From assembly GCF_011745625.1 (NCBI RefSeq), contig NW_027191486.1, positions 186,001-237,149 of the forward strand: a stretch of 51,149 bases of DNA, given 5' to 3'. This document shows, piece after piece, positions 1 through 51,149 of this stretch (within the stretch, counting starts at the first letter, position 1; the number at the start of each line of letters is the position of its first letter). The position numbers were made by a program, and so were the translations under genes. This DNA is from Cladosporium halotolerans (taxonomy: Eukaryota). The notes beneath the pieces are model-generated. The model was not told where the DNA came from, ran no database searches, and saw nothing but the letters and a program-made list of their open reading frames with translations.

Positions 1-84
1 ACGGATTTCGTGTACGCTTGCTTGAGGGATGAGTGGGAGGTGGAGCGGCCTGGTGTGAAGGGGAGGGTGGCGAGGCAGGTTTGA
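1..84 (+). CDS. 3' end of a gene truncated by the window edge; probable RimJ/RimL-type GNAT acetyltransferase
   Basis: Frame 1 reads TDFVYACLRDEWEVERPGVKGRVARQV* (TGA 82-84). D-x-x-Y-x-x-L-x-x-EW resembles the C-terminal signature of RimJ/RimL GNATs. Only 27 codons are visible. Confidence 0.45.
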   Translation, partial: TDFVYACLRDEWEVERPGVKGRVARQV

Positions 85-587
85 TGTTTCGGGGGACTGG
101 AATTTGGAGAGGGTGGGTGGGTGGGAGTGGTTGATGGCGATACTTGCATGATGGGGGCGAGGCGGGACGGTGCTGGATGATAGGAGATATCTGGGGTGGC
201 GTGAGAGAAGCTGGGGTGCATTTGCAGCGATGTTGTTCACAGCGAGCAATTTGGTAGAGCGCAAAGGAAATTACCAAGTATCCATGTGATTTAACACGCG
301 GTTTCGTTATGTACAGACCTGCTCGCTCTCCGCATGATCCGAACCGAGCCAGACCGACACAATCATTCGTGAAGTCATCCATTCAACCCGTCCGTCAACT
401 CCACGCTCATCATCGTTCGCAGTACCTCGAACAGCCTCCAACACCACTAGACGACAACGACGCAGATACAGCCTCTTTCCAATCCAATCGTTTCCACAAT
501 CCTGAGATCGATATCAAAAACGATACAAACCAAGCGCCGAATCAAAAGCAAAGTGACCACCACTCCAGCCTCACGACAGGGCCAGGA

Positions 588-1675
588 TCAGGTGAAAACG
601 CTCTTCTCCGCCTGCAGCGCCAGGAACGTCTCCTCGTCGTGGCCCGGGACGACACGCCCGCGCGTCAGTCGCTGCAGGTGCTTCAGGCGCTGCGTGCTCC
701 GGAACCTGCCAAGTGATATCAGAACAATCAATCTAGAACAAACTCGTGAGAAGGAGAGCTTACCAAGCAGGGTGGTCGCGCGCGAGCCAGCCTTGCGGGA
801 TGCCGTCGCGCCACTGCGTACAACCGTCAGAGCCTATCGTTCTTGCCAGCGTTTGGTTTCTTATGATACTCACATTCTCGATCACGTGGCAGTGGTCGCT
901 GATGAAGAAGATAGTGCCGCTCTCCGGCAGGTTGATCTGCATGCCGATGAGGCCGTCGGTGTGGCCGGGGAGGTGGTGCAGCGTGATGCCCTGGCAGAAG
1001 TCGAAGCTGCGCTCGTCGAAGGTCTTCCAGTTCCTGTCCGTTCGATCCTCCGTCAGCCCATGCCATGCCATGCCATCTCCACCGCCCAAAGCAAGGAAAC
1101 GGCGGCACCTACAGATCCAGCTTCAGATAATGCTTCAGATAAACCCCGACATCCGCCCCCGTCGCCACGCTCCAAAACGCGCTCCGCAGCTCCAAATCAT
1201 GCACCCAGATCTCCACGTCCTTCCTATCCAAAAACAAATCCAACCCCCCCGCGTGATCAAGGTGCAAATGGCCGATGATGATCTTCTTGACGTCCTCGAC
1301 GCGGTGGCCCGTGGCCTCGATCTGGGCGTCCAGCTCGTGCTTCGCCTCGTAGCGGACGCGCGTGAAGACGTCCGACAGCTGCGGGCCCCAGACGGCCGGG
1401 TAGTCCTTGCCGGAGCCCGTCTCCCACAGGATGAGGCCCTCGTGCGGGTGCTCGACGAGCACGCAGTACATGGGCATCTGGCGGCGCTTGTTGGCGAAGG
1501 AGCGCGAGGCGTTGGAGGCGAGCGAGGTGTTGCCGCCGCGCACGACGAAGCCCTCGTCGCATTCAAGCCAGCCGACTTCGAGGAGCCACATTTTGGTGCC
1601 GGGCGGGCAGACGTTGGAGACGTTGGCGGGCACGGCGCCGGTGGCGAGCTGGTGGGCTATGGCGGGGGAGGCCAT
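588..1675 (-). CDS. Metallo-beta-lactamase-fold hydrolase, N-acyl-homoserine lactonase (AttM/AiiB)/lactamase-like, 296 aa
   Basis: Exons 1675-1113, 1033-874, 813-764, 705-588 (GT-AG introns; 891 nt, in frame). Motifs: HLHLDH (HxHxDH), PGHTDG, SD-HCH and C-terminal PGHD. Confidence 0.9.
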
Positions 1676-2739
1676 GGTTGGGGTGGGTTTGAGAGATGTA
1701 TGGTTTGTAGAGGTTTATTGTAGATGATATCTTTGGTTCTATCGAGGAGGTGTAGTTATTTAGTATTGTACTGCGCTCCGCAAGTTGATTGTGGAGGTCG
1801 TGGAGAAGGGCATCTTCGTGAAGGCCCGCACGCCAGAGGCGATCCTGATGAAAGCGTGCTGGATCGTCTTCCCAGTGCCGAACAAGCGGTTGCCATTGAG
1901 CGGGCAGGCAGGCCGTATGCGGTAGTTCCTTTCGTGCTCGGCTTCGGTGACCTCACAGCGGCGTTGCCAGAGGTGAGGGGAAAGCTGGAGCCGGAGCGCT
2001 GGCTGGAGAGCTGTGGTTGTGTAGGTCTGGCGTCGAGCTCGAGGTACCCACGTACCGCCCGCCGCAGACCCTCCCGTCGATTGCGGCTGCGGGGATTTTC
2101 CAGTATGCGTCGCGCGAGTGCCGTGGTACCGAGTCGCTGCAAGGCCTGTCTGTCGTGCTTGATATAGCTGGCGCGCACGCAGGTCCTGCCGCCGCCTGGC
2201 CTCACCCGCGAGGCCTGCTTGGCCTGCCACGCCGTCTCCACCCCAGCATGTGGCTGCCTACGGTAAGGGTACATACAGTACCTCCAACATCGTCCCCACC
2301 GCCGCGGACGAGTCGAGCCGCACGAGCGCACCAGACAGGAAGAACGGCGTGGACGGGCAGCAGGACAGGCGGCGGCGGTGGAGTCGCAGGCTCTGCCCAG
2401 GCGGCACAGGGTCAGCTCGGGGCTCGCAGGCGCACACGCGGTGGGTGCACGCGCGCAGTTGACGAATGCGATGGTTCGGGGCGATGGCCAGACGCCGCGT
2501 CGTCTCCGTAGCGTGGGGGTTGCCCGATCGCTGGGAGGCGATGTGAGAGATCGCCTGCCTCGACTCGTCGCGCGCTGCAGCCAGCGCCCACGCCACGGGT
2601 GCGTTCCTGGCACCCAGCGGCCAATGGCGCGGTCATATCAGCATTTCAGCGCGCGCCGTCCAAGCTGTCGTCGCCGCGATCTGCGCGCCCGGTGGTGGCA
2701 GACGTCGCCTCCGGAGCGCGGCCCATGGCCCACGGCCTG

Positions 2740-2801
2740 CTAGAGTGGCTGCTGGGTGGGCGTGGTGGGCTAGAGTGGCTGTTGGGTGGGCGTGGTGGGC
2801 T
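2740..2801. repeat. 30-bp tandem duplication, G-rich
   Basis: ctagagtggctg(c/t)tgggtgggcgtggtggg x2 with one mismatch. Confidence 0.9.
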
Positions 2802-3896
2802 CTAGCACGCTGCTGACTCCATCATCCATGCCAGAGACCAGACACACCACCAGTAGCGAGTAGTGGCCAGCGCCCGCGCAGCCGCATCGCCGCGATCAGC
2901 AGTGCTGGCTGCGAGAGACGACCGCTGCACCGCTGCACCGCTGCACGGCCACACGGCCACACGGCCACACGGCGTATGCGGCTCGAGGCTCGCTGCCGGT
3001 CACAACCCGGTCGCCGTCTCCGTCGTGCTCCTCCACCGGCAGCTGCCCGCGCGCTGTACCTCGACGCCTGCGGGCGCCGACAGGTGTGGCATGTCAGGCG
3101 CAGACATGCATCAGGTAACTGTATCTCCAACACCTGCGATCGTCGGCCTCAACGCGGAAGGTGTCACACACAGGGCCGCCGGCATGGCGTGCATGGGCGG
3201 GTGTGGCGCGCCGGCCGCCTGGGAACGTGACCGTCATGCAGCCTCGACGCTAGGTAGGTAGGTAGGCAAGACACCTTGCCTTGCCTTGCCTTACCCTCCC
3301 ACGCACGCGCGCCATCAAGCCCGGCGCAGGCCCGCAGACTACCTTAAGCTACTGACCTGCGACCCCGACTTGGACCCTCCTCGCCGCCGCCGCCGCCGCC
3401 GCCCCATGCACGTCACCCTCTCGTGCCTCTCAGCGCTGCCACCACCCTCGACGCCCGCCCTCGTGTTCGCACGCGCATGCTGCCTGCCGCGGTCGTGTGT
3501 CATCTTCCCGGACGCCATCGCCCCAAGCGCTCCACCTGCCTGCCGTTCCGGGCGCCGAGGGCGTGGGGAGCGCGACAAGTATCACGGGCCAAGACTTGTC
3601 GTCGGCCCTTGGGAGCGACGTCGACAGAGCCAGTCGCCCCGTTTGTGATGCGTAGTGCGCGGTGCGCAGTGCGCAGGGCGTGGTGCGCGATGTGCGGTGC
3701 GCGGTGCCGCCGTGCGAGGCTGAGGCCACGGCCAGGGCTACCTTACCTGGCGGCCAGGGCCACGGCCACTGCCAGGCAGGCGGGCATCGTCGTCGTCTGG
3801 TCGTCTGGCCTGCGTGACGCCTCGCTGGCTCGCTTTGACTTTGGCCTCTGCCAGCCTGCCAGCCTGCCAGCCTGCGCGCCAGTCTGCCTCCCGTTC

Positions 3897-3903
3897 TATA
3901 TAA
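3897..3903 (+). promoter_or_regulatory. TATA box of the GNAT gene
   Basis: TATATAA in an otherwise GC-rich region, followed by a CT-rich stretch, about 155 nt upstream of ATG 4057. Confidence 0.55.
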
Positions 3904-4056
3904 GGGATCCATCCCCAGCCCGTCGTCAGGTGAAGCCACGCCCTTTGCTCCTTCCCTCCGTCTGTGCCCGCGTGTCCCCCTTCCCGCTCGTTCCTTCCCT
4001 TGTGCGTGTCAGTCAGTGTGTCAGTCCGGCGTTCGACGGTGCTTGCCATTCCCGCC

Positions 4057-5155
4057 ATGTTGGAGCTCGAGCCGCATCACTCCCACCACTCCCACCACCA
4101 CCACCAGGACCACATGCCCGGCCTCCAGCTGTACGGCTCCCGCTGCAATCCCTATACCTTCCCCATCACCCGCATCCCTCGCCCGCTCTTCCTCGACGGC
4201 CTCCACTCCCGCCAGGGCAATGCCTTCTCGCGCGAACGCTTCCACGCCTGGGCGCAAGCCAGCATGCAACAGTCAGACGACAACGCCATCCAACCCCACC
4301 CTGCATGGCCGAGCGAGAGACTAAGAAAGCCCTTCGTAGCCACCGCCGCCTTCCCGGCCGACATCCCACGCCTGGTCGAGATCGAGTTTGCCGCCTTCCA
4401 GGACGAGCTCGTCAACCACCACCTGTCCTACCGCGACGGCTCCAACCCGGACCACACCAACCGCACCGTCGAGTTCTACAAGTCGTGCATGACGCACATG
4501 CGCACCAACTCTCTGCCTGCGGGGTCTGCCAACCACGGCGCCAGCTTCGTCCGTCGAGATAGCAAGGTCGATCTCGCCACGCCTGATTCGTCGACGGAAG
4601 GCTATCGTTTCCGCAAGGTCCTCGATCCGCAGACCGGGGAGATCATCGCTTTCGCCAAGTCAGAGATCACCACTCTCACGGATGACGATCATGCCTCGCC
4701 GCTGGACGTCGGCCACGAGTCCGAGCCTGAGATGAACAGGGCGTGGTTCGCGCTGAACGAGAAGCTGCATCGATCTTATTGCGGCTTCCGCAAGCATCTT
4801 TGTAAGTGAACTCTCATTCGCCACTTTTGTTTTGATCGATCGAAACAAACCAAAATGGACTCAGCTAACATCCTTCGCAGACTTCGGCATGCTCGCCACC
4901 CACCCCAGCTACCAGCACCGCGGCGCCGCCACAGCTCTGATGTCCGAACTTATCGCCGAAGCCGACGCTCTGGGCCTCGAGATTTACTGCGAAGCCACCC
5001 GCACCGGCCGTCCAATGTACGAGAAATATGGGTTCGTCCCTGTCGAAACGCTCAAATTTGATCCCGCCGCTTTCGGAAGGCACGATCTGGGAGTCGAAGT
5101 GCAGACCGTCATGATCAGGGGTGTTGGAGGCGTCTGGAACGGAAAGCGAATCTGA
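4057..5155 (+). CDS. GNAT family N-acetyltransferase with His-rich N-terminus, 339 aa
   Basis: Exons 4057-4801 and 4881-5155 (gtaagt...gctaac...cag). Acetyl-CoA motif A is LATHPSYQHRGAATALM; motif B is EATRTGRPMYEKYGF. Confidence 0.85.
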
Positions 5156-5831
5156 GGGGGAAAATGAGGAAGACCATCGATCGATGAAGTGCTAATGCCG
5201 CGTGGATTTAATTTTTCTTTGCTGCAAATCTGAAGTGTTGGTCGAATGACGGAGCGGGCGAGTCGAGAATTCCTCCTCGCCGATTTTGCTTTCTCAGACT
5301 GGGCGAATGCATTCTTTTCCTTACAGGGTCCGAGGACGCGACGGGAAGATCGAAAAGAAGGGAGACCGCTCCTCGACAAAAGCATACGGAAATCTGGGAT
5401 CCGGACCGGGTGGACTTTTGATCAACTGCCGCTCTTCTAGTAGACTTACTCGTTCTTATACATATGCTTTAGTATAATTAAATGTGTAGAGTTTTAGACA
5501 TCATTCCTTGCTCTTCCTGGTGCGGTGAGCGTGGATGAGCACGTGACCTGCAAGTTGTTTCGAAGACGGCGTACTCTAAGCCGACGTCCTGTCAGATTAA
5601 CGGCCATGAAAACATGACGATGCACACGGCGACATCAAGCGGGTCAGGAAACCATCAGGTCGTCGCATTCTTACCATTTCTATAATTCCTTATCGAATTG
5701 ACCCTGCAAAAGCAGCAATCACAAGAAATACTACAGTCACCACCTCCCTCAACCACCCCCCAAAACACCCGCCCCAATCGAACCCCCAACTCACTCCAAA
5801 AGAGAAACACCCCCAACCCCCCCGTCCCATC

Positions 5832-7663
5832 TCAACCCACCACCCCCGCCCCACACAACCTCCCCACCCACCCCCCCGCAACCCACCCCCTAACCCTCTT
5901 CCCCCAAACCCAAAACCCCACCACGGCCACATTATTCCCCGCCAGCACCGCCGTAAACACGCCCGCGACCACAACCGCATACCCGCTCCGCTCCACCCAC
6001 TCGAGCAAATACAGCCCGAAGGCAAAGCTCACGACGCTCTTGCCGACGCACTGCGCGACGAGCAGCTCGCTCGCGCGCGCGCTCGGCAAGCCGTCGACCG
6101 CGTACGCCAGCGCGAACGCGAAGTAGAAGTAGCTGCTCCAGTCGACGAGCGCGACGCCCGCGAAGTAGCACGCCCAGTGCAGGCGGTGCTGCGCCGCGAG
6201 GCCGTAGAGGATCAGCCCCGCGGGCGCGAGGAGCGCGGCCGGCAGCAGCACGGGGAGCCGCATTTCGGCTTCGCGGATGGAGTTGTTGCGCCGGGTTAGG
6301 TGAGCGGCGAGCCGGTCGGAGCTGCTGGCGAGCGGGATCGCGAGCGCGTAGCCGATGATGTTGCCCAGGGCGATGAGGCCGGAGTTTTGCTGGGGGAGGG
6401 GGGTTAGTGTGGGTTGTGGGTGGTGGGTGTGTGTAGGAGGATTTGAGCGTACCTGGGCCCAGTTGTAGGGGGGCTGGATGATGAGGATGGGGAAGGTGTA
6501 GTTGAAGACGAGCGCGCCGAGGCCGATGTAGATGCCGTAGCTGGAGATGACCCAGAGGACGGAGGGGACGAGGAAGTACGCGAAGGAGCGCGCGGCGGTC
6601 ATGAAGAACTGCTCTTCGTGGTCGATGCCGCTCCAGGGCTTGAGGGTTTGCAGGAATGTGCGGCGCGCCGGGACGGAGGGTTGCACTTCGACGTGGGCGG
6701 AGGAGGGGGCCGCGGGTTCTTTCTCGACTTCGTGCTCGCCGGAGGCGTCGGAGGCGCGGGAGGAGGGTTGGGGGGATGTTGGGGAGGGTTTGCGGCGGTA
6801 GGAGGTTTCTTCGACGAAGAAGAAGGCGAGGATTAGCAGGGCGCCGGCGAAGGCCACTTCGACGTAGAAGAAGAGACGCCAGCTGTAGCCACCCGCAAGC
6901 ATGTAGCCGGCGTAGAGAGGGCCGGTGGAGCCCCAGCAGAGGGCGACAGTGTAGATTCCGAGTTTTGTACCACGTTCGTGCACTGGGGTGTTTCAGCGTT
7001 GTGTGGCGTGTGAGTTTGGTAGACGATCAACTTACGGAAAAAAATGTCGTTGACGAGCTGAACAGGTAGAGCTTCACAAATACCGCTTGACAGGGCTTGA
7101 ATAATACGACAAGCCATCAGCGAGTTGAACGTATGACTCTGACTGCAACCGATCAGAGCAGCGAAGTAGATTACAAGCGTCCCCAGCATGACAGGTCGAC
7201 GGCCGAACTTCATGTACATAGGTACTGTCACCAGAGTTCCAATGCCGTAGACCAAGGTCGGATATGAGATGAGCTGAGAAGCCGCAACTGGCGAGACATT
7301 GAGCTCGGCCGCGAATAGAGTGATGTAGACTGAGGGTCCCAGCAAAGCCGTATTGCTGAAGAAAGAGTAGAGCGCGCATATCACGAGGATCGAAGTCTTT
7401 TTCCACTTAGGCCATTGGAGGCTGCCTTTGTCAGATTGATTGCATCGTCTTCCGTGGACGGCAATCCACTCACGGATCATTTGGGTCTTCCGCCGGGACT
7501 GGGAAGAGTGCCTGTCCATAAGCAGTGTCGTCGCCTTCGGCGGCTGCGAGATTGACAGTGCCAGGGATATCTCCCTCTTTGGCATGACTGCAGATTGTCA
7601 ATTACCTAACAATGCAGCAGACCGAACATGAACAGCTCACCTGTGCACCAAATGCGGCGCCAT
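5832..7663 (-). CDS. MFS transporter (DHA1/HOL1-like family)
   Basis: ATG 7663. Spliced N-terminus MAPHLVHSHAKEGDIPGTVNL...PVPAEDPNDPLQWPKWKK; motifs KFGRRPV, DIFFLHERG and EAEMRLP; many TM segments. Introns at about 7640-7588, 7472-7424, 7035-6983 and 6452-6390. Confidence 0.88.
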
Positions 7664-9012
7664 TGTAGATCTCAGCCCCAAGAAGGATTTATCACAAGGA
7701 GGAACAAAAAGAGCAGCAAACAAAATCAGCAGACAGCAGCAAGAGAAGCTAAGTACCTACTGTCCAGCGCACCCGGGAGGAGGTCCTCCATTTCTAAAAG
7801 AGAGCTGCCCTCACTCAATCACGGCGCCCCGAATCGCGCCCAACGTACTTGCCGGCATCGTAGAAAAAACGCCGCGAGGTCGCACGCCCGCTTGAGACAA
7901 GCCAGGGGCGGGCGTTCGCTTGCCTGCTTGCAGAGCCATGTGCGGCGCACGGCATGTTTGCAGCGTAACCTGCCTCTCGCCTGCATGCACCCTTCCACCG
8001 GCCTCCCGCTATCTGCGGGGAAAGAGAGAGTCTGCCACGACGATCGTCCGTCGGCAGAGAGTCCGCGAGGTGGGTTAGAGCGGAGAAGACAGCAGGGCGT
8101 CGTGAGGAGGAGTCGCAGTAGCAAGTGCCGGTGAACGCTAGCTCGAGGGGAAAGATGGAGACCCCGTGGGTGGGCAGAGGTCCGGCATGGGTTTGAGTGG
8201 CTGCTTGCCGGGGCCAACCCGGACGCCGACGAGGGAGGGCCGTCGTAGGCATTGCACCCTGCCACGCTTGCGGCATCCATCCACACGCGCGCGCGGCGTG
8301 CATGCAGCTGGCTCAGGCATGTCCGCGCGAGGGAGGATGGAAGGACGGAGAGGCTTTAGGCTGAAAATTGAAAGCCCGTCATCGCGGAGGCGCTGGGTTG
8401 GAGTGACGATCGGGCCGCTTTGAGGGCGAGCGCTGCCGGAGGATATTTTCCAGATGCCAGCTGAGATTAGGTTGCCCGATGGCTGTCCAATCGATGGGAT
8501 GGGCGGGAATGGTCAATGCCACCGAGATAGCTGTGGCTGCAGAAGCGGAAGCACGCTTCGTCGTCAATGTGTATAGTCGCAACGCTTCCGGGCTGTTGGG
8601 TCAGAGGCGAGGGCAAGATCATACGCGACGGCTCCTGCACGTATCCTGCTATTTTGCCAGGCCTTGGATTCATCAACGACTAATGTACAAATCCTAACGT
8701 GGAGAATCTTTGCCGTCTCGCTACGGCTCACCGACTATAGCGCGCAAGGTCTGGCACACAACTCATGGCGATACGTTATTGTTCCGTCCGCGTCTGACCG
8801 AGGATAATTGAAGCCAAGGCGGTCAAACTCAACTGAGCAATCATAAAGAATTGGTTTGGCAGTTCCTCGTTATCAAAGCTGGCTTGTTGCTCCGCTTGGA
8901 GCCATGACGCATGTACATTTCATGACACAAGGTGGGAGCGCGCGTACGGCACTACTCTGGCTGACAGGCCTGCCCTAAGCTGTTCTGCATCGTTTTGCTG
9001 GCAACTCTCGGT

Positions 9013-9048
9013 TGGCTCGATCGCTTGTGATGGCTCGATCGCTTGTGA
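9013..9048. repeat. 18-bp perfect tandem duplication
   Basis: tggctcgatcgcttgtga x2. Confidence 0.85.
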
Positions 9049-9309
9049 CGATACAGACAAACGACGGGAGCTCAACGCGGCATGCACATACGCGCGTCCA
9101 TCGACTTTGCATTTTCTCACCGTGTCTGACGATGCATATAAGAAGGGACACAGCACCCTTGAAACAAGAGCCTGCAAAACGTTCGTGCGATCGTTCATCT
9201 TACATGAAAGACCATGCCATGCAGGCCTCTATGCTAGTCTATGCGCTGCCTCGCTGAATACGACCGTCCAATGCAATAGAATGGCTCACGAAGGTGATAG
9301 TCTTCCATT

Positions 9310-10298
9310 TTACCTCTGGCCAGCCAGTCTCCGCTCCTGCACTTCCGTCAAAGCCCTGCTTCCACTGACGTATGCCACAACACCGACCAGACCCGCAACA
9401 GGCAGCGTCTGGAAGAGCGTCCAGCTATAGTAGTACAGGAAGAAGACGCCCTCCATCGCGACGACGCTTCCAAAGAAAAGTCCGTGAGCGACTGGGTTGG
9501 CGCCGAAGGCCTTACCAGCGTGATCGAGGTTTCCTCCGAGGCCGGCCCACAGGCCGAGAAGGGCGGGGAGGGTGAAAATTACGGCGAGCATGAAGACGCC
9601 GGAGACGATCACGGGCGGCGACTGTGCGTCGGCCTTGAAGATGTGCTTGATCTCGGGCTTGGATGTGTAGCGCTCGGGGGCGGGAGGGAGTGCGAGGGGG
9701 GTCGCAGTGTCGCGGGTGACCTCGAGGTCAAAGACATGCTTGCGGAGGGGAGTGGTGGAGCCGAAGGAGGCGAGAATGATTGATGCGCGAGCAGATTGGG
9801 AGGAGGTCAGGAATTGGAAGGGAAGGTCCTTCTGGGTCTAGGATGAGAGTCGATATTAGTAAAGTGATCCTTGGCCGGACCACGAATTCCAGCCCAATGT
9901 GACGCACCACTTCAACCTTGCCCTTGCCATTGTCCTTCAGACTGAACGGGAACGACTCCTCAAGACCCGTAGACGGATCGTGAAGTGTGAGGAAGGCCTG
10001 GTGAGGCTTCTTTCCAGTCTTGCCCTCCGTGGCAGTGAGAACAATCTTGAGGGTATCGGTTGCCGAGAGGGAAACGGCGGGAGAGAGTGCAGAGGTCAAA
10101 GAGAGCCTGCATCATCGTCAAAATTGTTGCCCGCCATCTTCATTTGCTTCCGTATACTGACTTCTCTTTGGCACCACCACCAACGCCCGCACCCTTCTCT
10201 TGAACTGTGAGCGTGGCATCTTCGAAGCCCCAGCTAGCACCATACGCAGCCGACGCAGCCGCCAGGATGGGAAGGGCGATTCCGCTGAAGATCCTCAT
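9310..10298 (-). CDS. SWP1: Oligosaccharyltransferase subunit Swp1 / ribophorin II
   Basis: Signal peptide MRIFSGIALPILAAASAAYG. Motifs KKPHQAFL and RYTSKPEIKHIFKAD, then 3 TM helices ending GSRALTEVQERRLAGQR. Two introns (about 10160-10106 and 9908-9838). Confidence 0.88.
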
Positions 10299-11220
10299 TG
10301 TGAATTGACAAGCTGATCCGTTGTTGCGAACCAATTGTGACAGTTGTCGCAACGCAATGGTCAGGTCCGACTTTCGTGGAGCTTGGAGCTACGTCGTCTC
10401 ACCTTCGAAAGCGGGAGCTAGCCACTAGCGCCCGAGGGGAGAATGTGAACGGACATTCGAGCAGTCGGCATGTGATACACTACTTTGAAGCCAACGTGTG
10501 ACTGTCATGTCGATACATCATGCACGTATTGCTGACCGCGGTTGTTATTTGCCGGGGAATCACGCGCATTCCTGGCAGACCTAAACCTTTGTCACTTCGC
10601 GTCGGTCGCTCACTTTGATGGAAATTCATTCACACCTCTTGACCGGATTGGATATGTAGGACAGTCGGCGATGAGCGTCTATAAGGTTGTGCACGCATCA
10701 GCAATTCGAAATGTGCGTATTGATATAGCCGCATGTGCGCAGATGCCAGGTCGGCTTCGGTTTGCTGCCAACGAGGCAGAAATCCCAGAGCAAGACCCGA
10801 TGTCACGTGAGTGCCCGTTTAGGAAAGCGCGGGCTCCACCTTGTCTTTCTCACGCGATGCTGCCTTCCTTCTTAACTTGACCTCAAGACCTCAGCCACCT
10901 AAACGGCGCTGCCATCGCCGCAGATCGACTGGGGCATATTGCACGTCTCACCTACATTGCTGGATTCGTTTCACGACTATATCGAGGCATACGCCTTGTC
11001 GCGCGTTGTTGATTTCCCCCTCGCACGTGACGGAGTTTTGTGGGTCAGCCGACTTTACTTTTCGACACCTCCGCCGCTGGACTTCTGGCAAACAACAACG
11101 CTGGTTGCCTTCCCTTAGGACCGGCGTCCATCGATGTCGGATTCGCAAATACCTAATCAGGCAATTTCAGTATTTCACTTCACTTCCCAGATCCCATCTG
11201 CCAAAATACGCAAGTATCGA

Positions 11221-13422
11221 ATGGCTACCGGGAAAGGCATGGCTCCACAAGGGACTGCCATCAAAGAAGCGCTGCTGCCTTCACCCAACGGATCGATGCC
11301 AAAGCCTAGTTCAACGCATTCGGAAGAGCCACCTTCCAAAAAGCCAAGGCTTCGACTGAACGTCCGCAGACCAGCGACGAATGATGGAGACACGATTGCC
11401 GTGTCCAGACCCAAACGTGCATCTGTCACGCGTTCTCGATACTCCGAAGATGCCCCCGAAACCGACGAGGAGCCTGAGGTGGCGGAAGCCAAACAATCCC
11501 CAGCGGCCTCTTCCGGACTCTCGTCACTGGACTCTACAACGGTGTCTGTAAAGGAAGAGTCCGCCGGCAATAATGTCAAGCAGGGCGGCCACCGCGAGAG
11601 TTATGGTGATTTCATGTCCTACTACATCATGGATGGGGAAGACGCTGAAGAGCAGCCCAAGCCCAAGCCCAAGCCCAGAGGCCGACCAGCAAAGAGAAAG
11701 ACTGTTGCCCACGACAAGCCACATCGTGAGGCTCGAGAGAAGGCCGTCGCAGCTCAGGCTCCGGTCCCTAGCGCAGACCGCAAGCCCGAGCCGCTGAGCC
11801 AACCTTCATCGTCTATGGCTCCACCGCAACAAAAACCTCGTCAGCGTTTGATGCAGCAACAGCTAGCTCCGCCGGTGTCCGTACCCGCGCCAGCACCGTC
11901 TTACCAAGGCACTAGTATGCAGACAAGGCCTCTACCTGCTACAAGGCCTCCGCAAGTGGCAAAGCCTGCAGCACCTCCTCTGACTCCTGCCATGGAAGAG
12001 ATCACGGTAAAGTATCATGCTTCGGTGCCTGAAAAAGTGAAGAAGCTCGAGGCTTTGTCCATGGCGCTAGCGGGCTTTGCAGGCGTGCCAGCTGCCCCAA
12101 AGTCTCCACCGCCCGTCGTAAAAGGCAAGCAAAAGATTCCACAGCCCGTGAAGACGTCGTCTGACAGCGAACGTATGTATCTCAGCATCCCTGTCCCGTT
12201 CACTGATCATGGGCTAACGTCATGTATAGGTCAGGCACCTGTTGACAACTTTCTTGCGATGTTCGACGATGACGACAGCGATGGCAAAGACGACACGGCT
12301 GTCGAGTCCCAGTCTGAACGTGACGAGCCTCAGTTCCTCACAAACCCCGGCGAGCCCGATGGCCCTCTCACCTATGGCATCCAGTTTATTATGAACGCAC
12401 TGAAGTCGTGGGCGGAGCAACGTGTTTCCCGAGCCATGCTGGCAAATGAGCAATCGTCCAAGTATCAGCCGCACAAACCGCTCGACATTAGCGATACCCC
12501 CGAAGGCCAGGCTATTGCGGCTTTTCGGGAAGTCGTGGAGTCCGGCTGTTTGCAGATCAACGTAGTGATGCCAGCAGAGCTTGCAAGCGCTGTCCGCCAT
12601 CTCTATGGCCAGATTGATCACCTGATCAATTCGGGCAACAAGAACCAGTCGGACTCGTGGTTCTTCATGTCCTACAAAGCCCAAATCGACGCTCAAAAAT
12701 CTCGGGTTGACAAATGGAAAGAGCAGCAGGTCTGGGTCCAGGAAGAGATCGCTCGTCAGCAACAGTTTGTTCAGTGGCCGATGATGCACATGGGTGGGCT
12801 TCCAATGGCCAATGGATACCCACCCAATTCGCACTTCGGGGACCAAGCCCATCGTTCCGCCGACCGCAGGCGTAGTGCGCCACATGAAGGGGCACAGTCA
12901 CACAGTCGCCACATACCTCGCTCATCTTTACCTGCTGGCGCCGCTGGAAACACACCATATTCGGCTGAATCGCCGATGTCTTCTGAAGCGCGAGCTATCA
13001 ATGCTGGACAAGAGAATCCCGAGCAGAACCAGTCAACGTACATGCCTAACTTGCTGCCTCGTTCTGGACAGACTATGAGGTTCTCCTTCGCACCCAGCAA
13101 CGAAGCTGCCATCCAAGCTTTTGGCGCCGGAGCCTTTCCGGCTATCGGCCAGAAATCAGGCTCGAGCGTGCCCACTCGTGGCCCGACAAGCGCTTCGCCG
13201 TCCACGAAGGAAGCTGCTACGCCGACGCCGCCGACAGAGCGGCTCGTCCCTGGCGTCGAAGATGTCAGCGCTAGGACTGGACATGATCTTCGCGACAAGA
13301 GCAACACCGAAGCACATGGGCACCCAAGTCCTGCTCCGAGGGTGACATCAGGTTTCACGGCCGTCAACGCCCCGGCGAGGGCGCCCAAGCCTGAGGTTGA
13401 AGCCGTTATCGTCGACGACTGA
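11221..13422 (+). CDS. Uncharacterised, largely disordered nuclear protein with AT-hook-like motif
   Basis: 762-aa ORF from ATG 11134; the second ATG at 11221 is the alternative start. NLS-like PPSKKPRLR and AT-hook-like KPRGRPAKRK. Probable in-frame intron 12173-12229 (gtatgt...gctaac...tag). Confidence 0.75.
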   Translation: MATGKGMAPQGTAIKEALLPSPNGSMPKPSSTHSEEPPSKKPRLRLNVRRPATNDGDTIAVSRPKRASVTRSRYSEDAPETDEEPEVAEAKQSPAASSGLSSLDSTTVSVKEESAGNNVKQGGHRESYGDFMSYYIMDGEDAEEQPKPKPKPRGRPAKRKTVAHDKPHREAREKAVAAQAPVPSADRKPEPLSQPSSSMAPPQQKPRQRLMQQQLAPPVSVPAPAPSYQGTSMQTRPLPATRPPQVAKPAAPPLTPAMEEITVKYHASVPEKVKKLEALSMALAGFAGVPAAPKSPPPVVKGKQKIPQPVKTSSDSERMYLSIPVPFTDHGLTSCIGQAPVDNFLAMFDDDDSDGKDDTAVESQSERDEPQFLTNPGEPDGPLTYGIQFIMNALKSWAEQRVSRAMLANEQSSKYQPHKPLDISDTPEGQAIAAFREVVESGCLQINVVMPAELASAVRHLYGQIDHLINSGNKNQSDSWFFMSYKAQIDAQKSRVDKWKEQQVWVQEEIARQQQFVQWPMMHMGGLPMANGYPPNSHFGDQAHRSADRRRSAPHEGAQSHSRHIPRSSLPAGAAGNTPYSAESPMSSEARAINAGQENPEQNQSTYMPNLLPRSGQTMRFSFAPSNEAAIQAFGAGAFPAIGQKSGSSVPTRGPTSASPSTKEAATPTPPTERLVPGVEDVSARTGHDLRDKSNTEAHGHPSPAPRVTSGFTAVNAPARAPKPEVEAVIVDD

Positions 13423-13485
13423 TCCGCTGCAACCTTTGTGAGGCACCTGGTCCTCGTTTGAGACGGTTTTCTGAGCTGGATCCTT

Positions 13486-13523
13486 TTCTTCTTCTTCTTC
13501 TTCTTCTTCTTCTTCTTCTTCTT
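13486..13523. repeat. (TTC)n microsatellite, about 12 units, in the 3' UTR region
   Basis: Uninterrupted ttc run. Confidence 0.95.
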
Positions 13524-13885
13524 TGGTACAGAAGTTACCCTAATTCTCTTGCATTGAATGGTGTTTTGAGCGAGCCAGCTCGAGCTAGCGATTGGCGTAA
13601 TACTTGATAATGGGTTTTTCTTTCGACTTTCCTGCGGTTTCTTTTTCCAAGTCTCGCCGAAGCACTTCGGACGGCACAATGGGATAAACAAAAGCCGAGC
13701 GGTGCTGGTGAATCAGTCTTCAATCAAGGCCAACTATCGGAGGCTGAGCAAGCATTCGACGGGCATGTGCTTTTACCGGTGTAATTATATCAGTGTACGA
13801 GTAGTGAATGCCGCATTCCGGATGAGGACGCTCATGTTCCTGAAAAAAATTCTTTTCCATGTCCTCAAAAAGTGTGAATCGTCGT

Positions 13886-13999
13886 TAGGCTACTGGCTTA
13901 CAGCACCTTGGATCTGTAGTATACCTAGTTGTGGAAGCCCGATACAAGGTGTGAAACTAGGTATACTACAGATCCAAGGTGCTGTAAGCCAGTAGCCTA
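13886..13999. mobile_element. Perfect 45-bp inverted repeat with a 24-nt spacer; candidate MITE with TA target-site duplication
   Basis: 13886-13930 taggctactggcttacagcaccttggatctgtagtatacctagtt is the exact reverse complement of 13955-13999. TA is present at both ends. The palindrome is certain; the MITE identity is inferred. Confidence 0.6.
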
Positions 14000-14332
14000 T
14001 GTTTGCCTGAGGCTTGCTAGGTCGGCTAAGCGACGTCACCTCTCGTGACCAAGCAGAGTCGGGCGTTGCGGGCCTTCTTAGAAGTATGGGCACGGCGCTG
14101 GGCGCCACGAGGCACTTGAAGCATGCTCGTCAATAATTATTATACGTGTTCCTGTAGCAGATAATAGGCATTGCCTGCGTCTCCCCCATCCAAGCACCGG
14201 AAAGCGGAAAGGGAAGATGCTCACGGCTTGGTATCGCTGATCCATATTGCAGACAAAGAAAATAACAAGGCTCTTCTGTCGCCCTCAAAACCCTTCTCTC
14301 CGTGTAAAGATGCTCCCTCCTCCACTGTGCGC

Positions 14333-15175
14333 TTAGCACTGACAGCCTCCCGCGCCCCCAGCGGTGCCCGCATCTTCTCTCCTGCCGAGGTCCACGCCGC
14401 CTGGCCTGCCTCCTGCGCCGCGCATTCCCCTCTGGCTGGCCTGCTCGATCGGCAGCTTCTTTGCGATCGCGGTGAACAGCTCCTTCACGTTCTCGGCGGT
14501 CTTCGCGGACGTCTCGAAGAAGAGCAGGTTGGCCTCTTTGGCGTAGGCCTCGGCATCGGCGACGGGCACGGCGCGCTTGTCGGGTTGCTCGGCGACGAGA
14601 TCGGCTTTGTTTCCGGCGAGGGCGATGACAATATTCTCGTTGGCCTGGCGCTGCAGTTCCTTTACCCAGGCCTTGGCTTTGTCTAGTGAGCTCTGCGATA
14701 GTCGCATCAGTATGTAATTCCCTCGCTTTCTTGGCTCTTCCGGCTCCTTACAGCTTGCGTAATGTCGTAAACAACCACCGCGCAGTTTGCGTTTCTGTAG
14801 TACATGGGTGCCAGGGACTTGTAGCGCTCCTGGCCTGCTGTGTCCCAGATCTCGAACTTCACGGTCGTTTGGTCGTCGAGCGCAAGAGTTTGTGTGAGGA
14901 AAGCGGCGCCGATGGTGGATTCTCTGTAGTCATCGAATTGATCCTGCCCGGCGTGTTAGTGCCAGGTCATCCTGTGCATTCGGCGGCCTTGGGCGTCGTA
15001 CCTTGACAAAGCGGAGGACCAGGGAACTCTTTCCGACGGCGGACTCGCCTTCCGTGTGTCAGCGTGAGAACTCCGAGGCTCATGCGCTATCTTCACACTC
15101 ACCCAGCAGTACGAGCTTGAACTGCGCAAACCGGGCGCCGCCGGGGCGACCGCCTTGCTGCATGCGTTGGGCCAT
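14333..15175 (-). CDS. YPT52: Rab5-family GTPase (Ypt52/RabB-like)
   Basis: Spliced: [55 protein letters not shown]...[18 protein letters not shown]...GNKAD...ETSAK, ending in the CQC prenylation motif; 3 introns. Confidence 0.92.
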
Positions 15176-15568
15176 GATCGGGCCTCGAGTGTCGGGGTCG
15201 AGAGGATGTTATCTGGTCGGGCAAAATGCAGCGGATATCGTTGTATGCGATGGCTGGTTGGAGAGATTGTTTGCGGGGTGGTTTAGTCGTGGAGTTGGTT
15301 GGAGATAGTAATGCAGCAGCCTTGAAGCCACTGATTGCGCGTGGGCGTTGTCTCCAACGCCAGGGCAGCAGGTCGTGCGGGAAGCCCCGGCGCGCCCCCC
15401 AGCGGCATGACTTCACGTGCCGCTTGCGTGCCACAGCCACCACGATACGTCGCCCATCATTGATTTCTCCCCAAACCTAAATTATCTGGGCCGGCTAAGA
15501 CCTGATTGTTGAGAAGAGAGTAATCTGATCATAACTAGGACGCAGACGACTGCGACCGCTTTGCCAAA

Positions 15569-17754
15569 ATGAGTGCAACACTTCCCTTCAGGGATATCAA
15601 CGTCCACGCCTCGCCCTCATACTACGCTTTCTCGTCGCCTTCCTCGCCTGACGCCCCTACCCTGGTTGTCGAGCGTCCTACAGGTGATATTCGCCTCAAC
15701 GATGGCAAAATCACAGGAGGCCACAGGGTCTCCAATATCCCTGGCATTTTGGGCATTATCCACCTCAAGCTTGGTATGCTGCTAGAAGAGACAGGGATGC
15801 CGACGATCGGCTGACGAGATATCACAGACAGCTATATCATCACAATCGCGAAAGCCACTCCTGTTGGCCGGATCAAGGGGCACCAGATCTATCAAGTAAC
15901 GGCGACGGAATTCTTGCCCCTTCGCGAGCGCCAAGTGCGCGACCCCGACGAGGACACTTACTTGACATACCTCAAGACCTTGCTGAAGAATGGACCGATG
16001 TACTTCTCGTACACCTTCGACATCACCAATAGCTTCCAAAGGCAATCTCAGCAGGACCCAAGGTCTCCTATGTGGGAAAGGGCCGATGACCGCTTCTACT
16101 GGAACAAGTTCATCAACACTTCGATGATCGACTTCAGATCTGGAAAGGGCTCTGGCAGAATTTCCACTGGAGCACAGCCTGCTATTGATCCGTACATTCT
16201 TCCTGTGATGTATGGTATGCTTCGCATCACCAACACATCCATCAAAGGGAACGCTATGGTTTTCCTTCTTATCACCAGGAGATCAAGGCACAGAACTGGC
16301 ACCAGGTACATGTCTCGCGGTATCGACGAGGACGGACACGTCTCAAACTTCAACGAGACCGAGCAGGCTATCATCCTGAATGATTCTGGATCTCGTGGTC
16401 CGACAAGCTTCGCTGGCGATCAAGGATACACGAATGGGAAGCCCGTGGGAGGCTCTGAAACTCAAGTTCTGTCCTATGTGCAGACCCGTGGCAGTGTACC
16501 GTTGTACTGGGCTGAGATCAACACTCTCAAGTACACGCCCAAATTGCAGGTCCGTGGTGTACAGTCAGCAACATCTGCTGCAAAGAAGCACTTTGATGAG
16601 CAGATCAAGCTGTACGGCGAGAACTACATGGTCAACCTCGTGAATCAGAAGGGACGCGAGCAACAAGTCAAAGAGGCTTACGAGCAAATGGTCAAGCTTT
16701 TGCAGACCGACCCAGATGTTGAGAAGGAGTCCGACCGTAGGACAAGAGAGCAAGCGAAGATCATCGAGCCCGATCACCCCAAGGGCTGGTACGACCATCT
16801 TCACTACGTTTACTTCGATTTCCACAACGAGACTAAGGGTCTCAAGTGGCATCGTGCTCAGCTACTCCTCGACCATCTGAAGGACGGTCTGGTCGCTGGC
16901 GGATACTTCCACGGCATTGACATGCCTTCCGGCGGTATCGATGTCCGCAACAGACAGACTGCTGTTGTCAGAACCAACTGCATGGATTGCCTCGACCGTA
17001 CCAATGTTGTACAGTCCATGCTTGGCCGCTGGACCTTGACGCGTATGCTCATCGATCTGGGCATGCTGCGCCCAGGCGAAAGCGCCCAGGATGACGCCTC
17101 CTTCGAAGTCCTCTTCCGCAACAAGTGGGCCGACAATGCCGATATTGTTTCGAAGACATACTCCGGTACTGGCGCGCTCAAGACTGATTTCACTCGTACC
17201 GGCAACAGGACCAAGGCGGGTGCGCTGCAGGACTTCAATCGCAGCGTGACGCGCTATTTCCAAAACAATTTCGCCGACGGCCCGCGACAGGACAGCTTTG
17301 ACCTCTTCTTGGGTGCTTACAAGCCCGATTCTGCACCCCTTGGAGCACAGCATTTCGCCGACCGTCGTCCGCTGGCAGTGCAGTCTATGCCTTACATCCT
17401 GGGCATGTGCGTGTTCTTCGTCATTGTCAGCCTCGGCACAAACCGCATGCCTGACTCAACCGTATGGCCGCTCCGGCTGTTCACATTGACCTGTCTTGGA
17501 GTTGCCGGATACTCAGCCAAATTCATCTTGGGCCACGGCTCTCTCTATGTAAGTTCGACTTGCCGAAGAAACGTTTGCGGATTACTAACCCACCGCAGGT
17601 CAATTGGCCGAAACTCAATACCCCGCCGTGGGCCGTCGAAGCCTACGACGATGTTCTCACGAAGGCGCACAAAGATCCGGTTGTCGGTCCTTTCCTTGGC
17701 AACGGACGCACCGATACGGGTTATCTCGAAGAAGGCAAGAAGCGTCGCGAGTAG
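15569..17754 (+). CDS. SAC1: Phosphoinositide (PI4P) phosphatase Sac1
   Basis: Catalytic RTNCMDCLDRTN (CX5R), RGID-G-VSNF-ETEQ, QTRGSVP, YSGTGALKTDFTRTG, and two C-terminal TMs. Introns at about 15774-15827 and 17549-17598. Confidence 0.95.
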
Positions 17755-17844
17755 TCTACACAGCTTTAAATTTCCATTTGTTTCTTCTATAGATAGCAGT
17801 TTCTTTTAATCGTTGCCAGGCTTTCGGCTACCAATGCACGGCCT

Positions 17845-18702
17845 TTACAGATCGTCCAAAATATCTCGTTCGTTTTCACCACCCTCTCCAAGCCACCAAG
17901 AGAAAAGCTTGCCATATTGCTCAGCAATCGGGAAGCCCGCGATCAGATCGCCAAAAATCTCATCAAACTCTTCCGGCTCGCCGCCGTTCCCAGCGAATTC
18001 CAACAGCCGCTGGATGATGTACACTTCATGCGCACAAGTTGACTCAAATAGTGACCTGAGCTGCCATCGCGCGTCAGGAATGCCGTCGACCGGGCTGTAT
18101 GACCCCAGCATTCGTGCCATGCCCTGTCCTGTAGGCAGTGGGATGTAGCGGACGCCGTAAGGGCACTGCAAGTGAGGGAACGAGATCTTGCAATGCGGGA
18201 AGCCCAGACTCTCTACTCTGATTAAGGCGGGAGGAGTGGCGGCCCAAGCGCTGCAAAGGAACGGGGACGTATCGCAGTTGAGTGTGAAGATCGAGGCATT
18301 GTTGGCCGGCGGCGAGAGATAGTATTTCTCAGTGACTTCGTCAAAAGCCGCGTCGAAGCGCGTGCATTCTTCAGCGGACGAGCACGTCTGGTTGCCGGTA
18401 ATGTAAATCCAGATATGACGGTGGTCCTTCTTCATGAAGTTTTGGTCTTCGGTCAGGCGGAGCATGCTTTTGTAGTTGTATGTCGTGAGCGGGAAAATAT
18501 TCCAAATATCGCGATAAAGCAAGCGTTCAATCTCGGCTTGGACTGAAGGCGCTGAGGTGTTCCATGGCGAGTCTGATTTGTATTCTTCGTAGAGCGTTGG
18601 GACAATGTATGCGGAGAAACCCAGGAACGCCGTAATGGCGCTGAAGACGGAGATGGCGGAACACCACAGTATGAGTGATCGCACTTTACTCCAGAACGAC
18701 AT
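17845..18702 (-). CDS. Membrane-anchored, Cys-containing thioredoxin-like-fold protein (uncharacterised fungal family)
   Basis: Intronless ORF of about 285 aa with an N-terminal TM. WIYITGNQTCSSAEECTRFDAAFDE...NCDTSPFLCSAW resembles a degenerate TMX/thioredoxin domain. Confidence 0.6.
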   Translation of the reverse strand: MSFWSKVRSLILWCSAISVFSAITAFLGFSAYIVPTLYEEYKSDSPWNTSAPSVQAEIERLLYRDIWNIFPLTTYNYKSMLRLTEDQNFMKKDHRHIWIYITGNQTCSSAEECTRFDAAFDEVTEKYYLSPPANNASIFTLNCDTSPFLCSAWAATPPALIRVESLGFPHCKISFPHLQCPYGVRYIPLPTGQGMARMLGSYSPVDGIPDARWQLRSLFESTCAHEVYIIQRLLEFAGNGGEPEEFDEIFGDLIAGFPIAEQYGKLFSWWLGEGGENERDILDDL

Positions 18703-19331
18703 TATGCCGGCTGAAAGCAAGAATCGAACTTGAGTAGTTGCCGGTATTTTATCTCAAATCTGGTCATTCACTGTGAACCAGGCCGGGCAACGTGTGAAGT
18801 CCATCGCATGGAGCGCAATTCTGCCTCCGAAACTCCCCCGAAACGTCAATTGTCTGCCATCAACATGCCAGGATGAAGGACGCTCCCCAACTCGGCCGTT
18901 CGACAACGCACAGAAATTTTCTTGGATGATCAAATAATCTCAAAAGTGTAGATAGGTATAATAATCAGTTAAGCTCGCCACAAAATATCCGAAATGCGAT
19001 AGATGCACACGATGGCACCAAAGCGATCTGCATCTTCTCCACCTTCGCGATCTCCACGGTCCGTACGGCCACCGCTGAACAACTGCCGACGACACGCGTG
19101 GCGTTAGGGTCACGAATCACGAGCGTGACGCCGGCCCGTCTATTCCATGCGCATGGGACAGCGATGATACCGTTCAATCGCTTATGCTCTGTCTGCCCTT
19201 GATTGCCGAGGGGGCTAAAGCGATGACGACCCCTCTTCCAAAGCCGTTCCCATCTCATCCATCTTTCTGTATCTTTAGCAAGTAAATCTGTCAGGTCTCC
19301 TTCATTTTGATTTGCGCGTCGCCTATTAAGA

Positions 19332-21036
19332 ATGGCTGATCTCTCCGTTGAGGTCCATGATGGACCTGTCGTTCAAGCGGTCAAATTCGTACGGACCTAC
19401 TGGCCGCTGCTCCTGCCAGCATTTCTAATCTTCCGTTTCCTTTGCTATCGCTACGCTTCCCCTCTGAGACAGTATCCAGGCCCTTTCTTGGCTTCTGGTA
19501 GTCGACTATGGAAGGTTTGGAGCACCTACAGCGGCAATACCGAAACCGATCATATCCTTCTTCACGAGCAATACGGTATGCTCTTCACATTCCTTTCTTC
19601 CAATACTTAGGCTTTATCTCAAGCTCACCTCCTATAGGCCCGATCGTTCGAATCGCCCCGAATGAGGTGTCATTCTCCTCTCCTTATGCTGCTCGCGAAG
19701 TGCTAGCAGCCGGCAAAGGCTTCCATAAGACAGACTTCTACTCCGTTTTCCCGCCAGCTGAGAACCCGGACATCTTCACCGAGACCAACGAGCACGCCCA
19801 CTCGCTCAAGAAACGGTATGCCTCGAACGCGTATTCCATGGCCTCGATGCAAAACCTGAGCAGCTACATCGAAGACACCCAGCGTCTGCTTGCCAGTAAA
19901 TTGGACCAGAAATGCATTTCGCCGGAACAGACTTGCGATCTGGGCGACTGGCTGCACTTCTTTGCTTTCGACGTCTTGGGCGAGGTGGCGTTTAGTCGCA
20001 AGTTTGGGTTCTTGGAAAGCGGTTGCGATTTGGAGGGTGCGATCAAGACCATCGACGATGTGCAGTGGTATGACGGTATCATTGGCCAGATTCCGGAGTG
20101 GGATCTTGTTTTTCGACGTAACCCGTTGGCGAAGTTTCTACCTGGCATGGACCCGAGTAAATCACTGATCACCCGCATGGCGCTTGAGGAGCTTTCGGCG
20201 AGGAAGAATTACGGAGAGAAAGTCATTGATCGCAAAGACTTGCTGAGCCAGTTGATGGCGGCGAACGAGAAAGTGCCGGAGAACTTCAAGGAGGGTGATG
20301 TGTTCGCTATTGCTCACGGTGCGATGTAAGTGTGTGATGAACTCTCACGTCGATCAAAACATTTACCCTCTTCCTAGATTCGCCGGTTCGGATTCTACAG
20401 CTTCGACAATGCAGTCATTCTGCCACCACGTTCTCCGAGAGCCCAGCATCCACGCTCGGCTCAGAGAAGAGATCGACGCTGCAGTCGCCGCCGGCAGCCT
20501 AGGCCAGTTCCCGCAGTGGAACGAAGTCCAAGCCCTCCCTTATTTCCAGGCCTGCTTGAAGGAAGCAATGCGCGTGCGGCCTGCAGTGGGCTTGAACATC
20601 ACTCGACAGGTACCACCTCAGGGAGCGGAAATTGGCGGAAAGAAGTTCCCGGGTGGCACAAGAGTCGCTGTGAACGGGTGGGTGCTGCACAGGAATGAAG
20701 AAGTTTTTGGCGCAGAGCCAAAGGTGTTTAGGCCGGAGAGGTGGCTAGAGGGAGATGCGAAGAACATGGAGCGATACATGTTCCAGTTCGGAGGAGGAAG
20801 TCACCTGTGTAAGTCTGAGAGGTCTAGAATCATGGAATGCATTGCTGATATGATTTATTGCAGGTATCGGCAAAAATCTGGCTTTGCTCGAGATGAACAA
20901 GACCTTGCCATTACTCTTCAGAGACTATGATTTGGAACTGTTTGAGCCGCAGAAGGACCTACAGTACCACTCGACTTTCTTTGTGGTGCAGCATGGCTTG
21001 AATGTTCGAATTTCAAGGCGTGGAAGTCGCAACTGA
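19332..21036 (+). CDS. Cytochrome P450 (pisatin-demethylase/benzoate-hydroxylase-like group), 511 aa
   Basis: Exons 19332-19575, 19638-20325, 20378-20808, 20864-21036. Motifs AGSDST, EAMR (ExxR), FRPERW and FGGGSHLCIG; the heme Cys codon is split by intron 3. Confidence 0.93.
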
Positions 21037-21088
21037 CTTGGCTATTTGAAAACTTTCTGATAGCCTAGATCATCCGTCCCCTCGGTGT

Positions 21089-22730
21089 TTAATTCGAGCT
21101 TTCTCCCTCGCTTTCCAAGACTTCTATCACGCCACCGACAAGGTGCAAGCTACCTGTGACAAGGACTTCCACGTTGTCATTCGGTGCAAGTTCTCTCGCC
21201 TTAGCAATCGCCTCTTCGATGGTAGATAGGACATGCACACTGGCATCAGGGTCAATGCTGTCCCAGGAGCCGGCAAGCTCCTTTTGGACCTTGAGAGTAT
21301 CGACATCACTCTTGTTGGTGTTGATTGATACAAGATCAGCCTTGAAGCCCGCGTCTTTGTATGTGGTGTTGGTGCAGAAGATTGCGTGCTTGAAAGGATG
21401 GGTGTCGCTCAGGGCAGATGCAAGAGTGTCGTGCAACTTGCGCGCCAGTGAAGCAGCGTCTCGTGTCTGCTGGTTGAAAATCAAGATTCGAGTCTTGTTC
21501 TGTGATATCTTCTGTGATTGCGACGCCAGGGTAGCGAACCACGATCCGGCCATCTCTATGCTCTCCAAGGTGTGGCCACCGTCGATGTACCATGTGAGAT
21601 TCTGGAGCTGTCGATCGGACCTGACTTCACAACGTCCGCCAAGATGGACCTGCTCCAGGCCAGCAATGAATTCAGCCGGCAGCGCAGTATCCTTGTCGCG
21701 AGGGTCTGGCAAGCCAGAGTAGCCCAGCTTCTGCAAATGCGCCGCGCACACAGCGATAGCGACTGACGCATTGGTTTTCTGGAACTCGCCGTGCAGTCCG
21801 AGTTTGATTTGCTCAAGAGCAGCGTATTTGGGAACTTCGAGAAGCTCAGTCTTCCTCTCTTGGGCACGCTCGTGCAGGACCTTGAGGGCTGACTGAGGTT
21901 GTGGCGCAGTAAATGCGGGCACACCCTCCTTGAAAACACCAGCCTTGTGCCAGGCAATACTCTCGATAGTGTCACCAAGCATCGCTGTGTGATCTATACC
22001 CAAGCTAGTCACACCAGTCGCGGACGGCTTCACCAGAATATTGGTACTGTCGTATTCGCCACCAATGCCGCATTCCAGTACCGCCGTACCGACTTTCTCC
22101 TGCATGTAAGAGTGCAGTGCCATTAGAGTGAGGAAACGGAAGTAGACGGGCTTGGTCTCTGTGCTCTTAGGGTCTGGATGGCCAGCCTTTGCGGCAGCGT
22201 CCTCTAGACGATCCCATACCTGGAAAAAGTACTTGGCGAAAGATTCCTCTGACAAAGGCTGGTTGTTAATCTGAATGCGTTCCCTGACGAAGCGAAGATG
22301 AGGGCTCGTGTATAGCCCGACGCTCGTAGGCAGACGCTCTGCGTGTATGCTGGATTTTGCAGGCAAATACTGAGCCAGAATCGAAGAGATAAAGGATGAA
22401 GTACTTCCTTTGCCTTTGGTTCCGGCGATGTGAATTGGATTTAAGGTGTCGAAATCGGCAGGCTACTTCGTGTTAGAAAGGGTACTCATCACAAGTCAAG
22501 ACAACTCACACCTCATAACCAGTCTTTTTGACCCATTCTATCATCTCCGGTATAGCATTCTGGTTCATGCCCTTGCCGGACTTCCTTATCGCATCGACAA
22601 TCGAAAAATTGCTTTGCAACGTGTTGAGCGCCGCTACGGCGGCATTGTAGTCGCGCGCCATGCTGCTGTATTGCGCAATGTGCTTATACAGGGGCGAAGT
22701 TGCACGGCGAAAAGCGTGCGACATTAGCAT
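21089..22730 (-). CDS. MET7: Folylpolyglutamate synthase (mitochondrial and cytosolic starts)
   Basis: Exons 22730-22512 and 22462-21089. Motifs HIAGTKGKGST, GLYTSPHL, ECGIGGEYDSTN, YIDGGHT and VTGSLHLVG. Second in-frame ATG at 22661 (MARDY). Confidence 0.93.
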
Positions 22731-22847
22731 TGACACATCACGGCTTCAGGCATGTTCGGCGTTGTGCAGCTGCAGCAGCGAGTGGACCGGATGACGAGCG
22801 AAGGACTGCAAGTCTGTGCGCTGCGAACCGACCTCGGACCCTGGTCG

Positions 22848-22967
22848 ACGCGACCCAGGCGCGCCATCGCGTCCCACTCTAAAGCCGCGTTGGACGCTGG
22901 CTCTGAAACATCCTCGTCTACCAACATCGCCATTCTTGTCTTCTTACACCCCTCTCGCAGACCGCGT
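22848..22967. promoter_or_regulatory. Cluster of MCB-like (ACGCG-core) elements in the MET7/MSH6 bidirectional promoter
   Basis: acgcga 22848, tcgcgt 22867, ccgcgt 22885 and ccgcgt 22962, all within the 241-nt intergenic gap. Confidence 0.45.
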
Positions 22968-22971
22968 AACC

Positions 22972-25900
22972 ATGGCGCGTGGTATAGAGGGAAATGAGAT
23001 TGCCACGCCTCGAACGGCACCCAGGAAGACCGGCGGCCCCACGCAGAAGTCGGGTGGGAAACAGCAGAGCATCGCTGGATTCTTCAAGCGAACGCCTGGT
23101 CCAGCTCCACCGAGCGCTGCTCCTCAAGCGAAGGTCTCTACATTCAACCCTGTTCCCACAGAGACACAGTCTAGTGCCGATGCAACACCTGTTCCAAGTA
23201 GCTTGCCCGCACCGTCTTCCAGCCCTCAACCAGCCCTGGAATCATCGCAGACAGATCCGACAGACAACGGACGGAACAAAGAGAACGGTGAGTTGCAAAC
23301 GATTGAGAGGCTCAAGCTCTGACTGACCCGCTGAGAAGTGACTCCAGATACCCTCCAGTCCAGCCCAATCCGCAAAGCCAAGAAGAAGGTCAATTACGTT
23401 GAATCAGACGACGAAGACGACGATGTGTTCAAGCCACTGTCGGGGAATGGAAGGGCTGCAAAGAGGAGGCGTGTGAGCACAAAAGAGGACTCAGATGACG
23501 ATTTTGGCCTTGACGCAGCAACCCAGGCTGCGATGGAAGACGACGACGGTAAGTCATCACACCCAAATGCGGTTTACGGGGACAATTACGAGGCCTTAGG
23601 AGCGCTTCTCAACCTCCAAACCTTGTCTAGGCGACGGCCAGTTCCCACACCTCAGGCTGACTCTATAAAATCAGAAGACATGGATGATTTCATTGCACCC
23701 GAGGACGACGAGGATGAAGTGAAGCCGCAACGGTCCAAGAAATCATCAGCCTCGTCTTCTCGAAAAGCATCAATAAAGCCACCACCGTCGCCCCCACATG
23801 AGGATAGTGAAGAGATCCCTGCTACATCGACTGCCCAGCAGTGGAAATTTGATCCAGATGCGCCGGTTTCCAACGAGCCAAGGAAACCGGCTGCCGCACG
23901 CAGAAGCGAGTCTTCCGGCCTTCAAAAGAAGCAAAAAGCCCATGTTACAGAGCCGGAGAAGCGTTACCCATGGCTTGCCCACATTCTCGACGCTGACCGC
24001 AATCCAACCGATCATCCAGATTACGATCCGAGAACGATATTCATCCCGCCCATGGCTTGGAGCAAGTTCTCGCCTTTCGAAAAGCAATATTGGGAGATTA
24101 AGCAGAAATTCTGGGATACCATCGTCTTCTTCAAGAAGGGCAAGTTTTACGAGCTGTACGAGAAGGATGCCACAATTGGTCACCAACTCTTCGACTTGAA
24201 GCTCACTGATCGAGTCAACATGCGTATGGTCGGTGTGCCCGAGGCCAGCCTTGACCACTGGGCGAATCAATTCGTTGCAAAGGGCTACAAGATTGCTCGG
24301 GTGGATCAAATGGAAACCGCGCTTGGCAAGGACATGCGTGAGCGTGATCTCAAGGGCAAGAAAGAAGAGAAGGTCATCCGCAGAGAGCTTTCCACCGTCC
24401 TCACGTCCGGCACTCTCGTCGATGGCGGGATGCTGCAAGATGATATGGCGACTTACTGCGCTGCAATCAAAGAGACTGAGGAAGATGGAAAACCTTGCTT
24501 CGGTATTGCTTTCGTTGACACTGCCACTGCGCAGTTTCATCTCACTCAGTTTGTGGACGACGCGGACATGACACGATTTGAGACCTTTGTGGCGCAGACA
24601 AGACCCGGCGAGCTGCTCCTTGAGAAGAGTTGCATCTCGGCAAAAGCGCTTCGCATCCTCAAGAACAACACCCCTCCGACGACTATCTGGAACTATCTTA
24701 AGCCGGATAAGGAGTTCCTGTCAGCTGACAAGACCCGTATGACAATTGAGGCTGAAGGCTACTTCGACAAGGTTGAGGAGGACAGCATTGATTCCTGGCC
24801 TGCCGTTCTTCGAGAGGCCAAAGAGAAAGAGGAAGTATTCGCAGCTCTTGGTGCTCTCATCTGGTACCTCAAGACGCTCATGATCGAACGTGACCTGGTC
24901 ACTCTCGGCAATTTCAACTGGTACGACCCCATCCGCAAGGCATCTAGCCTGGTACTTGACGGCCAAAGCTTGATCAACCTCGAGATCTTCGCAAACACTT
25001 TCGACGGCAGTACTGATGGAACGCTTTTCACTATGCTCAATCGTTGTATCAGTCCGTTCGGAAAGCGTATGCTTCGCCAATGGGTGTGCCATCCGCTGGC
25101 TGATCCCAAAAAAATAAACCAGCGCTTTGATGCAATTGATGCCTTGAATGCTGACGGCACGATCATGGACCGCTTCACGGCGTCTTTGGCACGCTTGCCC
25201 GACCTCGAGCGTCTGATCTCACGCATTCACGCTGGCAGGTGCAGACCTCAAGATTTCGTTAAAGTACTCGAAGGCTTTGAGCAGATCGAGTACACCATGA
25301 CCATGCTGAGTTCTTTTGGCTCCGGCGAGGGCGTGCTTGGCCAGCTCATATCTGCGATGCCAGACCTCGCGGGTGCCCTCCACCACTGGAAGGATGCATT
25401 CGACAGAACGAAGGCAAGAGAAGATGGCTTGTTCATCCCGCAACCAGGCGTGGAACAGGACTTTGACGAGAGCCAGGAACGCATTGACGGCATCTTGAAA
25501 TCACTGGATAAGCTGCTGAACCAATATCGGAAGGAGCTGGGCTCGTCAGCTATCAAGTATACGGACAACGGCAAAGAGATCTACCAGCTGGAAGTACCGA
25601 TCAAAGTGAAGGGCACGATCCCGAAGGACTGGAAACAGATGTCTGCCACCAAGCAGTGCAAGCGATGGTACTCACCAGCGCTTGAAGATCTGGTCCAAGA
25701 TCTCAAAGAGGCTCAAGAAATGCACGCCCAGACCGTCAAGGAACTTGCAGGACGCTTTTTTGCTCGTTTCGACATCGACTACCCCGTCTGGCTAGCTGCC
25801 GTCAAGATCATTGCGCAGCTGGACTGCCTGATTTCCCTGGCCAAAGCATCTACTGCCCTCGGTGTACCATCGTGCAGACCCGAATTCGTCGACGAAGACA

Positions 25901-26733
25901 ATGCACGCAGCGTGCTGGAGTTCGCAGAGCTCCGCCACCCCTGCATCGAAACCTCCACAACCTTCATCCCCAATGACATCGTCCTCGGCGGCGACAACCC
26001 CTCCATGGACCTCCTCACCGGCGCCAACGCAGCCGGCAAAAGTACCGTGCTCCGCATGACCTGCGTCGCCGTCATCCTCGCCCAGATCGGCTGCTACGTG
26101 CCGTGCGCCGCCGCGCGCATGACGCCCGTCGACCGCATCATGTCGCGCCTCGGCGCGCACGACAACATCTTCGCCGGCCAGAGCACCTTCATGGTCGAGC
26201 TGTCGGAGACCAAGAAGATCCTCGCCGAGGCCACGCCGCGCTCGCTCGTCATCCTCGACGAGCTCGGCCGTGGCACAAGCAGCTACGACGGCGTCGCCGT
26301 CGCCCAGGCCGTCCTGCACCACGTCGCCACCCACATCGGCGCGCTGGGCTACTTCGCCACGCATTACCACAGCCTCGCGGCGGAGTTTCGCCACCACCCT
26401 GAGATCGCGGCCAAGCGCATGGCGGTGCAGGTCGACGGCGACGCACGCGGGGTGACGTTTCTGTACAGGCTTGAGGACGGCGTGGCGGAGGGCAGCTACG
26501 GCATGCACTGTGCGGCTATGTGTGGGATCCCGGAGAAGGTCGTCGAGAGGGCGGAGGAGGCGGCGAGGAGCTGGGAGCACACGGGCAGGATCAAGGAGAG
26601 CTTGGAGCGGGCGAAGGAGAGCACGTGGTTACCCCTGGGCATGTTGAGCGATGTTAGCTGGTTGTTGAAGGGGGAGGGAGAGGTTACGGAGGGTAGTTTG
26701 GAGGTGCTGAGGAAGGGAATTGCTGCTTTGTGA
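22972..26733 (+). CDS. MSH6: DNA mismatch repair protein Msh6
   Basis: N-terminal PIP box QQSIAGFF, mismatch-binding FFKKGKFYELY, Walker A TGANAAGKST, STFMVE, DELGRGTS and FATHY. Introns 23288-23338 and 23549-23674. Confidence 0.97.
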
Positions 26734-27131
26734 GAGGGATGGTTCAATGGTGTAGGCGACGGCTGGTCACGTTGCTCTGTATGAGATAGTATGGCTTCGT
26801 TCGCGAATGGCTGGCGTTCAGGCGACGGGTTTAGTCTTGGTCGCTCAATGTATACAGTTGATAGCTTGAAATGGACCAACTGGCACTGTTCTTTTCAACC
26901 CCCCCGATCTAGAAGTTATGCAGTCTCTTTTGCCAGTTTCGAGGTCCTCAGCTTGACCAAAACTATGTTTGCCCATGTGCAAAGTCCGAACGGGTTCACA
27001 GACCCTGGCGAAGGATTCGTACAGCGGGCCTTGCAAAAAGGCGCACACTCGCCATCTCACCTGGCGTACGGAAGTCGATTTCTGCAGGCTTTCGCCGGAA
27101 TGCATGCCCGCACTGGCAAAAGCAAAACAAC

Positions 27132-27214
27132 AGCTTCCTCCCGTGATCGAAACAGGGACCTTAGGATATCTTGCATCGCTGCAACCCCACGCTCTACCAC
27201 TGAGCTAAAGAAGC
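27132..27214 (-). tRNA. tRNA-Cys(GCA) with an 11-nt intron
   Basis: Reverse strand reads GCTTCTT TA GCTC AGTGGTA GAGC G TGGGG TT GCA G [cgatgcaagat] A TCCTA AGGTC CCTGT TTCGATC ACGGG AGGAAGC T. U73 discriminator, intron 27168-27178 at the canonical 37/38 site, and a TTTT terminator just downstream. Confidence 0.9.
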
Positions 27215-28213
27215 TGGTATTATTTAAGCATTACCGATGACCAAAATTTCATATACAGCATTAATTCGAGACCTCATCAGCGTTGGGCTCTGGAGCGGGC
27301 TTTGGGCCACCTAGTTTACGCTGCATCAAGAATGGACGAGTCTCTGTAAAGACTCCGGAGAAGTTACCGCACATCCGGATCGAAACGGCAGGGCTTTTCT
27401 TTTGAGAATATTCTGAGACCTACTCCGAGGATTTTCATATACCAGCGCACATACAATGTCATCCATGTGATTCAGCGTTCACGAGGATACAGCGGTCTGA
27501 GGTGCCATGAGCTCGAAGTCTTGTGTATTCAGTACATGCGGGGTGATCAGCTCTATCCTGCTGCAACTCGTCTCACAACAATGTAACGAGGATATGATAT
27601 AGTACTTGCATTGGAGTGAATGGTACGATAAGCATGAGGTATACGGTTCAAAGGCCATCAGCACTTTCAAGCGTGAGACATTCGCGTGGAGCAGCGCGTC
27701 GTAGCGTGCCTTGCTCCCCGCGGCTGCTCCGCCTGCCAATCAAGCCCGCGCCGCCAGCTTCGGCACGGCAGGCAAGCAGAGAGCACCCAAGGGAGCTCTC
27801 AGCTCACCACCACCACCACTTGCCTGCGGTAGCGGTACTCTACCCGGGACGTATGACTGCCTGCAGCCTGCGCACTTTGCCTTTGCTCCCTGTACCCGCA
27901 CCACGCTCGCACCACGCTCGCTTAAGGGAGCCTCCGCCTCACTCGGCCAGCTCGTCGGCAATCGCCCATATCGCGCTACTCCGCGTCTCGTCGTTTGATG
28001 CACGCACTTGCACCCGCATCGAGACATAGCCCAACCTTCGTTGCACCCGCCTGCTTACGCCAGCTCCCTTCACACCTCACAACCCTCAACTCTGACCCAC
28101 GACAACCTCGACTGCTGCTACAAACACACGACAACACCCTCCCACCTCCACCTCCTCAGTTTGGTCCTCCCATACAATAGATCTTTGGCCTGGTGCCGCC
28201 CTCCACCGCCAAC

Positions 28214-30656
28214 ATGAAGGCTGCACCCCTCCTCGTCGCCTGGCACGACGAAAATGCCCCGATCTACTCAGCACACTTCGAACCCGGCGGTAAAGGCCGA
28301 TTAGCAACAGCAGGCGGCGATCACCATGTCAGAGTAGGTTCATTTCTGGTCAGCTCCAGGGACTGCAGCTTACTGACGATTCCAAGATCTGGAAGATCGA
28401 GGCGAATGGAGAAGAGCGGAAGGTAACATACTTGGCGACTCTACAAAAACACACGCAAGCGGTCAATGTCGTTCGCTGGTGTCCTCGAGGTCAGTTCCTG
28501 TGGCATTCTTCTGCTGCTGCCTACCTTACACATGCTGACAACAACATCAGGTGAAATGCTTGCTACAGCGGGAGACGACGGCAACGTTCTGCTTTGGGTA
28601 CCTTCCGAGAATCCTGCACACAATTCAAACTTCGGAGAAGACGGGCTGGAAGACGTGGAAACATGGCGGGTCAAGACAATGTGCAGGTCAAGCAGTGGAT
28701 CAGAGATCTACGATTTAGCTTGGTCTCCTGACGGCGCGTTCTTCATCACTGGCAGCATGGACAACGTTGCAAGGATATACAATGCTACAAATGGTGAGTG
28801 GACGCTATGGAAATCTTACAGAGAGCACTGGCTTACAGCATGCAGGAACTACTGTTCGACAAATCGCCGAGCACAACCACTACGTGCAGGGCGTTGCCTG
28901 GGATCCGCTGAACGAATATGTTGCAACACAGTCGTCCGACCGATCTGTACACATCTACACATTAAAGACGAAGGACGGCCAGTTCACTCTCACTCAGCAT
29001 AACAAGGTCACCAAAATGGACCTCCCAGCTCGTCGCATCTCTTCAAATAGCCCGGCACCTCCAGACTTCGGTTCGGGCAATCACCGAGCAGCTTTCGTCC
29101 AAGATGGTGGCTACGCGGTAGTGGGATCTCTGGCACCTTCAGCTCCTGGTACACCACAGTCTCTCGCCCTCCCGATGAATCCGCCTCCCACCTCCCACAG
29201 TCGAAGATCTTCATTCGGGTCACAAATGGGTACTGGTATGACCGTGCGCCGCTCGGTATCGCCGAGTCCGTCAATGCCGCTCCCTGCAGTGATGCCCTCT
29301 GCGTCTCCAAGCGTCTCGGGTAGCTTCGGCGTCGATGTCCGCAATGCAAATCTGTACGCCAACGAGACCTTCACATCGTTCTTCCGCAGACTATCATTCG
29401 CCCCGGATGGAAGTTTACTTTTCACGCCGGCTGGACAGTACAAGACTTCTACTTTGCCTGGACCTGAGCCGAGTAAGAAGGACGACGACATCCTCAACAC
29501 CGTCTACGTCTACACCCGCGCGGGGCTAAACAAGCCTCCCGTTGCTCACCTTCCTGGACACAAAAAGCCTTCGATAGCTGTCAAGTGCTCGCCAGTGTAT
29601 TACAACCTCCGAGTGAATGCCCCAGAAACAAAGGAGATCACCATCGACACCAAAGCTGAGGATGATATACCGCCTCTGCCCGAACCAGCTCATCCCACAA
29701 AAGCACCGACATCTCACGCTTCCATGGACCCACCACCTCTAGCACCTTCGCCATCTCCAAGTGTTGCAACTATGGCATCGCCGAGAGTTGCCGACACGGA
29801 GCCTAGTCCAACAACGACCGGGCCTCCTGCGGGGCCAGTGCCTGCTTTTGGTCTGCCCTACAGGGTTGTCTATGCTGTCGCCACGCAGGATGCTGTGCAT
29901 GTCTACGATACGCAGCAGACCAAGCCTCTCTGCGTGGTCAGCAACTTGCACTACGCCACATTCACCGATTTGACCTGGTCGAGCGATGGCCAGACTCTCC
30001 TGATGACCTCGTCTGATGGCTTCTGCTCAGCTCTGACCTTCGCACCCGGAGAACTAGGATCCGTCTACCACCCGCCTCCAGGCGCCGCGCGACAAACTCC
30101 AACGCCCATCTCCGTAGCGCGAGCCAACTCCGCCTCCTCAACTCCCCAAGCAACACCCACAACAATCCCCGCCGTCCCAGCCCTCCCCCGCCAACCCTCA
30201 AACCCACCAACCAACAACTCCAACACCATCGCCCCACCACCCGCCCCCTCGCCCTCACCCCTAACGCAACCCGCCCGCCCCGCCTCCCCAGCCCGCAGCA
30301 TGTCCGCTTCCAGCGCCGCCAGCTTCGCCCACCCGCCCGACCAGAACGCTCCGCCCGCCATGAACAACCCCACGCCCTCGATGAGCAGCGTGCCCTCCAT
30401 CGCCGCCGCCGGTTCTGGAGGCGCTACGGGGCCCCTGCCGCTTTTCACGCCGCCGCAGACGCCGGGCGCGTCGGCGGCTAGTAATGGGGCTGCGAGCGCT
30501 GTTGCGGCGGGTGTGAAGCGGGAGGGAGAAGGTGCGGAGGAGGGTGGGAGGGAGAAGAGGAGACGGATTGCGCCGACGCTTGTTAGTGCTGAGGAGGAGA
30601 AGCCGCAGGCGCAAAGTGGACAGGAGGGTGGGGGAGGTGGAGGTGGAGGTGCGTGA
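28214..30656 (+). CDS. CAC2: Chromatin assembly factor 1 subunit B (p60), WD40
   Basis: MKAAPLLVAWHDENAPIYS...RLATAGGD, HTQAVNVVRW, HNHYVQGVAWDP, SFFRRLSFAPDGSLL, and the C-terminal Asf1-binding B-domain KRRRIAPTLV; 3 introns near the 5' end. Confidence 0.95.
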
Positions 30657-31143
30657 GGTCGATGGTACGTGGTGTAGGTGGATTTCTCTGGGTTGGTTTC
30701 TGCTTCTGTCGAGGGAACAATCTCCTGATGGTCTTTTTCTCTTTTTTTCTGGTTTTTAGCCCGGCGTTGGTTGGATGGTATGCGTCTTTGGCATTTTACC
30801 GCTGCAGTGTTCGCTGCATGCATCATGCCGTAGATATCGGCGTTGATGGCGGACATTTCGGCCTGGTTCGGAAGAGGCACGGGATCTCTTTCTTCTCCGT
30901 TTTGCTGCGAGGCAGCGAAGATACCATTACGGGATTTATGGTAGATTTCAAGATGAATTTCATTACATCGTGGAAGGCGGCGGACGGTAACTCATTCTCC
31001 ACTTCTTTCTCATTGTGTTGAGTCGGTCACCAGCGCATTTCCGAGTTCTGGTACGATAGGATGTGATTGTACAAATACAGCCGAGCGTCTCACGCCCGGT
31101 CTTTTGACATTTCTTACAATATATTTACATGCGAAAACCCAAC

Positions 31144-32667
31144 CTACTCATCCCCCTCCTCCTCCTCCCACTCCTCAAACTCCCCCTCCTCCTCTCCCTC
31201 CCCAACAACGCTCCTCCAAACCCTCTCCCAAAGCCCCTTCTTATGCACCATCCCCAGCACAAGCACGACGGGCAAATGCCACACGCTCGCCCAGAACAGC
31301 GCCCGCGCGCTGCCCCGCTCGCCGTTGAACCGCCAGAACCGCACCGCCTCGCGCAGCATCCAGGCGTTGATCGCGCTGCTGGTCGCCAGGAAGGCCGAGT
31401 CCGTCACGCCCGCGTAGCTCAGCGCGCCGCAGATCGGGAACATCGCCAGGCTGTAGCGCAGCGACACCCGCGCCGCCATCGGGATGTTCGTGCTCGTGAG
31501 CATCCTGTAGCCGGCGCCCGCGTACTCGTGGCGCACCGCGTGCGACAGCGCGAAGAAGTGCGGGAACTGCCATGCGAAGAGGATCGCGGCTAGCAGCCAG
31601 CCGCCCGTCGCCTGCGGCGTGAAGAGCAGCTCGCGCGCTTCGGCGGCGACGCTCGCGGGGGACGTCGGCGAAGTGGTCGTCGTGCTGTACTGGCTCGCGG
31701 CGGCGCACCAGCCCATGAGGGGCGGGACGGCGCCGACGACGGCGCCCACCCACGTGTTGGCGGGGTGCAGGCGCTTGAGCGGCGTGTAGGCGAAGGCGTA
31801 GAGGGCGAGGTTGCCGGCGCCGAGGAGGGCGGTGGTCGGGTTCACGCCGTACCAGAGCGTGCCGGTGCCGAGGAGGCCGGTGGCGAGCGCGAAGAGGAGG
31901 GCGGCGCGTTTGGTGAGGAGGCCGCGGACGAGCGGGCGGTTGCGCGTGCGCGACATGCGGGCGTCGTGCGCGGGCTCGAAGAGCATGTTGAGGGTGTTGG
32001 CTGAGGCGATGGTGAGGAAGGTGCCGGTTGTGAGGAAGCCGAGGGTTAGGGTGCTGAGGGAGGGGGCGGCGGTTGCGGAGGTGCTGAGAAGGGCTGGCAC
32101 GGGGTAGATTGAGTATGAGGCGGTTGTGGTGAGGACGACGAGGAAGGCGAGGCGGGGCTTGGAGAGAGCGAGGAAGGTGTTGATTGTGCGTTTGAGGGAG
32201 CGCGAGGGCGCTTCGGAGGCGGCTCGCGAGAGGGTGGAGGAGGCATCTGGGGGGAGCGGTTGTTCGGCGGCCGGGAGTGTGGTTGCCTCTGCGGCGTCCT
32301 TTAAGCGCTTTCGTCGTCGGTGAGGCGGTTCTGCCGGCGCTATTACTGCCGGTTGCGATTCTGAAGGTGGATGTGTTGCGGCGAAGGCCGCTGTGGATTG
32401 TGCTCGTCTTCTATCCGGCGCATATGATCTGACCCAGAAGCTCCCTCCCACTTTGCCCAGCTCTTGTCTAGTCTTTACAGCATTTGACCAGAAATATGTT
32501 TGTTCCAGTGGTTGGTTCTGTGAGGCCGCAGCCTGCTTTGCTTTTGAAGTTATCGAGAAATGTCGTAGGCCGCGATTCGGCCTCTGTAATAATCTGCCGG
32601 CGCAGGATGCGCATACATCATCCAGTCGAATTGCGTGCGCCCTGGCGGCGTAGGGCGGGCGAAACAT
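31144..32667 (-). CDS. COX10: Protoheme IX farnesyltransferase (heme O synthase), mitochondrial
   Basis: LSKPRL, D-x-x-MSRTRNRPLVRG, YTPLKR, NTWVGAVVGAVPPLMGW and WQFPHF; Arg-rich presequence starting at ATG 32667. Confidence 0.95.
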   Translation of the reverse strand: MFRPPYAARAHAIRLDDVCASCAGRLLQRPNRGLRHFSITSKAKQAAASQNQPLEQTYFWSNAVKTRQELGKVGGSFWVRSYAPDRRRAQSTAAFAATHPPSESQPAVIAPAEPPHRRRKRLKDAAEATTLPAAEQPLPPDASSTLSRAASEAPSRSLKRTINTFLALSKPRLAFLVVLTTTASYSIYPVPALLSTSATAAPSLSTLTLGFLTTGTFLTIASANTLNMLFEPAHDARMSRTRNRPLVRGLLTKRAALLFALATGLLGTGTLWYGVNPTTALLGAGNLALYAFAYTPLKRLHPANTWVGAVVGAVPPLMGWCAAASQYSTTTTSPTSPASVAAEARELLFTPQATGGWLLAAILFAWQFPHFFALSHAVRHEYAGAGYRMLTSTNIPMAARVSLRYSLAMFPICGALSYAGVTDSAFLATSSAINAWMLREAVRFWRFNGERGSARALFWASVWHLPVVLVLGMVHKKGLWERVWRSVVGEGEEEGEFEEWEEEEGDE

Positions 32668-34153
32668 CAAGAGCTGCCTGGGGTGGTCCAATTGCCTTGC
32701 GCGCGTGGTAGACGAGACGAGGTCGAAGTCAGATCGAGGGTACAGGGCCAAGCGGGCGATGGATCGTCCGAAGCTTACCCGTGGGTGTCATTGGCTGCGA
32801 AGGATGCAGTTTATCTATTGCGATTGGATGCCCTGTGAAATAGATGTGCAGGCACTTGCACGTGTGTAGCCAAATCCAGATCCATCGATCAATTCATTAG
32901 ATGATGTCTACCTACACTTATTATTATAGAGGCCGGCAAGATGTCTGTCGGGCGAGCGTCTTCCAGCAGTAGAAAGGGAAGACCGCTTGAACGTACCTTA
33001 TTTGTACGACTACCTACACTCGCCGGCCATACCGAGACTCTAATGCTCAAATACTTGATTAGTACTCATCGTCCGGACACAGACACAGGCTCTAGATAGT
33101 AGTCCCATCAATGACAAACATGGCGAACGCGCACGCAGCGTAGGCCGACACGGCTACGGCTCTTGGCTGGGTCCCTTACGCTGGCTGGCGGGTCTGGGCG
33201 GGCGATAAAGCGGACGATGGCTTGCGTGCGTGCGTTTCGCATACTCGATGTGCCGCACAGCAGGCGCCCTGTCAGTCAGTACGTCCGAGGCAGACAAACA
33301 ACCAAGTCGGCGGTACTCTCCAAGCCGGTGTGATGCGCAAAGCATGTCCCAGCTGGCGGCACGCACAGCCTCTTTGTTCCAGGCGCGCACGGCGGGGCGA
33401 GGCGCGGGTGGTGGTGGCACGGTGGGTGGGTGGATGGCTGATGTTCTGGGCTGATGCAGCGCGCGCGCTAGCTCGCCGTGCTTTCCCCACACCCGTCATT
33501 CGACCAGGCCCAAAAGGCACGCCGCTGCTTCCTCCATCGTCACCACCCGGCCCAAACCCCAAACACCACCCGGCACCACACGCCCTCCACCACCCCTCCA
33601 GCTCCGCCCTCACTACAAGCGTACGTCGGCCTGTAACCACCGCGCATACGCTGCTCTCCGCCGCCCGCCTGCCGCCTGCGCCGGCAAACACCCGCGCCAA
33701 GCATCCGCGTGCTGACGAGCAAAGTGCGACAGGCCGCTGACTCCCACCTCGCTCCACCGCACCACCCAAACTCCGCCATCCCCATCCATATCTCCGCTCC
33801 GCCCTACCGAGGCTCAGTCTATCGCTATCCTCAGGCCATCCCTTCGCACTCCACCTTCATCACCACCTACATCCAACGCTCGCACTCGGCCTCCACGGAC
33901 GCCTCGACCCTCCATCCCCACCACGATCCACGCCGGCCGGCGCGAGCATAGCATCTTCCATGCGAGAGCAGTGACGACAGTCACCACTCAATCTCGACTC
34001 TTTACTCACCTTGCGCGAAACTTTCGCCTGGGTTGCACTCCGCAAAACCCTCTCGTACGATAAACTCGCAACCATAAGCGCATACAAGCTGTCCGCGCTT
34101 GCCTTACAGCAAGAACACCCAGTCACGTGTGCCGATCTCGCGACCTTGCGATA

Positions 34154-35842
34154 ATGGGCAACCAGCCATCCAAGGACGGCAAGAGTACATCAGGCTCACA
34201 GACACCGACCGGGCCTGGCCCCACGTTGGACTCGTACCCTTCATTCAGCAAAACCGACACCAAAGAATCCATGCGCTCCTTCAGGAATTCCTTACGCACC
34301 AAAATCCCCGGCGGCAAGTCTGCGGACAGCCCTCGAGGTTCGACTTCAGCGCTGAGCGGGGAGACCTCAGCGGACGACCGCGCAGATGCGCAAAGCGTGA
34401 AATCGGCGACCAGCGGACGGTCGAAGAGGAACTCTGCCCTGTCTCTTGACCCAGATTCTCGCAAAGAGAGCGTCGATGATGGCGACGAGCCGCAGCCTCC
34501 GCCGTCGCCCACAACGTCCGCATCAGTCCAGAAACCCCACAGCGACATCGCCGAAGCACAACGGAGTGGAGAGGTAGACGCAGTGTCTGACGCGCCTCCT
34601 GGCGGTAGTGGCATGCATCATACCCACGGCAGAGAGGCTGGCCCGTCAATCCTCAAGAAAGACGAGAAACCTAGCTCCAGCTCCAATGGACCCGGACAAG
34701 GTGCCGCCGCCGCCCTGTCTCTTGTTGACCAGCTCGGAGATGCTTCTGGAAACTCTGCGAACAACCCTGAAATCGGTGCGCTCAAGCAAGCTGACCTCGA
34801 CGACATGATCAAGCGACTGATCGACGCTGGCTACGCTGGCAAGGTCACCAAGACTGTCTGTCTCAAGAATGCCGAGATTACAGCCATTTGTAATGCTGCT
34901 CGCGAGATCTTTCTTTCACAGCCCGCTCTGCTCGAACTTTCTCCGCCCGTCAAAATCGTCGGAGATGTGCATGGCCAGTACACCGATCTGATTCGTATGT
35001 TTGAAATGTGCGGCTTCCCTCCCAACAGCAACTTTCTGTTCCTCGGTGACTACGTCGATCGCGGCAAGCAAAGTCTCGAGACTATTCTGTTGCTCCTTTG
35101 TTACAAGATACGCTACCCCGAGAACTTCTTCCTGCTCCGCGGCAACCACGAATGCGCCAACGTAACGCGTGTCTACGGTTTCTACGACGAGTGCAAGAGA
35201 CGGTGCAATGTCAAGATTTGGAAGACATTTGTGGACACGTTTAACACACTTCCCATTGCAGCGATTGTGGCCGGCAAAATTTTCTGCGTTCACGGCGGTC
35301 TCAGCCCGTCTTTGAGCCACATGGACGACATTCGCAATATCGCTCGCCCGACAGATGTTCCCGATTACGGCCTCCTCAACGATCTTCTGTGGTCTGATCC
35401 GGCAGATATGGATGCCGACTGGGAAGCCAACGAACGGGGTGTCAGCTATTGTTTCGGCAAGAAGGTGATCATGGAGTTCTTGCAGAAGCATGATTTCGAT
35501 CTCGTCTGCCGAGCCCACATGGTTGTCGAAGACGGCTACGAGTTTTTCAACGAGCGAATCTTGGTCACTGTCTTCAGCGCACCCAACTATTGCGGCGAAT
35601 TCGACAATTGGGGCGCAGTGATGAGTGTGAGCGCCGAGCTTCTCTGTTCTTTCGAGCTCCTGAAGCCTCTGGATAGCAGCGCGCTCAAGAGCCACATTAA
35701 GAAGGGCAGGAACAAGCGACAGAGCATGTTGAACAGTCCGGTGAGTCTTATAGCGTTCTCTAAGAATTATTCGTCTCTGCCTTGGACAACCGTACTAACG
35801 AGTTGCCAACAGCCGGCCAGCCAGTTCCCTCAGAGTTATTAG
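34154..35842 (+). CDS. PPZ1: Ser/Thr protein phosphatase Z (PPP family)
   Basis: Myristoylation start MGNQPSK and Ser-rich N-terminal extension. PPP motifs GDVHGQ, GDYVDRG, RGNHE and [11 protein letters not shown]. In-frame intron 35741-35812. Confidence 0.93.
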
Positions 35843-36710
35843 AAGTCTCCCAAATGGTTCTGATCGACGACGAGCTCGCCGTAAGTTAGCCAGCGGGGTC
35901 GGACTCTCTGAGTACCAGCAGAAGGATCTCCGGCACCAAGAATCATCATCGACGATTGTACCCTCACTGGCACACGGTTGCCTGTTTGCGTGAGTTTCCG
36001 ATCGCACGTTCGGTACCAGCGCTTCGCGGCGCGATCAGGAGCTCTCGCGCGTGGTGGATGGTAGGACATGCCTAGTCAAAGAAGGCCCTGGCACAAAGCT
36101 CTGGAAGTGTTATCACCTTCGCGTCGGTATATCACAACATGGCAACGACACTGTAGTCGAGCAGGCACGCGCCTTTGCCATGCTCGCACCTGGGGACATC
36201 GAACTCTGGCCTCAGATTGATTTCACTAAGCCGTGGGCGAGCTTGACGACAAGCGAATGCGTACTTTGTTCGCAGCAACGACGACGATATGGACGAAGCG
36301 ACGAAGTTGTCTTTTTTGCGATCTTCTTTCTTGCTTCTATTACTCAAGACTGATCGTGTTTCTTTAATACTCTCCTCCGGGACAAACATGCATCGAGACG
36401 AGGCGCGACCGGAAGAGAAGATGGAGACCCTCGAGGGGTCTTTTAGATGTACTTGTGTTCTCACTAGAGATTGAACTTCCTTCAGCATCTCGAGGTATCG
36501 GGTTCGGGGGGTTTTATCGGCGTTGGCGGTTGAAGTGAGACGATTCGTCTCGAGGAGTGACAGAGGCTCCCTCACAGGAAGCCCATCGGCCACAAGACCT
36601 CTCTTCACTTGCGCTCGGCTCCCAAAGAAGATAGACAAGACTCCCACGCGAGTCTCAATTCAAAGCGGCTTACACCAAAGACCATCTCTCCCCCACCCTC
36701 CCCAACCCCC

Positions 36711-37518
36711 CTAAACCTTCGCCCTAACCGGCAAATCCGTCCTCCGCCCATAAACATAACTAATCTCCCTGAACGCCCTCCCCGCCTCCCCAACCAACTC
36801 CCCCCTCAGCAACGCATACACCCCCATCCTCGCTTTCGGCGCCCACTCCCCCGCAACCCTCATCGCCACCGCCTCCATCTCCCCCGCGGCAGCCGCAAAA
36901 TCCACCACGCCGTCCTCCACCGCCTCGCCCGCCGTCCACCGGTGCGCCTCGAGCAGCATCTTCCGCGCCGTCTTCGGCGGCAGTTTCAGCCGCAGCAGCG
37001 CGCCGATGCCCGGGAAGTGCAGCCCGAGGTCCACGGGCGGCATGCTGAGGTAGCCGCGTTGCGCGTTCATGACGCGGTAGTCGTGCGCGAGCGCGAGTGG
37101 GCAGGCCCCGCCGAAGGTGTGGCCCGTCAGCAGCGCGATGGTCGGGAAGGGGAAGTCGAGCAGCGCCGCGAGCAGGGGGAAGAAGCCGGCGGTGTTGGCG
37201 TGTGGGTTTGTGGCGGGCTCGGAGAGGTCGAGGCCCTTGGAGGTTGTTTGGTCAGATTGGGAGGGGAGGGGAGGAAAGGGGTTCTTTGGATGAGGGACGT
37301 ACGGTGCACCAGAATTTGGCGTCGTTGCCTTTGGTTATGACGGCGCCGGGGCTGTCGGGGCCGAGGGTCGTGCGGACGAGGTTGAGGGCGCGGATGAGCT
37401 TTTGGGCGTACGCGGAGTCGATGCGGTTTTCGGGCGCTTTGCGCATGGTTATTACGAAGATGTTATTGGCGTGCCGGTCGAGGGCGAGGTCGGGCTCGTC
37501 GATGTAGGAGGTGGGCAT
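36711..37518 (-). CDS. Enoyl-CoA hydratase/isomerase (crotonase) family, probable peroxisomal delta3,delta2-enoyl-CoA isomerase, 246 aa
   Basis: Exons 37518-37303 and 37235-36711. KFWCTGLDL, PTIALLTGHTFGGAC-LALAHDYRVMN; C-terminal AKV (PTS1-like). Confidence 0.85.
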
Positions 37519-37726
37519 TTTTTGCTTTTGTTGTCGGGTGGGTTGGGTTGGATGATGGGGTGGAGATGGTTTGGATTGGGTTTGTTTAAACGGGTGATTT
37601 GGTTGTTTTTTGCAAGACCTTGCTTTCTCTTTCTTTCTCAAATTGGCCTCGACTGCAATCAATCTAGCTGGTGTAACAATAATAACAGGCGTCGTTCAGA
37701 CATGAAGTGCTCAGGTGTCTTGGTTG

Positions 37727-37732
37727 CCGAGG
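37727..37732 (-). promoter_or_regulatory. Putative FarA/FarB (CCTCGG) fatty-acid-response site
   Basis: CCGAGG (CCTCGG on the minus strand) about 210 nt upstream of the crotonase ATG; a single hexamer, so weak evidence on its own. Confidence 0.4.
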
Positions 37733-40700
37733 TTGGAAGGAGGGGAGATCACTGCGATCGACAGGGTTCGGGAACTGACTGCATTTGGAGCTCTTCAACC
37801 TCAGCTTGTTTTGTTCGTTTGTGCTTCATTCACGTATCGAGTTTACTTCCACATGCCCTAGTCTCGACTCAACGAGCTGCCTCGTTGGAATTGACGGGTC
37901 GGTATGAGATGGTGAACAACCGGCAGCCGGATCAAATCCAACGCCTGCGAACCAACACCGTAGAACCAACCTGATCAAAGAAGGACATCGGCTTAGCTTC
38001 CCTACAATATACTTACACAATGGCATCGATGTCCCTGACGCTTGTGATTCCAGTGATCACTGCGCTGAGCTCATACGACGTATCCCAACATGTAGCTTGT
38101 ATTGATGTGGCGCCGCTTTCTTTACCGCGGGTCCAGCGCACCACGGCTTTGAAAGATGAAGGTCGCTGACACAACTAAGAAGCCATGCAGATTGAATCGC
38201 TTGAGTATTAGACGATCGGTCGCACTTTCGCGTTTTCACTTAGGTCATGACAATTACTGCAGAACATAATTACCGTGTCTTTCGGCATTTTTGTCTCAGA
38301 AGCACTCCTTCCTGGTCAGACCCAGCGACCTGACAGCTCGTTGCGGCTCTTGATGATGATCGGACAGTTTGATGGATCTGCGATGGGCTTGGGGTGCTCG
38401 GTCTGTTTTCCTGTCTTCGGATGAAAATCGCACATCTACCCGATCAGGCACCTCATAAAGTGTCCGCTCAGAAACATCCCGTCCTTGGATTGTTCCCGCG
38501 CCATTCTACTCACCGACATTTGAAGATTCGACCAAGCAAGCACTAGATAATCCAGCACGCATACCGTAACTCGTAACGGCCGCAAAAACCGCGACTGATG
38601 CCCCATAAGTAACAACCTCGCTTACCGCTCGTACATCGTTTGACAAATGTCCTTTGCGATCCGGACTCGTTCGGATTTCGCGCGAAGTATACGCCAGGTC
38701 CGCGGCATATAAGCGCCATTATTGCTCCGATGTGCAAGAGGGTCGCGCTTGCCGAGATCCACTCTCACATGGTTTTTCGCGCTCGCCGTTGGGAGAATAC
38801 TCCGAGCGGCTGGCGAGACGGCACGGCTGCATACAAGACGCCGGGCCCCTTTTGGCAGGACTGGAGGGGATGCTGGACACTCTTTGGCGAGGATTGTTTG
38901 TAGAAATTGACGGGTGAGAAGGGGAATTATTTGGGGTCCACGGTGAGGACTGCGAAGGGAGAGAGGTGTGAATGCTTCGAAGTGTGTGCGCTCTGATATA
39001 GCGTAATAGGTCCATAATGGAGCCTAGAATTCGGCCGACTTCACGCGGCGTGTGAAGGGATGCAAGTCCAGCAGCAAAAAAGGAGGCCAAGGGAGTACGC
39101 CTGGCGCGATGCGACCTCGCTTGGGGGTTCTCCTGAACTTACGGCTGTTCACATGCGAATGGGAGGGCAAATAAGGGAGAAGTCTCTTCCATCATATCCG
39201 ATGAGCAAGTCTCAAAAAGGAAAACGCTTGGATGGCGCGAGGGACGGCGTGGATCGTCGCTCTGGAGAACTTTGTGACCGTTGCGGTGCCCTCGTAGAAA
39301 GCTCCGATGACTAGCGACAAAGTCTCAATGCAGGGTGGTCTCAGGTGTGAAGAAATATCTCGGCGCTCAAGCCGCGGTGGCTTTTACCAGACTCGGTGCA
39401 TGAGTGGAGTGCTGCAGCGTCGTTGAAGGGATTCATCAAATTGGTTGCACTTCCGCACATGCGACCAAGGACCAGGTGCGCTTGGACAGCAAGGCGTTCC
39501 GCTGGCGATGTTGTTGTGGAGCTAGCGTTTAAGATCCGTTTCGATGGCTCGATGTACTACTTGCGCAACAGTTTGGCAAATCATGGCGCAAGAGAGGCGC
39601 GTGAGGCTGGAGATCCCACCGCCATGGTTCCAGCTGAACATCAGAGTCCATGAGGTCTTCACGCCTCGCCGCTCACGTGGGTGGCGGCGTATGGAAGAGT
39701 ACCACCGGTACAGGGCCGCACGGGTCGTTGGTGTCTTCAGCCTGCCCCGAAACCATGATCGTGGTTCTCGCAGCAGAAACGGCATGAATTTACAGCTTCA
39801 GAAACCCCTCCCGGATCCCCAAAGCATTCCCCGTAGCATGGCGGCACGACGGGTCGTGCATGTGTTCCGAATCGCGTGCATAGCGTGAGAGCGTGCGGGC
39901 CACGAGCCGCAGCTGCCGAGTCCAAACATCCAGCCCTCAGCCAAAAGGACACAAGCTTTCACGGCTGCCGGCCGATCATCCCTGTGGCGCCATGCAAGGT
40001 ACCTGACTCCTGCCTGCAGCGCACTTCAACCTTTGCCATCCAGTTCTTGCTTGGCCAAATTACTGACTTCACATTTTCATGTGTTTATACCCGAGAAGCC
40101 AAAGGTGGCAAGCCTTCGGCGATCATAGCGAGCGAGCTAAGAAGCTACCGCATCGACGTTCACGCGAGCGCGTCCTGGACATTGCTCGCGATGAATGCGG
40201 CATGATGCTGGCCGGCGAAGATTCAACGACTGACTCGCTGTGACCCAACAAAGACCCTACTCTGTTGCAACTTGCAAGACATAGTGCCCGTAGTGCTGCT
40301 CTAGGCTTGACCCACCTGTGACTCGGCCTTGCGAGATACTGCCTGCACTAGAGCGATATGCCGGCCAGTATGAACCTCTGATGCTGTGGCTATAGCAAAC
40401 TAGGCACGGACGACGGAATCTTCTTGAACCGAAATTCTATTACCGAGGCCTCATGCCCTCTTGTCGTCAATCGACCATGCCATTTGCCGCGACGGTTCAG
40501 CGCACAAGCCCTTCCCCCGGCTATGTCCCGGATTACCACGCCTTCGATCCCACATGGCGTAGTCGAAACCACTACTGCTTCAACCCGCGCCTCCGCATCC
40601 GCAAATATCACGGAGTGGGTATGGTCGTGCACAAACAGCGATCATGCGTCGTCTCGCCAGTCTATCTCGTTTAGGAGGCCGTGGCGTCCTCAGCGGCAGC

Positions 40701-41011
40701 CCGGTTGGTGTAAAAGATACACGCTTCTGCCACATTAGGTTGGACGAATCTTTTAGCTTCTAATGCTGCATCTTGATGCCACTCCTTTGACTACACCGTT
40801 GCTATCGCTCGGCGCTTTGCTCGCCTGCCACCTTCCTTTCAGCCTTGCCATATCTGTACATTCCAACCGATTCCCCACCGTGGTATTCATTTGCCTCCCT
40901 CTCTTTTCATTCTTGGTCTGATTAGATCACAAACTACGGTATTACTGACTCGACTTCGTCTTTACTTTCCTTCACTTGCTCTCACTCCTACTACTACGTA
41001 CTAATCGAGCC

Positions 41012-43154
41012 ATGGCGTTGATTTCCCTGCTTGCGCTCGTCGCTGTCGTAGGGATAGTCGCCATTGCCAAATATATTGAAAATGCGAAGAGGAAGAAGCT
41101 ACCCGCTGGCATTCGACCGTTGCCAGGGCCTAAGGGTAGGTCAATCACGAATACGGAATTAGCGACGTTAGATGCTAACGTAGGCTGTTAGGACTGCCCT
41201 TCATCGGCAATGTCCATGAACTACCCGAGAAGAACAGTTGGATGAAGTTTCACGAATGGGGTGAAAAGTACGGACCAATCTATCAGGTCAACCTTGCCGG
41301 CACGAATCACATCTGGATCTCACGAGACCACATCGCCCACGAACTTCTCTCAAAGCGAAGCGCGAACTACTCTGACCGTCCGTTCATTCCTGCATTGGAG
41401 CACGACAACCGCGACAGCGGCCAGTACCTTCCACTCATGAGCAAGAACGAGAAATGGACCAGGCAACGGAAATTCGCGAAGCAAATCATGGATACTTCGG
41501 CAAAGGAGGACTTCTACGGCTATCCCGAACTGGAATCGATTCGTCTACTCTTCGAAGTCATGACAGAGCCGTCACGATACAACCATGCTTTGGAATCATT
41601 CGTCGCCCGTGTCACTTGCCGTCTTGGATGGGGTACTCCCACAGCTGCGGAAGAGCTCAAGCAGAGAGCCCGTGAGCTTCTCATTGGCGTTTCACCGACT
41701 GGCTCTTTCGCCAACAAGCTTCCCTTCATCATGTCACTGCCCGAGAACTGGTCCAAGACCAAGTCATGGGAACTTCGTCGCGGAAGAACCGAACGCAAGT
41801 TCTTCGAGACTATGCAGGATGAGGTCCGCCAACAGATTAAGCTATCCGAGAAGAACCCTGATGCTCCTGCCCCAATCCTCCCCAGCCTCCAGCCCAAGAG
41901 CTCGTGGATGCGGACATTCCTGGAAAACAAGGCGGCATGGAAGTTTGACTCTGACCTCGAGGGTGCTTACGCAGTCGGCATGCATGGCATCGCTGGTGCT
42001 CTCACCGTGGCCGCACCAATGCAGAGCTTCTGTCTAGCGCTCTGCCACTACCCTCAATACCAGCCTATCCTGCACGAAGAAATCGACAGAGTCTGTGGTG
42101 ACCGCATGATCAGATTCAGCGACATGCCGGAAATGCCTGTCCTGCGCGCGTTTATCCGCGAGACGCTGAGATGGCGCCCGCCTGTGCCAACTGGTCAGTT
42201 CTTCCAGACATCAAAAATTGACATTCACTGACTTCTGAATCAGGCATCCCTCATGCTTCTGTGAAAGACGACGTATACGAAGGCTACCACATCCCCGCGG
42301 GATCCGTGATGCACCCGCTGGAATGGTCCATTTCCCGTGACCCTGAGGTGTTCTACGAACCCGACGCCTGGAACCCAATGCGCTGGCTCGACTCGAAATA
42401 CCCAACCTACCAGGAACCTCTTTCCAAATTTCCGACAATCACCTCCTACAGCCAATTCGGATACGGACGCCGAACGTGCCAAGGCATGGGCGTAACCGAG
42501 GCGGATCTGTTGGTCGGCATCGGAAGCATGGCCTGGATGTTCTCCATGCACGCCAACACCGAGGATGCTGAAGAGGAGGCGGAGATCGACGAGTCTCAGA
42601 CGAAGCATGTCGCGGAGCAGAAGTGCCTGCAGGCGCAAAGTGTTGGCATGCGGCCGATCACTCCGCCTAGCGAAGAGCTCATTGCGCACAAACTGTCCAA
42701 CAAGCCCGACATGCACCACAAGAACGATTCTGGTATCAGATTGTCGAATCAGTACTCTGAGAAGATGGAGCCAGAGCTGCAAGGCAAGCCCTCAAAGCTT
42801 GCCGGCAGACCGTCTCTCCCGAGCACGAACAGTATGTTCGCGCGTCCTCCTTCGCCCGACGAATCCATCTCTGAAAAGGACGTGCTCCTTCCGAAGAAGA
42901 GTCACAATCCATCTGCGAAAGCAGATAGCAACGCCACGCCTAGCGACCCCACGATGGACTTCTCCACGCTGCTTATCGCTAAGCCGATGCCGTTCAAGTT
43001 CAACCTCAAGATTCGCGACCAGGAGAAGGCAGACCGTGTCGCACGTCGCTGGATGGAGCTGAAGATGGATGGTGAGTTTGAGGATTCGCGCGTCTACTGG
43101 AAGGGCGGAAATCATGGTGATGAGCAACACGGTTGGGGAGAGGTGTTCTTGTAG
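41012..43154 (+). CDS. Atypical cytochrome P450 (CYP64/OrdA-like clan) with a long C-terminal insertion, 678 aa
   Basis: Exons 41012-41135, 41192-42193, 42244-43154. N-terminal TM, LPGPKGLPFIGN, ETLRWRP, WNPMRW and heme motif FGYGRRTCQG. Confidence 0.9.
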
Positions 43155-43995
43155 GGCTGGCCTCCTATGGACTTTCCTTTCGACGTCTCTCATTCGCCTT
43201 TTCGATTATGACTTTTGAGATGAGAGAAAGGTTTAATGGTACCAGCCTACGGTCTGGTGGTAGATACGCTGGGTTTGGGTGCAGGCGTTTAGATGTACTT
43301 GCTTTTTCTTCAGGTCGTTTTGGGAGTGGATAGGATACGCGACTCACCCAGGTCTGAAGCCACATGTCAATTATCACGATGGCTTCATAAAACAGCCAAT
43401 GTCATGCGCTTGCACAGAAACAACGATAACGTCAGCTCCTCGTTCCCACACAAGCTATCGCAACGTCGTCATACCTGAGAGATCATCTTATCTCTAGCCC
43501 TAACAGGAAAATCAAGCACTGGAGGCTCAACGGATCGTCGGCAAGCGGGTGGATCTGGCGCGCGCCGCAAGCGCCACCAGCGACTCACCTTCGCCTCCCA
43601 AACCCTTGCCTTGCCGCCGCCCCATCATACGGCGGCGAATTTTTTTTTGATTTTTGGTGCGCTTGCGCATCGCGCCGACTGGACTGCTCTCCGATTGTAC
43701 CGAGGCTTGCGAGCGCTGTTATCATTTTGCAGCCCTGTGGGGCGTTTGCATACCGCGCCGTGCGCTCTTCAACGCTTTCGCCGTTTGCCTGTGGCGGCTG
43801 CTGGCTGGACCGCGCTCAGATCTTTGAACATGCGGTTTCCGTTTGAGGTCGGGATGGCGATGGCGGACGGGGCGCGTTTCGGACTGGCTCGCTGGACTAC
43901 CGGTGGCGGGTCTCTGTTGTGATGTTGTGAGGTAGGCTGTCTCTTTCACTACTCTCTAACCTCTCTTTGCCCATATTGTGTTTCCTTTGTACGCC

Positions 43996-45522
43996 ATGTC
44001 GTCGGCCTCGTCGAAGAGCTCGAGGAAATCCTCGCTCGACGAGGACGTCGAATCCGGACACCATGTCCCCCAGTCGAGGGCGGATTCCACCCCGCCGGAC
44101 CTCCAAGAAAAAGAGCAGGACCTCAGGACACCGCGGATAGATGACTGGACAGGCCCGGACGACCCCGAGAACCCTTGGAACTGGAGCGCCCGGAAGAGAT
44201 GGTACCACACCTTCATCCCCTCGGGCATCGCCCTGGTCTGCACTATGGCCTCCAGCATTTACGTGCCCGGCCGGGAAGATGTCATGCGGACTCTGGGCGC
44301 GTCACAGATCGTTGCTATTCTGCCGTATAGCATGTACGTGCTGGCGCTGGCGTTGGGACCCATGCTGGCGGGACCGAGTAGTGAGGTGTTGGGCAGGAGG
44401 GCCGTGTACTTGGTTTCCATCCCCATTTTTGCGCTTTTTACTTTGGGGTCAGGGTTCTCGAAGAGCATCGCGAGCTTGATCGTTTGCCGATTCTTTGCAG
44501 GGGTGTTTGGTAGTCCGGGGCTGTCGATTGGAAGTGCGACGGTCGCTGATATCTGGCGGCCGAGTGAGAGGGCGATTCCAATGTCGCTGTATGTGACCAC
44601 GCCTTTCCTGGGTCCGGCCATTGGCCCGCTTGTGGGAGGCTATGTGACGATTGCTTATGGATGGCAATGGACTCAGTGGGCTTTGCTGTTCTTCACAGTG
44701 GCTTTCCTGACTCCTGCATTTGGAATGCACGAGACGTACAAGGCACGCATTCTCGACCGACGGGCGAAGCGCCTGGGTCTGACACTGCCAGGAAATGAAA
44801 AGTCGGTATGGGAATCGGCTCGATTCTTCATAACTACGACGCTCACCAGGCCGATCCACATGGGCCTGACGGAGCCGATCGTCGGCCTCTTCACGATCTA
44901 CATCGCGATGAACTTCGCCATGCTCTACTCCTTCTTCGCAGTCTTCGAAGAAATTATGCGCGACCAGTACGGCTTCGACCTCGGCCAGAGCGGGCTCACC
45001 TTCCTCGGCCTTGGCGTCGGTTGCATCGTCGGTTGCATTTCGATCATCGTGCTGAACAAAACGCTCGTCAAGAAGCAGATCCGCGCTTCCGAGGCCAAGG
45101 GTGAGGGCGGCAAGGTCACACCAGAGTCCCGCCTCTACATCGCCATGGTCGGCAGTGTCTTCATCCCGCTGTCGCTCTTCTGGTTTGGCTGGACGGCGCG
45201 CTCGGATATACACTGGATCAGCCCCGTCATCGCGGAGGCCTTCTTCGGCTGCGGCAACCTCTTTATCTTCATGGCTGCCACGCTGTACCTCACGGACACC
45301 TACGGCGCGAAGTACACCGCGTCCGCCATGGGTGCCAACAACCTCGCCCGCTACACGGTCGGCTGCGTGTTCCCGCTCTGGGTGAATTTTATGTATGACG
45401 GGCTAGGCATTGGCTGGGCGACGAGTTTGTTTGGGTTCATCAGTTTGGCGATGATGCCGATTCCTTGGGTTTTCTATATTTGGGGCCCGAAGTTGAGGGC
45501 TAGCGTTAAGTACAAGCCTTGA
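43996..45522 (+). CDS. MFS drug:H+ antiporter (DHA1, Tpo1/Flr1-like), intronless
   Basis: DWTGPDDPENPWNW, SEVLGRR, PFLGPAIGPLVGG, ETY and PESRL, with about 12 TM segments. Confidence 0.92.
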   Translation: MSSASSKSSRKSSLDEDVESGHHVPQSRADSTPPDLQEKEQDLRTPRIDDWTGPDDPENPWNWSARKRWYHTFIPSGIALVCTMASSIYVPGREDVMRTLGASQIVAILPYSMYVLALALGPMLAGPSSEVLGRRAVYLVSIPIFALFTLGSGFSKSIASLIVCRFFAGVFGSPGLSIGSATVADIWRPSERAIPMSLYVTTPFLGPAIGPLVGGYVTIAYGWQWTQWALLFFTVAFLTPAFGMHETYKARILDRRAKRLGLTLPGNEKSVWESARFFITTTLTRPIHMGLTEPIVGLFTIYIAMNFAMLYSFFAVFEEIMRDQYGFDLGQSGLTFLGLGVGCIVGCISIIVLNKTLVKKQIRASEAKGEGGKVTPESRLYIAMVGSVFIPLSLFWFGWTARSDIHWISPVIAEAFFGCGNLFIFMAATLYLTDTYGAKYTASAMGANNLARYTVGCVFPLWVNFMYDGLGIGWATSLFGFISLAMMPIPWVFYIWGPKLRASVKYKP

Positions 45523-48326
45523 GAGGCATAATAGTAATGCGAGCGATTCTGCGGTTTCGAATTGACATGGCCGCCGGCCCCTGATCCTGGAGATTTCTCA
45601 CACCGCGTGCAAGACCGTCCTGCCTGCGTTGACCCACGACCGCCATGGCCCAGAGATTGCGGAGACGGTTTGGGGGAGAAAGCGGTCTATCGTTTCGCCA
45701 GTGTGGCCAAACGGTCTGAGTACATGCGACAGCCGATGTCTATGTATAGCGACACCGCGTTCCGCGGAGAGAATGCGTTCAGACAATGGTCTCAGGTGTG
45801 CAACAGGGTTCAGACAGGGTCGAAACATCCATCTAAGCCGCCTACTGTAGCTTCGTCGACGCGGATAAGCACTCGCAATATGCCAAACGTAATAGATTCG
45901 TTCTTATTCGACCTTATGGGAATGATGAGTCGCCATTCAAGGAACAGACATGGGTAGAAGCGAGTTTATCGATCTGCCATCAGCAGAGTACCAGGTTGTC
46001 GCATGCAAGTGAGCTCTCGCAGCTATCCCATGGTTGAACGAGCTTTACGCTCATGACTTGACAGAGCTCCATGCAAGTGCGGCACACTCCACCTCTTCAA
46101 CTAAATTATAGTGTGACATGCCCCAGCTAAAATCCAAACTTGAGTGGGAACTACTGGACGCAGGGAGTCCCGGAGGTTTTCAGGATCTTGAACCTGGTCG
46201 TCGTTCGGGATGCCAAGCGCGCGACTTCAAAAGTCCGTAGCGTGTTTCGATGAAGTCCGGAGCCCAGCAACTGTCCGAGCAGGTTGGTAGGGCTGCACAA
46301 CTCCACATCGACGTATGGTCGATACAGTTGCGTACTCGACTATTTGAGTACGTACGTGAACAGGGCGCAAGCAAGGCGTACTTGCATCGCCAAGGGAGTT
46401 AGAATTGACGGCCGGATGCCCAGCGTGAGGTGTAAAGCTAAAGTCGGTCGTCGCGGTGGTAGAGTGAGACTCAAGCAGCTCGAGATCTATTTTAATGACA
46501 ACCTTAATCTCCTCACGGCCTCCTCTACTTATGCAGCCTTCCACGCGTCTTTGTCGGATAGCGATAATCGGTTCATTCATCCTGCTGGCCTGAATATCGT
46601 ATTGATGGCAAGACGCTGTGTTCTGAAGACCACGACTGGCGGTGAGATAGGAGTTCGCCGACGCAGCGTGTCCTCGTATATGTCAGCAAGTCGTCATGCT
46701 AAAGATGGTTGCATCGCAGCTGAAATGGAGGACTTGGGATAATGGTCCTGAGGCTTCGCAGCTTGCGCCTCAGGCCTGCAGCGGTCAGGGCTTCGTAGGC
46801 GGAATCCGACGCAGCCATCCTACGCCGCCTTCCATGCATCTACCAGCCTCACCACCTCCGTCGACGCCTCATAATCCGCAATGATACGAAGGCTGACGAT
46901 CGAGCATCCGCATGATTTTGCAGCCCTACAATCCTCCGACTGGACCCCTCACAGCGACATTCATGTAGCACGGCGTGTTGGCCCTGGCGATCCAGCCTTA
47001 CGTGCCTTTTGTACCAAGCTCTGTTAAGCAAGCTGCTGTGTTCCTGACCGATCGGTCAACAATGGTGACGACGCATTTGCACCCCACTCCGGGGCACCGT
47101 TGTTCCTGGCCAGGTCTTTGCTCGCGGCTCCAAGCCCTCGGACTGACGGACACTCGAGCCGCCGAAGGCCAGCGCACCGTCAGCAACGCTCGTATATGGG
47201 CAGAGCGGCGTTCAGCTCCCTGGGGGCTCTCCATGTTGCAGGAAGGCCACACGGCGCAGCAGGTGTCATGAGGGCGGAGTTGACGTCCAGTAGCATTCGC
47301 AATCAGGTCCCGCATTGGGCTTCCCAAGACTATCGCTCGACTTGCAGCACGGACTGCATCATGCAAGAACAGGGGAGGCATCAACCCTGCGTGCATCACT
47401 GCACTGCGAGTGACCAGCCGCGCGAGATGCGTGCATGATGATTCCTATCGAACGCTTCCGCCGTCAAAATGGTCGATCGCTGCAGCAAGGCGGCCGGAGA
47501 CATGCAGACATCTGTCATGCAGCTTTCCACAAGGCTGCGTACAGCAGCGGCGACTTGCGATGTCAACATCCGTTTCGATTGTTCCAGAGCTCAGACACGC
47601 CCGTCGCGTTGCGGCCAAATCTCCGTAGCGTTGAGCCAAGCTGGGATCTTCGTTTCATCATCATCCCCAACTTCTCGTCGATCCGCCTTCCATGACTTCA
47701 CCTATCGTGCTTGGCCAGCCAAACACCGGCGCGGCGTCTCCGTCACGACGATACGACAAGCGATATATCTACAGTCCATCTCGCAGGCCAAGGATAAGCT
47801 AAGCATCTGGACCTTACGGGCGGCTGACCGCAGCGCATTGAACGTAGGCTCCGGCCGAGTACAATTGTGAGTACCTGCGCCTCACAGGGCGAAGGGAGAC
47901 GCCGCTTGCGTCTCATAGGCTGTCCGCATGGCAGGCGCATCACAGGTAATGGAAATAACCTTCAGCGTTCCCAGACATTGGTGTGATAGCGGTCTGACAC
48001 GGGCCATCGCACGTCCGAGGCCAAGGTCGTGAGGACCATGAGGGCTACCCTCTCCCGTTCTGAGTCGTAGCGTACCTGGCTGCGCTTCTTGGAAATAGTG
48101 GCGACTACCACTTTTGGATTCAGCTAGCATGGGTTGACACTTGGGGTTTCCGGCTCCAAACAATAGCTGCCGCATTGGTGGGTTCATCTCGTTCACTGCT
48201 GCCTTCTTATACCACGACGCCGCCCGTTATATTCTCTCATATTGTCTCAACCCGTTTCTTTGAGTTCTTCACTACATCCCTCGTTTCAACGTTCTTTCGT
48301 TCAAACCCCTGTGCTGGTGAGACACC

Positions 48327-50469
48327 ATGCATTACAATACATTGCTGCCACTTGCTTTGGCAGCGACTACGGAGGCGTTCGGCTTGCGCAGTGCCCTAGG
48401 CGATAGTGTGTCATTCACTGGTCTAGAAGGAAAGCTATCGGACAACCTTTCCAACAAGAAGCTCTTGGATAGACTGCCTGTTGTGGGCCCTACTCTCAGA
48501 CGAATCAACATCCCCGGACGACCACCATGGCGAGGAGAGGGCAAGACTGACGGGAGTCCCGACTATCCTTATGTCTTCGCCAACCCTCTACCGATCCCTG
48601 AGGTCGCTAAGCCCATCTTCACTGAAGAGGTGAATGGCGTTCCGATTGACTACTATGAGATGACGATCGAGAACTTTCAGACACAGCTATTCCCTGACCG
48701 CGGACCAACTACACTCATCGGGTGAGTCCCACCCTGCCTTTGCGCTCTTGATACTTGACTGACGATCCCAAAGCTACAATGGAACTACTCCTGGCCCGAC
48801 CTTCATGGTCCAAGAAGGCCGCGAGACCGTCGTCAGAGTCCTGAACAACGGCAACCGTACGGCCTCCATGCATCTTCACGGGATGTCCTCGCACTCCGCT
48901 TGGGACGGGTGGGCGGTGGACGAGATGGAGATCGGGCAGTGGAAGGATTACTACTATGGCAACAACGAGGGTGCCCGATCGATCTGGTACCATGACCATG
49001 CCGAGCACCACACGGGACTCGACGCCTACTACGGCCAAGCTGGTGTCTACATCGTATACGACCCAAAGGAGGATGCCCTCGGCCTGCCTAGCGGGAAGTA
49101 CGACGTCCCTCTTGCGCTCTCGGACAAGACCTACCAAGACAACGGCGAGCTGAAGTCTATTGAGGGCGTTAATTTGAACTTCGTCGGCGAGTTCATTCAG
49201 GTGAACGAAATGCCGTGGCCATATCTCGAGGTCGAGCCTCGCAAGTACCGCTTCAGGATCTACGACATGTCCGTCAGCCGTCCATACGACCTCTACATTG
49301 TCGATGAGGATGGCAACTGGCTCGACTTCCAGGTCATCGGCTCCGACTCTGGCCTGTTCGCTCACCCTGTGAAGACTAACGATCTGACAATTTCCATGGG
49401 TGAGCGTTACGAAATCGTTGTGGACTTCTCCGGTGTCAAGGGACAGAACATCACCTTGGGCAACAAGCTTTCGATTCCGCAAATTCAGGATTTCGAGAAC
49501 ACCGACAAAGTCATGCGCTTCGTTGTCGGCAACGATGTCAGCGACAGTAGTAACAACGGCGCTGTACCTAGCACCCTAAACCCCGACATTGCTTTCCCGA
49601 AGAAGAAGAACATGACAAAGGTTGACCAGACCTTCAACTTCCAGATGGGCGGTGACGCAACCTGGACGATCAACGGCGTTGCCTTCAGTGACCCCAACGC
49701 ACGAGTTCTCGCGAGACCTCCTCAGGGAAGCGTCGAGCTTTGGGAAGTTCGCCACACCGGTGGTCCTGGCGTCCACCCTGTGCACATCCACTTGGTCAAC
49801 CTCCAGATTGTCAGCCGCTCTGGTGGCACTCGCGGACTGCTCCCTTACGAGACCGCTGGACTGAAGGACACCGTCCTGCTGCAGCCCGGCGAGACAGTTC
49901 ACGTCCTGGCTTACTACGGCCCGTGGAACGGTCTCTACATGTTCCACTGCCACAACCTGGTGCATGAAGACAACGAAATGCTGGGCGCCATGAACATCAC
50001 CCGACTCACTGAGCTTGGCTACGATGTCGAGTCTACCCAGGGCATCGACCAACCAGACGGTGGTGATTTCGCCCCCGTCGACTTCAGCGAAAACGCGTAC
50101 GGAGAGGACGCAAAGCACTCCGCAGTCCGCGCCCTCGGCAGCCTCAACGCATACCAGCCCGCCTCTTCCCTCGCTGCCGCCCAGGCCAGCTACTATTCTG
50201 CGCACGGCGATGAGCAGAACCCGGCAACAACCCGTGTCACCCAGACTGCCACCGTCTCTCCCTCCAGCGCCGGTGACGGCTTCAGCAGCTCCACCACTTC
50301 TGAGGCTCTCCCTGGCTTCGAGAAGCTGTTGCCTTCCGTCAATTTGCTCAGCGACCTTGGTCTAGGCGGCTTGCTAGGCCGTGACGCTGGCACCACGACT
50401 GCGACGTGGCAGACCGTGGCGAAGCCCACTGCTTCTCCAGCGACCACTGCTGCTCCTACAAGGAAGTAG
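48327..50469 (+). CDS. Secreted multicopper oxidase, bilirubin oxidase/CotA type, 696 aa
   Basis: Exons 48327-48721 and 48774-50469. Signal peptide; Cu motifs HLHG, WYHDH, HPVHIH and HCHNLVHEDNEM (Met axial ligand); Ser/Thr-rich tail. Confidence 0.93.
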
Positions 50470-50877
50470 AGTCTTACCTTGCCTGATTTGGATTTGAGCG
50501 TGTACATTTCGTATCTCTTCTCAACATCTCTTGGTGGTTCTTGGCTATGCATCGGGCGGAGCGTGCGGGTCACATTTCGGCTTTTTCCATTGAACCCTCA
50601 TTACTATCATCATCGCGTCTCATCAGATTTCGAGCTTTGTAAATAAAGGAACCCAGTCCTGAACCAACATGGTACACATAGAATACAACCAAAATTCGCA
50701 TTTCACTCCACTGCCGGTTGAACTGATTGATCGCCATTTCAAAGAGTCCGTATTCATGGCAAGCATAAGAACAAATTTGTGATTGAGGTCCAAGCCGACC
50801 GATAACTAGTTGACCTCTTCATTACCGCACACATCTCAACCTCACCACGACAGCCCTTCGATACTTGAATCAAACCT

Positions 50878-51101
50878 TCATCCACGCTCCGGCCGCACAG
50901 TCTTCGTAGCCGCCCTCAACTCCCTCTCAATCTGCTTCTGCGCCGACGTGCCCGCGCAAAGCATGATGAACGTAACCAGAACAGCTATCGCGCCAAAAAG
51001 CGCCCCGAATGCCGCGAAAATCACCACGCCCTCGGGCACCTCGACGGACAGCAGGACGATCATGCTCGTCTCCCAGACGACGGAGACCAGCGTGGCGAGC
51101 T
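50878..51101 (-). CDS. Last exon of a membrane-protein gene whose 5' part lies beyond the window
   Basis: Branch point ctgat plus cag acceptor at 51104-51102, then an open frame ...LATLVSVVWETSMIVLLSVEVPEGVVIFAAFGALFGAIAVLVTFIMLC...PERG* with two hydrophobic helices. Confidence 0.5.
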
Positions 51102-51149
51102 CTGCGACGGTCGCACATCAGTTCTGAAGTTCGCCTCAAAACCCCCCCC

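Follow-up and report, generated by a model that had tools for sequence, protein, structure and literature searches.

Fungal genes carry opposite GC skews at their 5′ and 3′ ends (McLean & Tirosh 2011, PMC3315797), described as averaged ramps anchored at the ATG and the stop codon, with GC skew negatively correlated with GC content; many genes, though not all, showed the skew, whose mechanism was left unexplained. In the window analysed here, the whole 51,149-nt stretch of Cladosporium halotolerans (NW_027191486.1 positions 186,001–237,149; coordinates below are window-relative and on the + strand), some gene ends are adjoined by skew islands, patches of ~1 kb (about 0.7–1.2 kb) with a C-rich half followed by a G-rich half. 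As in PMC3315797, the coding strand is C-biased upstream and G-biased toward the stop, at four-fold degenerate sites, in UTRs and in amino-acid usage. Unlike the published ramps, the islands are discrete ~1-kb units with GC4 near 1 and skews to ±0.9, their C arm often starts mid-gene, they involve G↔C transversions and turn over between close relatives, and the skewed units are the GC-richest parts. They also resemble gBGC hotspots and runaway GC evolution, as the available parts of the dog (PMC3861134) and gerbil (PMC7403616, PMC6573468) reports describe them, in local GC3 saturation, clustered episodic substitutions and GC-rich-codon amino-acid changes in conserved genes; canonical gBGC promotes both G and C and is indifferent to G↔C exchanges, whereas the islands favour one base per half per strand. 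A further likeness is to human meiotic break mutation, which the available portion of PMC11922761 presents as point-centred, strand-asymmetric, of 1-kb scale and tied to single-stranded intermediates. We interpret the islands as a discrete, extreme form of the transcription-unit-linked GC-skew polarity published for fungal genes, a reading to which we assign a probability of about 0.5.

The islands had been recognised in a preliminary description from hand counts in 60-nt segments, and all ten counts were exact on recount (for example, C41/G3 at 5821–5880, G35/C1 at 6391–6450 and C37/G0 at 31141–31200). Among 60-nt windows (step 30), 41 reached |G−C| ≥ 25, whereas 200 shuffles within 1-kb blocks averaged 0.89 and never exceeded 5. 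When arms were called as a C run followed by a G run (150-nt smoothing, |skew| > 0.35), paired runs passed the threshold at five of the places named earlier (islands A, B, D, E and F below); at 25930–26730 (island C) the G run (26569–26791) passed, but the C arm fell below the threshold, yet is clear at four-fold sites. The half-patches were also recovered (G at 1–244, C at 50839–50917), and the weaker patches placed in 44000–45520 are, at four-fold sites, two tandem weak C-then-G units. At least eight units of island type lie in 51 kb. The features are as follows.

Island A, 1080–1780 (C arm 1097–1231, G arm 1629–1778, + strand): 5′UTR side and first coding exon, not the 3′ end, of a − strand metallo-beta-lactamase-fold gene; four-fold skew −0.64, +0.29, +0.74; GC4 0.92–1.00.
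Island B, 5690–6840 (C arm 5685–5998, G arm 6325–6838): final ~1 kb of a − strand MFS transporter gene (stop 5832) and ~145 nt past the stop; four-fold skew −0.72 to +0.81; GC4 0.88–1.00.
Island C, 25850–26790: final ~880 nt of + strand MSH6 (stop 26731–26733), covering MutS domain V and the C-terminus, and ~57 nt beyond; four-fold skew −0.75 to +0.50, with 0.00 in the MSH6 body upstream.
Island D, 30060–30790 (C arm 30078–30351, G arm 30510–30720): final ~600 nt of + strand CAF1B/CAC2 (stop 30654–30656) and ~130 nt beyond; four-fold skew −0.73, −0.61, +0.87, with −0.06/−0.07 in the CAC2 body upstream.
Island E, 31100–32280 (C arm 31099–31294, G arm 31923–32263): 3′ ~1.15 kb of − strand COX10 (UbiA family; stop 31144–31146); four-fold skew −0.67 to +0.77 and GC4 up to 0.98, with −0.06 and 0.50 in the COX10 5′ part (32301–32667).
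Island F, 36630–37620 (C arm 36630–36933, G arm 37168–37615): whole − strand enoyl-CoA hydratase (crotonase) gene (Pfam ECH_1; stop 36711–36713, intron 37235–37301, start near 37518) and its UTR sides; four-fold skew −0.92, −0.43, +0.26, +0.78.
Weaker unit, absent from the preliminary list, 9200–9830 (G run 9673–9830): 3′ end of a − strand ribophorin II-like gene (stop 9310); four-fold skew (+ strand) +0.87, +0.70, −0.20 from 9837 down to 9312.
Two weak tandem C-then-G units, 43960–44857 and 44860–45520: inside a second MFS gene (+ strand, Pfam MFS_1); four-fold skew −0.04, −0.22, +0.55, +0.62, +0.47, then −0.52, −0.29, −0.33, +0.40.
G-rich half-patch, 1–244: cut by the window start; skew +0.61.
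C-rich half-patch, 50800–51149: cut by the window end.
Unpaired C-rich run, 33512–33945, + (coding) strand: promoter/5′UTR upstream of a PPZ1-like phosphatase gene.
Unpaired C-rich run, 28003–28218, + strand: 5′ end of the CAC2 transcript.

MSH6 matches Pfam MutS I–V, and the ribophorin II-like gene has a complete Ribophorin_II_C match. The Lactamase_B match of the island A gene is confined to profile positions 7–83 of 196, so this gene must extend leftwards; an additional − strand ORF lies nearby at 760–1122. RNA contig joints confirmed the CAC2 introns upstream of island D and the crotonase intron (37234→37302), and they placed an intron in the PPZ1-like 5′UTR (33620→33725/33733), the first ATG of that ORF lying near 34154; the RNA contig of CAC2 starts at 28022. 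Under the C-rich half-patch, the − strand ORF 50878–51117 has coding-like periodicity and no Pfam match. Islands D and E are convergent, with centres ~1.2 kb apart and a spacer of ~340 nt of ordinary composition.

Nearly all silent sites are C in an island's upstream half and G in its downstream half. Across each of the six islands the four-fold skew runs from −0.64..−0.92 to +0.50..+0.87 (in island C, A, C, G and T counts are 2, 27, 1, 0 at 25927–26076 and 0, 5, 10, 1 at 26527–26676), in these fungi over a four-fold baseline that prefers C (skew about −0.2 to −0.3); GC4 is 0.8–1.0 and ~1 where the two halves meet, and the GC maximum coincides with the zero crossing of the skew. The cores were previously called CpG-rich; they are indeed GC-rich (0.67–0.73), but CpG observed/expected is only 1.07–1.29 against 1.01 elsewhere in the window, so the label mostly reflects GC content. 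Introns and UTRs follow the four-fold trend, as in the island B flank (5690–5831: A49 C64 G12 T17) and its putative in-frame 63-nt intron (6393–6455: A7 C3 G35 T18), the sequence past the CAC2 stop (A13 C22 G42 T57), and the island F intron (A13 C5 G32 T17) and 5′UTR side (A12 C6 G39 T45). G-quadruplex-type motifs are concentrated here, 12 of the window's 17 falling inside the six islands (11% of the window), without exception on the G-rich strand.

Synonymous, intronic and UTR sites show the strongest skew, which indicates a strand-asymmetric substitution bias, as had been proposed, rather than an amino-acid effect. A pure amino-acid or low-complexity protein composition effect is therefore practically untenable, and amino-acid composition as the sole cause was rejected; it could account for the skew at COX10 codon position 2 (+0.7 on the + strand, N-terminal part) and for the weak C and G runs that distant orthologues at 47–55% identity share at the same places. 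Introns, UTRs and amino-acid choice are dragged along with the silent sites. The suspicion that the process reshapes proteins was well founded: the protein tails quoted earlier agree with the translation, island D encodes a disordered CAC2 tail that is Pro/Thr/Ser-rich and then Gly/Glu-rich, and COX10 amino acids have changed.

The pattern had been said to ignore gene orientation; this is an artefact, since a C-then-G pattern equals its own reverse complement and reads alike on both strands. Units abut a gene end, usually the 3′ one. Five of the six islands end 45–147 nt beyond a stop codon, with the coding-strand G-rich arm at the 3′ end, and the ribophorin II-like unit is likewise anchored. 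In the loci of other fungi, the 3′ edge of all eight islands in ORFs of ≥350 aa (COX10 excluded) lies no more than 224 nt from the stop, and six of the eight begin ≥500 nt into the ORF; Pfam supports the strand of six of the eight island-bearing ORFs. An orthologous island F was found in three loci of relatives (L001, L010 and L006). Islands are confined to a subset of genes: as noted earlier, SAC1, MET7, PPZ1 and the first two thirds of MSH6 show no trace of the pattern, the closely convergent P450/MET7 pair has none, and no G excess was found at four-fold sites over the last 300 nt of SAC1, the P450s, MET7 and the multicopper oxidase, or over the last 300 nt of the last long exon of PPZ1. 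The idea that distance from TSS or poly(A) sites explains the skew thus holds in part, since the polarity is as published for fungi (PMC3315797), but only some genes carry islands.

The shape of the islands bears on whether they are fixed replication origins, with leading/lagging-strand mutational asymmetry on either side of each centre, as first suggested. The sign would suit: the islands resemble origin/CpG-island skew jumps in that GC and AT skew flip at a GC/CpG-rich point, and bacterial origins and human CpG-island/origin skews likewise have a G/T excess on the strand that leads outward from the centre, as far as the available parts of PMC2817419 and PMC11874978 go. The asymmetries in these accounts, however, span tens of kb to Mb with an abrupt jump at the origin, whereas the island skew is limited to ≤~600 nt on each side, often as a ramp, and stops abruptly at transcript ends instead of persisting along a replicon; not one of the six islands shows outward fading from the centre. 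Compared with a step, a ramp is the better fit for A, B and E (delta lnL 5.2, 3.6 and 17.8), and three of the six have no abrupt step. Together with the close spacing of D and E, the density of units in the window and the weakness or absence of the COX10 island in 80%-identical relatives, this makes origins a poor fit and a very improbable cause.

COX10 gives the direction of change. In this lineage, 32 substitutions were to C and 5 from C, and 22 were to G and 6 from G, G↔C transversions included. On the sense strand, the upstream half gained C (T>C 6, A>C 15, G>C 11, vs C>T 0, C>A 1, C>G 4) and the downstream half gained G (C>G 10, A>G 9, T>G 3, vs G>C 4, G>A 2, G>T 0); in the units, silent-site substitutions run everything-to-C upstream and everything-to-G downstream. 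Relatives lose both bases (for example, in L001, to-C 4/from-C 9 and to-G 1/from-G 14), and island E has GC3 of 0.80–1.00 vs 0.40–0.90 in relatives at 80–82% identity. The process is episodic: it is advancing in COX10 of this lineage, whereas in relatives it is decaying. The same lineage has 22 private COX10 amino-acid changes, of which 13 raise the GC of codon positions 1–2 and one lowers it. SNPs in arms were counted in a single population sample, 7 haplotypes from another species: the arm's own base is lost in the minor allele at 32 SNPs and gained at 6, a ratio that does not fit a purely mutational equilibrium and implies fixation bias or decay.

A second candidate is that each island marks an intragenic hotspot of meiotic recombination, combined with strand-asymmetric biased gene conversion. 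Breaks would fall in the core, and the heteroduplex on each side would always carry the 3′-ended strand of the broken chromatid. If mismatches with a pyrimidine on this strand, C above all (C:C, C:T and C:A), were corrected less well than the reciprocal purine mismatches (G:G, A:G and G:T), C would be over-transmitted on the centre-ward strand, giving the C-rich, GC-saturated, G-rich order. The ranking of mismatch efficiencies follows work on mismatch repair in yeast and E. coli. Smagulova et al. in 2011 reportedly described polarity-switching nucleotide skew at mouse hotspot centres. The GC4 maximum at the zero crossing, the W>S and S↔S directional fixations in the COX10 burst with losses in relatives, the codon position 1–2 changes and the 32 to 6 rare-allele pattern, expected under fixation bias, all agree with this, as does the occurrence of all four haplotypes within the island C core, at two sites (26364 and 26376) separated by 12 nt. 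On the one hand, the available parts of PMC5844332 and PMC3861134 report high recombination within coding sequence in one filamentous ascomycete and self-reinforcing GC/CpG hotspots in dogs. On the other hand, the same portion of PMC5844332 finds gBGC extremely weak or absent in that ascomycete, and the strand asymmetry at human break sites, in the available text of PMC11922761, is C>N on single-stranded DNA, which on a 3′ overhang would have the opposite sign, lowering C on the very strand where the islands are C-rich. Conversion tracts should also give outward fading, which the islands lack; the anchoring of edges at stop codons and transcript ends is left unexplained; and the L014 group has its peaks of SNP density and four-gamete failures on the intergenic spacer, with still higher values at two island-free places. 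We consider this candidate unlikely, though not negligible.

Selection on RNA or transcription appears improbable. G-rich 3′ ends might serve as pause or termination elements in a gene-dense genome, C-ending codons might be favoured, or C-rich starts might slow the early phase of elongation, as in the adaptive idea of PMC3315797; such selection would accord with the placing of the G-rich arms, and their G-quadruplex-type motifs, at 3′ ends and in UTRs and with the baseline four-fold C preference, and the rare-allele counts are compatible with any fixation bias. It is opposed by G-ending four-fold codons of the G arm inside conserved domains (MutS V, UbiA), by the 22 COX10 amino acids changed by the bias in one lineage, by its absence from most genes, the convergent P450/MET7 pair included, and by its turnover between close relatives.

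For transcription-unit-linked polarity, a possible mechanism is that G accumulates on the strand left unpaired during transcription. Near the 3′ end this would be the sense strand, through pausing or RNA–DNA hybrids; in the upstream arm it would be the template, exposed by antisense or internal transcripts that the same ~1-kb unit would produce. Lesions on the unpaired strand would be copied with C opposite, G-rich tracts could stabilise more hybrid formation and so make the bias self-feeding, and a fixation bias may also contribute. Ginno et al. in 2013 are said to have found GC skew and RNA–DNA hybrids at human gene 3′ ends, which the islands resemble in the G-rich non-template strand at gene 3′ ends and in gene-dense regions; 5′ ends are G-skewed in mammals vs C-skewed in fungi. 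Known transcription-coupled asymmetries are small, and GC4 saturation and a burst in the housekeeping gene COX10 look more like biased gene conversion. Also counting against the favoured reading are the restriction of islands to a subset of genes, the position of island A and the first unit of the second MFS gene in the 5′ part of their genes, the rare-allele pattern in another species, and the abrupt mid-gene start of the C arm in MSH6, CAC2 and COX10 from a body skew of ~0, which the published picture of a 5′ ramp and a 3′ ramp does not predict. Counting in its favour are the gene-end anchoring, the abrupt edges, the COX10 spectrum, the G-quadruplex-type motifs on the G-rich strand, and the unpaired sense-strand C-rich runs at the 5′ ends of PPZ1 and CAC2, the former being the 5′ half of the same polarity rule; polarity and reach, with four-fold sites, UTRs and amino-acid usage affected, match PMC3315797. 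What is new here is that this polarity takes the form of discrete, GC3-saturated units, with a lineage-specific burst in COX10 and decay in its relatives.

Strong C runs followed a few hundred bases on by G runs were present at the places named in the preliminary description, as seen in the composition profile and a 150-nt scan, and all ten of its 60-nt hand counts were exact on recount. Windows of 60 nt with |G−C| of at least 25 numbered 41, versus an average of 0.89, and never more than 5, in 200 shuffles that kept the composition of each 1-kb block. The core of these units had been called CpG-rich; it is indeed GC-rich (0.67–0.73 in the middle thirds), but its CpG observed/expected ratio is just 1.07–1.29 versus 1.01 elsewhere, so that it is not specially CpG-rich. 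At four-fold degenerate sites, the skew (positive for G excess, negative for C excess) runs monotonically across every one of the six ~1-kb units, here islands A–F, from between −0.64 and −0.92 to between +0.50 and +0.87.

Islands with their host genes and the four-fold skew on the + strand, left to right
Island A, 1080..1780, lactamase-fold gene, −0.64 to +0.74
Island B, 5690..6840, first MFS gene, −0.72 to +0.81
Island C, 25850..26790, MSH6, −0.75 to +0.50
Island D, 30060..30790, CAC2, −0.73 to +0.87
Island E, 31100..32280, COX10, −0.67 to +0.77
Island F, 36630..37620, crotonase gene, −0.92 to +0.78

GC at four-fold sites (GC4) is 0.8–1.0 inside the islands versus 0.44–0.68 in the adjoining coding sequence, whose skew is about 0; such a W>S bias at silent sites within ~1 kb is a feature of GC-biased gene conversion (gBGC) hotspots. 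The skew jumps mid-gene in MSH6, CAC2 and COX10, from about 0 in the gene body to about −0.7 inside the island; no more than 200 nt from the island edges it is again about 0. The same local skew is carried by the UTR sides, by the stretches past the stop codons, by the confirmed crotonase intron (A13 C5 G32 T17) and by a putative in-frame MFS intron (A7 C3 G35 T18). The preliminary description had expected a pure amino-acid effect to be betrayed by loss of the skew at silent sites; instead, the skew is strongest at four-fold sites, in introns and past stops, which refutes that cause, and the skew is a substitution bias. The C-termini of MFS, CAC2 and COX10 are rich in Gly/Glu/Trp/Val. No clear divergence excess in islands was found in X8, the sole full-length strain among the four runs compared (1.2–1.4% over 24000–32031 and 2.8% over 32175–38600). 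Further strains, ~2% divergent, are present among public runs.

The gene map was based on long reading frames, Pfam matches and a few RNA contig joints from X2, a run of the same organism. Comparison of the PPZ1-like phosphatase by a language model gave a weak pointer to Ascomycota.

Gene map of the window
First exon 1109–1714, − strand, metallo-beta-lactamase-fold gene (Pfam/reading frame)
4757–5155, + strand, GNAT gene
Stop at 5832, − strand, first MFS gene
Stop at 9310, − strand, ribophorin II
+ strand, SAC1
ORF end at 20930, + strand, first P450
ORF end at 21089, − strand, folylpolyglutamate synthase-like gene (MET7)
Stop at 26733, + strand, MSH6
Stop at 30656, + strand, CAF1B/CAC2
Stop at 31144, − strand, COX10
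+ strand, PPZ1-like phosphatase
Stop at 36711, intron 37235–37301, − strand, crotonase
+ strand, second P450
+ strand, second MFS gene
+ strand, multicopper oxidase

Five of the six islands (B, C, D, E and F) end 45–147 nt past a stop codon, with the coding-strand G-rich arm at the 3′ end of the gene, and a weaker unit in the ribophorin II-like gene (9200..9830) likewise sits at the gene's 3′ end. Island A departs from this: its reading frame aligns to just positions 7–83 of the 196-position Lactamase_B profile, indicating that the gene continues and that the island covers its 5′ part. The second MFS gene has two weak tandem units (43960–44857 and 44860–45520), the first of them in its 5′ half; both in this first unit and in island A the C arm lies at the 5′ end of the gene, and PPZ1 and CAC2 each have an unpaired C-rich sense-strand run at the 5′ end. 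In the terminal part of the analysed reading frame, which for PPZ1 stops at an intron, short of the gene's stop, none of eight non-island genes had a G excess at four-fold sites. The pattern had been said to ignore gene orientation, a claim that falls away because C-then-G reads alike on both strands, so that its presence in + and − genes says nothing on independence from transcription. Convergent pairs are D/E, F/PPZ1 and B/GNAT; convergent neighbours were rejected as a sufficient cause, since P450 and MET7 converge (ORF ends 20930 and 21089) yet have no islands, and the PPZ1 3′ end has none either.

Some further features of the window were recorded. A tRNA gene lies at 27132–27214 on the − strand (Rfam 45.3 bits, gathering score 29; not reported by ARAGORN in default mode), and numerous short, deeply covered contigs from other runs are stacked over it, as expected for a multi-copy gene. 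The 2.4-kb segment at 1800–4200 is 63–73% GC, has no codon periodicity in any frame and contains long frames with no Pfam match; its + strand is G-biased to ~2800 and then C-biased to 4240. The segment may represent an exceptionally long, GC-rich divergent promoter/5′UTR between the lactamase-fold gene (−) and GNAT (+), or an unrecognised gene. Within the MFS gene, 6393–6455 on the − strand is a 63-nt GT...AG segment, in frame and with no stop codon, which from its sequence alone could be a small intron or a retained low-complexity insert. Conversion by cDNA from the poly(A) end was rejected, as islands B and F contain introns.

COX10 allowed the direction of change to be followed. Over codon columns 140–440, GC3 is 0.80–1.00 in the window versus 0.40–0.90 in five relatives (80–82% protein identity), whereas the crotonase unit, unlike that of COX10, is common to the COX10-bearing loci L001, L010 and L006. 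The relatives are metagenome contigs; a private change was a window base differing from the base shared by at least six of the other eight sequences, on the sense strand and with the ancestral state set by majority rule, and L005, with implausibly many changes, was left out of the spectrum comparison. In the relatives, whose branches are shorter than the window's and whose change counts are not rates, the favoured base was lost in the same COX10 segments.

Changes in COX10, sense strand
Window, upstream half: T>C 6, A>C 15, G>C 11 (to C 32); from C 5
Window, downstream half: C>G 10, A>G 9, T>G 3 (to G 22); from G 6
Window, first 120 codons, outside the island: to C 4, to G 5; from C 5, from G 11
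L001: to C 4 versus from C 9; to G 1 versus from G 14
L010: to C 4 versus from C 9; to G 2 versus from G 13
L002: to C 0 versus from C 8; to G 1 versus from G 6
L004: to C 1 versus from C 11; to G 2 versus from G 3

Exchanges between G and C were themselves asymmetric in COX10, with 11 G>C versus 4 C>G in the upstream half and 10 C>G versus 4 G>C in the downstream half. Canonical gBGC has no preference between G and C on a given strand and fails on this asymmetry. Single-strand deamination at breaks in flanking nucleosome-free regions, with the right C/A and G/T flavour, was also discarded because it predicts GC loss, versus the C and G gains seen. The COX10 unit contains 22 window-private amino-acid changes, and GC of codon positions 1–2 went up in 13 of them and down in 1. 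Crotonase exon 2 (36711–37233, inside island F) has 50–65% protein identity to its orthologues (L001:5500-5823 and L010:5551-5910), compared with 82–85% for exon 1 and 88–91% for neighbouring genes; this exon is a case of fast protein change inside a skew island. The PPZ1, crotonase and P450 side of COX10 is syntenic in L001, L010 and L006 (~80% identity; compared with window 21000–43000), and CAC2 and MSH6 do not adjoin COX10 there, indicating a rearrangement breakpoint at the COX10 3′ end.

The choice between G and C was fitted along each island with ramp, central-step and outward-fading models. For A, B and E the better fit was a linear ramp (delta lnL over a central step 5.2, 3.6 and 17.8), for D it was the step (8.0), and C and F tied; the outward-fading model, in which skew is largest by the centre, was best in none of the six islands. 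The skew is flat or rising to the island edge and then stops. This bears on the replication origins put forward in the preliminary description, for which the sign of the skew fits but little else does. Origins should give an abrupt sign change and skew along the replicon, whereas the ramp is better in A, B and E and the skew is about 0 within 200 nt past the edges; moreover, centres lie 1.2 kb apart, at least eight units occur in 51 kb, the skew spans just a few hundred bases, with transcript ends as its limits, and units turn over between close relatives. We therefore regard origins as very improbable. Twelve of the 17 G-quadruplex-type motifs of the window fall inside the six islands (11% of the window), always with the G-rich strand as the motif strand. 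The arms, meaning the C-rich and G-rich halves of a unit, were also considered as terminal inverted repeats or a hairpin, and this was rejected for want of consistent complementarity between the C arm and the reverse complement of the G arm: against 100 shuffles, alignment z values were 0.11, 4.89, −0.12, −0.04, 2.74 and 1.07 for A–F, and the arms with the two higher values (B and E) are full of short C/G runs.

C-then-G units were common in the fungal metagenome contigs bearing COX10 (80 loci, 59 non-redundant, 0.69 Mb in total), where gene models are stop-to-stop frames, not verified transcripts. Eight units outside COX10 and the window lay in reading frames of at least 350 aa, including a 1112-aa frame of locus L014. 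The 3′ edge of the unit was at most 224 nt from the frame's stop in all eight; the unit started at least 500 nt into the frame in six and spanned the frame in the other two, and the coding strand was backed by Pfam in six of the eight frames. In L014, from an unrelated fungus, twin units (15768–17241) occupy the 3′ ends of two convergent genes, encoding an EF-hand/ZZ protein and a WD40 protein, ~270 nt apart, repeating the D/E layout. A set of 147 long ORFs that excluded COX10 and the window had a four-fold skew of −0.26 at 450–900 nt ahead of the ORF end, turning to +0.09 over the final 150 nt; counted from the ORF start, the skew remained between −0.10 and −0.24 and did not reverse in this way. 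The reversal is only a hint, because a stop-to-stop ORF can terminate in an intron. Among pairs of runs no more than 1 kb apart in 81 sequences, 79 were C-then-G and 33 G-then-C, a ratio inflated by the presence of COX10 in every locus and by near-duplicate loci.

There is a precedent for this polarity. In most fungi, including filamentous ascomycetes, coding strands carry an excess of C towards their 5′ end and an excess of G towards their 3′ end (McLean and Tirosh, PMC3315797); this skew occurs in many, not all, genes, is present at four-fold sites, promoters and 3′ UTRs, and alters terminal amino acids (PMC3315797). The islands resemble it in having the same polarity, with the coding-strand G arm at the stop in five of six islands and in the ribophorin II unit, in affecting four-fold sites (6/6), UTR sides and two introns, and in shifting amino-acid usage at protein ends (MFS, CAC2 and COX10). 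They differ in that the published pattern consists of ramps at ATG and stop over a large share of genes, whereas here the units are discrete, with gene-body skew of about 0 just outside. Beyond the precedent, the units are discrete and extreme, turn over and carry their own spectrum. The published account left the cause open between mutational regimes differing along the transcription unit and selection tied to CTP supply (PMC3315797), and no later work settling the cause was found among the papers identified on opposite GC skews in unicellular fungi. In our case, selection seems quite improbable as the source of the islands.

We favour a process linked to the transcription unit, with a probability of about one half. 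Under this proposal, transcription would leave the sense strand exposed close to the gene's 3′ end and, via antisense or internal transcripts, the template strand in the upstream arm; the unpaired strand would gain G through insertion of C opposite lesions. Such exposure could account for the "all to C / all to G" pattern, for the GC maximum where both strands are affected, and for the edges. The convergent spacer between CAC2 and COX10 (30818–31304) is covered by same-organism RNA contigs with a summed depth of 18, which do not give strand; given this coverage, the CAC2 and COX10 transcripts may run close to or into each other.

Polymorphism was followed in the L014 group, seven near-identical loci of one other fungal species (~97% pairwise identity, 728 biallelic SNPs). 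This locus has three units and thus six arms, in which the rarer allele takes away the arm's own base at 32 SNPs and supplies it at 6 (binomial p = 2e-5), although polarising 62 arm SNPs by minor allele is crude and the sample small; outside the arms, the locus has 329 S>W versus 222 W>S. A mutation bias at equilibrium would balance, so the 32 versus 6 would mean either that a fixation bias maintains the arms or that the units are decaying. Around the twin units, both SNP density and four-gamete failures are elevated; their maximum there falls on the non-coding spacer, and values at two unit-free places exceed even this. In the core of island C, all four haplotypes occur at silent sites 26364 and 26376, 12 nt apart (window and three other strains; among the 40 of 358 differences listed), reflecting either gene conversion or recurrent mutation.

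The rare-allele pattern, together with GC saturation, burst-and-decay dynamics and restriction to some genes, speaks for a conversion-based reading. In it, the islands would be footprints of long-lived intragenic meiotic hotspots, where strand-defined heteroduplex and mismatch-type-dependent repair would make biased gene conversion strand-asymmetric, as a "C drive" favouring the 3′ strand that invades. If reciprocal mismatches in such heteroduplex were repaired unequally, as a ranking of repair efficiencies by mismatch type would imply, the asymmetry would arise with the right sign. The strand asymmetry documented at human break sites is C>N on single-stranded DNA (PMC11922761), which would give the opposite sign. 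No report of strand skew at fungal hotspots was found among the best-ranked literature matches listed, and "skew" is used in other senses in PMC3861134 and PMC5638367. If true, a conversion drive would be a new flavour of biased conversion, acting on G<->C as well as W/S polymorphisms, and it could change conserved proteins in bursts and might be the source of the hitherto unexplained GC skew within fungal genes generally; we hold it to be rather unlikely. A transcription-linked process is favoured over conversion by the anchoring of units at gene ends in the window and in other fungi, by the published polarity, which includes promoters and UTRs, and by a skew that does not fade outward.

Combined, these observations suggest that what has been published as an average pattern may consist of separate ~1-kb units saturated in GC. 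Such units come and go on the time scale of a genus, follow an "all to C / all to G" spectrum and change conserved proteins, COX10 and a crotonase among them. The units can be called from sequence alone, and lineages with and without a given unit exist, so that transcription-linked and recombination-linked causes are separable by experiment. This is also a warning for annotation and for selection scans: fast protein evolution in islands, such as that of crotonase exon 2, need not be adaptive.
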